Part shown: one piece after another, positions 1 to 64,000 of the stretch
How positions within the stretch are numbered: position 1 is the first letter of the stretch
How the letters are laid out: every line of letters begins with the position of its first letter
Notes under the pieces: generated by a model
Database searches by the model: none
What the model saw: the letters and a program-made list of their open reading frames with translations, nothing else
Told to the model about the DNA's origin: nothing
Made by a program: the position numbers and the translations under genes
From: a virus
Lineage: Duplodnaviria > Caudoviricetes
Virus record (IMG/VR): IMGVR_UViG_3300035498_000621
Span: 64,001-128,000 of that record
Length of the DNA: 64,000 bases
Direction: 5' to 3' (one strand)

Positions 1-27
1 TTCCTAGGTTGTATGCCTTTATTTTTT

Positions 28-210
28 TTAAATTATATAATAAAAGTCTTTTCTATTTAATATATCTAAATTATTTGCATCACACCAAAAATCTTTATTA
101 TTAAAAACTAAAATATTTCTACCATAATCCCATTTAAATATTCCTTCGAAATTAGGAAGTTTTATTAATTTTCCTAATTTTGCTTTAGGTATTATTTCAA
201 AATATGTCAT
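28..210 (-). CDS. small hypothetical protein (60 aa)
   Basis: ORF track; its ATG overlaps the TAA of the upstream giant gene (TAATG at 212-208); ends TAA. Confidence 0.7.
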   Translation of the reverse strand: MTYFEIIPKAKLGKLIKLPNFEGIFKWDYGRNILVFNNKDFWCDANNLDILNRKDFYYII

Positions 211-3200
211 TATTCCTATGATTTTCTATATATTGCATGTCCAGTATCTTTAGCAGATCTGCCAAAACCAGTATTATCAAATATTAAATACTTCCAAGTT
301 TTTTTACCCATAAGTACTTCACCAGTTTCTTTAAGCACTTCTACAGGAGTAGAATAAAATGGAGGATTCATATTTTCTCCAAAAAATTGTATAACATTAA
401 TTGGGCCTTTAAATTGATCATATGATCTTGAAGATGATTTATATAAAATTTCAGTTACTAAATTCTATAATACTGGATTATCTTTCATTCCTTTTTTATA
501 TTGTTTGTATGCTGGGTCTACTGCAAATTTAAATAAAGCTGCTAATAAGAATGACATAAGTATATCAGAAATTAATTTTCTCATATTAGCTTTAGCAACA
601 TCATTTCCTTTTATATATTGATATGTAGCTTTTATTCCATCTTGCTTACACATTCGAGCAGCATCAATAACCGTGTACATAATACCTTGCATAAGTATAG
701 GAACATTTTTAAGAACAGGAACACCTGTATCTTCGGTAGTTTGTCCGCCATCTTCTGTAAAGAATAAAGGTCTACCTTGCTCATCTGTGTCTTGTTCTGA
801 AAATAATTTAGATACACCATTTTTTTGAGGTTTCATAAAATATGTATTTACAATACCATTCATCCAAGTAGTAAACATACCAAATAAAGTTCCTAAACAC
901 ATATTTTCAGACATTGCTTTTTTACCTTTATCGTATGAACCATATATATTATCACCAACTGCACGAATACTCATAATTTCTCTATTAGAATATGGAGTTG
1001 GAAGGTCACCATCAGGTTCTATTGGAGATTCGGGGTGTTCCTAATTATATTCACGTATTTTAGATAAATATAATGAACGTTGTTTTTTATAATCAGGATG
1101 ATTAACGTCTTTAGCTGCTAATCTGTCAAATCGTTTATCTTTTTTCCAATCATAAACAAGGTTATTATCATCATCAATACTATATGCATCCCATACGCCA
1201 TCATGCATACATTTAGCTACAAATAAAGTCATTCTATTTAAAAAATCAGGACTTCTTAAAGTTCCATACATCCAATTATCATAATTAAAAATACCATTAC
1301 GACCAGATTTTGCTCTTTCTGTAATACGACCTACATCAGTATTAGACAAACGATATTTTAAACATAATTTACTTAATAAATTAACTGCCATAGCATTAGA
1401 TGTAGCATGAGTCATAACATATTGATATGCTTTTCTAACAGAAGCAGGATCAATATCTGTATTTAATTTAATAAGAGAACGAATAAAATTTTGTTGAATA
1501 CCTTCAAAGGCATCTCTAAACATTGAAACTACATTACCTCCAAGAAGCATATTAGTTACTACATGTTTAACAGGTTGTACATATCCAACAATTGCTTTTT
1601 CAGTTTTACTCATAATAGATGTATTAAATACATTTACTTTTAAATAGTCTTGTATATATTTAACTTCTTTTTCGACTACTTCTTCATTTCCAGCAAAATT
1701 TCCAGTTAAATGTAATTGTAAAAGTAAAGCTTTAGAGGTAACAAGAAGTTTATTAAGTTGAACAGTTGAAATATGTTTAGCTAGAAAATCTATCATAATA
1801 TTTTCAACATTTGTTTCAAAAAATTCTGGACCATATCCATTTTTTCTATCTAACATTTGTGCCCTCTTTTTAGCAATTTCTGTAGTAGAACTATTACTAA
1901 ATGGAATGCTAACTGAAAATGGATTTGTTAAAGTCATTTTATAAAATTTATCATTATCATTTCCTAAAAGTTCACGTTCTTCTTCAGTAAGATTATTAAC
2001 AAATTCATCAAATGCTTCACTAGCTTTTGTCATTCTTTTCCATGTATTTTTCATTTTAGCAGTAATTGCTTTTGCACTCTATCTAGAAGTAGCTTTTGAT
2101 GCTCTTTCTAATGGAACCCACAAATATTCTTCATGAGCTTTTATATATTCAGGAAGTCTACTATCATTAAAATCATAAGGAAATTTTCCATTATGAGTAA
2201 TCTATGCAATTTGATACAATATTGGTTTAAGCAATTCTCTTTCATGAGGTTTTAAATCATTAGACATATCATATGGATTTTTAAATATCATAAGATTTTC
2301 TCCAGTCATTGTATCTCTTTGATATAAATTATTATACTATTGAGCCTAATTACCAATAGACATATTCTATGCAGCAGTATATCCTGTTTCAGAATAGAAT
2401 TTATCAAATATTGGTCTAACATCTTTATCAAATGTACTTAAGAATTCCGAAGCAATAGTATCATGTGTAATTTGCAAATTGTTAACGACTATTCTAATAT
2501 TTGGATCAGGTACAGTAGCAGCTGTAAACAAATTTTTATTAACTGGATCAAGTTCAGTCTAATATGTAGGAGTTTCTCCAGATAAATTAAGATATGCTTT
2601 TGTTACTAAATCATATAAAATAGCCATATTTCTAGTTTGAGCACTTCCTTCTGTTAAAGTAGTCTTAAAATATTCAGGATCAGCAAATCTTTTATGTATA
2701 TCAAGAATTTGTGTCATTATATATTGCAATGCTTTCATTTGTTCATATTTAGTTTGAGCATTTTCAAGCTAATCAAATCCAAATTCTTCATATTCTGCTT
2801 TTACTTTGTCTGATTTTTTATCAACAATTTTAAGATATTCTTCTAAAATAGCTTCAACAGGATCTACAAATTGAGCAGCTCTAAAATTATTTTCTATTTT
2901 TAATTCATTATTTTCTACAATAGAAATAATAGGCTAAAAATATGTTTTATTAAAATGTGCAATATCAAATTTTCTAAAACTAGAACCTTCAATAGAACTT
3001 AATACTCCTAATGTTCCTAATTTTACATCACCTAACTAAGGTAAAATTTCATTAAGAAGTTCCATTGTTCTTACAGCTTCTATATTACCATAATCACCTC
3101 TTAAATCATTATATTCACCATCAAATTTATGACTTCCTAAAATATTTGTACCTTTTTTAAATCCAGCCTAAGTATTTAAATCAAATGCTGTTAATGATAT

Positions 3201-4772
3201 AATATCAACTACATTATCTTCATTTTCAAAAATAAGTACATTAGCATCAATTAAATCTTTTTTCAATTTCCAACCAGATTCTACAATTTTTCCTTCTGAA
3301 TCTAATTTAGGTAAATATTTATTAAATACTGCATTTAATGTAGTAGCAGAACCTCTTAAACCTTGTATTTTATCAAACATTGGAAATCCATGGTCATAAC
3401 TACTTTCAATTGCTTCTTTTAAACGTTGAGTAGAATAACCTTTTGCATCATCTAAATCAGAAATATATTGCTCTACAACTTTACGTATTTCTTCATTATT
3501 ATTTTTAGATTTAGCTGACTTAATTGTGTGTACAGTTCCATTTATAATAACATCGTAAGCATGATCAGGTTCTCCAACTTCTTTAATTACTAACTATTCA
3601 GTTCCAGTTGGATCAATATTAGGAGCAGCTTTAATCCATGCTCTAGCTGATCTTGCAATACCTTCTGTTCTTATATTAAATTCTGGAAATATTGCTTTAT
3701 TTACTTCATCAGCTCGTTCTATAGGCTTATCAGAAATATGAAAAGGAATAGTAGAACTTTTTATAAAAGCTTTTGCTTGATTTTCAAATTTATGCATCGC
3801 ATATTCAGCATTACTGTGTCTAGTTGAATATACTTTAGTTGGATGAATTGTAACTTTATTTACTTTAGAATAATCTGTATTATATTCTAATTGTACTGGA
3901 ATAATATTAAGAGTCATATTATTAACTTTTAATCCTTTACTAGCTAACATTTGTTTAAGAAATGCAAGTTGATATTTATATTTTTCCTCTTTTGTATTAG
4001 CCCATGTTTTTGGATCAGAAGCTGTAGTTTTAAATAAATAAAGATGTAATGTTCCATCTTCTCCGACAAATAGATAATCTATATGTCCAAGAATTTCTTC
4101 ATCCAATCCTTTAATTTTAGTAATAAGATTAATATTTTTAAAAGCTTTACTTCCACTAATTTTTCCTTTTTCTTTTTTATAAGTATTTTTTAATTCATTA
4201 AATAATTCTGTAAGTACACCAACACTATTTAAAGATTCAGGAATATCATTTTTAACGCTATTTATAAAATCTACATCAGTAGCTGTTTTATTTTGTATAT
4301 TTTCATTTACAAATAGTTTATGTAAAGCAAAAGAATCTTTTTGTATTTGTTCCCAACTTTTTATTATTTCAGCAACTTTTTTCTCTGCTAATTCTCGATC
4401 CATATCTTTAGATAATATATCTATTTGTCTTTTTATATAGTCTTCTCTATTAATAGGAGTAACAAGACGATTACCAGAAGGAAGAGTACAAGATTCACTA
4501 TCTATAAAATCAAGAATAGTTTTAGCTCCTTTTACTTGTGGTTCTCCATTTACTAATGAAGAAACATTAGCTGCTATATCAATTTTAGGAACATATTCAG
4601 CTTTTAATTCTTTAATTTTTTCTATCTATGCTGTTTGAGAAGCAACTCTACTATATACTATATCTGAAATCTTAAGCTTTTTAAAATCAAGATTTAATGT
4701 ATCTAAATGATTTAATAATTCAGTATATGAATTAAATGTCTATCCTTTTAATATATATTTACAATTAACCAT
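210..4772 (-). CDS. giant virion cargo protein (1520 aa, code 15) with degenerate PD-(D/E)xK nuclease-like domain
   Basis: Starts MVNCKYILKG(TAG); fragments 3594-4403, 3168-3380, 1041-2054 and 465-974 are in one frame and end at TAG; TAA at 212-210; motif GHIDYLFV..LYLFK..YKYQLAF at about 3950-4090. Confidence 0.85.
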
Positions 4773-7209
4773 AACATTGTTCTTTTATTTCACCTTCTCT
4801 AATTTGTTTAGAAATCCAATTTGAATACATACGTGATGTTTTTGTATTTGCAAAATCTAATCCTTTTGTCTAAAGTAATTGAGCTACATCAGAATTAAAT
4901 CTTGTAAATACAGATTCAATAGTTTTACCATAAAAGGATTGTAAATCATCTATTTCATTATTAAATATTATTTTAGTAGCATCTTTCATAAATCTATCCT
5001 AAGATATAAATATTTGTCTTAAATTTGGATCTATAGTTCCCATAACATAATTACTAAATTTTTCAACAAATATTTCTTCCATAAGATCCATTTCAGATAC
5101 TTCATTATATTTTCTTCTAAATCTATCTATTTCTTCTTTAGATAATTTACTTGCAACTAAATACATTAATTGTTCATAATTTTTTCTTAAATTAGGATCT
5201 GTTTTTAATACTCCTAATATTAAGTGAGAATATTCATGAAGTAAATCTGAAGATGATGCAATTGTAGTATTTATATAAATTTCATCATCTTTAATAAATG
5301 CTTTAGATGTATTAGCATTTATTTCTGGAAATTTTTTAGATATTTCTTCTGCTGATAGCATATTTATTTGTACTTTAAAATTTTCTTTAAGTACATCTGA
5401 AATTGCATTCATTAAAAGAATTATTGGAGTTCTTTTCTATTTTTTATATTCATCAATTTTAATAGCATCAGTAGGAATAATTCTATAATAATTTTTATTT
5501 TTACCTTTAATAAAACCTTTAGATTCAATATAATATGCTTTTTTAGGAGCATTATTAATCATATCAACAATTTTCTACATTGTAGAATCCTATCCAGTAC
5601 GTTCTCCAGATGGAACAAGTTCATTTAATTTATAAATAAATATTGTAATTTTTTCAGCATTATCTACTGTTTTAAAAATATTATTTTTAGTTTCTTCTGA
5701 AATATTCCATCCATTTACAATTTTTTTAAATGATGATAAATTTTGTCTGTCTTCTCTAAAAAGTCTATCTTCTCCATTTAGAATTCTAGTTCCTTCAACA
5801 ATAGGAACATCTAACGATTCTATAATAGATCCAACAATTAATGATTGTGAAGTATATAAAGTATATGAATCAAGTTCATCAGTATATTTTATTTGACCAT
5901 CATCATCTTTATAACGATCTCTATATTTAAATTCAAGAAATGCATTCTTTTTAATATCCTATTTTTCAACAGCACTGTCAATATATTTTCTTACCTCTTC
6001 TTCAGAATCATATTTTTTAACTTGATGTTGTTCAGTAAGATACCCTCTAGATGGAATAAATACTTCTTTTTCATTTTCTAAAAATTTATATATTTTATAT
6101 CCTTTATAATCTTCTTTATTAATTATGTCAAATGTATGAATAGTATCATATGAAATTCCATATTTTGATAAAATTGATCTAGGAACAGATTTTAAAAGAA
6201 TTCCTTGATTTGAATTACTTACATATTCTAAAGTAAAGTCAGGTTCTGCTGAAAATAAAGATTGTAATAATGTATAATATCCATATGATTCTTCATTAAC
6301 TTCATCAAATACTTTTGATAATTGTTCTTTTGTTTCTGATGCTGGTTTAGAAAAGAAATTATTAAATTTAGTTTTAGTATCTAATTTTAATTTTTCTAAA
6401 ATTTCTGGATGATAATTTTTTACTGCTGCAAATAAACCATCTAAAGTTAAATATTTTTTATTATTATCAAGATGTGTTATTTGAAGATTAATTGTATTTA
6501 CAAATTCGTCAGAATATGATATTCTATTACTATACTATAAAATAGTATTTAATGTTTTAGTTAAAATAGAATATGCACTACGATTATCTATATATATATC
6601 TTGATATTTACTTCTATTATAATGAAAATCTAGCATTAAATCAAAAATATTATCAATTTTTTTATTATTCTTATCAACTTTTTTATTTTTTTCAATAAGA
6701 ATTTTTTGTAAATCTTGATAATAAGCAGAAGTTTCATCAAAATTAAAAGATTGTTCTTCTAATTGCTATCGCACTCTTAAAAATTCAGCTAATTTCTAAA
6801 CATCTTCTTTAGTACCTTTTACTATAAATAATTCCTTACCTTGTGAATTTATAACTCTATTATAAATACTTCCGCCTTTTGTTGGTAATGTTAATTTATC
6901 TATTAACAATATATTAGCGTCTACATTTTCAGGAAAATCTACAGTATCAAATTCATGTTTTAAAAAATCTAAAGTACAATTTCCTATTAATCCTTCTTTA
7001 TTAATAATATTATTTAAAGAAACTTCTCCTAATTTAGATTGCTTATATAATTTATTATAAATTGAATCACATAATGTTGTATGCTTATCTTTATTATTTA
7101 TAAGAGCGTTTAATATGTCTTGATCAGTAAGTGTAGAAGGATCTGAATCTGTTTCCAGATCCAGATCTATTTCTTCTCCACCAACTGTAAATATTACTTT
7201 ACATTTCAT
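4765..7209 (-). CDS. virion cargo protein with zincin-like HExxH metalloprotease domain (814 aa, code 15)
   Basis: Starts MKCKVIF (ATGA overlap with the RNAP stop); fragments 6796-7215 and 4999-5412 in frame; LLHEYSHLILG...EEIFVE; TAA at 4767-4765. Confidence 0.85.
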
Positions 7210-10200
7210 TTGCAAATTTTCTATAATTGTATTGTACCTTGTCTTAATAACTAATTAATGGCATCTATAGTTTTATCAGTAATATTTCTTAAATTATCAA
7301 CTAGTTTATTAACTGTTTCTGAATAAACTCCTCCAAGAGTGAAATAACTGTTCTAATTATATATTCTAGCTAATGTATCATCTTTTGTTTCGCCATCAAC
7401 TTTAGGAACTATTTCACCAAATGGAACATATCTACCATTTTGTCTAATCATAAGAACTGGTCCATCTTCGGTATTTACTATAATAGTTGGATCTTTCTAT
7501 CCAATTTCAGAATTAACTATAGCAGCAGCTTCTTTCATCAAGTCAATAATACTAATTTGTAAATCTTTTTCTGAACCTTTATAGTCTAAATCTCCAACAA
7601 ATTGTAGATATTTTTTTATGAGTGAAAGTTGTCCAGTATTCTATATAAATGAATCAAATAATGTAGTCATTCTATCTGAACCATATTGATTTTTATTTGT
7701 AATTAAATTATATAAAACAAATATATCAGATAAAGATATACCATTTATTTTAATTTTCTATAATTCCTATAATCCTTTTATATATTTCTAAAATTTAACT
7801 TTACTATTAGGAGAATTTTCAATAGTAAGCATATCTATATCACATTTATATAAAGGCATATCGTGATCATCTCCGTTTATTAAAGACTATATAAATTCAT
7901 TGCTCATTAAAGATTTATCCTCAACTACAATATATTCTTTTTTATTTCCTTTTTTCTAAATATCAATATATTTTCCTTGTTTAAGCATTGGAATTATAGA
8001 ATTTTCAAATAACTATTTAAATGATGCTATATCACTTAAAGAATTAAATTCTATTTCTCCATCTTGTGCAGCTGGAATAACCTATCTTAATTCATTTAAA
8101 AGGCTAGATCCTTTTTTATATGGAATTTTAATATCTAACTGATTTACAAACTTAGCAATAATAGCATTATCTATTGCTTTTAATAGTCTAGTTTGCCATT
8201 CTTTAGACATATATCCAACTTTATATTCACCTTCTTTTAATTCTTTATAAACAACATCAAATTTTTTAGTTTTAATAGAAATATTATGATCAATATCTAG
8301 TACAGCTGAAAAAATTTCAAAAATACTATGAAATTGAGGAATCTAATCTATTATTTCAAAAATATTAATACACAATTTAACTTTATCATATCTATCTATT
8401 ATTTGTTGTTTATATTCTTCATCAGTGAATAATTTTTTAACATCGAGAAGTTCACCTTTAATTCCCATTTTCTCTTCTCTATCACTTAATATTTTTTGTA
8501 TAAATTGAATTCTTTCTTGTAAATCAGCTTTTGAAGTAGGTAATCCTTGATTAAATCCAAGAAGTCGTCCAAAATTACTAAATTCATTTGCTCCTTCAAA
8601 GATATTTTCAAATTCATCTATATCTTGTGGAATACTATTTAAAATTTCTTCTCGAATTTCTTCTTTGTTTCTTTTAGTAGCTTTATATATTGCTTCTACT
8701 TCAGTATCTATTACTGATTCTAATATATATTTAATTTCTTTAATAGCATTTAAAGCATTTTCGAATTCAATAAATTCTTTACTACCTTTTGGAAAAGTAT
8801 TTTCAATTCCTTCAGTAATGCCTTGTTTTAATTTCTTTTTAATTTCAGAAGTATTGTCAAGATTATTAAGTTTAGATAAAGTTCTATTGCTTAAAAATGA
8901 ATAATAATAATCTTTATAGTTACCTCTTGCAATTTTTATTGCATCTTGAATACTAAGATTCTATCCAGTAAATATATTTTGTTCTGTAATTGTATCAATA
9001 AATGATACTATAGGACTAGTCATAAATTTTACAATATCTTTAATATCGAATCCTAAAGTAACCATAAATAAATACATTTTAGCTAATTTATTACCCGCAT
9101 TAACCTTTGCTAATATTAGCTCTTTTGCATTCAATTTTGTTAATCTTATACTTTCATATAAGTTCAGACCATATCTTATTCTTAAATATTTAAGAATCCT
9201 CGCACTTCGGAATTACAATTCCTACTCTACTAAGTTCAGAATAAATTCTGCTTTTCGATGGTCGTTGCTCCTTTTTCCTTTTATAGGAAACTTGGATCAG
9301 GATTGTCCAATCTTTAACCTTATTACCATACCTGAATAATTACTTCAGCCACATAATATATTACTATTTATGCTTGGTAGTTAAAGCTCTAAGGATTTTC
9401 CCTGAGTTCACGAGGTATTTTATCCTACAGACTCTGCTTGTAATACATCTAAGTATTTGAGCTTATAATACATAGATGGCAGCATATATGGAAAAATTAA
9501 TTTTTCAAACTTTAGTCTTGATTCAGATTTAATATATATTTGAAATTGATTTAAATTATGTTGAATAGTACAATTTATTCCCCATTTTTTGATTAACCAC
9601 ATACATAATAGTTCATTTTCTTTCAGAGAAAAACAATGAGTAGCAAATATTCCATTATAAGTTCCATCATCCATAAACCAATATGCTAATGCTATAGGAT
9701 GATGTATTGTATCAAGATATTCTTGAGTTAAAACTTTTTTATTGTTAGGATAAAGTTCATTGTATATTTTAGTAAAAACAGGATGGGATTTACTATTTCC
9801 TCTCCATGACTTATATACTTTTCCTGTTCTAGTATCTAGATTTGATGTGTACAATTTATATGATCCCATAAATTCTCCAAGAATTTCAACTTTCTTAAGA
9901 AATAATTCTTCTTGTTTATTACTATGTACTAATGCAAGTCTAGAATTTGTATGTCTATTAAAAGTAGGGTTAGATAAATTTAAATCCCCTAATAAACTTC
10001 CTCTAATAAATTGGTCTTGAATTTCTGATAGAAATTGCTCAGTTTGAGAAAAATTTCTTATAATATTAAATTTTCCAGCATTTTCTCCTTTAGTTCTATA
10101 AGTTCTTATAGTAAGTTCTTTTACTCCAAAGTATTCTGCAATTTCTTTATCAGATTTACCTTCATTCCAAAGTTTTTCAAAAGTATCTTGATCTATTTGT

Positions 10201-13200
10201 TTTACATATTTTTTCTTTTCAATTCCAAATCTTTCTTTTAAGTATTTACTTACTGTTTGGTTTCCAATACCTAATTCTTTTGCAATTTTTAAATTGCTTA
10301 ATCCTTGATCATAAAGTTCTTTAATTTTCCCAATTGTTTCTTCAGAAATTTTTTTCATAATTGTATAATTTTTATTATATACAAATATAATATTACTTTC
10401 TGAATTAACCAAATAATTATTGCTGCTTACGAAAATCTGTAGCTGCAGAAAGAATTTGAGAAATCATCAAATCCACAGTAATATCTCCTGTTAATCTTGT
10501 ACCATATTTTTCCCTTAATCTAAGATCTATTCCTTCAAAATTAACATCTGGCAATGTATTTATTTCTATTGGTATTATATTTCCAGAAGCTCTACCTCTA
10601 ATTCTAGTTGTTTTAAAACCAAATAATGATTTTTTAACTTTATCAGCATATGGTTTTAAATCCTAAAAAAGTTTCTTTAACTCTGGAATATCACTATACC
10701 GTTTATCTTCTTCTATATCCTTTTGATAATTTTCATTTGTTAAATATTCTAAAACATTTATATATTCATACTATATTTTAGAAACTTTATTAATATTATC
10801 TATTATTGAATTAGATTTCTTCTAAAGAGCAATAACATCAATATTAGTTTTTTGTATAACATCATTTAAATAATAGTGCCACATAAAAGAAGCTTTTTCA
10901 CCATTAGCTGCAATACCAATTACATTTTTACCAGTAATATTTTGATATTGCATTAATAATTTAGTAGCAGGATTAAATAGAGTCATTTTTGAAGATTGTT
11001 CACCTTTAGGACTTGCTTCAGAAGCATCTCTAAATATTTCCATGTCAATAGGAGAATAAGCTCCAATCATATTTCTAAGATTCTAAACTGTATTCTAAAT
11101 ATGTGAAGAAATAAAGTTTTTACTAGCATCTTCTGTTAAACTTTGTGGAACTTGAGTAAATTCATGCATACGTAAATTTGCTAAAACTTCTGCTCCTTCC
11201 TATGTTGTATAATAAATATCTGTAATATTATTATTATTTAAATAATTTATTAATTTAACATATCCTTCTATTCTTTCAACTGCTGTTTTTGCACTAGCAA
11301 TATCTACAACAAAAGAATCAATATTAAATCCATATTCAACTTTATTATAAATTTTTCTTTTTGGCATTGGAAGATATTCAGAAGCCTTTATTGTATCTAT
11401 AGAACTATAATCAAATAAACTACTCCAGCCAACATATTTGCCATTTCCGTCAAATGACAAGCCCATTATGTACGCTTTGTCTATATCGTAATCGCTTCCT
11501 TGTACATTTTGTTATCTTAAGAGCTCTTTATCTCTTAATTCTACAGTTTGTTGTTAGGTTATACTGTAAGTTCAGACTATATCTTCATCTAATCTAAATA
11601 ATTAAGATTAGAGTCGGGCACTCATGGAGAAAATTATTGTTAGGCTCATTTCTCTAGTCGTTGAACCTTCTAAGCTCCTTTATCCTAAGCTTAGCTTGGC
11701 TGCTGATTGTCCACCTCTGGAGTTCCCAGCAATTCACCCGATTTAGACTTGGCAACAAGTACTTGCGATAATAATGTTTCTAAATAATCTTTTTTATATA
11801 AATCTTTATAACATATTACATATAATTGTTTATTATGTTCTTTACACCAATTTACTTTAATATTATCTTTTTCTTGTTGTTCTAATAAAAAAGATTCACC
11901 TCCAAACTTTTCATTAATTTCATAATGTTGTTTGCCTTGTATTTCTATTAATATATCAAATTCTGGCAAATAATAATCAAATCGAAGTTTATCTTTATAA
12001 ACACAATCATCAAATGTCTTTTGTGATTCATATAAAATTCCATATTTATCACAAAATCCAGCAAAATAAGCTTCTAGAGCTGAACTATATTTAGATATTA
12101 ATCCAAATTCAGCATTTAAATCTGGAAGTCTTATTCCATAATAATTAAGTAAACTAGAATTAATATTATAATTTTTTAATATAAGTATTGAAACATATTC
12201 TCTAGTATTTACAATTATATGTTTTATTTTATTTACAATAAATTCTTTTTTATCGGCATTTGAAATTTTACTTATATCTTCATTAAAATCATATTTCAAT
12301 GGTTCTAATACAATATTAGATATATCATCATCTGAAAGATGAGTTTTAACTTTAAGATTTAAATTTAATTCTTTAATATATTTTCTAGCTGTAGTTGGAG
12401 CACATCCAACTTTTTTAGCTACTTCATATGCCGATAAGCAATTTGGAGTAATTTTAATTATATCTTCTTTTAATTTTTTATATTCTTTGTCTCTATTACT
12501 TTCAACATTATATTTATTTAATATATTTTTTATAGTAGTTTGAGATTTATATCCTAATTTTGAACAAATATCTTTAACTGATATACCAGATTGATATAAA
12601 GATATTATTTCTTTTTTATAATCTTCAGCAGTAGGTTTTACATACTTAATATTATATTTTTTCTTATATGTAGTAAGTGTGGTAGTACCTATTCCTAATT
12701 CTGCACAAATATCTGTATTTTTCATTCCAGATTCTACTAATTCTTTTAATTTTGCTATTAATTCGTCAGTAATTTTTGTTGGTGATTTTCTTTTTGTTTC
12801 CATATAAAAATTTTATATAAGTTTAATATTAATAAGCAAATATAATATTTTTATAAATTACTTCCAAATTTGTCAATGGCGATTATTTTATTTTACCAAG
12901 TTTGCCAGTGACTAACAAAACACTGATTAGAAGCAACTCCCGTAAATCCTACATTCCTCATCTGCATAAATGACTGTAAAGTTTGAGCAGGAATACGTGA
13001 TGCGGTAAATTCTTGTGCTTTCTTAAATGATATAAACTATTTATGTGCTAATTTATCTATATATTGTCCTAATATTTTAGATTTCATACGATTACTATAA
13101 GTAACATAACCATCTTCAGCTTTACCAGAATTTACTAAATCTATTAATCCCTTAATTCTGTTTTCGCCATCCTATTTACCTCTAATATATTCAAGCAAAT

Positions 13201-16200
13201 CATTATCATATTTTAATTGTTCACTTAATCCATACAAAGTATTCTATAAAATATAAGCAGAACCAGTAGTAACTCTATTATTTACCTACATTCCATTAAA
13301 ATCTTTTGTATGATATATATCAGCAAGTAAATGACTAATAAAATTATTTACTTCTTCATCAAATTTCTAATCTGCTGTAATTGTATAAGTCTCTCCAGTT
13401 TTTTTATCTTTTCTAGTTAATTGTTGTTCGGTATATTCTTGTCTATGAAGAATTTTTTCTTTGATAATCTTTCTATTTATATTATATAAATCATATTTAA
13501 TAGTAGTATTACCAATTTCAGTTACTTGATTATTAGATATAAATTCTACATATTCAAGAACTTTATCTTCTCCATATCTACGATATTTTCCATGAACAAC
13601 TTTACCGTTTTTTTCAAATTTACCTGTTTTTTTATTATATTGAACATCTTCAACTAATATTTCTCTACCAACTTCAAATAAAGGTATATTATCATTTGTA
13701 GCTGCATATACTCTATATTTTATTGGACCACTTTGGCCTTCAGGATATTCAAAATCTTTTTTAATTGTATTTTTCCATTTTCGTCTAGTAGAGTCAAAAC
13801 TTTCATCATTTTGATGTAATGGTTTAAATGTAATATATAAGTTTCTATTATTAGTTTTTGTATAAACTAAATCATAATTATCAGATGTTACAGGAATAAT
13901 TTGTTCTGAAAGTCTCTTTTTAAAATAATTTTCACCTTCATCAATAATATCCGCTAATGAATCGCCATCCTAAAGTCCAAATTTAGATTTATATAAATTT
14001 GACATTATAATTTCAGCGGCTTTATTAGAAACTTTACCTTCTTGAATATTACCATTTTCATCTCTACTATAAATTTTTACTCCAACTTTATCCTTCGGAC
14101 TACGATAATAAATTCCTTTTTCTAAATCATCAAATACTTTCTAAATTAAAGTAACTTTATTATCCCCTGGAACAAGTTCTTTACGTTTATCTAATATAAG
14201 TTTTTCACCCTATTTTTTAGATATTTGTTTTGATTTAATTTTAGCACTAATCTCTTTTTCATAAAGATAAAGATTTTTAATCGGCCAACTATCAAAAATA
14301 TTCATTGTATGATGACCTGATTTATCATCATATTCCCATTGAATTTTAACTGGAGCTAAATTTCTAGGTACTTTAATATTTTTTTGATAATGAATATTTA
14401 TAGGATTTATTACTTTTTTCTTATTAAATATAAAAGTAGTAATATCATTTTTAAATAAATAATAATCATCAAGATTATCTAAACTTACTTCTAGTATTTG
14501 TGTTTCTCCAGTACCTTCAATATTATAACTAATTCTAACATTATCTGTTGGTTGATAAATTTCTGAACTAGTTTCAATAGGGATTTCATTCTATTTAGCT
14601 ATAAGATATTGATCTACAATTTCTCTATTTTTTAAAGCTAAATCAGTTTGAGTAGAAGTATATCCAGATTGTATAGCTAATTTTATTAAATCTTCATATT
14701 GATAAGTTTTCCCATCTATATCATATATCATAGATATATTATAGCCAGGAACCATAACAGTACCTAAACCAGGATATTGTCTTTTAATAGATTTTTTATT
14801 AATTACAGATACAAAAGTAGATAAAATAGTAGAATAAATATTTGGATCACTAAATGGAATTTTAAATTCATCAAGAGCATGATCAGTATTAAAATTAAAT
14901 TTCTATTTAATTGCACTAATAATGGCATTAGCAAGTCCAGCCTATCCTTTATTTCTAGATAAGTTATTCATTATAGTGCGACCAACTACATCATATATAG
15001 CGGATAATTTTGTTTCATCGCTATCTCTAAATTCCTAAACAGCATCCAATTCTACTTTTGATAAATCTAATGCTAATTTACCTAAAGCTTCATAAATCTA
15101 AGAAACATATTCATGCAATCTACCATTAGCATCAAGAGAAGAAATAACCTAAGAAAACTCAGTCATGTGCCCTTCATCTGCTGTATGATCAGCATCCATT
15201 TGAATACCATAACCTTCTGTACCTATTTCCATATAAGTAAAATCGGTATCATCATAAAAAGATGAAGTAGGATTTATATTACCAGCACCATTTTTTACAG
15301 CAGTATTATTTGCTAATACATCAATCATCGCTTCTTTTAATGGTTGATAATAACTATCCTAAGTATGATCTTCAGGGTCAGCTCCAGGTTTTAATGTAGC
15401 TACACTATTTATAAATTTAGTTACAGCAGAATTAGAAGCTTCTGAATATTGTAATATACCATTACTATCAATACTTTCTGAATAAATTCCACCAAGTGCA
15501 GTATGTAATTCAAATAAAGAATCAATGCTATGTAAATTTAAATCATTTAATATAGTTTCTGATTTTATATGAGTTCCATCTTTTTGAAAATAGTGATAAA
15601 TTTTCTTTTGATCATATGGTTCTGATCCAGTATTATCTACACTATATTCTATAGTATAATATACACCATTTTCAATTCCAAAATCATGAATTTTTTTATG
15701 TTCAAGCCCATCTCTATAAAATAAACCTTGAATTTCGCCATTATGTTCAGCAATGTCTTCTAAGAAATTAATTCTTGGATTATCTTTATATTCACATCCA
15801 TCAATTAAATTAATTTCTCCAAATTTCCAACTTCCATCATCATTATGCCATCGAATATTGGTCATTTTCTTAAATATATTTCTAAGAACAATACCATTTT
15901 TATTTCCTTCTGCCTAACGCATCCATTGATTTGTAATTGTATCAACAGCATATTTTAATAAGGTTGCTGACATATATCTATCATCATACCAATGTTGAAT
16001 AGGTTTTTTTACAGTTCCAACTTCACAATCCTAAAGTGAATTATTTTCCAAATTAGAACTAAAAGGATTAACAAATGCAGAACCATCATGCGCATCAATT
16101 TCAGTAGCTAATCCATCAAAATTAAATACATTAGCCTATACATCATTAATTACTGCAACTTTCATTTTATTTCTAATACCATTTAATCTACCTTGTAAGT

Positions 16201-19200
16201 AATATCTCATAGTACCAGGAATAATTACATTACGTTTAAACTAAGCATTTTGTGCAGCATTTTCTATTTTATAAATATTATCATTATATATTTTTAAAAG
16301 TCCATTTATCGCCGCTTCATCTTCTGGAGAGATATTTGGATCTTCTGGATCTATACTACGACCAAAATTTTGTATAGCTCTAGATATATCATAAAATGTA
16401 ATATTTCCACCATCATAATTAGGATTATATCCTTGAATAAATCCTTTATATAAATTTGCTCCTAATTGTCCTAAATCAAGTTTAGATAATGCTTTTACTT
16501 TATGATTAATTTCAGAACCAGTTAAACTAAACCTTAAATTATTTCCAACTAAATTATCAATCATAAAGAAAGTATTTAATACAGGATTTAATTCAACAGT
16601 TTCATTTTCTGATAAATTAATTTTACCAAAAGTTATATTTTTAACTTTTCCTGTTTTTTTATTTTTAACTTTTGCTAAAATCATTTTATTGCCTACAACC
16701 CACTATTTGCCTTGTGCATCAGAATCAGTAAGTTTAATAAGCATTTTCGTCATTTCATTACCAGTTCCATCTAAATATTTTCCATTTTCAGTATAATTTA
16801 TTTCAAATCCTAATCGTTTAGATAAAAGATCATTAATAAAACTAATTTTTTCTCTTTCTAAACGTTGATGTAAAGCTGATGGAGTATATAAATTATTAGC
16901 ATATTCATAAAGTAATTCATTAATAGATAAAATTTTTCCTGAAATTTCTCTATAATGAACATCTTTATATAATGTTACATTTGCATTTAATGCTTTTTTA
17001 ATAAACTAATCTGCTTTTGAATCATATTTTTCTTTTTCTTCTTCAGTTAATGGAGTTTTTAACCATTTCTAAACTAAATCAAGATTTACTTTTCCATTTA
17101 TTACAAATTCTGGAAATATTTTAGCATAATCATCTAATACCTAATTATATACTTCTTTATAAGCGGCACCAATAGTATTAATTATTTTCTATTCTACTAC
17201 TTCATTAAAATTAGCAGATCTTAAATCTGTAATTCCTATATCCTCTAAACTAACTTGATAAAGTATAAATTTTGTTTTATCAGAATATACTGTTGGTTGT
17301 GTATAAACACTACCATCTTTTAAAAATGGTGTAATAAATTTATTAACTATAGCATCATATAACAATTCTCCTTCTGTCATATTTTTTACTTGTTTTTTTA
17401 ATCCATCTCTAGTAATTACATCAGAATTAACTACTTTTGCATGAATAGCAGTAGGATTATTAACAAATAGCAATCTAGCAGTTGCTTTATTAGCCGAATT
17501 AGATCGAGCAAGTTGCTATTCAATTCTAGCACCTAAATATCCAGGACCATAATTAGGTAATTTATCACCATCAAGATTTGTAGTAACAGATTTAGAAGTA
17601 TCACCACTTAAAATGGCTTGAACAGTTGCAAAATCTTCAACCCATCTTTGTATTGTTCGCGTAGTATTTAACTAATAACCATCATATCTCTAAATAAAAT
17701 ATTCTTTTTTCTTTTTATCGCTTAAATCCTAAATTTTATCACCATAAACATCATAATCACTTAAAAATTTAAGTAATTCAGTTTGAGAATATTTATCACC
17801 ATTTGGTTTAGTTGCATTTTTAAATTGATTATATATATCAGTAACTAATAAAGCTCTAGATGCAGATAAAAACATTTCTTTAAAATTATTTTTATTCATT
17901 TTATTTATTAAATAAAATAATTTCAAACCATCCCTATCTTTTCCAAAAAAAGTGTTTTCAAACATTGTATCTAGAAAATCAAGAATTGACATAAATGTTT
18001 GTTCATCCTCATTTAAACCTTCTCGAGATAATAATCTATCTCTAGATTTAATAGTAGATAAATCAATTTTTTTAAGTAAATCAGTTATTTCTTTAATTTC
18101 AAGATTAGATGATTTCTAACCTTTATCAAGAAGATTTCCTGTTTTTGAAACAATTTTAAATTGTTTATTTTTTCCATTTACATTTAAAGTTACTATATAA
18201 TCCTTTTTATTAGAAGTTTCAATTTTAAAACGGTCTAAAATATCCTATTTATTATCTCTATTTATAGTAACTTTGTTTATATTATTAACAATATCAAATT
18301 TTGTTCTATTAGTTGAATATCGTACTTTTATAGAAGTTTCAATTATTTCAGAATCATGATCATATGTTGTTTGTAAATAATTCATCATTACATTAGAATT
18401 ACAAACTCCTAATAATGTATCAATAAGATTATATCTATCAGTATAACCATGTTCTTTTGTATATTCATTTTCAATAGTTTTCCAAGAATCTTTTCCTTTA
18501 AATACAGTTCTATATATAGAATATAAATAATTTATAGTATTTGAATCAAGTCCAAGTTTTTCTAATTCACTCAATAAAGTAATATTATTTTTATTTTCAA
18601 ACAATCGACTAAAAATAATTTCTAAATTTTGTGAAGGATGATTGTCAAAATCACTTACAGCTTTTCTAAAATCATTATCATTTTTAATTCTTGCTCCAAC
18701 ATCAAGCAATCTACATATTGATCCAATAAAATCTTTAGGCTATAATTTACTAATTTCTATAGATCGTGTATCATAATTATAAAGCGGAATACTCTTAATA
18801 AGAACTTGTTGAAATTTACTCATTTCTTTAAGAGAATCACGATTTTCTATACCAAAATTTCTATTTACAGCATTTTTATTTCCTCTAGTAAAAGAATATT
18901 TATAAGACACTTTAGTAATTCCATCATTTTTTTCTATTACTATAGGTTGATCATAATTATAATTAATATCAATATAATCACCAAAACATTCTTTTATAAT
19001 ATCATCAAAATATGTAAGATTTACATATGCATTAATTGCTTCATATTCTAAATTATCTTCTTTTCTATTAAACATTTCATTTTCCCAACCATCTTCTAAT
19101 GCCTATTCAAGTTGTCCTTTATTTTTTTTATCTTGAATATAATTATACATCATCAATAAGGCATTAGTATAATTTCTTTGAAGAATTTTTATTGAATTAT

Positions 19201-19843
19201 CACCATTTTTTCCTCGATATAAACTTTGTGGAACTTCTGATAAATCATATCCTTTACTTTTTAAAAATTTTCTAATGATTTTAAATTGTTCATCTTGATA
19301 ATCCATTATTCCTTGATTTACATCATCTTGATTATCAACAATTCTATGCTCGCTAATATCTATAATTGTCCTAATGCGCATTTCATCATTAAAATTAGTT
19401 TGTCTCTAATCATTTATAGCAGTACTATCACCATAAATTTCTTTAAGCACCTCATTAAGTTCTAATTCTCTGCGCTAATCTTCAGTAATTAAATCAGAAC
19501 CGGCTATATTTGCCTAAATATATTCTTCAACTTTAGTTAATGGTTTTGGAAGTAATTCTTCTTGAAAATATTTTCTTATTTTATTCTTTACAGATCTGTT
19601 TAATTTAATAGGAAGATTTTCTTTTGCATCTAATTTTTCTATGATAGTTTCAATTAATTCATTTATACTATCTTGATAAGATTCATGATTATCAGATGAA
19701 TCAAAACTAATGCTGAAGGTTTTACCCTCCAGCATAGTTTTAATATTTTCTAATATTTCATCTAAATTTTCTCCTTTCAAATCAGAAAAATTTAAATCTC
19801 CTGAATGTAAGGCTTTACTAAAATTTGATTGTTTACAACTCAT
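7206..19843 (-). CDS. giant virion DNA-dependent RNA polymerase of crAss type; 3 exons join(12895..19843,10435..11504,7206..9131), 3314 aa, code 15
   Basis: After removing two introns it reads ...SRIPAQTLQSFM...HWQTWL|QGSDYDIDKAYIMG (DxDxD catalytic loop) and ...ISQILSAATD|NAKELILAK; all track fragments between 15359 and 19852 plus 11200-11466 and 10822-11070 are in frame; ATGA overlaps at both ends. Confidence 0.92.
9420..10358 (-). CDS. intron-encoded LAGLIDADG-family homing endonuclease with N-terminal HTH repeats (312 aa)
   Basis: GSLLGDL and ALAYWFMDDG motifs; two HTH units (GLSNLKIAKELG, GKSDKEIAEYFG); ATG 10358 preferred over the track's 10412 because it lies downstream of the promoter; no TAG; TAA stop. 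Confidence 0.85.
   Translation of the reverse strand: MKKISEETIGKIKELYDQGLSNLKIAKELGIGNQTVSKYLKERFGIEKKKYVKQIDQDTFEKLWNEGKSDKEIAEYFGVKELTIRTYRTKGENAGKFNIIRNFSQTEQFLSEIQDQFIRGSLLGDLNLSNPTFNRHTNSRLALVHSNKQEELFLKKVEILGEFMGSYKLYTSNLDTRTGKVYKSWRGNSKSHPVFTKIYNELYPNNKKVLTQEYLDTIHHPIALAYWFMDDGTYNGIFATHCFSLKENELLCMWLIKKWGINCTIQHNLNQFQIYIKSESRLKFEKLIFPYMLPSMYYKLKYLDVLQAESVG
10382..10413 (-). promoter_or_regulatory. Bacteroidota sigma70-type promoter inside intron A
   Basis: TTTG-N20-TATATTTG matches the TTTG-N19-21-TAnnTTTG consensus, 23 nt upstream of the endonuclease ATG. Confidence 0.75.
11691..12803 (-). CDS. intron-encoded homing endonuclease: HTH repeats plus C-terminal Vsr/DUF559-like PD-(D/E)xK domain (370 aa)
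   Basis: Three HTH-like units; LRFDYYLPEFDILIEIQGKQHY...DNIKVNWC motif; the 3' end of the ORF runs into the ribozyme P/Q elements; no TAG; TAA stop. Confidence 0.85.
   Translation of the reverse strand: METKRKSPTKITDELIAKLKELVESGMKNTDICAELGIGTTTLTTYKKKYNIKYVKPTAEDYKKEIISLYQSGISVKDICSKLGYKSQTTIKNILNKYNVESNRDKEYKKLKEDIIKITPNCLSAYEVAKKVGCAPTTARKYIKELNLNLKVKTHLSDDDISNIVLEPLKYDFNEDISKISNADKKEFIVNKIKHIIVNTREYVSILILKNYNINSSLLNYYGIRLPDLNAEFGLISKYSSALEAYFAGFCDKYGILYESQKTFDDCVYKDKLRFDYYLPEFDILIEIQGKQHYEINEKFGGESFLLEQQEKDNIKVNWCKEHNKQLYVICYKDLYKKDYLETLLSQVLVAKSKSGELLGTPEVDNQQPS
12837..12868 (-). promoter_or_regulatory. Bacteroidota sigma70-type promoter inside intron B
   Basis: TTTG-N20-TATATTTG, 33 nt upstream of the endonuclease ATG. 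Confidence 0.75.
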
Positions 19844-22800
19844 ATTATACAACTATTATTTTTAATATTAGATAATGCATTAATTGTATTATTTAAAACA
19901 TTAGAATATTCAGGATCGGAATCATCTGTCATTGTTTGTAACTTTTCTTGAACTTTATTTACCGCTTTAGCAATAAGTTTTTCAGAAGCTATAGTAGATT
20001 CCTAATTACCTTTAAATGCTTCATTAATAACCGTTTCTATTGCTTTCTTTTCATCAGATTCTAATAAATTTGAAAGTTCAGTCATAGCTGCATTAATTTG
20101 AGAAATAACATCCTTGACAGTTCTTTGTGTTGAATTTGGTTCTGTAATATCATCCCAAACTAATTTTTTTCGTACTATTTGAACCGATTTTTTACTACCA
20201 TCATTTAAAGTCATTATTATAGCTTTTCCTTTTCGTTCATATGATTGAATAGATTTACCATTTAACTCTGGAGATGATGTAAAATAAATAAATTCTAAGT
20301 TATTTCCATTAATTTTTACATCCATTATTAAAGTATCCAATGGAGATAATTCTTGTCCTTTAAAATACTATGTAAATTTAGTATTTATTTCAGATTTAAC
20401 CAAATTATATAAATCTTCAATTGTATTAACTTTGGCTAAAGCTTTATTTGAAATAGTTATACCACTTTGAGAAAGACTTTGAATTGAAGCAGATTTTGCT
20501 TGTTCTAATATTTTATCAATTTCTGGTTGAGTAGATATTGGAGCCTATTGTTGAGTTTCTGGTTCAACGTATGGATCTAAAGAGATTCCTAGAATTGGAA
20601 ATCCGGGAACTACATTAGTTGAAAATAATTTTCTATTACTAGCAACAGGAGCACTAACATTTTCACTTCCATCTTCTTTACATACTAATATTGGATCTGT
20701 AAAGAATCCATATTTAAATTTAGCATCAGTAGCACGTATATCATCTTTATTAAAATCATTTTCTCTTGAAGTAGATATCATGCCATGGAACATAAGACTG
20801 AATAAATTTTCAATACGTTTGTCTAATATACCAAATGGCTATCCATCTTCTTTGTATAATGGTCTAATACCAGGATCAAATGCACCTTCTACAAAATCTG
20901 CATCTCTATCCATCTATACTTGATCGCCTGTTAATTTTTTTACTACTGATACCCAATCAAGAGTTTCATCTCCAAATTTAAGATAATATTTACTATTAGG
21001 ATTTTCAGCTAAACGATTATCAAATTCTTCAGGATCTACTGCTCTTACACCTATAAACTTATTCATTTCTATAAGTAATATAGGTAACATAGATAATGTA
21101 TCTTCACCAGGAAGATTAATTTCAGTATCTGTATCTTTACCTTCTTCATCATACATTTTAATAGATAAAGATCTATCTCTTGATACTTTTTCAAACCATC
21201 CTTTTGCTAATTCATTATCAATATATTTTAAAGCAATATCTTCTGCTTTTTCGCCTTCTTTTAAATTTAAAGGAATAACTTTATTAATAATATTATCAAA
21301 TAATGCATCAAGTACATCATTAAACTAATATGCCATAGATGGATTAATATAAATACCTAAAGTATTATTTACATCTTTATAAAATCCATCTTCTTTAAGA
21401 TTAGTAAGTTTTCTAATGTAAGCTCCATTTTGTGCATTATAACCAAGTCGAAATTCTCTTACTCGAGTAGCTAAACCATCATTAAAATCCCAAATTGGTT
21501 TAAGTTTCTTTTTATTTTCTTCTGAAACTTGTTTTCTATAATCTTCTTCATTAAGATATTTCTAATCTCCTTTAATTCTATTATATTCAGCATTATCTAA
21601 CTTACATAATTCTTCTACTTCTTTATCGGTAAGATTATTAGCTGTTAAAAATTCTTTATAATTAGCTATAAATCTCTTTAAATTAGATCTAAAATTCCAT
21701 GCAGATATATACATACGTATTGCCATTGGTTCAGAATCAAATGGAAGTTTATATGATACTCCTTTATTTGCAATAGTGTATATATCAGTATATTTGCCTC
21801 TATATAAAGAGCTAAACGATACACCTTCATTATTAAGAATAACCATTCTAACCTATGGAACTAAATCAGGATTTTGTCTCTATGCCATATATCTAGATTC
21901 AAGTTCACTTGGATTTAATAGCGCATTACTAGAAACATACATTACTGCTTTACCTTTTAAAGAAATTTCTTTACCATTAGAATCAGTCCAAGTCATATTT
22001 AATCCTGGAACATCATCAACTATAGCATAAATTTTAGATTTAACAGCGTACTCAGTTTCATTGTCATAAGGACTAAAACCAGTATTAATATCCTCTAATC
22101 TTAATTTTGAATCTCTTTTTATTAATGTAGTAAGTCCATTATTTTTTGGTGCATTAATTCTTTGAGTATATGTACCAGAATTAGATTGAGATATTAATTC
22201 ATCAATTTTATTTCGATAAGCAAGAATATTAGCATCCATTCCATCTAAATATTCTTGCAATTCAGTAGCATTTTCTGCTCCACTATCTATTCTTTTCTAA
22301 ATAGCATATTGAACAGCTGCTTTATTAGATATATTTGGATTATCACGATTTGGTCTTTCCCACACATCTGGATCTGATAATCCACCAATAGTTACTGTAT
22401 AAGTTTCTATTATTTGTCCATTATCATCTTTAACTGGAATTTTTGCTTTTAAAGTAATAACTTTTCCTTTAATTGCACGTTTATTTTGATCCAAATCTGT
22501 TAATCCAACTAATCTATTAGTTGAAGATTCATCTTCTACAGATACATAATATTCTACATCATTAAATGCTTCTTCTGGAATCAATAATTTAGTTTCAGCA
22601 GGAAGTCTATCATATAATTCAGTTCCATAAACTAATATAGATTTTAATTCCATTAATTTTTTAACCAATTCGTATTTTTCTCTACCTTTTTTAATTGTTT
22701 GTCCAGGTTGTAAAAATATTCCAAGGTCAGTTTTTGAATCATCTGAATTAACCCATTCATCTTGAGATGTATCAATTCCAGAATAACTAATATTACTATA

Positions 22801-25800
22801 AACTCGTACATGTTGAGTCATTTGTTCATAGTTTTTTCTTTCATCAAGATCAGACTATGCAATTTCACCTTCATTTCCAGAACTATTATCTTGCGAAAAT
22901 TCTTTTTCATCAGTTAATTGATCAACAGTTGTATTAGTGCCTTTAATTTTAGGCGAAGGAGGTTCTTCAGGTTTTTCTTCAGGTTTTACTTCTGGATTAG
23001 TAGTAGCTTCTTCCTCTTCTGCTTTTACATTAGATAAAGCCTGGTCTATTTGCTAAAGTCTTGTCTATCTAAATTTTTCAATAGCTGGTTTAATATCATT
23101 AGCTTTTCCAGTAAATTCATCCTGTATATTTGAAATAAATTTTGAAAGTCCTCTATCTATTAAAATAGTTCCTTGTCTACTTCTACTTATCATAGTATAA
23201 AGATCTTTCATAAAATAAACTAAATTTCTACCTTTTTTAGCAAAATCAGAGTCATCAAGATTTAATTTCCAATCTTTATCTATAACTACATAATCAAATT
23301 CCCTACCTTGTACTTGTAAAGGATCAATAACAACTACATTTTTTCCAGCATCTTTTAATTGTTTATAATATTCTGAAGATTCAGTTCCAATAAAACCTAT
23401 AGGATTTTCATCATCAGAATTGAGCTTTGCGATTAATTCTGGACTAATTGAGTCAGTAATTAATTCACCAGAAAATTCATCGCCATCATAATATTTAAAA
23501 ACAAACTGTTTAAAATCCTCATCAAAAATTTTCTTACTAGCTTCTATAAGTTCATCTTCTGTAGTAGCAAATTGCAACTAATCTATAATATTAATTGTAG
23601 ACTATAGATTATGTATTTTCTAAACATTATTATCTCTAAGAGAAATAAATAAATTAGGAGCTCTCCAAGCTAGTACAGATTCTCTATCAAAATTATACAT
23701 TAATCCATTAGCTCTAAATCCATTTTGATGATCATCTCCTAATAAAATTACATTAATTTCATTTTCTCGCGCAAATTTACTTATTATTTGTAATTCTACA
23801 GTATTAAAATGTGTTGCTTCGTCAATTATTATTAATTTAGGGGCGTTTTCTATTTTATTTACTTTAACAGAATCTTTTAATACACAAGTTGTATTTTCAA
23901 TACCTGATTCTTTAACATAATATTTTCCATTAGTTTTATCAATCCATTTATTTTTATCTACATCGTATTTTACACTAGTTAAAAATTCATCAGATTGTGC
24001 TTTTCCAAGCATTATTTCGAACATCTCTTCTTTAGACATTCCTTTTCCTTTTGGAAGTGTTTTTAATAAACCTTCTACTTGTGAAGAAGTAGGACCAGAC
24101 AACCAAGTATTTTCTCCATTATTAGTAGATAATTTTGTAACTGCATAAGTTTTTCCGGCACCGCCTACACCAGTTATAACTGTTGTATTATATAATACAG
24201 GAGCTTTTAATTTAAGTAAATCATTTCTTAAATAATCTAATGCTTGATTAATTAATTCTGGATTTTGTTGCTATGCTTGTGATAATTTTGCTACATATTC
24301 CTAAAGAGATAATGGTGCTAAATTTTTATTATTATTAATAAATTCTTTTAATTTAGTATAAAAACTAGCATCACTTAATGCAAAATTACTTATAAGTAAT
24401 GCAAATTTATCATAATCAGTTAGTTTAGAATAAGTAATAGTTTCATCAAGTTTTGATGTTATTTGATATTTTAAAGAACTAATATTTACTATTTTTGGAA
24501 GTATTGCATCTAAAATTTCTTTTAATGTAGTTCCATTTTTTGTAAATTTTTTATAATTTCTATGTAATAATTCTTCTATTTGAACAATACTAGATAATGA
24601 ATTATCTAAAGCTAGATCTTCATAACCATCAAGTAAATCAAGAGTTGGGCTTATTTTAAAAGCTTCTCTATTAACTTTATAAAATTCTAATCTTGCTTTA
24701 TTAAATGCTATATCACCATCAATAAATTTCTAAACTTTATCAGCTGTATTTTTCTAATGACGTTGAATCCAACGAGTTATTTCTTTTTGATAATTATTAG
24801 CTTCATTAATTAAAAAATTTCCAAGTTCTTCTGTTATTTCTGGAAGAGCTTTAACTTTACCAAATACATCAGAATGATTAGCTACAAATTCATTTATAGA
24901 TTTATTATGTCCAACTGGATTATCATAACTAGATTTAGAAGAAGCAGCATGTATAAAAGCTTTTGCCATTTCTAAATCTTCTTTAAAATATAATAATGCT
25001 TGAAATTGAGGTTCAGTTAATTGAAATTCTTGGGCACTTGCTCCTTTTGCGTACTATTGATATATTTCTTCAAGAACATCTTCTATATTAATATCACTAT
25101 TTCTAATTTTTTTTGATATTTGTTTAATTATAGGAAGAATTGGATTATTTATAAAAGAAACAGCTTCTAAATTATCAAGAGCTTTTAATGATTTATCAGA
25201 ATTTAAATCTTTAAAAATTTTATCCTTTAAAAGTTTTTTAATTTTATCAAAAGATTCTTTTGAAGCTGTATCTGTAAGAGTATTAATATAACCTTCAGTT
25301 ATTTCTACTACTTCGTCTCCTTCCTCACTATCAAAACTTGTAAGACCACTTTGAACACGATTATAAAAATCAATTATTTCATTATTAACTAAACCTTGAC
25401 TTTCTTTTGTATCAAAACTAAATTCATAACTTTCTAAAACATCAATAGCATCATTAACTGTTACTCCAGTATTTCCTTTACTTTCTTGATTTTTTATCCA
25501 ACTATCTATCCAAATATACATATCTCGTTTAGTTAACGGAGCTTCTGGATAATCACCAGTAATAAATTCTAAATCACCTTTAATTGTATCCCATTGGTCT
25601 AAATTAAGACGACCTTTATACTCCTAAATAAACTAAGCTTTTATTGATTCAGATATAGCATTTTGAATTTGTTTATAAAGTTCTTTTCTATTTTTTGGAT
25701 CAGGTCCAATAATTTTAATTATATTCTATAATTTCTATTGAAGTTCTGGATTATTTGGAATTTGTAATTGTTCAATAATATTATCGTAAACATTTTTTCT

Positions 25801-28800
25801 AAGAAGTCCAAGTGTAGCTTGAATAGTTCTAAATGTATTTTTATCAATTGGAATTTGACTTAATTCATTAATCCATTCATTTAAATGATCATTATTATAT
25901 TTTTCTATATCTTCCTATCTTTTTTGTTTTCTTTTCTTAAATTGTTCTTCATCTTCTCCTTCTTTTTTAATATGACGATATTGATAACTTTCATCAGATT
26001 CTCCTTCTAATTTAGAATCGTATGTTAAATATCTATTAAAAGGATCTAATTCAGCAATTTTTTTAAATTGTTCTATATCTTTAGATAAATCTTTATCTGC
26101 AAGTTTTTCTATTTCTGGATTAAGTTTAGACTGCATTTCTTTAAATAAATTAAATGCCTAATCCAAATCCATTCTTTTAATTTTAGAATATTCTTCGTAT
26201 TTTTTATTATAATAATCTTTTTCTGATTCAGTTAATTGAGAATATGTTTTACCAGTTGCATTTCTAATAAACTAATTTTTTGTAAGAGTCACAAATTGTC
26301 CACAAAGATTAGTATCTATAGCAAATAACATTTTCTCTACATAACCAAGAGAGCCTTCTCCAAACAAATAATCCTTTTGTTCAATTAAGTCTTGTTTTTC
26401 TTTTCTTAATTTGTCTAATTTTTCCTAAAATTCTGGATTATTACGTTTAGCAGGATCAGAAGTAGTATTTAATAGTTCGCTTATTTCTGATTCTTTATTA
26501 ACTATTTTCTAAGTAAGTTCCTAAAAATCTTGCTAATATTTAGTAATATAAGAAACTTCTTTTACATTTTCTTTATCGCCTTTTAAAAAATCAGTAAGTG
26601 CTGTAGCTCTATATTCACCCTAAACCATTTTATCAAATAATTCATCTTCTGAAAGATTTAATTGATTCTCATTAAGAATCATATCTAATTGATTAATGGT
26701 TTTCTTTAATGTATCATATACATAAGAACTCTAAGATTTATGATTTGCATCTGCTGATAAATAAACAGTTTTTCCATTTTCATCAGTTGTAGTATCATAA
26801 GATAAGTCCTTACTTCCTAATTTTCCTTTTTTCTCAAGTTTATCAAGTTCAGCAAAAATTTCATCTTTTTTACCCTATCTAAGTAAATAAGTAATTTCAT
26901 TTTGTATATCACTTGTTTTATTATTTCTATTACGAACAAGTTCTGCTCCATAGAATAAACCGCCACCGGCAGCACCTCCTAAGAATGACATTGCATATCT
27001 ATCGAAAAAATTTTCCCCAGCACCATAATCTGTTTGAGAAAAATATCCAAGTTTTCCAGCAAGTTCACCCATATATTTAGAAGCATCAGCTACTAATTCT
27101 TCTGAAACTTCTTCTAAACCTTCACCTAAAGATTTACCAACAAAACCAAGACTTCTATCTTTTATAGCTCCTCGATAATCAGAAACAGCTTTCTTTCCAG
27201 TCTATATGCCTTTTTGAATAAGTCCAATTATACCTTTTCTAGTTTGAGTTTCAGCTTGACGTATTCCTGCTGACTCCATAAGTAAATCAGCATTATGTCT
27301 AGCTGATTCTCTAATGGCACGTCTAGATGGTTCATCATTAAAAAACATTTCACCTAAACCAAGATATTTATCAACTCCAAACATACCTATAGTACTTCCT
27401 AATGCAATAGCAGCAGCTTCTAATGGAGTTCCTCCTTTTTCTAATACTGATTGATATACATCTGTATTAGATATAATTGCCATATATACTAAAGAAAGAT
27501 CTTGACCCATTTTCATTCTAGATTCAGCAATTTTCTATGCAGCAGGAAGATATTTATTTAATGCAGCTTTACCAAAAGCTGTTTCCATCCATTTTCCTTC
27601 ACTAAACATTGCTTTTAATTCTAATGGATTATCTGTTCCAATAAACTGTGTTAATTTATCAGCAGAAAGTTTACCACTATAAAAATCGTCAAGACTTGAT
27701 TTTGCTCTTTTAATATATTCATTTTGTGCTTTAGCATATGCAGTATTAACAGCACGCTCTCCGCCATTTGCTAATTTAGAAAAAGTATTTGCAATAACTT
27801 TTTGTTGTCCCCATTGTAAAGCAACATCAGACATTAAATTACCAAAATTTTCAAAACTAAAAGTATTTCCTTGTGCATAATCAGAAGTACTTCCAGTAAA
27901 TTTTTCTCCATATGCAGCAAGAGTATTTGCTAATTTAGAATTTACATCATCAGCTCCAGAAAATCCCATAGCCATACCATAAAGCATAGGTAATGATTTA
28001 CTCATTTCTCTAGCTACTAATAATCCAGAATATGCTGTACTAACATAAGGAATAAAAATTGGAAGAACAGCAGCAATATTTTTAGCTATAGTTCCACCTA
28101 CTGATTTTTCTAAATCATCAGAATCAAAAAAATCATATTTATTTGAAGAACTATTTTCAGAAGTTAAATAGTCTAAAGAAGATACAACTTGTTTGCCCAT
28201 TAATGAGCGACCATTTAATTTTTCTGTATAATATTCTCCAAATTCATTAACTTTCCATTCTCCTTTTTGATGTAAAGTTTTTCCAGTTTTTTCATCGACT
28301 TCATCTTCATCATATGTTGCATATACAATAGGATCATCAAATAAAGATTTAAAATATTCAATAGGACTTTCAAATAATGATATATCATTTACTGATTTAT
28401 CCAAATAAGTATCAGTTTCAGGATCATAAATTTTACTATCCTAAGCAAGTTCTCTACGAGATTTATTAGATTCAGACATTTCATTAAATCCAGATATACC
28501 TATAGATATATGTTCTGGATTATCTTGTGTTTGAATAGCAAAATTTGGATTTTTTATTTTTCCATTTTTGGGACGCATAACATCCCACATATCATATTCA
28601 TAATTATCTACAATATTTTCTGTACTAAACTTTGCAAATTCAGAAGCAGCGTTATTATAAAATTTATTAAATAAATCTTCTGAAAATTCACCTTTATCAT
28701 TTTTAAATCTATCATTTTCTCTAATATATCTACTTTTTAGATATTGATCTTTAGACAACAACTAAGTGTTGTCTAAAGACATATCTGAAATATATTGAAA

Positions 28801-28860
28801 ATCCCCAGCATCGAATGTAGGATTATTTAAAGTGGCTACAATCCAATCATTTTCTTTCAT
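19840..28860 (-). CDS. giant virion cargo protein (3006 aa, code 15) with central superfamily-1 helicase domain
   Basis: Starts MKENDWIV; fragments from 20002 to 28761 tile one frame joined at TAG; Walker A GVGGAGKT (about 24148-24171), Walker B IIIDEATH, LLGDDHQ, VQGREFDYV, LYTMISRSRQG; Gly/Ala-rich hydrophobic segments at about 26900-28100; ATGA overlaps at both ends. Confidence 0.88.
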
Positions 28861-30761
28861 TGTTCTAATTCTTTACTTTTACTAGATCCAAAATTATCTT
28901 GTTTTTTCCACGTCTAAGTAGCTTCTTCTAAATCATATGACGTAGACATCTTTATATCATTTTCATCAGCATTCATTCCATTTATAGGATTATTAGATAT
29001 TGGAATATATATATTTCCTTTATAAATATTGTCTCTTCCCCATCCATACCATGGATTTTTAATTTCATAGTTACCTCTATCCTTATTACTTAAACCAATT
29101 TGTAATAATGAATAAAGTTCAGGATCATCTCCAGCATTTATAAAGAAATTAGATGTAGTATCTTCAATATTAGAAGTTTTATTTTCAGAATTAACAATTC
29201 TTGCTTTATCACTTGTTAATCCTTCTAATATTACGAATCTACCAAAACGATCTTTTCTAGGAAGTCCTTGTGAATCAATCAAATGATCTAAATTAGCATC
29301 AGTTATAAGTTTTTTATACTTATTATTATATTCTTGAGTTCCTTGCTTAAGTCCACTATCTCGCATTTTTTTATCTATAGCTAAATACTCATCAAGAATA
29401 CTAAAATCTACATGACCTTCTTTCATAGGTAATGTAACTACAAACATTCCTGACCCAGCATTAACCATAACATCATTATAACTATTTGTAGAAATTTTAG
29501 CATCACCAAAAGTAATATTGCCTTTACTCTAAATTAAATAGCCAACACCAGATTGAGTTATAAAATCTCCAAGTGAACAATTATTTGAAATTCCAGGAAT
29601 AGCTCCATAATATTTACCAGTAGACGTCATAAATCCTCTTCCTTGTAAAAGATTATAACTACTAGTTTCACCTCCTTGTCCAGCTTGAACTTGACTCCAA
29701 TATCCCATTTTTGGATCTTCATCTTTACTATTTCCAGATGAAGATTTGCCCATTGCGTGATTTATAGATCCTTTATAAGATATTTCAGAAGTTAAAGATG
29801 TTTTATTACCACCAATTAAATACTAATATATTAAATATTCAATAGCTTTTTCTTTTTTATCAGTTTTTAATTTATAAGCAGCCCAAACTTTAACTCTATC
29901 TGGAAGTGTAGATTCTAAATAACTAGTTAAAGCTTTAATTTGACCAAGTTGAGATTCATTAATTATTTTATATTCATATAAACCATCAAGATTTATTAAA
30001 CCTTGTGAATTAATTATTTTTTGAAATTGTGGATTTTCTTTAAGTTTTTCTATTTCTTGCAATCCTTTAGCTGCTTTACTAGTAAATTGTCCACTTATAG
30101 TGCTACTAGTGTCACCAAGACTTAATTTAGCAGAGTCAATTAATTTCTAAAATGATTCAAATCCAACGCTATTATACATAGTATTAAAAACATCATTTTG
30201 ATCTTTAAATTCAGGAATATATTTTCGAAGATAAGCTACATTAGATACAGTTAATATATATTTATCATATGCTTCAGGATTTTCAGCATACTATTCAAGT
30301 GATAATTCTGCTAAATCTCCATCTCCTTTCTATATTAATAAATTTCCTTTTGGAGTAATAGCTGGTTCATGTAATGCGCCATTATTTATTGCAGTTTCTA
30401 ATGCTTTATCATATTCTTTTTTATTATCAACTACGTCTTTTACTTTACGTAATATGCGAGAATATTTTAATGATAAATCTCGTGGAGAAGATCCAGTAAG
30501 ATTTTCCATTACTAAGAAATTATCTATCTAATCAAACAAATAATCTTTTTCATTTTTAAGACCATCCATTTCTTTAACCATTGTAAATAGGTCTTTTATA
30601 GTTATCTTTCCTTTTGTATCTTCATCAGAGTCACTAGATGATTTAGAACTAGATGATTTACTTTTAGTACTAGCTGTACTTTTAGGTACATCTGGAACTC
30701 CAATTGTATCATATATAGTATAAAAAGATGATCCTTTTTGAAGTTTTGGTATTAATTTCAT
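28857..30761 (-). CDS. putative internal virion protein (634 aa, code 15)
   Basis: MKLIPKLQKGSS start; four track fragments in frame; TGA overlapping the next ATG. Confidence 0.8.
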
Positions 30762-33730
30762 TTTGTTTTTCTAGGAATCAATTTAGATCCTTTTTTGGAA
30801 TAACTAATTTCATATTTTCCATTATATGGATCTGTATAATTATAATTAAATATTCTACTTCTTAGACTATTTAATCTAGCATTATTCATTTGAGTAGCTT
30901 GATCAATCCATCTCTAAGCTTTTTGTCCTTTTGCAGTATTTAAAAATTCTGTAACTGTTTTTCCTTTATTAATTTCTTTTCCAGAATCATCAGTCTAATC
31001 TAACCAAGAATAATAAGATTTATTAAATTTATCTTGAGCCTATTGAACTAATAATGTTGCATTTTGAGTTTCAACATCCTTTTCAAAATCATATTGATCT
31101 TGAAGATTTTCTTTATTAAGATTTTTTCTATACCAATATAAACTTAATAATGCTTTACCATAATTAGCTAAACTTTGTTGATCAGCTTGTCTTTTTTGAG
31201 CTGTATTTTGAGCTTTAGCAAGATTAGAATCAACTCTTTGACTATGATTAAAGAACATATCTTCATCTTTAATTGTCTAAAAATCTTTAACATTTTGCCA
31301 AGATTTTTCTTGTGATTCTCGAACACTTTCATCATAAGCTGTATTAGCCTAAGTTCTTTGTTTATTTGCATTAACATTAGCTTGTAATCTTGTTGCTGCA
31401 CCTAATGAAGCATCACTATAAGTATCAGCAACTCTATCGCCTACATTTTCAGTTTCAGCTGCATTTTCTAATTCATTTTGCCATTTACTATATCTACCAA
31501 CAATTTGTCTAGGAGTAAATGTATGTACTTTCTATTTTGGTTGTATAGCATTATCTATAGTTTCCCAATTTTTTTGATTAGTATGTAATGAATTAAAAAG
31601 CATTGCTGTATTTATTGCTTCAGGAATATAATCTGCAGCATATTGTCCTATTTTATCCCAATTAATTCCTTTTCCTTTATTATCAGGATCACTTCCTCCT
31701 ACAAAATCATCATCAGTATATTGATCATCCTAACCAAAATAACCACTACCATCTCCAATGGTTTTTAATTCTAATTTTTCAGTAGGAATTTGAACTTTAG
31801 GAGTTAAATCAATCATTTTACCTTGTTCTCTTACCCATTGCTTACCATTCCAATAAACTCTATCATCTCCAATATTTAAAACATTATTTCTATTATTATA
31901 AGTTTTTTTTAATCTTTCTAGAAATGCATGTCTATTGTAAGTAGAAGGGCCCATGTAATCATATCTAGTTGTATCATTTCCAAAATATTCATTAAATCCA
32001 GTTTGATTAAATAATTCATTCCATGAATTATAACCTTTAGTATTTAATTTTAATTTATTAATATCCCAAGATAATTTAGATCCTGCTGATTCAAGTTTAT
32101 TTAAAAGTATTGCTAACTATGCTCCAGTTAATCCATACTAAGTATTTCCTGAAGCATCAGTAATAATTTTACCATTATTATCTTTAAGATAACCTTTTGT
32201 CCAAGGTTTAATAGTTTTTCTTGTTGTATTTGTTCCATCTTCTGAAAGCCAATAATCTCCTAATAATGAATATTTTATATCATTATCTATATCAGCATTT
32301 TTATAATATTCATTCCATTTTGCAAGATCTTTAGCATTTTGTAAATTGTTATCCGTATTAAGCCAGTCTATTTCACTAGGAGATCCTATTCTATTCATCA
32401 CAGCACCTGGCTAAGCTTTTAATATACCTCCTTCTTTAAATTGAGAATATGCGCTTATTAATAATGGATTTAATCCTGATATATCCCCAGATTTACCAAG
32501 AGCATCCCATTGGTCTTTAATTATTTTTTGCCAATATGGAATATTATGAATTGACATCTCTCTTATTTTACCAGCATTAGTATCCCAAACAAAACCAGTA
32601 TTTCGTTGACTTTTACCTAATGGTATATAAAATTTTCCAAGATCATTTTCTCCAAAATTATATAATCCACCTTCTCTTTCTTTTAATTCTTCTAAAATAG
32701 AATTTAAATAAAAACCAGGTGAAATTCCTGTTGAAGTAACTCCTTTTAATATTGAACTTTTTCCTACATCACCACCATTTAATCCAGTATTAATAAATGA
32801 TAATAAATCTTCTGTAGAAGCATTTTTTAGATTCTAATTAAATAAAGCTTGACTATTTTCTCCAAAATTATCAGTATCATTCCCTTTGGCAAGTATAGAT
32901 ATAAGATCATTTCCTGTATAAGGTGCATAATTTTGTTCTACCCATTTAATAAAATCTGCATATGTTCTTCCAGGTTGAGGAGTTGTATCATCATTAGAAG
33001 GAGTAGCTTTAGGAGTAAAATCAGTATTAAACATCTTTCGAAGATTAGTCATACCAGTTGCTTTACCTAAATCTAAATATTCATTATCAGTAATAACACC
33101 ATCATTATCAAATACAGAATAAATATTACTAATATTTGTTTTTGCTGTATTTTTCTATTCTTCTGTAAAGTCTTCAAATATATTATCCCAATTTTGTAAT
33201 ATATTTTCTAAACCTTCTTTAAATTTTTTTGATCGATTAGTATTTGCACGTTTATTATCAACAAGTTCATCTAAATCAAGAAAATCTTGAATATCTCCAT
33301 TATCTCTACCATAAAGATATCTATTCATAGCAGTACCAATGGCGGTATCAGAATATTTTATTTTTGATTTATCAGGTTCTTTTTTAGGCTCTTCATAAGC
33401 ACTCATTCCTTTTGCTTTTCTTAAAAAATACGAAGTTGCATAAGCATCAGCACCTTTTTTAATGTTACCTTTTTCATCAATATTATGCAACCCTGCTGTA
33501 TTATCAAGACCTTCATAACCATTGTCATCAATTACTGTTGTTAATCCACCAGTTCCATCAATAAGATGTCTCCTAAGAATATTTAAACGTCTCCAAGTTT
33601 CTTCACGTTCAGAATTGGATATTTTTTTATTTTTATAATAATCATCAAATGCATCTCTATCTGATAATAATTTTGCCAATTCTGCTCTATCTACTTTAGT
33701 TCCAAAAACCTCAAATGTTTTATCAGCCAT
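30758..33730 (-). CDS. putative internal virion protein (990 aa, code 15)
   Basis: MADKTFEV start; five fragments in frame; contains QFKEGGIL; ends SKKGSKLIPRKTK with ATGA overlap. Confidence 0.8.
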
Positions 33731-33743
33731 ATATATTTATAAT

Positions 33744-33780
33744 AAAAAATGGGAGCATATAAATTAATATATACTCCCAT
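33744..33780 (-). terminator. intrinsic terminator
   Basis: ATGGGAGTATAT-loop-ATATGCTCCCAT followed by TTTTT on the - strand, just after the stop at 33797. Confidence 0.7.
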
Positions 33781-33796
33781 CTAGGTTTAAGATTAA

Positions 33797-34108
33797 TTAT
33801 TTCTTAATTCTTCGGAGTAAAATTCCTCCTTTTTTAAATACAGGCTCTCCTTGTGGAGCTTCTTGCTCTTGAGTAGCTGCCTGTTGTACGATCTCTGCTA
33901 GTCCTTGACATACTTGCATTGCCATTTGGCAATCTCCTGATTGTAGTGCTTGCATAGCGCCTTGAGCAAGCATAATTAGAGGATTTTGTCCTTCAGCAGG
34001 TTGCTATTCTTCACCTGCTGGCATTTCCTCTTCAGGTGCTGGAGCTTCTTGTTCAATAGAACCTCCAGTTTGAAATTTTTTGATTGAATTTTTAGGTATA
34101 AATTTCAT
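33797..34108 (-). CDS. small acidic/Gln-rich putative internal virion protein (103 aa, code 15); absent from the ORF track
   Basis: MKFIPKNSIKKFQTGGSI...one TAG...VFKKGGILLRRIKK then TAA. Confidence 0.8.
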
Positions 34109-34144
34109 ATTAAATTAATTTAATTTAGATGTTATTAATAATGG

Positions 34145-34175
34145 TAAATTTACAAATATTATATGATTTGTCAAA
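34145..34175 (-). promoter_or_regulatory. possible Bacteroidota-type promoter (variant)
   Basis: TTTG-N19-TAAATTTA (one mismatch to TAnnTTTG) in the intergenic gap upstream of 34108. Confidence 0.35.
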
Positions 34176-34204
34176 AAACTATTCAATATTAAAAATATTA
34201 TAAT

Positions 34205-34768
34205 TTATGATGGACTATCTACATATTCAGCAGGACGTTCATCCTAAATTTTTATACATTTAAACATATATTTACCAAGAGCTTTAAAATCTTTATCATC
34301 TTGTGATTCTTGAGCTTTTTTAGCTTTTTTTATAAGAACTTTTGTATTTGCTCTACTAAAAATACGTTCTCCTCCCCATAATTGATACTATTCTGAACCA
34401 TCTTGAAAAAGAACTTTCATTATCGGACCTTCGTCTGAATCATCAATTTCAAGCTCATCTCCTTTAGATATTCCAGAGTTTGCATTTACTTCTAATACAT
34501 ATGCAACATCATCACAATCTACTAAAGTTTCATCTTTAGCTTTTCTTGTAGCTACTTTCATTACTTCATAATCTTCATTAATAAATACTTGATCAAGATT
34601 TATTAAAGTATCTTTCATAGTCATAGCTACTGTTTTTGGAGGATCGAAAAAGAAAAGCATACCTTCATCTTTTGGAAGATTAGTTACTCCTTTTAACCCT
34701 TGAAATAATTCTTCTTCTGTTCTAGCTTCTTGAACAGTATATGTTTTTCCAGCTATTTTAATTATCAT
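34205..34768 (-). CDS. DUF192-domain protein with C-terminal extension (187 aa, code 15)
   Basis: EARTEEELFQGL...EGMLFFF...MKDTLINLD...YVLEVNA typical of DUF192; reads through TAG 34388 to TAA 34205. Confidence 0.8.
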
Positions 34769-35688
34769 GGTTGAGTGAAAACAAATTTAATTGGAACATT
34801 TTCTTCAATTACAGCTGTATCAACTGGAACTTTTGGTTCATTTGATACAACATTCTATGGTGCATTTCCTTGTTCAATTGAAGCGTCTGTTTCTTTAAAA
34901 TTAACTGGATATCCTTGTCTAGTAAATGAATGATCTTTTACAAATCCAACTTTGCCATTATACCATAAATCTGTAGAATCATTAGCAACTATTGGAATAT
35001 TAAATGGAGTTGCTCCAGCAAATATTTCACCAGCAGCATTACCAATAGCTGGCGCTGTGTAATTTAAAACTGGCCCAACAACATATTTCCTGCCTAAATT
35101 TGTAGCTCCTAATGTTATACCAACAGTTGTTTTAGGGTATTTTTTTACTAATCCAACTGTTCTTTTTATTAATGATGGTTTTTTATTTTTTGTAGTATCA
35201 TTATCATTTTTTGGAGGCTATGCACCAGCAGTAGTTGTTCCAGTAGTAGCTGTTGTAGTCGTAGCATCTGCAGCGGTTCCTGTAGCGGCCCCTGCAGCTG
35301 TTCCAGTCGTAGCACCAGTAGCTGTACCTGCGGCTGTACCAGTAGATGCACCTGCGGCTGTTTTCTTTTTTCCAGAAGCTTTTTTTGCAAATAATACTGG
35401 TGGCATTGATCTAGCTGGATAAGAAGTAACATCTGAAGACATAAACTGTCCTCTAGGCACTTCTTCAATTTCAGATTCTTGAAATCTTGGAGATACTGCA
35501 TCTGATAAATATCCTATTCCATTTGAAATTCCTTGTCTAACAAAATTTCCAGTATCTCTTAAACCATTTGCAATTGCATCTTTATTATTTATAATTCCTA
35601 AACTAGCTAATGTTGCTCCAGTAGCTAAAGCTCCATATGTTAATAATTCTCCAGTAATTGGATTAAATAAAAGCGCGGGAAAAGCCAT
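34765..35688 (-). CDS. hypothetical protein with hydrophobic N-terminus and Ala/Thr/Gly low-complexity linker (307 aa, code 15)
   Basis: Track ORF 35218-35688 extended through TAG to a TGA overlapping the next ATG. Confidence 0.75.
35222..35360 (-). repeat. degenerate 12-nt coding repeat (G-[TA]-A-[TA] tetrapeptides)
   Basis: TAAGASTGTAAGTATGATTGTAAGAATGTAADATTTTATTGTTTAGA; locally GC-rich. Confidence 0.7.
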
Positions 35689-35691
35689 ATA

Positions 35692-37842
35692 TTATAGTAA
35701 TTTATTTGTATTATCAATTGTATTATTAAGAATCTCTTCTACTAAAAGTTTACCTGCTTCTATAGCAGCTTTATCTGAACCGTCTTTAGCTAATTCTTCT
35801 AATTTTTTAGTAACTTCAAGTCTAAATATAATTTCTTCACGTTCTATTTCAGCTTGTTGTTCTAATTCTCCACCTTCTTTTTCAGCTACAACAGGTATCC
35901 CTTTTTTAGTTAAATTATCTGCATTCTCCATATGATGAAGTCTAGCATGAAGTGCTCCTTCAGGAATTACATTAAATGAACCACCCTCTTTAAATTCAGG
36001 TATTTCATCTTCTGGTTCCATTGCCATTATAATTGAATTAATATTTAATGTTCCTCCTTTTTTAAAACCTTCTGTTGCATCTTCTGGTTCTTCTGCTATT
36101 AATATAGAATTATTAATATTTAATGAACCACCATCTTTAAATTTTTTAGCTTCATCAAGTTTATTTTTTCTTACATATTTCCAATAAGGATCACTTTTTA
36201 TTAAATCCCATTCTTTTCTAAATTCTTTAGCGTTGTCAGAATAGTACCAATTTACTTCCATTTGATGATTTGGATGATTACTTGATTTCATATATTCAAT
36301 TTCATCAGTATTAGGATTTTGAGCAACAGAATTAGCATGCCAACGATTATCATCCTAATTAAACGTAAACATACCTTTTACAATAGCTTCTGCAAAATTC
36401 TTTGGGCGACCATTAAATTCCCAATAATCTCTTACTCTAAAATCTTTATCACTTTTCTAATAATCAGGAAGTGAATTTAAATATGATGTAAATTGAAAAT
36501 CTTCTATAGTTCCACCTTTTTGATATTTTTCTTTTCTTTTAGATATATTATATTGATTTGCTATTTTTTTAGCTTGTAAAACCATACCATGTTTTCCTCT
36601 AGAAAGATATGGATTTAATCCTCCTGATAATTTAAGACTTCTTCTAGTTCCATTTATATAAGACATTGAATTTCGTAATGCATTTTGCGTAGTAGCTAAA
36701 TTATTTATTTGACCTAATGTATACATCTAGTTACTTGCATCAGATATTTTATCCTATAAATCATCAGTTTGTCCAGTTAATCTACCAATTAATCCAACTT
36801 TTTTACCAGAATATTTAACAGCATCATCAATAGTTTTATTAGACGCAGTATATGAAGCTCCAATATTAGTAAATACATCTTCATCTTTAGTAATAGTATT
36901 TAATTTAGTACCTCCAAATCCATTAATTGCACCAATATTCCAATTAAAGAAATTACTTCCTAATACTGCATCAGTAGCAGTTACGCCATCAGTTCCGCCT
37001 CCTAATGCATTTAATCCTTTTCCAAGAAATTCCGCTAATTGCATAGAACCACCAACTACCATTCCAACTGGTCCAAATGCATAAGCGGCACTTTTAATAG
37101 CATCATATCCAGCATCCATAGTTTTGGTAGTATCTCCATACTAACCTTCATATTCAGTTTTTTCTGGTAAAAAATTTCCAGCAATATCAGCAACAGAACC
37201 AGCAATTGCAAATGCATTTCCTGTTTTAGCTCGACCTAAACTTTTAAGTTTATCTGGATCTGTAATCTTTTTTTTAGCAGCATCAATTGCTTTAAGACTT
37301 TTAACAGAATTCGCAATTCTACCAGTATTTTCGCTTACTGAAGATACAGTCTATGCAGCTTTACCTCCAAGCTAAGAAGTTAATTGATTTCCTATTTTCG
37401 TTGCACTATCTAAAATTTGCTTTTGATAGTCTATATTTTCCCCAGTTAAACTTGAAATATCAATATCATCTTCTGTTTTTGTTTGATATGGTGTAAGAAA
37501 AGAAGTAGAAGGCATAGAATCATTCATCATATTCTATCCTAAATATTGTGCTCTTATATCATTACTATTCTATAATGCCATACCTGTTTTAAAATGCATA
37601 TCACTCAAATCTGACTAAATACTATTTCCAAATTGTTGAGCAACATTATCATAATTAAACTACTATTGTATTGGCCATGAATCTAAATTTGGAATATCTA
37701 ACTAAGACTAAAAATTATAAGAATTATTTAAATAATTGTTAAATAAATTATTCCAATAATCATATTTGCTGCCTGAGCTCTATTGATCGCTCAGGTCAGC
37801 AAATGAATAATTTTTAAAATTTATGTTACTGTCTAAACTCAT
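35692..37842 (-). CDS. putative internal virion/cargo protein with FKxGG repeats (716 aa, code 15)
   Basis: MSLDSNINF start 2 nt after the upstream TAA; fragments 36754-37119, 36457-36726 and 35692-36291 in frame; Gly-rich hydrophobic segment FGPVGMVVGG. Confidence 0.8.
37764..37804. promoter_or_regulatory. strong intragenic hairpin
   Basis: ATTTGCTG(A)CCTGAGC-GATCAATAGA-GCTCAGGCAGCAAAT: 15-bp stem with one bulge, inside the 5' end of the 35692-37842 gene. Confidence 0.6.
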
Positions 37843-37844
37843 TT

Positions 37845-40800
37845 TTATGCATAGCTTGCAGAATATAATGTTTTAATAGCATTAATTATTGCTAAATCTT
37901 CACCACTATATCTGATTCTAATTTTAATAAATTTATCTTTTAATTTTACTTCTTTATTATTTTTATCAGAAATATTCCACTAAACAATATTTCTTTCCCA
38001 ATCATCAGGAAGATTAATAGTTTTTATATTTCCATCTTCATCATAAAGATCTTTAGGAGGGCTAAATAAATTACATTCAGACGGAACTAATTTCTTTTGT
38101 TTATTACCATAATAATTAGTCCAATCTTCTTGTTTTTCATTTTTCTATACAAGATTAATTGGATTTATTTGTACATCCCATCTATCTTCTTTATAATGCA
38201 TATTTCCTCTTATTCGACCACCTTTTTTAAAATCTCTAATATCTACAGCTTTAGCGTGATTCCAAATTCTATATTCATTTAAATTTTTATATCGTACAAT
38301 TTCTGCTCCTGCTAATGCTGAGAAATTTTTATCATTATTTCCATAATTATTCTATTCTCCATAAAGATGATAAGAATCTTCAACATCATTAATTTTATCT
38401 TGTCTAGCATAATATAAAGGAAATATTGTAGATTTTGCATAATAAGTATTATTATTTTCAATTTCTATAGGTGTGTCTTTACATTCACTATAATCATCAT
38501 TATAAACAATATCACTTCCATTATATGCATATAATTCTTTGGTTGCTTCTTGACGAATATACATATTTTTTTTGTCATTTGCAAAATCATAACAATCTCC
38601 AACAATTTCATAATGAAAAGATTCTGGAGAAGCATTATTGCTTATAATCTAAAGATTATCAAATATTTTATGAATTTGAGGATTTTCAGCAACAACAAAT
38701 TCAAATTCAAATGGATGTTGTTTTCCATACCAATATGTTGGAGCAATTTCATCAGCAATATCAATAATTCCTGCCTATCCATGCTTCCAAAAATCAGTAG
38801 TAAGAAATTGCTAATTTGATTTAGGAATTACAGCAATAACTGAATCATAATATCCACTATCAACATAAATTCTATTCGTATTACTTTTACCATATGCTTC
38901 AACTAATGATAATGGAGTATCAGTATCATAAGATATTTGAATATTTACTCTTACATTTAAAAGAATAACTATTTTATCAGAATTTTTTTGTTCGTTTAAT
39001 CTAATTTTACAACCACGTTCATTAGTTTTTATTTTTCCAGTAGAATCATCAGTTTCATATATTTCAGCACAAATATCATCATATTCACCAGTAAATATTA
39101 AATATGGAGCATCATATTTTTGTATTGTATTATTTCCCGATTCTTTATCATTAGTATCCACTTTATCGGAATCAATCAAATCAACATTTCCTAAATCAGT
39201 ATCAATTGATGAATCTATAGTAGGTATTTTTCTTAATGTAGAATTACTAATTGGATCTCCTTCATTTACAATTACAAAATTTTTATAATTTCCATAATTA
39301 TCTCTTTTTAAACTATATGTTTTTTTAATTTCAATACCATCACCTGTTGGTAAAGTTCTATTATCTAAATATAGTTTAGATTTCCAATTATTTCCAGTAA
39401 TTACATTATCTTCAAGAGTAATTCCATCAGAAAAATTATTACCATGATGACTTACTCCAAGTTTAGCAATCCATTTAGAAGTATTTCTATCAAAACTAAA
39501 ATACTAATTATATATATTTTCAGAATAAGATGGAATCCAAGAATAAAAAGTTATCCATTTCGCTAATCTTTCATTATAACATAAATTCCAAACTTTTTCA
39601 TTAAATCCATATAAATTATCATAAAATGTAAACATCACATCATCTTTAAACCTATTATAATGCGCTTTTACATTTCTAATTCCAATTATTGGTGTAAGCT
39701 CTCTTTCAGTAAGAGATATATTATTATTTAAAAATTCCTATACTTTAAAATCAGATATAATTTCCATTGCAGTTCCATCTGTTCTCCAAATTTTCTTTCC
39801 AATTGTATCAACACCATATACAGCTTTTGGAGTTTTAATAATAGATTCTTTCCACTAACTTCCAAAAACATCAGAAAGCACCTTTGGATTTTCAGGAAGT
39901 ACATTTGAAGTATTAATATAAACATATCCTCCTGTACCTTGTCCAGCTACAGCTCTTTCATTTACATTAATTAATAATACTCCATGTTCGCATATACATA
40001 ATAAATTACCTCGTAATTCTACTAATTTTGTAATAGATCCATATGTTTTAGGATAATCTCGATAATGCGTTCCCTAAAACACTCTAAATCCATTTTTAAA
40101 TGCATCAGTTACATGAACATCTGAATATGCTATTCTATTTGTAAAATCATTTTTAATGGCAGGAACGTCTTGAACTTCAAAATTATATCTTTCAGAAACA
40201 GATTTTTCAAATCCACTATTATGACATAATGCTTCAGGAACTTTATAAGCTCCATCTGGAGACATTGGTTGATATGGATAAAATCCTCTGTCATGCCCAG
40301 TTATTGCTGTTTCATCAGGAATTGAATCATCAATAGATCTAATATTTAAATTTTTAGTAGATCTAATTGTAATTGTTATCCACATTCCTAATTTAATAGC
40401 ATTAACATCTCCAAGATTTATATCTTCAAATTTTTCTTTATTAACAACTTGATCATTAACTTCATAATTATCAGCCCAACAATCAGGATCTACAATTTTA
40501 TCATTAGTTGGAGCAGATGGATCCTAGAAATTTCTATTTAATCTATGTGTAAATTGACAAATATAACAGTCTCCTCTATATAATATATTGTTAAGTTCTG
40601 TTTTATCATCTGTTGTTTCAAAATAATCATCATAAGATTTGCAAGGAATTCTTTCAGATATAGCATAAAATGAACTTTTATCATTATATCTAATTTTGAA
40701 ATATGATTCTAAATTAGATTCTGCGTATCCAGGAATTTTTATATCAATTAATTTACCACTATAAATATATCCCTTAGTACCTAAATATGGACCATATGAA

Positions 40801-43505
40801 CCTCTTACAAGATTTGTAGCATCTGTAATTTTATTTTCTTTTTCAAAATACTCAAATCTATAAGCTTCTTCTGCTTCTCCCGCTCTTGCAGAATATAATG
40901 ATTCATTTATTGAAACAAGTTTTGTATTGTCTTCAAGACCTATAATTTTAGTAGCATATAAATTAGAATTAGAAGGAGGATCAAATGAATTTCCTGACAT
41001 GTAGAAATTTCTTTCATCTTGAGTAAGATAATTCTAACTTGGCTAAAAATCAGATTCTTGTATTATAAAAGATTCTCCAGTAAATAATGAATTATAATAC
41101 GGATAATTTACATCATATTCTGGACAAATAGCACCTTCATTTCTAACTGAATTTGTATTATTAAATTTGTACAATCTGCTATCAAAATCATGTGTTAAAA
41201 TTTTTGAATTGTCTAAAAAACTTTCAGATACAAATTCATCTTTTCCAGATGGTATTAAAGGCGTTTTACTTTCTTTATCAATACCTATAGTATAAGCCTA
41301 ACAATAAATAGTTGGGATTCTTTTCTATCTTACAAAGAAAAATCCTTTAATATTTAATGTATTTTTAATATAATCAAGAACCTCATCAGTTGTTTCAATT
41401 TTAATTCCAAATACCTATTGTGCAGAAGATTTATTAGAATTATTCCAATTTAACTAAATAACTCCTTTGCTATTTTCAAATTGATGTGAAGATGACCTAA
41501 AGTCATTTTTTTCGCAATTTTTATATGAATCAACATCAGATATTATTTTATAAGTATCTTCTTCTGTCATAATATAATTTCTGGTTTTTCCATCTTGCTA
41601 ATACATTGGAATTTTTGAATATTCTGTATTATTAGTTACATTTTCAGTTCCACGTATATTAAATACTGGAGATAAAGTATTATCAGATAAAATATAAACT
41701 ATTCCTAATCTATATATTTCATGATTCCAATATCCTGTCTAATTATAAATATAATTAGAATCATAATATCCTTTAACCGTACTACTTATATTATAATCTT
41801 GATCAATTTGAACTTCATAATCAACATTACTTAACTAAGGAAAAAATCTTAATGATAAATCAGTTAATTCTTTATATGGAATATCTGGTTTATGAATATG
41901 CCCAATAAATAACATATTCTAACAACTAGCCTAAGTTTCAATTGAATCTGCTACTAAATAATATGGATTAATTTCTGTTAAAGGTATATCTGTTGTATTT
42001 TCATATCCAGTTATAACAATATTACATTTAAAATTATTATTTACAAGAAATTTCTATTCAATTTTTTTAGCAGTAACAGTAGCATTTTCTAAAATATCAC
42101 TAGTTGCTTTAGTATAATATACAGTTACATACTAATATGCACTGTCTATATTTGATAATAAAAACTAAACATTTTTATGTGAATTTTCATCTCTAAATCC
42201 AGTTCTACAAGAACCAGGATCTCCACCGATAAATACAGATACTAATCCAGATTCACATACAAAATCTGTTTCATTACCATCTGCATCTGCATATTTAAAA
42301 TAGAAATGATAATTACCAACTGATAACTATCCTCCATAATTTACTCCATAAAATTTTAATTTTGGAATTTCTATAACTCTTTTATAAAGAGATGTATCAA
42401 TATCAAATTGAGAACCCTAATCATATATATTAGTATCATTATCACCTTTTCTATCAACAATCTAATATTGATTTCTTTCAGTAGCACTAAATCTTGAATT
42501 AATTAATTTAGGCTAATTACTTCCATCATTTAAAATAAGATTTACAGAACCATCATAAGAATACTATGGTAAAATATCAACTGGATGATTAAGATCACAT
42601 TTTAATTCATCGGTTTCAAAATCTGCTAATTCTCCAGCTTCCATTAATACAGGATCATCTTGATCTTTTGGAATATTTTGCCATGTATTACCATAATTAT
42701 TTTTAATCCAATTTAAAGCTTCTTCATTAGTTGTAACATTTTCTGCTTTAATATTTAATTCATCAAGTAATTCACATGGAGTAAATAATCTATTTTTATA
42801 ATAATACATTGTTTGAGTTAATCTATAATTTCTAAAAGGATTATACTCATAAACTAAATTTCCTTTGCTTGGTAAAAGTTTAGCAATTACTCCAAAATTT
42901 ATTTGTTCTTCTAAAGCAGAATTAAAACTTATATTTTTAGTTTTATAATCTGATGAACTATATATATATTCTTTATCATCACCATCAATTATAAATGAAT
43001 TTCCAGCCTAAACATAATCACCAAAATCAACAGATAAATCAGAATCTTCAAGTTCTTCATCTACAGAAGGAAGATTTGGATTTGAAGGCTAAGTATCTTT
43101 ATCTGTATTATCAGTAGAATTATTAGATGAATTATCAGAAGAATCATCTTTACCTAAACTATCTTTTCCAGATGATGCTTCACTTGATTCTTCTGCTTTA
43201 TTATCATTTTTATCTACATTACTTAAATCAGTATTTTCTAAAGTTGTATCTTTATCTGTATTATCAGTAGAATTATTAGTATTTGATGAACCAGAAGATT
43301 TTTCATCAGTATCTACAGCAAGATTATTATCTAATTTATCTACATTACTTAAATCAGTATCTGTAGAATTATCCGTTGATTCATTTTCATTTGATGATCC
43401 TGTATCATCTGTATCTACTTTTAAACTTGAATCAATACGATCTATATCACTTAAATCAGTATTTTCAAGTTCACTTCCATCGATAGTATTCTAAATTTCT
43501 GACAT
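37845..43505 (-). CDS. tail stabilisation / muzzle-like protein, C-terminal-part homolog (1886 aa, code 15)
   Basis: Five fragments in frame; YGSITKLVELRGNLLCICEHG, FGSQWKESIIKT..YGVDT..KKIWR, C-terminal KIRIRYSG...TLYSASYA, recognised as crAss stabilisation-protein-like. Confidence 0.7.
43060..43480 (-). repeat. acidic Ser/Asp/Asn-rich coding repeats
   Basis: Exact 34-nt direct repeat at 43093-43126 and 43246-43279; three TDLS[ND][VI]D[KR] units. Confidence 0.8.
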
Positions 43506-43522
43506 AATTTTATTTATAATTA

Positions 43523-46500
43523 TTAAACTCTAGTATTATATCCAGAACCACCATAACTATTATTTCCACTAACCAATTTAAGCGAACTATTACCATTATA
43601 TAAACCATAATGTCCACTACCGTCACCAGCTTTATAAGTATAACTCCATTGCTAACTTAACAATTTAGCTTCATCAAAACATAATTCATTATTTTTTAGC
43701 ATTAATGCATCATATATAGGAAAAGTTACACCATCATTATTTTTATCACTAAAAGTTATAATAACTTTATCATCATCATTAATTTTTAAAGAAGATGTTT
43801 TATATAATTTTGAATTTGAATTTAATATTTCAAAATCTTTAGTATCACTATTATATATATATATTTTACCAGATGTTTTAACTTTTCCTGCTTTTTCTTC
43901 AGAATTATTAATATTAAATCGCCAATAAGAATTAATGCTATTCTTTTTAGCTTCAGTATATATATCATACAAATTACTAGTATCTAATTTAAATGTATGA
44001 TTAAATACATAATTTTGAGCAGAAAGAGATGTTTTCTTATGTAATAAATTATTATAATTAATATTTTTAAAATTATTATTAATTATATTACATAATCCAT
44101 TTAAAGTACAATTCTATTTAGATTCAAAATAATATGGTTTTAAATATAAAACAGTATCACATGTATTATTATTACTAGTAAATTTAGGCGTATAATGTAT
44201 ATTAAATGACCATGTTTCTGTATATGGATCAACATAATTAATATTATCAACTATGTATTTATCAATATTAGCAGCACTAGTATTTACAGTATAAATCTAA
44301 GATAAAAATGTTAATATAAAATTAGATAATTTAGTTGGAGTATATATATTATCTCCATCACTATTTGTATTAGATGAACTAATACTTTCATTTTTAAATA
44401 TTCCATCAGAATGACAATTAATAGGAATATAATGATTTTCTGATGATTTTACCCAAATTTCAAATCTTTTTTGCATATTAGCATCTGTACTAGTTTCGGA
44501 TTTTATATATACACCTTTAGGAGAAAATCCATCAGCATTACCTTCACTATGATAAAGTATTTGCATACATCCACTAGTTCCAAGCATCCATTGATTTAAA
44601 TAATTTGTATAAGGAGGAGTATCATCCCAATAATTAGATCTAGAAAATTCATCAGATGGATTCCAATCATCTTTTGTTGAAATATATTTATTAATAGATG
44701 CTAATGTATTTTCTGTTTCTTTAGAACTACTTCCAGATATATGTTGATAAAAACCAAATCCGAATGGATCACCTGCACCTATATCTCTATGTCTTTCTGT
44801 AAAGAAATATTTTAAAAGTCCAGATTTACTATTAAATCCATTACTAACTAAATCAGAATCTGTATAAATTATAGGTCTAATTTCCTAACCAACATTTATA
44901 GATTTTAATACTAATCTATCAGCATTAATTTTTGAAATGATAGCTCCTTTAATTGCAAGCTATAATTTCTAATTAGATATATTAAGAGCACTTATATAAA
45001 ATGAATCTTTACAATTTTCATCATAACTTGAATTTCCATTTATTAAATTATTAATTTTTTTACCTAATGTTTTAATATCAATATTTTTATCAAAATATGG
45101 TTTAACTAATTCTATTGAGTCATTTGTATATTTAGATGATTTTTCATAAATTACTGAATCATCAGATAATGATATAGATTTAGAATTATTAAGAGTTTCT
45201 TCAATTTGTTCATTTGCTGTTTTTATAAAATCTATATGATAATTAGTTAATCCAAATAATTTATTATATTTTGGAACAATATCAACATTAAATGTTACAT
45301 TATTTATTGATGTAGTAATATCATTAAAATCATCTTGCCCATAATTTACAGTTGTTATATTAAATCCTAATGAATCCTAACATGAATTTAATTCAGAATC
45401 TACCATTAAATTAGGAGTATAAGTATCTAAAGTTGCAATAATATTATCATTACAATTATTAGTTATATCAAATCCTACATAATTATCTAATTTTAATGTA
45501 TTAAAATCAAGTATATTTCCTTTAATAAATTCATCGTTAAATTGTCCAGTTGTATATAACCAACCATATGTATGTAAATAATATGGTTTATTAGATTCAT
45601 CTTTTTTACTATAATGTATGCATAAATTAACTAAATATAAATAATTTTTTAATATTGGCTATCCAGTTATTCTTGAATCACTTACAGCTGAATTTTTTAA
45701 TCTAATTATTTCTTGAAAATTTCCAGAATATGATTCTTTTCCAGAAATAGTATATTGTGATAATTGATAATCAAAAATTTCTCTACCTGAATAATAATCA
45801 GTATTTGAAGTTTTGATTACTCCTTTATTATAATTCTAAATAATACTATCGAATGGAATAAAAGTTAAAACAATTTTATCAATTTTTTCTTTCATTGCAG
45901 GATATACAGATAATCCCCAATTAAAATAAAATGATGATTCTTGAATATAATATCTCCATTCAGTTATTTTTGTCGCACTAGAATTAATTCCAGATCCAAT
46001 TTCTGCAAAATTAATCTAACCACTACTAGCTAAATATGGAATTTTACCAAATTTCATAGCTGGAATAAGAGTATAATCCCATATATAATTTTTTAATTCA
46101 TCGTTATTAGATGATGGATATGTAAATTTACCAACAATAGTTGAAATTGATTTATCAGTTCCATCATTTTTTCTATCTTCAATATTTTCCTAGGTTATAG
46201 TATATGCTGAATTTTCAAGTACATCTGTAGTAATCCCTTCGGATATTTGTGAAGATGAAATAATTGAATATTTTGGATTAATTGATTTATGATTACTAGT
46301 CCAATTTAAATAAAATTTAATTTGAACATCATTTTTTTCTATATTATCAGTATCAATATAATTAGATTTTATAATATCAGCATCCCATGAAACAGAAAAT
46401 GAATCAATTACTTTGAGTTCAAAAAGTAAAGCTAATTCTCCAGATACTTTACTTTTAAAAATATTATATGCAGATGATACCAATGATCTATAACTATCTA

Positions 46501-47221
46501 CTTTATTAGATATTGTTTCATCATCTGTTATATCATAATCAGATATATAATAATTTCCTTTATAATTATTACCTTTATCATCTGTTACATTTATTTCATA
46601 ATCCCATTTTAATGAATCATCAAGATATGTTATTTTACCATCATCTCCTAAACATACTACATGAATAGTTATATTTTTTGGATCATTATCAATTTTAGGT
46701 TCTTTAGAAGTAGAAGGTAAATCTGAAATACACTAAAATTTTACATTATTTTTAATACCATTATTAGTAGAATATATTTTATATTTATCTCCAGGATTTA
46801 ATATAAAATCATCATCGTATAGTTTTAATTTTACAATAACATTTTTTATTTCATTATTATTTTCATTAATAAAACTTGAATTAGAAATTATTGGATTAAG
46901 ATCCGATACTTCTTCTGTAGAAATATTTCTTTCTGGAGATGGAAAACTACCAATCTATGTTTTATTTATTAATGGATTATATGAAACAATATAAATAATT
47001 CCTCCTAATTCTGCAGTTCCAATTGGTACATAACCTTCAGGAAGATATGCAGTTTCAACTCTACCATTACCCATATCATTCTATAATACATATTCATTAC
47101 CATTATATGTAATTATAGTACCATTTAAACAATTTGTTAATACATTATTTGGAGTTGATAATGGATTTAAATCCATTACTAATCCTTCAGCAAAAGTATT
47201 ACTTGCTTCGCTTCTTTTCAT
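43523..47221 (-). CDS. tail stabilisation / muzzle-like protein, N-terminal-part homolog (1232 aa, code 15)
   Basis: MKRSEASNTFAEGLVMDLNP..PNNVLTNCLNG...NDMGN...QIGSFPSP; three fragments in frame; TAA 43525-43523. Confidence 0.7.
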
Positions 47222-47793
47222 AGAAAATCATATTTGTTTTCATATATTAATATATCTTTAAATTTTAGAGGTTCTCTTGTTATAATAAGTTCTGCTTTAT
47301 CTGTAATTAATTTTGGGACATAAAATTTAAAATTTATTTTAGATATATATGGAATTCTAAAAATATATCGTTTACCAAATTCTTTTATTTTACATTCATC
47401 TAGTATCTAATACATAAATACATTATTAAAAGTAAAATTCTTTTTAGGCCTTCCTTTTTTATTCTTTTGACTTATATAATTATTATATTGTTTATCAGTA
47501 AGAGCAAAATAATAATATCCGTCCCATTTTATTTTATTTCTTTTATACAATACTCTTAATTTTATTGATAATTTTTTAATATAATATAAGAAATACTATA
47601 TTGAATTCTTTTTAAGATGTCCTATATAACACCATAAATCTTTATCCTATATAAAAGTATCACCTCCATAACTATTATGTAAATATAATGATTTCCATCC
47701 ATAATTTAAAACATACTAAATATCCTTTTTTGGAACATTAGGAAAACGCTCATATAATTGTTCATAATAATCTTTAATTGTTTTAATTTCCAT
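47218..47793 (-). CDS. basic hypothetical protein (191 aa, code 15)
   Basis: MEIKTIKDYYEQLYERFP...; open with TAG=Gln; ATGA overlap with the next gene. Confidence 0.7.
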
Positions 47794-47794
47794 A

Positions 47795-48241
47795 TTAACA
47801 ATACTATTTTCCTTCGTTAGTATATTTAGTTATTTTATCCTTAAGATATTTATTAACATAAATAGTTTTTATTCTCGGATCTCGTTCTCCATACATATAA
47901 AGACCAAGTTCATGTCCAGTAAAATTAGAAGCTGTTAAACCTACATCTTTCCATTTACCAGCTTTTTTAAGATTCTTAAAATCTTCACCTCTAACTTTTT
48001 TCATGTGTATATCACATTTTCTTTTACCAGTAGGTAACTAAAAAGTTATGTTATTATCTATTACATCCTCTAAAACAATTTTAACACATTCCCTAAAAAT
48101 TTTTTTTGCTAGTTTATCTCGATGTGGATTATTATTAATTTTCTAACATTCTTTACAAGATATTTCTAGTTTATTACTAGGGAAATTCATAAACATTTCA
48201 TCCAAATTAAACGCGGCTCCAGTAGCCTAAATCATTGCCAT
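47795..48241 (-). CDS. basic protein, possibly IHF/HU-like (148 aa, code 15; alternative start 48235)
   Basis: MAMIQATGAAFNLDEMF...; includes fragment 47804-48004; position matches the IHF-like genes next to crAss tail genes (product call weak). Confidence 0.55.
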
Positions 48242-48263
48242 TATCGTATAAACTTTTTATATA

Positions 48264-48962
48264 TTATCGTATAAGTTTGTAAGATTTATTGTTCAGTTTT
48301 CTATCCCAACATGTTTTAACATCAAGAACTTCATCATAATCATTTTGAGTCCATTCATGATCAATTCTAGCCTAATCACATTGTACATTCCATTGCTATT
48401 TAAGAGCAGTAGCCATCTAAACAATTTGTGCATTATTAGTAAGTAGTCCTTCTTTAAATTTACTAACCCATGCACAATAAGTAGCTAATGCTAATGCTTC
48501 TTTATCAGTTATTTCAGGCAGTCCATTATCATCAAGAACTAATCCTCTATAAAGAATATTAATTTTTCCTCCTCCGTGATTTTCAGTAAAATGTAAAGTA
48601 TTTCCAACCCTTTCGTAATTAATAAATTTACCACGAGCATACTAAGGTTGCTAAAAATGTTTTCTTTCTTCTATATACTATTCTGTAGTAAATGAACCAT
48701 AACGTTCTGTTGGAGAATCATTATCAACATGTTGAAAATCTTCCCATTCAGAAGTTACTGCTTCTAATATATCACAATTACATGGAAGTTCTAATGATTT
48801 CTAGCATGGTTCTATACATGTACTATATCTATATAATTTACTTCTCTTATTTCCTATTAAATTCCATCCAACTAGGGCTATTTCTTCATAATCTTCTTCT
48901 TGTAAATTAATTCCATACATAGTTTCAAGAAGACTCAATCCGTAGTGAAAATCGTTTAACAT
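48264..48962 (-). CDS. tail tubular/ring protein (232 aa, code 15)
   Basis: MLNDFHYGLSLLETMYG...ELPCNCD..EAVT...LDDNGLPEITDKEALALATYCA...EVLDVKTCWDRK; TAATG overlap at the start. Confidence 0.7.
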
Positions 48963-49654
48963 TATCCTTCAGTATATTCTTGATTATTAGGTTTAAGAGG
49001 AGCTGCAAGCTACCTATAATATCTAAGTTTTTGTTCAGTAAGTCTTTTTTTAATTTCTTGATTTATAAATGATTTATTATCATCTTGTAAATCAGTACAA
49101 CAACTATAATTTTCAAGCTATCTAACATCTTTAAATATTGCAGATATAGAAACTGTACTTAACATTGGAGCATTAAAAACAAAACAATCATACATTCCAT
49201 TTTCATTAGGAGCTGTATCAATCCATACATATGGTTTATTTTTACCTCTTTTTCTATATTTATGATTTCTATAATTAGATAAAGAAGTATAATATACAAA
49301 TGGAAGTTGTCTATCTGCTGATCCAATGTAATCAATAGATAATGATCCAAAATCATTTACAAGCTAAGGAATTTCAAAATGTGCCGTAGGTGTAGAAAAA
49401 CATTCATCAACATTTTTGCATCTACATCTTTCTAAGTCTTTGCAATCAACAGAAATGCAATTGATTGATATATATAAATCTCTTGCTGGAAGTATTCCTT
49501 TAAGAGAGTATTCTTTCAAAATCTAAAGTCTCATATCTATTATGTCATCTTCTAATTGTTCTAAAGACATAGACATATTAGTATGATAACCACGTAGTCC
49601 ACTGACTACATCATTTCGTATGGCAGATGCCAATTTAGTTATTTGATTATACAT
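48962..49654 (-). CDS. tail ring/adaptor protein (230 aa, code 15)
   Basis: MYNQITKLASAIRNDVVSGLRG...SAIFKDVRQL...PNNQEYTEG; fills the gap exactly. Confidence 0.65.
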
Positions 49655-49665
49655 AACAATAAACT

Positions 49666-49697
49666 AAAAAAGGCAAGGCTTTGTGGGCCTCGCCTTT
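49666..49697 (-). terminator. intrinsic terminator
   Basis: AAAGGCGAGGC-CCACAAA-GCCTTGCCTTT-TTT downstream of the 49732 stop. Confidence 0.8.
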
Positions 49698-49731
49698 ATT
49701 TAACTTAACAATTATTTAAAGTTAGAGTGCC

Positions 49732-50694
49732 TCAATCTTTAGTAGGAATAACTTCCTCCCAAACATCAGCACCTGCTGCGTCTGCGAGTTTCTTAAGAGC
49801 AAGCTCTAAATTAACTTCAGTAGCAAAATCGCCATCTGTAGTAGTATCAAATCCTTCGGCACCATCAATACCAGTTTCAGTTAGAAGTGCATCATTTACA
49901 TAGAATACACTAGTTGTAACAGATTTAACTTGATGTCCTACAGCATTTAGTCCAAGAGGACCACGATTTGTGCAATAGTGAATAGTGAATTGAGTATAAT
50001 GAGCACCAGGAACAGGCATTTCATCCTGTTTAGGAGCAAATGCTTGAGTATGAGCATCTGTAGGAAGTTTAATATTTCTAAGAACCCATCCATAAGTTCC
50101 AAAGCCTTCTTGTCCTTCTTCTACTACATCAACTACACCATCAATTTCTTCCCATGCATTAGCAAATGGTTCTGCACCATCTACATATTTTTCTAATTTA
50201 ACAACATGGAAACGCTGGAATTCAGAAACAGCAGTTAGAACTAATTTAGTTCCACTAACAGTAGCTTTTACTACTTCTTTTTCAAATACTAGCAAACCAT
50301 ACTTTTTAATAACTTTAATAGCATTTTTCAAAGTATCGGTAGCATTTCCAAGCCAAGGAATTTCTACAGTAAATGGACGTCCTTTGAATTGAGTATCATT
50401 TGCATAATAAGAGCTTTGATCAGCTTGAGTAAGACGAATATAAATAGAAAGTCTTAGTGTATCTCCTTTAGTAAGACCTGTAATGGCATTAAAATCAATT
50501 TCTACTTGTGCCAATTTTGGTTCAGTATAAGGTGCTTTATAGATCTTAGTAACATTGGGGGCTTTAAAATTATTTACTCCTTTAATATGAAGAGTAACAT
50601 TGCCATCTTTGTCTTTACCTAATGACCACAATGCTTTATCAGTACTGAAGTCAAAATTACTATTTACTACGTGAGTTGTTGTAAAATTAAACAT
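49732..50694 (-). CDS. structural protein, probably auxiliary capsid protein (320 aa)
   Basis: Uninterrupted, TAG-free ORF; beta-rich with EGFGTYGW motif; lies after the MCP and ring genes and is followed by a terminator. Confidence 0.65.
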   Translation of the reverse strand: MFNFTTTHVVNSNFDFSTDKALWSLGKDKDGNVTLHIKGVNNFKAPNVTKIYKAPYTEPKLAQVEIDFNAITGLTKGDTLRLSIYIRLTQADQSSYYANDTQFKGRPFTVEIPWLGNATDTLKNAIKVIKKYGLLVFEKEVVKATVSGTKLVLTAVSEFQRFHVVKLEKYVDGAEPFANAWEEIDGVVDVVEEGQEGFGTYGWVLRNIKLPTDAHTQAFAPKQDEMPVPGAHYTQFTIHYCTNRGPLGLNAVGHQVKSVTTSVFYVNDALLTETGIDGAEGFDTTTDGDFATEVNLELALKKLADAAGADVWEEVIPTKD

Positions 50695-50706
50695 AATTAA
50701 TTAAAT

Positions 50707-51774
50707 TTATTTACTCGCCTTTGCGGTCGAGGTTGTTTGTGTCTATTGCTGAGTTGGATTTACAATAGACTGTGTAACTGGAATATGTGTCTGTAGTCGT
50801 GGATCAGCTGTGTTTTCCATAACCAAATGTACCAACTCATTTATAATCTCTTGACATACATAATCAGGAAATTCCATGATTTGTGATGTATCCTCTGTAA
50901 GGTCAACTTGTTCTTGTGTAAGTCTAATTGTCTAAGGAGCTTTAATATAATCAATAAATACTCTTTGTAATTCAAATACTGTATTATCTTTTCCGTAACG
51001 TATTTCACATCTAACTTTAGTTGGATTAGCATATCTCAATGCAGCAACTGTAGAATCTTGTAATGATACATCAAAATCATCACCATCACGATTCATAAGT
51101 GTAACTGTTCTCGGATATTCTGATTGACCAAGAACATCACCATCATTAGTATATGCCTAATCAGTACCAACATTATTAGTATATTTATTATCGGTATTAT
51201 TTTTATTATCTAATAAATAAGTAGTTTCTTGATATTCATTAGTTGGAAGATCAGACTACTAATTTATATTATGAATATAATAATAAGGACGTTCAGGAAG
51301 AGGTCTATTATAATAATCATTAACTATTATAGACCATGTATCAGCAGTTAAACGTTTAGCAGCAAACTAAACATAATCATCTTTATTATAGCATTTATAA
51401 TTCTTTTTTAATTTATAAATACATATACAATTCAACATATGTAAATAATCATCAGGTAAATTAACTTCATATGTTGCTCCAAATAATTTAGCATTACCAG
51501 CGCCCCATTTATCAATATTATTATTAGAAATTGCTGTATAATGATTTAAAATTGTGTCAACAGAAGTTTGTGTAACTGGCAATATAGTTGTTGCTTTTAA
51601 TACCCTGAGATCATCAGTAGTTTGCTGATTAATATCATAGATATTATAACGTTTATTTATATATTGATTAATAGCTTTATTGAAAAAATAATTAAAATCC
51701 TACAGAAGCATGCTAGGAGCATTAACTTTACTTAATTCAGTTAATAACCCTTCAAAAACTTGTCTAGCGGTCAC
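50707..51774 (-). CDS. conserved crAss-like ring/neck protein (355 aa, GTG start, code 15)
   Basis: MTARQVFEGLLTELSKVNAPSMLLQDFNYFFNKAINQY...QTTDDLRVL...DYIKAPQ...EFPDYVCQEIINELV. Confidence 0.75.
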
Positions 51775-51814
51775 GTTATAATAATTTTTCTTTTATAATT
51801 ATATTATCTAGTCA

Positions 51815-52678
51815 TTATTCAACAGTTTCTGTAACCGAATAATCTGGATAAGTATCTTTTTCTATTTGTTCGACTAATTTTTTATTTTTTGGGTCTTTCA
51901 TCCAAGCTACTACTGCATCATCGGTTGAACCTAGAATAACATCTCCGAAATAATAAATTCCTTTTTTAAGAGTAATTACATATTTCTTTTTAGCATTAAT
52001 AAATAGAATACGAGTAGTAGTATCTCCTCCAGTATATAGACTAATAATTTTGTCTGGATCCTTTTCTGCTGTTCTAATCAAAAAATCAATAACATCATTA
52101 ATATTTTGATTAAACATATCTTTACCAAGAATCAAAGCCATATTTCTTTGTCCTTCTGCTCCACGTTCATCATCATAAATATAACTCATAGCTCTATGTT
52201 GCAATTGCTTTCTAGAAACTCTACGAGCGGCATCAAGACCAGGACGATCAATATAAAGTTCTGCAACGCCATTACGACCAGGATTATTACTTTTTGGTTT
52301 AATGCCATCAATAATAAAATTACCTTTACTATCACGAGCATCACGACTTTTTGCAATTAACTTACAATTTTTAATACATTCCCATTCGGCTTTATCATAT
52401 GGATTTGTTAAATCATATTTTTTACCAGACATAACAACAAACATATGATCTTCTGGAAAAAATACAGCTCTACCTTCTGCATAGTCATTTCTTTCTCGTT
52501 CACTCATAATCATTTCACCAGAAGGATTAACTTTTTTTACACAAGGTGGAAATAGTCCAGTTTTAGGATCTCTACATGGTTGTATATAATATTTCATAGT
52601 TGAAACTTTATCATATACACTTCTTAAAATAATTACATCGTCTCTATAAACATTTTCAGATTTAGTTGTCTTTCCCAT
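51815..52678 (-). CDS. conserved crAss-like structural protein downstream of MCP (287 aa)
   Basis: Uninterrupted ORF; YDLTNPYDKAEW and KDPKNKKL motifs; canonical position next to the MCP. Confidence 0.75.
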   Translation of the reverse strand: MGKTTKSENVYRDDVIILRSVYDKVSTMKYYIQPCRDPKTGLFPPCVKKVNPSGEMIMSERERNDYAEGRAVFFPEDHMFVVMSGKKYDLTNPYDKAEWECIKNCKLIAKSRDARDSKGNFIIDGIKPKSNNPGRNGVAELYIDRPGLDAARRVSRKQLQHRAMSYIYDDERGAEGQRNMALILGKDMFNQNINDVIDFLIRTAEKDPDKIISLYTGGDTTTRILFINAKKKYVITLKKGIYYFGDVILGSTDDAVVAWMKDPKNKKLVEQIEKDTYPDYSVTETVE

Positions 52679-52706
52679 ATTAGTTCATATTATCATAAAA
52701 AATTTA

Positions 52707-52736
52707 ATAAGGGGAGGGTTTTACGGCTCCCCTTAT
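52707..52736 (-). terminator. hairpin/terminator after the major capsid gene
   Basis: ATAAGGGGAG-N10-CTCCCCTTAT; the U-tract is interrupted (TAAATTTTTT), so possibly leaky or mRNA-stabilising. Confidence 0.65.
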
Positions 52737-52770
52737 CTAATCTGCATCAACTTATTATTTTTAATTTTTA

Positions 52771-54198
52771 TTAGGCTTCCATAATGATAAAGCTGCGGAA
52801 TGGAGCAAATACAGCTACACCAGCAGTTGACATCATTACCATCTTAGAACCTGCAACATTAGTAGAAACATTACCACTAGATTTACCGTCTTCTCCTTGA
52901 ACACCGATAATCTTATTAGTAGTAAATTCTTTACCAGTTAAAGTAAATTTACCAATAGCAGGAACATTATTAGTTTTATCTCCAGTAAGATCAAGGCATA
53001 GAGCATAACCTTTATTGCCATATTCACGAGTCAAAGCTTTATCAGGAATAAAAGTAATAGTATTACCTCCCATTTCATAGCTATTGAAAGTAGCGCCAAC
53101 TTTAATGTAGCCACCTTCGCCTTTATTAGCACTCTTAGAATAGAAACAAGTATTATCAGTCTTAAGAGCCATTAGATACTGACCAAGAGTAGATTGAATA
53201 TCATTCCAGAATTTTTGTGTGCAAATAACAGTATAATGATTACCAGTAAGTTCTTGAGATTTTTCTGCCATTTCAGCAAATACTCTATTAAGAAGAGATA
53301 CTGTAATTTTGTTATTATAAACATATTTAGAAGCAAATGCTTCAACTTGAGGAATAACACCATCGCCAATTACAATTTGACGACTAGTATCAGGATCGCT
53401 AATGGTAGCGCGCATGTTAACGTCTACATTACCTTTATTACACAACAAACCTGTGTTCATTCCATACATGAACGATTCCATCAATTCCTTTTCTTTCTTA
53501 AGCATCTTAAAGACACCTTCTGATTTAGAAGCATCTTTATTATCAGAAATAGAAAGGAACATATTTTCTTGAGCAGCATATAAAGAAGACCAAGAAATAT
53601 CAGCACGGAAAGTAGTCATAGCGTTTCTATGTTTTTCCCAGCTTGACATAAATTTACTATAACCTTCTTCAGACAATTCAGGCACTGCCATAGATTTCCA
53701 AGTAGTAGTCATTCCAGGTTCACAAGCTTCATCATCAAGAATAGATGAATAATCATTATCAATAAGTCTAACTTGTACTTCCCAGTAATCATCACGCTTA
53801 CGAATTGGATGACTTAATACTTGACATTGCTGTCTGCTACCATCAATCATGAAAATATCATATTTTTGATAGTAATTTTCTTTAAATGCCATAGTAATTT
53901 CATTGCCATTTTCACCAAGTTCAGTTGGTTTTTCAGCAAATTCAATTTTCTTAACTTCACCATTATCAATTTCCCATTCATAGAATAGAGAATTAATTGT
54001 TTGATATTTACCAACGTTAGCATCATTATAAAAAATGTTTCTCAAACCATCAGTAATGAAGTTAATAGTATTTTGAGAGTAGAGACGAGCTACTACACCA
54101 AAACGATATGGTTTAGCACCAAGATAAGTAGACCAATCTTCATAGGTCTTAGTGTTTCCCATTGTAGGGATCTTAGATGTAAAATTCGCAACTAACAT
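52771..54198 (-). CDS. major capsid protein, crAss-like (475 aa)
   Basis: Size, codon usage distinct from neighbours, motifs YEWEI, IGDGVIPQ, GATFNSYE..GNTITF, C-terminal GVAVFAPFRS; flanked by scaffold gene and hairpin. Confidence 0.88.
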   Translation of the reverse strand: MLVANFTSKIPTMGNTKTYEDWSTYLGAKPYRFGVVARLYSQNTINFITDGLRNIFYNDANVGKYQTINSLFYEWEIDNGEVKKIEFAEKPTELGENGNEITMAFKENYYQKYDIFMIDGSRQQCQVLSHPIRKRDDYWEVQVRLIDNDYSSILDDEACEPGMTTTWKSMAVPELSEEGYSKFMSSWEKHRNAMTTFRADISWSSLYAAQENMFLSISDNKDASKSEGVFKMLKKEKELMESFMYGMNTGLLCNKGNVDVNMRATISDPDTSRQIVIGDGVIPQVEAFASKYVYNNKITVSLLNRVFAEMAEKSQELTGNHYTVICTQKFWNDIQSTLGQYLMALKTDNTCFYSKSANKGEGGYIKVGATFNSYEMGGNTITFIPDKALTREYGNKGYALCLDLTGDKTNNVPAIGKFTLTGKEFTTNKIIGVQGEDGKSSGNVSTNVAGSKMVMMSTAGVAVFAPFRSFIIMEA

Positions 54199-54211
54199 AT
54201 TTATTCTTTAA

Positions 54212-55291
54212 TTAAATATCATCTAAATCATCAAACATTTGTGATGCTTTAGAATTATTAGGTTTTTGTATATTTTTGTGTACAACTTTTGGAGCATCTT
54301 TTGCTTTCGCAATTCCTTTCTTATATCCTTCTTCTCTAGCTTTAGTAATCTCTTTATTGTAATAGTCTTCAATATCTCTTATAGTTTGCTCTCCATTCAA
54401 TGCAAACCAAGCCATTCTAACTAATACGTCTGGATCATTTAAAGCTTTTCCGAAATAACTATTACCAGCAGCATCGAATCCAGTTATGAATTCATACAAT
54501 TCTTGCATATCCTCTCCTGTCATGTCCAATTTTCCACCAGCCAATTCAGTAAAATTAGATACAGAATTTTCTATGGTATTAGCAAATCTTTGGAATTGTT
54601 CTTGAGCCTGTTGCTGTCTTTGAAATTGTTCTTGATATAAAATATCATTTTCTTTATTTTGATATTCAGTACGCATGGCCCCAATCTGCTTCTTAAATAA
54701 GGTTTCATTTTGTTTAGCCTTATCAAGAGCTTCAAAAGCTTCTTCCTCAGTTATATCTTGAGTCTTGCTAAGTAAATCCATTACAAACAATTCATCATCA
54801 CTAATCTCATCAACTCTATATGTTGGATTAGCATTTTGAGCTTGTTGCAGATAATTATTTAATGTGGACTATTGAATAGCCTACATATATTCATTAGGAC
54901 TCAAATTACTACGTCTAATCGCATTGATTAGTTCTATCTCAGAATCATCTAAATCAGTTTCTGGTGTTTTTGTCGATGAATTAAGAACATTAAGTTTGTC
55001 TTTATTTGACAAAGAATCCCAATCAACTTCTCCTATCTATCCATCCTCATCTTCGAATTTAATTTTTGACTTATCTTCTATCCCTCTAGCTTTTAGAAGC
55101 GATTGAATGATGTCATCATCTTCTTGTTCTTGATCAGAATGTGAATCCTAAGTATCATCTAGACCCTACTCCTCAAATTGATATTCTTCTTTTAGAGTAG
55201 AATCTGAGTTATCTTGAGTTGTGGTGTCATTCACATTTGCGGAAGAATAATTATCTTCCATAAAGTCTAAATCATCATTTTCCATTTCCAT
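54212..55291 (-). CDS. acidic scaffold-like protein (359 aa, code 15)
   Basis: MEMENDDLDF...; very acidic N-terminus, coiled coil, KALNDPDVLVRMAWF; immediately upstream of the MCP. Confidence 0.75.
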
Positions 55292-55316
55292 AAATACATT
55301 TTATTAAAGTTATATG

Positions 55317-55348
55317 CAAATATAATATTAAATAATAATTAATTGAAA
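55317..55348 (-). promoter_or_regulatory. promoter of the capsid operon
   Basis: TTTC-N20-TATATTTG; shares the 13-mer AATATTATATTTG with both intron promoters. Confidence 0.65.
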
Positions 55349-55429
55349 TTATTATCATATTTATTTGTAATATCAATTTATATATTATTTTATTTATTTT
55401 TTAAATAATTAACTATTTAAAATATATTA

Positions 55430-57628
55430 TTAAAATTCTTTAACTTCAAAATTTTTAGTAGAATCATCATAAGTTCCACTTACATAATAAGATTTATCAG
55501 AAGAATAGCTTATATTTGTGTATTTCATTTTAAGTAATTTTATATTAATTTGAGGAATACAACGTGAAATTATTATATTATCCTAATCTATATTAGAATC
55601 AGGAGTATCCATTAAATATTCATCATCTATTCCTTCAGGCTAATCAGTACGTACACAAGTTCCTACAGTAAACTATATATTTCCATTTGTAGAATAACTA
55701 TTTGCTGAAGTTTGAAAATATAAGTCTACATTCACCTAATTAATATTATTAGATTTAGATATAGAAACATTTGCAGATCCATTAAATAAAACATTTCCCA
55801 TATTTCTTATATAAATAGGAAATGATGAAATATTCCAACCTACTTCATCTGAATAAAATGATTTTCTAATTTGAAGAGAATCATTATCAAATATTCCATT
55901 ATAAATATAATCTCTCCAAAGCATTTCAAACCATAATTTACATTCCCATGGTTTTGTTTCCCATAATTTAGGAGATGACCAAAAATTAGCTGTAGAATAT
56001 TTTGTTTTTTCTTCTTTATATTTAACACCTTCTAAATTTACATCAATACTACATGTTTTATCAGATGTATTATTTTTAAATCCCCAATATATATTATTAT
56101 GCGATGCATTTAAACATGTATTTCTATCTTTATTAAAATCATTAATAGATGTTAATTCAATAGTACGATCATAGAATAAATCTATTACTCTATATCCAGT
56201 TCCATTTAATAAACTTTCCCAATAACTAATTGTAGCATTAGATTTTAATTCAGTATCACAACGCCATATATAATAAAATCCATCAACATATGGAACATTA
56301 TTTGTATCAATATCTGATAATGTTAACATTTGTTCATATAAATCAGCGGGATATCTCTATTCTCCATTATTATTAGCAAGATAATTAATTGTAGGTTCTA
56401 TATATCCAGATAAAATTAATTTATTTTTCTAATATCCGCAGACATAACCAGCAGGATAATAACAAGCTGATGTTCCATCTTCATATATAGTTCTGCTTAT
56501 ATCAGAAGATGCAAAATATTTATAATATTCTCCTTCATCAATTATATGAAATTCTTTAACTAAAGTCCAATTTCCAAGACCATCTGAATACCAAAGATAA
56601 CCATCATCATTACTAGTACAACTATCAATATCAGAACCAAGATATTGTGGAGAACTAGGCAATAAATTTCCATCATCGTCGGATTCATTAGTAGCTGAAT
56701 AATAATATCCAATTTTCTAATTACCAGATGATGCTGTTTCTACATTTAATCCATCTCTTACTACTAATTTATCAATTTCTAATATTGATTTATTATTTAA
56801 TAAATATAATTTAAATCCAGATCTATCTGTAGCATTTGGAGATTTAAATGAATTAGATATAATATCAACATTTGATAACAATTCATGATCATCAATTGTA
56901 ATTATATTATCATCATTAACATTAAATTTAGTTCCATAAATAGTATCAATATTTAAATAATTATCTTCAGAATATAAATAGACTGAATCAAAAGTTAAAG
57001 AATTGCCAATTCCAGTACCTTGAATAAATAAAGAACCATCCACTGGATTAGAATTAGCAATTATAAATTTAGAAGTAAATGGATTAGGAAAATCAGTGGT
57101 AAATTCAGATAATTCTCCATTATTTACTATATATAATTTTTTAGTTGATTCTATATATACAATTCCATACTAAATACTAGAATTAAAAGATTCAACATCA
57201 TCATATATAAATCCAATATTTTTTAATGCTGTTAATTTCTAATCACTAGTAGTATCTTGTATATCTAAAAAAGAAACATAAGTATTTCCAGATTCACCTA
57301 TTATATTAATTATATTTGATCCGGATTTAAGATAAATTGAACCATCATCAAGAACATAAATTCCGTCTTTAGATCCAATTTTATCATAAGTTTTTACTTT
57401 AAATAAAAATGAAGTATCTACATTTAAATCTCCATCTTTAATAATATCTATATATTTATTACCCCACTAAACTTTAACTTGACCTTTTGTTTTTAAAATT
57501 AAATCTGAATTAGAAGTTCCAAGCTAATTATATGATCTTCCAAATAATTGTATATTATTTTTACTTTCTAGCTATTCTATTCTAGATTTTAAAGATTCTA
57601 TTTCTTTAAGTAAAGATGATTCTGACAT
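55430..57628 (-). CDS. putative tail/structural protein (732 aa, code 15)
   Basis: MSESSLL start overlapping the endolysin stop (TAATG); three fragments in frame; SILEIDKLVVR motif. Confidence 0.7.
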
Positions 57629-58239
57629 TATTTAATATTAGCATATTCAGTTTTTGCATCAAATGATGGACAATCCTTATTAGCAAATTCTCTATGTCCA
57701 TGAATAGTAGCTTTTGGATATTTAGATTTAAGCTATTTCAATAATTTAATTAAAGATTCTTTTTGTTTATCAGTTCTTGTGTCTTTAGCTTTTTTATTTG
57801 TACTATCCATGCCACCAATATAACATATTCCAATTGATTTACTATTATGTCCTGTACAATGAGCACCAATTACATTTTCCTATCTTCCAACATTAATTGA
57901 ACCATCACGATAAATTACATAATGATATCCAATATCTTTAAAACCTCTAGCTAAATGCCATTCTCTAATTTGAGAAACTGTATAGTCTTTACCTTCTGGA
58001 GTAGCTGAACAATGAATTATAATTTCAGTAATATTACGAGTATTAGAATTTGCATTTAAACCAAGTGCTTCCCAAGTTTTATCTCCTACTATTCCATCAG
58101 CAATTAATCCATTGGTTTTCTAAAATTCTTTTACAGCTTCTTCAGTAACTTGTCCAAAAATGCCATCTGCTATACAATTTAATTTTTTCTAAAGAGTTTT
58201 TACATCCTCTCCTTTACTTCCAAGTTTAATAGTAGTCAT
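57628..58239 (-). CDS. endolysin: N-terminal peptidoglycan-binding domain plus N-acetylmuramoyl-L-alanine amidase (Amidase_2/T7 lysozyme type), 203 aa, 4 in-frame TAG; absent from the ORF track
   Basis: GSKGEDVKTL(Q)..DGIFG..AVKEF(Q)..GL.ADGIVG.KTW; IIIHCSAT, IGYHYVI, GAHC.GHN..SIGICYIGG, GHRE...K.CPSF. Confidence 0.93.
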
Positions 58240-58298
58240 TTTATATATTTTATTATTTTAATAATCAATTAACAAAAATTTATATTTTAAATATAAAT

Positions 58299-58334
58299 AA
58301 AAAGTGCTAGAAATCAAAATTAACTTCTAGCACT
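58299..58334 (-). terminator. intrinsic terminator closing the five-gene module
   Basis: AGTGCTAGAA-loop-TTCTAGCACT followed by TTTT. Confidence 0.7.
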
Positions 58335-58346
58335 AAAAAATAATAA

Positions 58347-58724
58347 TTATATCATATCCTCCCATTCAATTGGAATTCCAAGTTTAGCAATATCTGAATA
58401 CCATCTATTAAAAACTAAATTTGATTCTTTTTCAAATATATCTTTTATAAATAAAATAAAATGTTTTTCATCAATTATACTTGATCCATATAAAACAGAT
58501 TTACACCAATTTGCAACATATACAGCGTCATACAATTTAGCATTTGGAATTTCTATTTTATGTGCTTGTAAAAGAATATCAAGTTTTTCTTTAGAATAAT
58601 CTTGTTTTTCTAAATTACTACAAGCAAATTCACATAATTTTTTATTAAAATGTTCTCCGTAATATCTTAAGTAATTTATAAACCCTTCTGGTTTAATATC
58701 ATATTTAGTAAAATCATCAGTCAT
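58347..58724 (-). CDS. module gene E, conserved hypothetical (125 aa)
   Basis: MTDDFTKYD...YLRYYGEHFNKKLCEFA...YDAVYVAN...FNRWYSD...IEWEDMI; ATG 58724 preferred because the track's longer start lies within the hairpin region. Confidence 0.8.
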   Translation of the reverse strand: MTDDFTKYDIKPEGFINYLRYYGEHFNKKLCEFACSNLEKQDYSKEKLDILLQAHKIEIPNAKLYDAVYVANWCKSVLYGSSIIDEKHFILFIKDIFEKESNLVFNRWYSDIAKLGIPIEWEDMI

Positions 58725-58735
58725 AATAATAAAAT

Positions 58736-58771
58736 AAAAAATAGGCGAAAGCTTATAAGAGCCTCCGCCTA
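58736..58771 (-). terminator. intrinsic terminator/attenuator between module genes D and E
   Basis: TAGGCGGAGGCT-CTTATA-AGCTTTCGCCTA-TTTTTT. Confidence 0.75.
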
Positions 58772-58779
58772 CCACTTAA

Positions 58780-58968
58780 TTAATAAACATATCTGCCTTT
58801 TCGAGTTCTAATTGTTTCAACTTCTTCGTCCTCTCCTTCATCTTCGTCGTACACTTCTGAATGTTCTGCTAACTTTTTTATAAGTTTGCAGGCTAATTTT
58901 TTAATTCTATAAAGATGCTCTATAGTATCTTCATATTGTTCTCCTTTAATTTCAATAAATCCTTTCAT
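58780..58968 (-). CDS. module gene D, small charged protein (62 aa)
   Basis: ORF track; acidic tract then RTRKGRYVY tail. Confidence 0.75.
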   Translation of the reverse strand: MKGFIEIKGEQYEDTIEHLYRIKKLACKLIKKLAEHSEVYDEDEGEDEEVETIRTRKGRYVY

Positions 58969-58976
58969 AATAATAA

Positions 58977-59456
58977 TTAATTACTTTCGTCTTTAGATAG
59001 AATAGATATTAGTTTGTCCATTTTATTTTCTAGACCTCCAATTTTATTTTTTAAATTACTAATATCCTCATCTCTTTCTTTTTCTTTCGCAAATCTAGGA
59101 TTAAGATTCTTTAAAATTTCTTCACAAGATTCAATCACTTTTTGATGATACGAAATACTATCTACAATATTCTTACTGTTTGATAACATATTATCAACTT
59201 CATTAGACATTAATTCTTTAGTTTCAGTTATAGTTACATTGTTATAACTAGCAACTGATAAAGATCCAACAATATTCTAAAAGTCCATTGTCTAATCTCC
59301 TACTTTCACATTAATGTTAACAGTTGATCCATTTACTAAAAAATTATTATTATATGTAGGTTGAGAAACACTAGTTACCTATCCTATTTTAAGAGTCGGA
59401 TTTTCTCCTTTTTCTAAAATATATAATATACTACCCTATCGTAAAGCAGAAAACAT
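58977..59456 (-). CDS. module gene C, beta-rich N-terminus plus coiled coil (159 aa, code 15)
   Basis: MFSALR(Q)GSILYILEKGENPTLKIG(Q)VTSVSQP...LNPRFAKEKERDEDI. Confidence 0.8.
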
Positions 59457-59469
59457 AATTTTAATTTAA

Positions 59470-59934
59470 TTAATTTGTAGCGGTATTAGTAGATTTAGTA
59501 CTAGATGCAGATGAAGTAAATTCCAAAAACCTCATAGTGCCAGTCCGCTTATTTAAATATGCAAATCTTTGAGTATTACTTTCTATATCACAACCTAATA
59601 CATTATTATCCTAACTATCTACAATATTTATTGTATTATTACCAGAAGTATCGCTATTAACTGTTGTAGTAGCATTTCCTCTATATGGTATAGCTAAGGT
59701 AACTGGAAGATTTGAACAATCTGATGGAACAGCTTCGTGTACCTATAATAATACTAAACATTCACAAGGAAGTTCATTATATAAATTAGGATTTACTCCA
59801 TAATCTATACTTTTATCATTTGTCTATACACTATTAGTATTTAAAACATAAATTCCACCAACATCAAGTCTTTGAATATTAGATCTTTGTGTAAGTATTT
59901 CAGGAAAAGTAATTACAGGATTATAATTCCACAT
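59470..59934 (-). CDS. module gene B, beta-rich hypothetical (154 aa, code 15); absent from the ORF track
   Basis: MWNYNPVITFP...RLDVGGIY...LPVTLAIP...YLNKRTG; three TAG; TAA 59472-59470. Confidence 0.78.
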
Positions 59935-59948
59935 ATTTACCCCCTTTC

Positions 59949-60911
59949 TCAACAATTACAACCTCCACTTAAAGTAGAAATACCACTAGCAACATTTAAT
60001 CCATAATTAACAGGAATAAATCCTCCCATTGCTGGAGTATAAGGAACTTTAGCAACTAAAGGTTGATTACATTCTATAGAAGCTAATCTAGAACTTAAAT
60101 CACAAAGTGAAGTATTAATTGGCGTAACAGCTTGACTAATCATTTGTCCAAATGTGGCAGTTTGTACCTATTGAGAAAGTTGAGACTGCAATTGACTCTT
60201 AGATTCTCTTAATGCATCAATTTTATCATACAATGCTTGAGTTTGCATTGCATCAAGTTTTCCAATTATAGCATTAGTATTTGCAGATGCTCCATCTCTT
60301 AAAGAAATAGCATTGCTATTAATACTATTAGTTATACTATTAGTTTGCTGACAATTAGCAAGCTGATTCTAGTATCCTTGTTCGGTAATTGCTTGTCTTA
60401 TATTGCAACACGATTGTGATAATTGATTAGCAATAGCACAATCTCCTGATTGAACAGCATTAATTACTTGTTGCGATGACATACCAACTTGATTACCAAC
60501 ACTTTGAATCTACGACATAACTCCGTTAATGGCCTGTTGAATGTTACCAGCAGAGCAATTAAGGGTTGAAGCAAGCTAACTAATAGCACTACCATTTCCA
60601 TTTATTGCCTACATTAAAAGTTCTCGACCAGCATCATTATTTATCTAACTTGATAAATAATCGACTCCTTGAGTAGTAGCTCGGTTTCCGCCGAAACCTC
60701 CCCAACCACCGCCTCCCCATCCCATGAGGAAGAATAGGAAAATAACCCACATGAACCAGCCGCCTTCACCTCCGAAACCATTATTATTTTTCATAAGTGC
60801 AAGAACACCTGGATCAATACCTCTCTAAGATAGCATTGGTCCTAAAAGGGACATCAAACCACTGTTTCCAGTACTTTGTTCTGGAAACATAAAAACTTTA
60901 CTGTCTGACAT
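59949..60911 (-). CDS. module gene A: Gly/Trp-rich membrane segment, long Gln/Asn coiled coil and Cys motifs (320 aa, code 15)
   Basis: GFGGEGGWFMWVIFLFFLMGWGGGGWGGFGG; QSCCN; IECNQP; ends GGCNC. Confidence 0.85.
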
Positions 60912-61017
60912 AAATATAAATTTAATTTTTGGTTATGAGTAATCGAATCTGATCTTTTAATAATTATATCTATTTAACTATGGTACCATGTAAAATCTTC
61001 GTCAAAATTTTGACACA

Positions 61018-61048
61018 CAAAATTAGTAATGAAAATTCAATATTCAAA
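61018..61048 (-). promoter_or_regulatory. Bacteroidota sigma70-type promoter of the five-gene module
   Basis: TTTG-N19-TAATTTTG, exact consensus, downstream of two terminators. Confidence 0.7.
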
Positions 61049-61087
61049 TATAATAATGTTAAAAAATGTTAAAATTAATATAAAATA

Positions 61088-61127
61088 ATATCCGAACCTT
61101 AAACTATAAAATTTAAGATTCGGATAT
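61088..61127 (-). terminator. hairpin/terminator
   Basis: ATATCCGAATCTTAAA-loop-TTTAAGGTTCGGATAT followed by TATTTT. Confidence 0.6.
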
Positions 61128-61132
61128 ACATA

Positions 61133-61163
61133 AAAAGGAAAATCCGACTTTTTAAGCCGGATT
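61133..61163 (-). terminator. intrinsic terminator
   Basis: AATCCGGCTT-AAA-AAGTCGGATT-TTCCTTTT directly at the stop of the membrane protein gene. Confidence 0.6.
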
Positions 61164-61636
61164 TATCCAAAAATTATTGATATGTAAATATTTAAAAATG
61201 CTATATTTTCTACCCAAAATAATTTATTTTTTGCTTTTAATATTAATATTATTATTAATATAATTCCTAATATAATAGGAATAATATATATTCCACATAC
61301 TATATTCCAAATTAAAGATATAATAGATGCTAAAATAGCAAAACTCATGTGTATAAATCTATTTTCTCCTAAATATTTAGGAGCTAAACCAACAATACTT
61401 AACGATATTACTGATAAAAAAGATAAAAACTAAAAATTAATTGGACTAATTTCGACCCAAGCTGGAAAAATTAAAAATGACACCAATAACATCCAAATAG
61501 TAAATAATTCTTTCTTTTTTATATAATAATAAGTTTCAGATATACAACTTGGTTTATATTTTATATAAGTAATAGATGTATATGTAAAATATAAAATTAT
61601 TGATAATAATAAACATATTAAAGCAAATATACTCAT
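61163..61636 (-). CDS. polytopic membrane protein (157 aa, code 15)
   Basis: Fragments 61430-61636 and 61163-61348 joined via one TAG; 4-5 hydrophobic helices. Confidence 0.8.
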
Positions 61637-62361
61637 ATATTAAATGTTAATTTATCAGGGTATCCCTATTTATAATCATAATTCTAAACATCTTCTACAG
61701 AAGTTAAATTACTTACATTTACTTTATGTTCAGCTGTTTTATTATAACATTCTAATGCATATAATTCTAGTGCGCTGAGCATTTGAATAGCAGCATCGGT
61801 ATTTATAGTTAATTTAATATTTCCAAACCATAAAGTAGATTCTTCTTTTCCTGATTCTTTTTCAATATTAAGAGAATTCATTAATCCTACTCTAGTTGAT
61901 TTATCAAGCCATACTTGAAGATCATTTAAAATAAATGAATTTACTTCTGAAGATGTATCATATGTATCTATTTCTTTAATTACTTTATTAATAGCAGATT
62001 CTAATTCAGTAGGTTTTTCTTTAATACCTAAATCAATCTATACCATCTCATATATATCTTCAACAAGAGAATTTACTTCATCACTAATATTTGGACTATT
62101 TAAAGTATTATATAAAGAAGTTCCTGATTCATCAATATAAGCTTTTAAAACAGCTTCATAACATTTATTCAGTGTAGGAGTACCAGAAATTCTAACTTGT
62201 CCATAATTATATCTAGTTTCTTCTTTAAAATCATCACTTCCAAATTCTTTAATTGATATTATATTTGATTCAATATCAAAATTATAATACCAAATTCCAT
62301 TATTTAATGATTCAAAATTTTTAGGTTTAATTGAACAATTTACTTTATTAATTTTAAACAT
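61633..62361 (-). CDS. DUF4376-like protein, probable tail-fibre assembly chaperone (242 aa, code 15)
   Basis: VWLDKSTRVGLMNS...LELYALECYNKTAEHK...YDY.QGYP; adjacent to the fibre gene; ATGA overlap. Confidence 0.72.
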
Positions 62362-62455
62362 AATTACAATTTAATAATATTAAATAGTATAGTTAAAAAT
62401 TAAAAATATTTTATATCTATTAAGAGATTAACTTTATTAATCTCCTTATTTATAT

Positions 62456-64000
62456 TTATTCACTATCAGGAAAAGATACAGAAGAAGATACAGTTCTAAA
62501 TCCAGCTGTAATGCTTGATACAGTCACAGCAGTAGCACTAAAACTCTATCTACAAAGACCTGAATCAGTGGCAAGATTTGAATATCCACCTACCATAACT
62601 GTACAGAATGGAATTTGGTTAATAATATCATAATAATTACATTTATATGTTGTACTAGTAGCTCCATACGACTTTGGTATAATATTAGCATTATTTTCTA
62701 GACCAAATTCTTTTATATATCCATTTGTATATGGTATTATTGTAGAAATTCGTTCATAACTATCATTTAAAATATCAGCAAATTTACTTGAATCCTAACA
62801 AGTATATACATAAACTCCATCATGAGCATTCTAATCTGAATCAATAAGTACGCCATCAAGATTAGTCCAAATATCTCCAAATGGATTATCAAATCCACGC
62901 CAACGAGGAACAGATATAAAATAATTATAAGTACTTGTCTAATAAGTATTACGAGTACAATCTATAGTAATATTACAATTATCTTGAATTTCAGTAAAAT
63001 ATATAAATTTATTATAACTGCTACCGTATGATTCCCAATCTACATTATAAGTGCCATCTTCAGACACTTCTAATATTGTATTCATATCATTACTAGTACC
63101 TTCTTTGAATATTATTTTCTATTCATCAGTTAACCCAGAAATTGTATATGAAATAGTTCCCCAAACATTATCAGATGATTGATAAAAAGCATAATTATCA
63201 ATATTTTTCACAGCAGTAATATTCCATGAATTATTTTTAGTAGAACCACTTATTACAGTTGTATCATATCTCCAACTAGAAAAATAAACAGAATATATAT
63301 AGTCAGGAACTTGAATTAACATATCTTTTATTCCTGTACCATTACCCAATTCATTTAAATATCCACAAGGAGTTAATGGGCCTTCATTATTATAATTTGG
63401 AGAAGTTGGGCCTAAAATTGTAACTCCTTTTCCAAGACCTCCTTGATGATATCCATTTTCAGTTAATTCAGAATTATAATCTTCTTTAACATTAAAATTA
63501 GCATATTCTATTACATATAACCAATAAAAAATATTTTTATACTAATCATATGATAGCATCTATGAACCAGCTTTACGAGAACATGACCTCATAAAAGGTC
63601 TTGACAAATTAGTTCTAGGTTTTCCTAAATCACTTCTAAATATATCAATGTCTGTATCATCTGCTCCAGTTAAATATTTATCATAGTCACTTCGATTATC
63701 ACCACCTCTGACTTCTTTTCCGGTATTAACTACAGATATAGCGCTCTATACTGGTAGAGTTGATAAATATCCCATATCAACAGGTAATGAATTTAATATT
63801 GTACTTCTATATGCATCAATTAATATTTCTGGCTAACAAGTCCAAGTGTCATCAATTTTATAAGTTGAAATCCAAACTCTTCTTATATCATCAATACTTT
63901 CAGATTTAATATAAAAAGTAGGACAATAAATTCTCACTGTACCATCATATCCATCAAGTCTTGATCCTACCTCTAGAAACATTCCTTCGTCTTCTAGGCC
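62456..64000 (-). CDS. tail fibre/receptor-binding protein, 3' part (5' end outside the window), CLec-like C-terminus, code 15
   Basis: RLDGYDG.V, GLGKGVT, PCGYLNELGNGTG, VPRWRGFDNPFGDIW..DG, terminal VGG...SGL...AGFR; includes fragment 63119-63349. Confidence 0.75.

Follow-up and report, generated by a model that had tools for sequence, protein, structure and literature searches.

Four giant proteins encoded one after another in this DNA are poor in cysteine, and the initial annotation had pointed out that each end facing a neighbor in the series carries one. What are these terminal cysteines for? The window, the whole 64,000-nt stretch analyzed here, comes from a crAss-like gut phage. All genes of the chain lie on its minus strand, with reading frames that are open only when TAG is read as glutamine. 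Chain position 1 is occupied by a helicase-like protein (19840 to 28860, minus strand, 3006 aa with TAG as Gln) that begins MKENDW, ends NNSCII and contains a P-loop AAA_30 domain at residues 1559-1713. Its Cys3004, the third residue from the C-end, is encoded by TGT at 19849 to 19851. The RNA polymerase (RNAP) comes next, followed by a zincin-like protein (4765 to 7209, minus strand, 814 aa) that begins MKCK, has HEYSH at residue 658 and ends KEQCYG, with the codons of Cys3 and Cys812 at 7201-7203 and 4774-4776. The last protein (210 to 4772, minus strand, 1520 aa) runs from MVNCK to YRKSQE; its Cys4 (codon 4761-4763, minus strand) is invariant in homologues and its C-end has no Cys.

Two ORF-bearing insertions, missed in the initial annotation, split the RNAP gene, and its frame is therefore divided among three exons on the minus strand, at about 19843-12896, 11505-10423 and 9131-7209. 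Exon 1 (12896 to 19843, 2316 aa) starts MSCK, with the Cys3 codon at 19835-19837, and its ORF stops at SHWQTW, immediately ahead of the catalytic motif. Insertion 1 (11506 to 12895, minus strand) holds a 370-aa helix-turn-helix ORF at 11691-12803 and gave no Rfam match. Exon 2 (10423 to 11505, boundaries approximate) starts (V)QGSDYDIDKAYIMGLSFD and contains the DxDxD motif; it opens (V)QGSDYDIDKAY, where uninterrupted homologues have WQTWLQGSDYDIDK. Insertion 2 (9132 to 10422, minus strand) holds a LAGLIDADG_2 endonuclease ORF at 9420-10412 (PF03161, E = 8e-33). Exon 3 (7206 to 9131) ends QKICK, with a TGC Cys codon at 7212-7214 and the stop at 7206-7208. The protein carries the DxDxD catalytic motif of two-barrel RNAPs. 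It had no match in Pfam, PHROGs or a PDB sequence search, and hhalign aligned it with the family of crAss001 gp50, DAC17_58 and phi14:2 gp077 (probability 95.3%, E = 2e-8, 325 columns).

With TAG read as glutamine, the DNA agrees letter for letter with the terminal sequences first reported for these proteins, with the Cys-free outer ends (MKENDW and YRKSQE), with the three junction overlaps (ATGA, ATGA and ATGGTTAA) and, once the RNAP is spliced, with a total chain length of about 8,650 aa. The claims that Cys is rare in the chain and that its presence at all junctions is unlikely by chance also hold. The Cys content is 0.29% in the chain (25/8628) vs 1.11% in the window's remaining genes, Cys occurs at 6/6 inner ends vs 2/58 other ends (Fisher p = 3.7e-7), and the chance probability of six occupied inner ends is about 2e-12. 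The rule in the window is that Cys lies within about 5 residues of the facing ends only, making n-1 pairs for n proteins (inner ends 6/6, outer ends 0/2).

One reading takes this pattern as chance, or as the by-product of a nucleotide signal for translational coupling at overlapping junctions. The three junctions of the window do all overlap and share TGY...ATG...TGTAAA. This reading is refuted by the chance probability given above, by the persistence of the pattern in hundreds of homologues, and by the gene arrangements themselves. The 634-aa gene upstream of the helicase-like gene (28857 to 30761, minus strand), which lies outside the chain and serves as a negative control, also joins it through an ATGA overlap, yet neither side has Cys. 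Relatives such as locus L003 have non-overlapping junctions, so that coupled 1:1 synthesis through overlapping genes, as proposed in the initial annotation, does not belong to the rule. In crAss002 the two genes of a Cys-paired junction lie about 270 nt apart, and in crAss001 (gp47) and DAC17 (DAC17_56) the first protein of the chain is encoded on the opposite strand. Gene overlap is thus unnecessary for the rule, and since both Cys codons are also in use (TGT:TGC is 34:5 at termini vs 84:8 internally), the pattern is not a nucleotide signal.

At the protein level the terminal cysteines are strongly conserved. The helicase-like homologues have a C-terminal Cys in 119/120 and an N-terminal Cys in 0/120, and the last-protein homologues show the reverse, with an N-terminal Cys in 112/120 and a C-terminal Cys in 0/120. 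RNAP homologues have an N-terminal Cys in all 45 with a correct start, and all 25 full-length ones have Cys as the penultimate residue. For the zincin-like protein the C-terminal Cys is found in 114/114 homologues and the N-terminal Cys in 104/114; C3 and C812 are invariant among 48 homologues, as are H658, E659, H662, E711 and E712. Apparent exceptions that were examined at the DNA level all proved to be mis-called starts: MKKC lies in frame ahead of a start called as MINLSKLE, and P0130, P0044 and P0064 have the same kind of mis-call. In 49 related IMG/VR loci, which use three genetic codes among them, Cys is present on both sides at 153 cargo junctions, at 0/45 outer C-ends and at none of the non-cargo junctions. 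In the clade of L032 there is a fifth protein, 334 aa long, with just two Cys, both terminal (MSAKNC and RKGCE), followed by a 554-aa zincin that likewise has only two, both terminal. In the divergent L060/L063 clade the Cys of the helicase-like protein lies 15 residues from its end, and there is an additional 576-651-aa gene that starts MAQC and lacks a C-terminal Cys, which breaks strict parity.

The tabulation of terminal Cys across Crassvirales that had been proposed as a check shows enrichment and conservation at facing ends and absence at outer ends (0/24 in 12 genomes spanning the order). Phage phi14:2 has only 4 Cys in 5,398 aa, each at a facing end (gp078 ends NTIC, gp077 runs from MACK to QECK, gp076 starts MSCK). 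In crAss001, gp47 has a single Cys (the end LRCNS), gp49 a single Cys (C5) and gp50 has C5 and C2404, the latter 9 residues from the end, a distance that is not minimal. DAC17, crAss002, the p-crAssphage-like genome, cr8_1, cr55_1 and Fpv1 agree with the rule. The sampled lineages have n-1 Cys pairs where the cargo is n separate proteins (n = 2 to 5); an extra cargo protein comes with an extra pair, and where proteins are fused the join lacks one. The fused gp33 of Fpv1 (4401 aa) has a lone Cys at position 4400, and the join in the fused gp070 of cr55_1 has none. The counts of C-end and N-end Cys are equal in all arrangements but one. In two cargo-like proteins, p-crAssphage-like gene b (ending KQSCR) and crAss002 gp30 (ending FRCGGKKKIA), a C-terminal Cys stands alone, no partner facing it. 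From these comparisons, the terminal cysteine is a conserved protein-level feature of exactly the facing ends and never the outer ends, and crAss-like phages in general follow the rule (12 genomes), with L060/L063 as the one deviating clade. No paper describing it for crAss-like cargo was found, and these cysteines are mentioned 0 times in Bayfield et al. 2023 (PMC10172136) and in Drobysheva et al. (bioRxiv 10.1101/2020.03.07.982082).

The block in the window corresponds to crAss001 gp47/gp50/gp49 and to the RNAP-associated block gp65-gp67 of phi14:2 (numbering of Drobysheva et al.; GenBank tags gp076-gp078). They share giant consecutive proteins, a two-barrel RNAP with DxDxD (GSDYDIDK in the window, GSDFDVDK in crAss001 gp50), a zincin HExxH domain and the terminal-Cys rule. 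The window differs in having four proteins instead of three, with the zincin as a separate gene, an SF1-helicase-like P-loop domain in the first protein, an RNAP gene interrupted twice and TAG read as Gln. The last protein is a probable gp49 relative (hhalign against five gp49-type proteins, probability 72%, E = 3e-5, 281 columns) and has no Pfam match. The helicase-like protein was considered as a gp47 homologue and rejected; with an hhalign probability of 0.4% for its homologues against the gp47 family, it shares only the chain position and the C-terminal Cys. The crAss001 virion carries gp47, gp49 and gp50 as cargo, and these proteins have to unfold in part to get through the tail (Bayfield et al. 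2023, PMC10172136). The RNAP of phi14:2 moves into the host, and some phages have the three proteins fused (bioRxiv 10.1101/2020.03.07.982082). The fused forms (p-crAssphage-like, cr8_1, crAss002, cr55_1, Fpv1) have the same modules in the same order, covalently joined as single chains with no Cys pair at the join, whereas the window has separate proteins with Cys pairs. Drobysheva et al. assume cleavage of a polyprotein, not linkage of separate proteins (bioRxiv 10.1101/2020.03.07.982082).

The crAss001 virion contains many disulfides, seen in cryo-EM maps in the portal-vertex protein gp57, the tail hub and ring proteins (PMC10172136). Inter-subunit disulfides are thus in use in crassvirus particles, but those seen connect structural proteins; the cargo was unresolved in the maps, and no disulfide is reported for it (PMC10172136). 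The same abundance of inter-subunit disulfides would suit a role in packaging or retention, in which the terminal Cys anchor each protein to the portal, the inner capsid or other cargo, or form homodimers, as would the lone C-terminal Cys of p-crAssphage-like gene b and crAss002 gp30 and the extra MAQC protein of L060/L063, for which no facing donor exists. Anchoring has, in our estimate, a small chance of being right, as it leaves unexplained the Cys-free outer ends (0/120, 0/120, 0/45 and 0/24 in 12 genomes), the matched C-end and N-end counts in all arrangements but one, and the added middle protein whose only Cys are those at its two ends.

A putative zincin-like HExxH metalloprotease domain lies beside the RNAP. 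The model of the zincin-like protein (pLDDT 86.7) has an N-terminal β-hairpin and a flexible, low-confidence C-tail, and a fold search gave weak matches, the best being the zincin domain of anthrax lethal factor (E = 0.09). The HExxH domain is always near the RNAP junction, 150-250 aa ahead of the C-terminal Cys in the window zincin, crAss001 gp47, crAss002 gp32, cr8_1 gp92 and p-crAssphage. This proximity and the flexible tail would fit Cys that link nothing and act instead as a cysteine-switch lid on the zincin, a redox sensor, a processing mark or a modification site. We give such roles very little credence: the terminal Cys also occur on proteins that lack the domain (both RNAP ends, gp49-type N-ends), 4-8 Cys are too many for one active site, their confinement to facing ends is left unexplained, and the low-confidence tail has no sign of docking in the model. 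Co-folding of facing ends, suggested in the initial annotation, was performed with the zincin C-terminal domain and the last-protein N-terminal domain, using P0004 and P0204, which share 99% identity with the L002 locus proteins. The score was 0.50 (runs of 0.43, 0.50 and 0.54, sharing at least 41% of contacts, with partner pLDDT of at least 53), and the best of 3 controls was 0.00. In calibration the mark was reached by 58/80 solved complexes and 2/110 mismatched pairs, scores of 0.60 or below including only 7 of these solved complexes and both passing mismatches. The pair thus passed its controls weakly, with a score in the weak zone and contacts not listed, and the model lends weak support to the idea that the zincin C-domain may dock onto the last-protein N-domain.

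In N4-like phages the T7-like single-subunit RNAP is unrelated to two-barrel RNAP. Both systems have a giant virion RNAP ejected with its partners through the envelope and strong Cys suppression. The N4-like ejection proteins (N4 gp50-52; DEV gp71-73) are Cys-free, which has been attributed to passage through the periplasm, and suppression is almost complete among homologues of DEV gp71 (Cys 0.00075%; PMC11445570). The block in the window, unlike these, keeps one invariant Cys per facing terminus. We rejected assignment to Cys-free ejection proteins of the Schitoviridae type, as the block is internally Cys-depleted with invariant Cys at its termini. Split inteins and protein trans-splicing were rejected as well, because only 0-4 residues follow the C-terminal Cys and 2-4 precede the N-terminal Cys, which leaves no space for intein blocks.

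The explanation that we favor, with somewhat better than even confidence, is that the four giant proteins are packed in the virion and joined end to end by their facing Cys, most simply through disulfides. The n-1 pairs and the lack of a pair at fusion joins are what a head-to-tail link predicts, although Cys counts alone would also fit other pairings, such as the RNAP closing on itself. The original proposal that the termini are docking tags in an ordered chain is partly supported: the conservation, facing-end placement and n-1 count speak for it, and its coupling through gene overlap does not hold. Against the tether are the L060/L063 clade, the lone C-terminal Cys of cargo-like proteins and the gp50 Cys 9 residues from its C-end. 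The disulfide is also countered by virion assembly in a reducing cytoplasm and an anoxic gut, and by the lack of a detectable thioredoxin, glutaredoxin or Erv-type oxidase in the 89%-complete genome. A bridge of Zn, Fe or another kind might instead be shared by the facing Cys, with the head-to-tail topology kept, and a metal bridge would form in a reducing cytoplasm; the comparative evidence for pairing applies to it equally, and acidic neighbors in the clade of the window (I-K-E-x-C at the zincin C-end, G-C-D at many N-ends) are possible ligands. We regard it as improbable, since across the order just the single Cys is conserved and its neighbors differ completely (NTIC/MACK in phi14:2, LRCNS/MSKRC in crAss001), zinc is poorly held by two thiolates alone, and the crAss001 virion is already known to contain disulfides.

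If the disulfide tether is correct, the four giant proteins would be virion-packed, injected cargo, as homology and Cys depletion suggest, in which selection would keep out nearly all Cys, a common trait of ejected phage proteins, save one at 1-5 residues from each facing end. The C-terminal Cys of each protein would bond the N-terminal Cys of the next in the assembled virion, producing a linear thread of about 8,650 aa in the order helicase-like protein, RNAP, zincin and last protein. As the stubs at the joints are very short, the thread could travel unfolded and in one piece through a narrow channel; in the reducing cytoplasm it would come apart or be processed. The Cys link would do in trans what gene fusion does in other crAss-like phages. 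Whether Crassvirales disulfide-tie their injected RNA polymerase, protease and partners into one covalent thread, a reversible stand-in for gene fusion, is in our judgment evenly poised. Such a tether would guarantee equal numbers and a fixed ejection order of the cargo proteins, and a megadalton of unfolded protein could cross the tail as one string and separate in the reducing cytoplasm of the host.

The window spans bases 64001-128000 of an IMG/VR virus record of 161 kb, and all of its genes, including the four for cargo, are on the minus strand. Their frames stay closed under table 11 and with TGA=W, which were both rejected as the code of the window, and open only when TAG is read as Gln. 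This reassignment holds across the window (1-64000), in which ARAGORN found no tRNA gene. Read in this code, the terminal sequences reported in the initial annotation were recovered exactly (C-termini are quoted up to the stop). The helicase-like protein (28860..19840, 3006 aa) contains an AAA_30 P-loop domain and runs from MKENDW to NNSCII. It is followed by the RNAP (from 19843; MSCK to QKICK), the zincin (7209..4765, 814 aa; MKCK to KEQCYG, with HEYSH at residue 658) and the last protein (4772..210, 1520 aa; MVNCK to YRKSQE). The junction overlaps, ATGA, ATGA and ATGGTTAA, are also as first described. Close relatives (loci L015-L063) show the same gene order, with codes that vary between table 11, TAG=Q and TGA=W.

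Cysteine makes up 0.29% of the chain versus 1.11% of the other genes in the window, and is present at all 6 inner ends, those adjoining another cargo protein, versus 2 of 58 other ends (p = 3.7e-7). The probability of six out of six by chance is about 2e-12, which bears out the original view that the arrangement is unlikely to be fortuitous. A nucleotide motif or translational coupling at the junctions was considered as the cause, and rejected on the basis of opposite-strand genes, gaps and codon use. The genes for crAss001 gp47 and DAC17_56 lie on the strand opposite to their RNAP, some cargo junctions do not overlap, the two crAss002 genes being about 270 nt apart, and the proportion of TGT to TGC at the termini equals that inside the proteins. 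The next junction upstream of the chain also has an ATGA overlap, with Cys on neither side. A split intein was likewise rejected, because at most 4 residues lie beyond the Cys, leaving no space for intein blocks.

The terminal cysteines are strongly conserved in relatives. A full HMMER scan returned 308 zincin relatives, of which 114 are near full length; among the latter, Cys occurs within the last five residues in 114 of 114 and at residues 2-6 in 104 of 114. The invariant columns of a 48-sequence zincin alignment are C3, C812, N647, D655, the HExxH residues and E711/E712. Homologues of the helicase-like protein have a C-terminal Cys in 119 of 120 cases and an N-terminal one in none of 120; those of the last protein show the reverse, with 112/120 at the N-terminus and 0/120 at the C-terminus. 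A C-terminal Cys was found in all 25 RNAP homologues. At the apparent exceptions whose DNA was inspected, every Cys-less terminus is a start mis-call, and no natural loss of a single partner was seen among these homologues. For example, an in-frame MKKC, immediately after the helicase stop, lies ahead of the frequent RNAP start MINLSKLE, and upstream starts yield (V)SKC or MKC in three zincins lacking the N-terminal Cys. Public annotations and gene calls often misplace the RNAP start (L005:12152; L011:10996; P0457-P0510), whose true position seems to be the in-frame M-x-C beside the preceding stop. We also scanned IMG/VR with the RNAP catalytic region and obtained 49 loci using table 11, TAG=Q or TGA=W. 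Cys is present on both sides at 153 cargo junctions in these loci and at 0 of 45 outer C-ends; the junctions with Cys on neither side are only non-cargo ones, between intron ORF and exon or between the last protein and the next gene.

Tabulation of terminal Cys across Crassvirales, a check suggested in the initial annotation, revealed the same rule in cultured and reference genomes. In phi14:2, gp078 (1797 aa) ends on its single Cys, C3 is the only one in gp076 (1421 aa), and the RNAP gp077 (2180 aa), which has been crystallised, contains C3 and C2179 alone. In crAss001, gp47 (2341 aa) has a single Cys three residues from its end, the RNAP gp50 has C5, C1334 and C2404, and gp49 has only C5; the DAC17 pattern is like that of crAss001. 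Two-protein arrangements with one facing pair each were found in p-crAssphage-like genomes, cr8_1, crAss002, cr55_1 and Flavobacterium phage Fpv1, where position 4400 is the only Cys among the 4401 residues of the fused gp33. At the other extreme, a TGA=W clade comprising locus L032 (L032:13254-15907) and ten sister contigs has five proteins. Its extra 334-aa protein (MSAKNC..RKGCE), which has no match to the zincin profile, and the shortened 554-aa zincin that follows (MAC..KEYCE) each contain exactly two Cys, both terminal. Arrangements of two to five proteins thus all follow one rule, in which n cargo proteins have n-1 Cys pairs and the outer ends are always Cys-free.

Family membership was examined by profile comparison. 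The RNAP family matches that of crAss001 gp50 and phi14:2 gp077 around the catalytic motif (hhalign probability 95.3%), and the last protein, a probable gp49 relative, aligns to the gp49 family (probability 72%, E = 3e-5). No similarity to gp47 was seen for the helicase-like protein. Pfam, PHROGs and PDB sequence searches named none of the giant proteins except for the AAA_30 domain in the first. A phmmer comparison of the window proteins with crAss001 proteins gave no match, and tblastn against phages only two weak ones. In crAss001, crAss002, cr8_1 and p-crAssphage the first protein carries the HExxH domain close to its C-terminus; in phi14:2 and cr55_1 the domain belongs to the last protein, in its N-terminal part, and in the window it has a gene of its own. 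The protein hosting this zincin domain thus differs by family, and the domain always lies beside the RNAP junction (L004, L005, L006, L009, L010, L011). In the good-quality zincin model (pLDDT 86.7), Cys3 opens an N-terminal β-hairpin and Cys812 sits in a flexible tail; a Foldseek search of the PDB with this model gave weak zincin matches only, none of them at E <= 0.001.

The RNAP gene is interrupted twice, which the initial annotation did not mention; the first insertion lies 3-4 codons ahead of the catalytic GSDYDIDK (DYDID) motif. Within 9132-12895, the insertions carry free-standing minus-strand ORFs, one with a helix-turn-helix (11691-12803) and one with LAGLIDADG_2 (9420-10412); neither insertion matched an Rfam intron family, group I and II included. 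In many relatives the interruption comes a few codons later (..LQGSD/Y..), suggesting that this site has been invaded repeatedly. Conservation is unusually strong at the outer N-terminus of the helicase-like protein (28837-28860), where almost all of 120 homologues (P0271-P0390) read MK[QE]NDW[IL]V, and the outer C-terminus of the last protein (..AYIKSQQE) is conserved as well; both could be leader or docking signals. Upstream, five large minus-strand proteins have no Cys or only one: 990 aa (30758-33730), 716 aa (35692-37842), 307 aa (34765-35688), 359 aa (54212-55291) and 634 aa (28857-30761). These may be further ejected proteins, of a fully Cys-free kind.

The crAss001 virion packs gp47, gp49 and gp50 as cargo, which has to unfold in part for tail passage, and it is rich in disulfides between subunits (PMC10172136). 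In phi14:2 the RNAP is carried into the host with the DNA, and some phages have the three proteins of phi14:2-type blocks as a fusion (bioRxiv 10.1101/2020.03.07.982082). Ejection proteins of N4-like phages are virtually Cys-free, probably due to periplasm crossing (PMC11445570). Given this background of cargo, disulfides and fusion, a single invariant Cys per facing end with none elsewhere is best read, at a probability that we place a little above even, as a putative head-to-tail bond. The C-terminal Cys of one cargo protein would bond the N-terminal Cys of the next, and a disulfide would be the simplest chemistry, because only the Cys is conserved across families. Cargo bonded in this way would make up a single thread whose side stubs are very short, and the bond would serve as a reversible counterpart to gene fusion.

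The proposed docking of cognate termini was examined by co-folding one pair, the zincin C-domain and the N-domain of the last protein, using homologues that share 99% identity with the locus L002 proteins. Of 80 solved complexes used for calibration, 58 reached the mark, as did 2 of 110 mismatched pairs. The pair passed, scoring 0.50 against 0.00 for the best control, but within a weak zone, since at or below 0.60 the mark was reached by only 7 solved complexes and by both passing mismatches. Runs agreed in at least 41% of contacts, with partner pLDDT of at least 53. The model thus weakly supports docking between these two domains.

Several observations count against the bond. Searches of the window's genome for thiol-redox enzymes gave no gene for thioredoxin or glutaredoxin; the Erv search was also empty, but it carries no information, as its control matched nothing either. 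The C-terminal Cys of crAss001 gp50 lies 9 residues from the end, and in L060/L063, the clade that diverges most, the helicase-like protein has its own 15 residues before the end. This clade also has an extra 576-651-aa gene between zincin and last protein (L063:15921-17876; L060:16307-18037), whose product starts with MAQC and has 6 Cys, none at its C-end. Finally, other cargo-like proteins (L005:157-3645; L011:301-1974) have a single near-C-terminal Cys that no N-terminal Cys faces, namely the p-crAssphage-like ..RCGGLRR and ..KQSCR and crAss002 gp30 (..FRCGGKKKIA). As a separate observation, Intestiviridae have thioredoxin genes immediately downstream of the RNAP block (L005:25835-27102; L009:25699-25968).

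The terminal cargo Cys is not mentioned in the crAss001 atlas or the phi14:2 preprint, and we found no description of it in the literature. The cargo, which includes the RNA polymerase that starts infection, is not resolved in the virion structure. One Cys per facing end and almost none elsewhere makes a simple and concrete hypothesis, checkable in cultured crAss001, DAC17 and phi14:2. The M-x-C rule may aid annotation of RNAP starts. If the link is real, it would help annotators of recoded, intron-ridden metagenomic phages to recognize true starts and cargo proteins, would account for the free fusing and splitting of these genes, and would represent a new principle of viral protein delivery.

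Follow-up and report, generated by a model that had tools for sequence, protein, structure and literature searches.

The sequence analyzed here (the window) is a 64,000-nt stretch of the 161-kb genome of a crAss-like gut phage, which reads TAG as Gln and belongs to the Zeta-like crAss phages. On the minus strand lies an RNA polymerase (RNAP) gene that is interrupted by two group I introns (Table 1). Excision of both introns in silico yields a single 3,317-aa ORF without a stop codon (TAG = Q), and both junctions agree with the intron-less homologs L002–L005. The junction of intron 1, HWQTW/L/QGSDYDID, adjoins the DxDxD codons of the catalytic RNAP gene, and the exon 2 motif GSDYDID matches GSDFDVD in gp44, the annotated RNAP catalytic subunit of p-crAssphage; intron 2 is inserted at the conserved LSAATD/NAKEL of the same gene. 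In the unspliced RNA, the exon frame would end at a TAA straddling the 5′ splice site of intron 1 and at a stop six codons inside intron 2. For Zeta and Delta crAss-like phages, Yutin et al. (2021, PMC7886860) described genomes of 145–192 kb that recode stop codons in late genes and are rich in group I introns; RNAP ORFs are broken within DxDxD, and the transcription block includes a LAGLIDADG endonuclease. That study found introns via protein domains, with no analysis of splice sites, L1 placement, promoters, guide/ORF overlap, or hairpins.

Table 1. Features of the interrupted RNAP gene; promoters and transcription starts are motif-level predictions
Feature	Position	Strand	Basis or remark
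RNAP exon 1	3′ end at 12895	−	Intron-less relatives L002–L005
Group I intron 1, 1,390 nt	11505..12894	−	Omega-G at 11505 (..ACAAAAUG); RF00028; junctions
RNAP exon 2	10435..11504	−	Starts with QGSDYDID codons (DxDxD catalytic motif)
Group I intron 2, 1,303 nt	9132..10434	−	Omega-G at 9132 (..ACAAAAUUG); RF00028; junctions
RNAP exon 3	5′ end at 9131	−	Intron-less relatives
P1 5′ strand, intron 1, ACUUGGU (exon 1 end)	12895..12901	−	Pairing with guide
Internal guide sequence, intron 1, GCCAAGU	11747..11753	−	1,141 nt past 5′ splice site
Catalytic core, intron 1: P3, P4, P5, P6, P7, P7.1, P8, P9, P9.1; R element GUUCAACGACUA, S element AAGAUAUAGUC	11505..11746	−	Covariance-model alignment
P1 5′ strand, intron 2, CUACAGAU (exon 2 end)	10435..10442	−	Pairing with guide
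Internal guide sequence, intron 2, GUCUGUAG	9425..9432	−	1,002 nt past 5′ splice site
Catalytic core, intron 2: P3 CCUCG/CGAGG, P4 UCAGG/CCUGA, P7 GACCAU/AUGGUC, P7.1, P7.2, P8, P9	9132..9424	−	RF00028; compensatory changes
Homing endonuclease 1, 370 aa: three HTH modules, C-terminal phage homing-endonuclease domain	11691..12803	−	HTH_28, HTH_23, HTH_7; PHROG matches
Homing endonuclease 2, 312 aa: N-terminal HTH modules, LAGLIDADG_2	9420..10358	−	PF03161
Bacteroidota-type promoter motif, L1 of intron 1, TTTG-N20-TATATTTG	12837..12868	−	Predicted start near 12830
Bacteroidota-type promoter motif, L1 of intron 2, TTTG-N20-TATATTTG	10382..10413	−	Predicted start near 10375
Hairpin 5′ arm, intron 2	10377..10410	−	Wholly upstream of predicted start; pairs with endonuclease 2 start region
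Hairpin 3′ arm, intron 2	10335..10368	−	Includes AUG (10358–10356) and codons 2–8

By their cores, P1 helices with a U.G pair, terminal omega-G, and frame-restoring excision, both elements are classed as group I introns. When the cores were scanned alone against Rfam RF00028, intron 1 scored 76.8 bits (11785..11559, E 4.7e-20; gathering score 50), and intron 2 scored 48.4 bits (9452..9145, E 1.7e-11), which is 1.6 under the gathering score; scans of the whole window, subject to speed filters, recovered neither. Compensatory changes support the cores helix by helix against relatives for intron 1, and against L013, L001, and L023 for intron 2. Both cores are IA-like, carrying P7.1/P7.2. Intron 1 aligns to the FpV21, S-RSM88 psbA, and p-crAssphage dUTPase introns, while intron 2 is similar to the AR9 RNAP-beta intron and phiCD211 “Intron_gpI,” among others.

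The original prediction placed the endonuclease genes in L1, with the guide about 1.0–1.15 kb past the 5′ splice site and a perfect P1, and each of these points was borne out. P1 is uninterrupted in both introns (7 bp in intron 1 and 8 bp in intron 2, with U.G at each splice site), and its loop, ~1 kb long, is filled by the endonuclease ORF. Ten loci carry the intron 2 endonuclease at the identical insertion site; their P1 strands, one at the end of the exon and the other in the guide ~1.0–1.18 kb away, covary through nine variants. The guide of intron 1 lies immediately 5′ of a conserved (C/U)UAAAU..GGGUGAAUUGCUGG, a position homologous in FpV21, S-RSM88 psbA, and p-crAssphage, and the short-L1 relatives (FpV21, AR9, S-RSM88 psbA, L001, and L023) likewise hold the guide at the homologous position.

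Endonuclease 1 matches phrog_559 (2e-21) and phrog_9084, “homing endonuclease” (1e-18), and resembles an intron-encoded protein of a Staphylococcus phage. For endonuclease 2, residues 116–284 correspond to LAGLIDADG_2 (PF03161, E 6.8e-33), and 314 homologs were found. Neither ORF has a Shine-Dalgarno sequence. The guides had been expected at the ends of the ORFs, and that is where they lie: in ORF 2 (stop 9422–9420) the guide falls in the final four codons, and in ORF 1 (stop 11693–11691) it lies ~20 codons ahead of the stop, the last ~21 codons overlapping both guide and P3–P6. Because ORF ends, guides, and cores overlap in their coordinates, and given the precedent of T4 (PMC2988022, PMC3073962), ribosomes completing these ORFs would conflict with splicing, as had been proposed.

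Each L1 also carries a promoter motif, 23–33 nt ahead of the endonuclease ATG. The housekeeping promoter of Bacteroidota consists of a −33 TTTG and a −7 TAnnTTTG, 19–21 nt apart, upstream of genes; the consensus promoters claimed for both loops were thus recovered at motif level. Within the window, the number of matches is not significant by itself (4 versus 2.2 expected); what is significant is where they lie. Of 16 matches in the whole genome, 7 end 10–60 nt upstream of an ORF start, compared with a background of 4.4%, and both intron motifs fall in this class. The motif recurs in relatives. L024, whose endonuclease is 58% identical to endonuclease 1, has TTTG-N19-TAATTTTG before the gene; among intron 2 relatives, L027, L028, L030, and L032 have the same motif 23–38 nt before the ATG, and L031 and L033 have a CTTG variant. 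A search for operators, as homing-site likeness over the promoter, gave 12/15 identical positions at the intron 1 −33 box (reached by 52 of 500 shuffles) and a gapped match in the motif spacer of intron 2 (equaled by 11 of 500).

The endonuclease genes also differ from their host gene in codon usage, with no TAG in 682 endonuclease codons versus 55 in ~3,290 exon codons. In the TGA-recoded relatives L013–L017, the homologous endonuclease ORF has four in-frame TGA codons and the promoter motif is only degenerate. This link between promoter and code is a tendency rather than a rule, because L029 and L034 have TAG-free endonucleases yet lack the motif, while L031 and L033 are TGA-recoded yet retain a near-consensus one. 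Judging by conservation in relatives, association with gene starts, and pairing with TAG-free ORFs, the L1 motifs are very likely functional promoters. If used, they would start transcription past the 5′ splice sites and give RNAs that run through the guide and the full core into the 3′ exon, the layout originally predicted. Termination before the core would have prevented this; on the minus strand from 14000 to 7000, including L1 and the sequence before and after the cores, no terminator-like site was found. Since the L1 motifs are conserved and tied to gene starts and no such site lies downstream, transcripts with a complete ribozyme and no 5′ exon are likely to be produced.

In intron 2, the start region of the endonuclease gene can be sequestered. 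The sequence around its AUG pairs with an upstream arm in a duplex of −20.2 kcal/mol (z −5.2, 0 of 300 shuffles), the hairpin is found in five intron 2 relatives (z −3.3 to −6.2), and its arms covary group-wise in a cognate versus non-cognate matrix. This arrangement resembles that of phage T4 I-TevI, and by this analogy would keep the nuclease mRNA apart from the splicing precursor. The same duplex test detected no start-codon hairpin in intron 1 (z +0.3) or in the p-crAssphage dUTPase intron (z −0.7); L024, the relative of endonuclease 1, gave z −2.6. With the hairpin present just in intron 2, a logic of two RNA populations is only half documented.

We consider it probable that the locus holds two mobile group I introns with self-contained endonuclease cassettes in L1, in which the promoter serves nuclease expression from a separate RNA. 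The intron boundaries, core matches, guide homology, P1 covariation, conserved motif and its association with gene starts, code contrast, hairpin, lack of a terminator-like site, and T4 precedent all support this reading. A point against it concerns when host RNAP transcribes crAss-like phages: for phage phi14:2, work cited in PMC7886860 has the virion polymerase transcribing early genes. Each intron would have gained a P1-loop cassette consisting of a host-type promoter, a short A/U leader, and a stop-codon-neutral ORF. One RNA population, a long precursor started at the upstream gene promoter, would splice; on it, exon ribosomes would halt at or just past the 5′ splice site, and in intron 2 the hidden start codon would keep ribosomes off guide and core. 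The second would arise when host RNA polymerase starts near either predicted site, giving an endonuclease mRNA without the 5′ exon and, for intron 2, without the 5′ arm of the hairpin. Such an mRNA would be translatable without a TAG suppressor and incapable of cis-splicing. The endonuclease would then cut intron-less RNAP alleles in co-infecting phages, resulting in homing. The full ribozyme on this second RNA would be there only because the cassette sits in L1, and would at most trim or stabilize the 3′ end through 3′-splice-site hydrolysis. By analogy with T4, then, the L1 promoters most likely do no more than express the nuclease.

Alternatively, the motifs could be inactive relics of formerly free-standing cassettes, in which case endonuclease translation would, as for I-PpoI, be confined to the late precursor or the linear intron left by excision. 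Homologous introns do survive without the motif (L029 and L034) or with a degenerate one (L013–L017), an excised intron would hold the entire ORF and free the guide, and the motif count in the window is not above chance. Against this, the motif retains its exact consensus and spacing, at an unchanged offset from the ATG, across endonucleases of 58–91% identity and in three unrelated families, and it is associated with gene starts genome-wide. Moreover, the 5′ arm of the hairpin stops a few nucleotides short of the predicted start, which is sensible only if that start is used. We regard relic motifs as unlikely.

A second alternative gives the ribozyme a role in cis on the endonuclease mRNA, where 3′-splice-site hydrolysis would remove the downstream exons and leave a compact, stabilizing 3′ end. 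As a side reaction, group I introns are known to hydrolyze their 3′ splice site even when no 5′ cleavage has come before (the full-length-circle pathway), and here a complete core follows directly after or over the stop codon with no terminator. On the other hand, ribosomes finishing ORF 1 would unfold P3–P6, so that folding competes with translation, and T4-type introns do without such processing. Such a role appears quite unlikely, and it is compatible with the separate-mRNA explanation we prefer.

The original prediction went further, proposing that the promoter-initiated RNAs act in trans, splicing or cleaving RNAP mRNA of the same phage or of an intron-less competitor. The predicted transcripts do hold a free guide followed by the entire core and the 3′ exon, and meet no terminator-like site; the cis P1 already spans 1.0–1.15 kb, so the ribozyme tolerates a remote 5′ strand; and the L1-plus-promoter layout is repeated in three endonuclease families of crAss-like phages. 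Trans-splicing group I ribozymes of this kind were reportedly engineered by Sullenger and Cech in 1994. Like the engineered versions (reviewed in PMC6155759), the predicted transcript combines a free guide, full core, and 3′ exon with the lack of a 5′ exon; unlike them, it would carry ~1 kb of translated ORF before a guide of 7–8 nt, whereas in engineered ribozymes the guide is at or close to the 5′ end and usually has to be extended for efficiency and specificity. The guides here are unextended and have no specificity, with 12 (ACTTGGT) and 15 (CTACAGAT) perfect sites in the 161-kb genome. Joining to the phage’s own exon 1 or 2 would give the same product as cis-splicing, and there is no significant long-range pairing besides P1. 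By a rough polymer estimate, a 1-kb tether corresponds to an effective concentration of ~10 µM, which would favor cis at realistic transcript numbers. The intron 2 hairpin supplies an ordinary and sufficient role for the promoter, and relatives without the motif still retain the same intron. We judge trans activity on RNAP mRNA very improbable, and there is equally little chance that the L1 promoters yield natural ribozymes that tag or cleave competitor RNAP transcripts or rescue 5′ exon RNAs; if true, the engineered trans-splicing design would for the first time have an equivalent in nature. The descriptive elements of the prediction were confirmed, and its interpretation is supported in part; trans action has no support and is speculative. 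A naturally fragmented group I intron of the organelle type is ruled against by the contiguous gene and the lack of any terminator-like site in L1 or elsewhere between 14000 and 7000 on this strand.

The closest functional parallels are the td, nrdD, and nrdB introns of T4, likewise group I introns in essential phage genes. [quoted passage not shown] As is predicted here, with the hairpin in intron 2, the T4 endonuclease has its own intron promoter, the promoter-made RNA lacks the arm that hides the start region, the ORF runs at its 3′ end into core helices, and splicing suffers when ribosomes enter (PMC2988022, PMC3073962). The T4 ORFs differ in lying in P6 or P9-region loops, leaving a partial ribozyme on the promoter RNA where L1 placement leaves an entire one, and their promoters are of middle or late T4 type rather than the host Bacteroidota type. 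The present system is further set apart by the absent Shine-Dalgarno sequences, a TAG-recoded host gene around endonucleases that are not recoded, and a hairpin documented for intron 2 only. ORFs in the P1 loop are also known from the Synechocystis tRNA-fMet intron (I-Ssp6803I), where 61 nt of ORF overlap P1/P2 (Table 1 of PMC3073962), and from Physarum Ppo.L1925 (I-PpoI); these reside in tRNA or rRNA genes and depend on the host gene transcript for expression, an internal promoter not being given in Table 1 of PMC3073962. Here, in contrast, a protein-coding phage gene is interrupted, a predicted promoter belongs to the cassette itself, and in intron 1 the ORF overlaps the ribozyme as far as P6.

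The dUTPase intron of p-crAssphage (Carjivirus communis, BK010471) has a core related to intron 1, in a different host gene and with a different endonuclease family. Its record is annotated just “contains intron insertion,” and its RNA architecture is not described in the literature searched. By our reading of the record, the HNH gene KP06_gp35 lies in L1, TTTG-N18-TATATTTG precedes its ATG, the guide GUAGUCU is inside the ORF, and the annotated ORF spans the whole core to the S element.

The stretch under study (the window) spans bases 64001-128000 of an IMG/VR phage genome 161 kb long. Long ORFs were few under translation table 11; with TAG read as Gln, they fused into giant genes that make up a late block on the minus strand. 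The picture agrees with the account by Yutin et al. of Zeta-like crAss phages, which have genomes of 145-192 kb with recoded late genes, numerous group I introns, and RNA polymerase (RNAP) ORFs interrupted inside the DxDxD motif (PMC7886860). In the window, the split gene encodes GSDYDID, similar to the GSDFDVD of p-crAssphage gp44, whose annotation is RNAP catalytic subunit. As the exons gave no matches in Pfam, PHROGs, and PDB sequence searches or by phmmer against gp44, the gene was assigned to RNAP by GSD[FY]D[IV]D, synteny, and PMC7886860. No tRNA genes were found within the window, so the TAG suppressor is located elsewhere.

Relatives L001-L005 (~49% identity) were aligned to the window exons. 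Because L002-L005 run uninterrupted through both junctions (..HWQTW-L-QGSDYDIDKAY.. and ..LSAATD-NAKELILAK..), the exon and intron boundaries could be fixed. When joined, the exons form a single 3317-aa ORF without TAA or TGA. A TAA lying across the 5′ splice site of intron 1 stops the exon-1 frame, and the exon-2 frame terminates six codons past the 5′ splice site of intron 2; in-frame stops at or near this site are usual in bacterial and phage introns (PMC3073962). Two other explanations, inteins and a split gene lacking an endonuclease, were rejected on the strength of the ribozyme cores and the exact junctions at the RNA level.

Coordinates of the split RNAP gene, its intron elements, and loci compared for insertion at DxDxD
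Feature	Coordinates	Strand	Basis or remark
Exon 1 end	12895	minus	junctions of intron-less L002-L005
Intron 1	12894-11505	minus	junctions of intron-less L002-L005
Exon 2	11504-10435	minus	junctions of intron-less L002-L005
Intron 2	10434-9132	minus	junctions of intron-less L002-L005
Exon 3 start	9131	minus	junctions of intron-less L002-L005
Promoter motif, intron 1 L1	12868-12837	minus	consensus; 33 nt before ATG of ORF 1
Promoter motif, intron 2 L1	10413-10382	minus	consensus; 23 nt before ATG of ORF 2
Guide, intron 1	11753-11747		GCCAAGU, pairs with ACUUGGU
Guide, intron 2	9432-9425		GUCUGUAG, pairs with CUACAGAU
Core, intron 1	11785-11559		RF00028, 76.8 bits, E 4.7e-20; core submitted alone
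Core, intron 2	9452-9145		RF00028, 48.4 bits, E 1.7e-11; core submitted alone
DxDxD insertion-site loci	window 11480-12900; L001:3930-4990; L022:1460-1620; L023:1440-1760		

In the related locus L024 (NFYZ01000001.1), an intron of the intron 1 type occupies the same site as in the window (L024:1497-3170). A second group I intron lies 14 nt downstream of the first, and the micro-exon between them, TATAGGGATCGGAT, corresponds to (L)QGSD of the DxDxD region. At least three different insertion sites fall within ~20 nt around the DxDxD codons: between W and L (window and L024), after GSD (cr131_1 and the second L024 intron), and after GSDY (L001 and MT835470). The catalytic motif looks like a hot spot for intron insertion.

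Whole-window Rfam scans (positions 1-64000, gathering and E-value thresholds) detected neither intron, and the cores were recovered only by scans limited to ~300 nt. The standard whole-contig scan is blind to such introns, one reason why Zeta-like crAss genomes are poorly annotated; since both introns were missed, the intron content of such phages is likely under-reported. By blastn, core 1 is related to introns of Flavobacterium FpV phages, cyanophage psbA, and the p-crAssphage dUTPase gene, and core 2 to the AR9 RNAP-beta intron, phiCD211 “Intron_gpI,” and Staphylococcus, Vibrio, and Aeromonas phages. Helices read against these relatives have compensatory changes in P3, P4, P5, P6, P7, P7.1, P8, and P9. 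A P7.1/P7.2 insertion between P7 and P3′, identified by inspection and not by formal count, points to subgroup IA.

In relatives with a short L1 (FpV21 and S-RSM88 psbA for intron 1; AR9, L001, and L023 for intron 2), the guide occupies the homologous position, immediately next to the conserved J1/3-P3 sequence on its 5′ side. Together, the junctions, RF00028 cores, and guide positions bear out the arrangement originally described, two introns with their endonuclease genes in L1. The endonuclease-2 family comprises 314 homologues. Across ten loci with an intron at the site after LSAATD, 995-1179 nt separate the exon end from the guide, and the two covary, with nine variants seen (for example, exon end/guide CUACUGAU/GUCAGUAG, CACCGAU/GUCGGUG, and AACGGAU/GUCCGUU). 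The P1 positions that vary are the third ones of codons GCN ACN in the exon, which pair with the third bases of UCN GUN in the endonuclease. This wobble-to-wobble register (window 9423-9434, the endonuclease Ser-Val codons, and 10435-10443) was seen in six variants; a synonymous change on either coding strand can therefore be matched by the other, and pairing is kept. These comparative data show that a homing endonuclease can persist long-term in the P1 loop, with P1 closing over ~1 kb. Evidence for a long-range closing helix besides P1 was weak (z -2.3 and -1.2), and L1 transcripts held no 6-mer match for cryptic cis 5′ splice sites. P1 of the homologous intron in the TGA-recoded loci L013-L017 is GACCGAC/GUCGGUC, with C-G at the 5′ splice site where U.G is canonical (L013:1390-1400 and 2396-2402, also L014-L017).

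ORF 2 terminates 2 nt past its guide, and ORF 1 extends 54 nt past, covering P3, P4, P5, and the Q element. The C-terminal end of ORF 1 (..EVDNQQPS before the stop) is also found in L024, and ..NQQPS in CPQ4. P1-located ORFs overlapping the core are listed for the Synechocystis tRNA-fMet and Physarum introns in Table 1 of PMC3073962. In the dUTPase intron of prototype crAssphage BK010471 (L008:1241-2256), the annotated HNH ORF is located in L1 and continues over the entire ribozyme core as far as the S element (~186 nt of overlap); by our own reading, the junction is GTLDY/GYRGEL, the dUTPase motif.

The promoter motif TTTG-N19-21-TAnnTTTG has 4 matches in the window against 2.2 expected, and 16 in the whole genome against 5 for a reversed control. 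In seven of the 16, the motif's end lies 10-60 nt ahead of an ORF start, a placement with a background of 4.4% of positions (estimated binomial probability ~3e-6). The motif is retained upstream of the L024 homologue of endonuclease 1 (58% identity) and of endonuclease-2 homologues (61-91% identity) in L027, L028, L030, and L032. The -33 element is CTTG in L031 and L033, L013-L017 have a degenerate copy, and the motif is absent before the homologues in L029 and L034. The p-crAssphage dUTPase intron has TTTG-N18-TATATTTG upstream of its L1-borne HNH gene. On the minus strand, 14000-7000 held no terminator-like hairpin, and a sigma-70 scan, with 59 hits where 56.7 were expected, carries no information in DNA so rich in A+T. 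Consensus motifs near both ATGs, their retention in relatives, and their association with ORF starts argue for the predicted promoters in L1.

A search for I-TevI-like operators gave marginal results: 12/15 identity between homing site and promoter region (12864-12878) for intron 1 and a gapped 20/22 match to the homing site for intron 2 (10388-10408). The resemblance may faintly recall the I-TevI operator, with neither match clearly above chance. Outside the window, the same genome has, at C1:145893-147201, a minus-strand ORF of 300 aa without TAG. Upstream of it is another consensus promoter motif (147201-147171), directly followed by an S-element-like 9-mer, GATATAGTC; the ORF may be a free-standing endonuclease or a relic of an intron.

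In intron 2, the AUG lies in a segment (10368-10335) that pairs with 10410-10377, upstream of the predicted transcription start. This duplex (-20.2 kcal/mol, z -5.2) was reached by none of 300 dinucleotide shuffles, and the same hairpin in relatives has z values of -6.2, -4.0, -3.3, -4.5, and -3.8. Loci with differing N-terminal codons have matching, differing 5′ arms, and a matrix of cognate versus non-cognate pairings gave two to three covarying hairpin groups. A transcript from the predicted start near 10375 would lack the whole 5′ arm, and the predicted openness of the endonuclease-2 start region rises from 0.40 to 0.70 once that arm is missing. Intron 1 has no start-codon hairpin (z +0.3). 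Intron 2 shares with I-TevI of T4 a start-codon hairpin whose 5′ arm would be missing from the promoter-initiated transcript. The hairpin with embedded promoter was demonstrated by experiment for I-TevI and proposed for I-TevII/III, and hairpin loss impairs splicing (PMC2988022). The coupling of translation to splicing in the original prediction gains support, with a better-grounded, T4-like mechanism. The T4 arrangement appears to have evolved again, in Bacteroidota phages without Shine-Dalgarno sequences.

If the promoters fire, crAss-like phages would routinely make the endonuclease message and a complete exon-less ribozyme in one RNA, which does not arise in the T4 paradigm. Such RNAs are predicted to have the layout of trans-splicing ribozymes, and this part of the original proposal stands. 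That they would also act in trans is unsupported: the genome has 12 perfect ACTTGGT and 15 perfect CTACAGAT target sites, there is no extended guide or strong extra pairing, and with the phage's own exons as targets the product would be the same as in cis.

In-frame TAG occurs 55 times in ~3290 RNAP exon codons versus 0 in the 682 codons of both endonuclease ORFs (P ~1e-5 by our own arithmetic), and the L024 endonuclease is likewise TAG-free within a TAG-using gene. In TGA-recoded L013-L017, L031, and L033, the homologous endonuclease has 3-4 in-frame TGA at Trp positions. This suggests two strategies for endonucleases in recoded phages: code-neutral with their own promoter, or sharing the recoding of the host gene. 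Endonucleases are not alone in avoiding TAG: the major capsid gene (Crass_capsid, 4.4e-15) and two adjacent ORFs, at 49732-54198 on the minus strand within the TAG-rich late block, lack it too.
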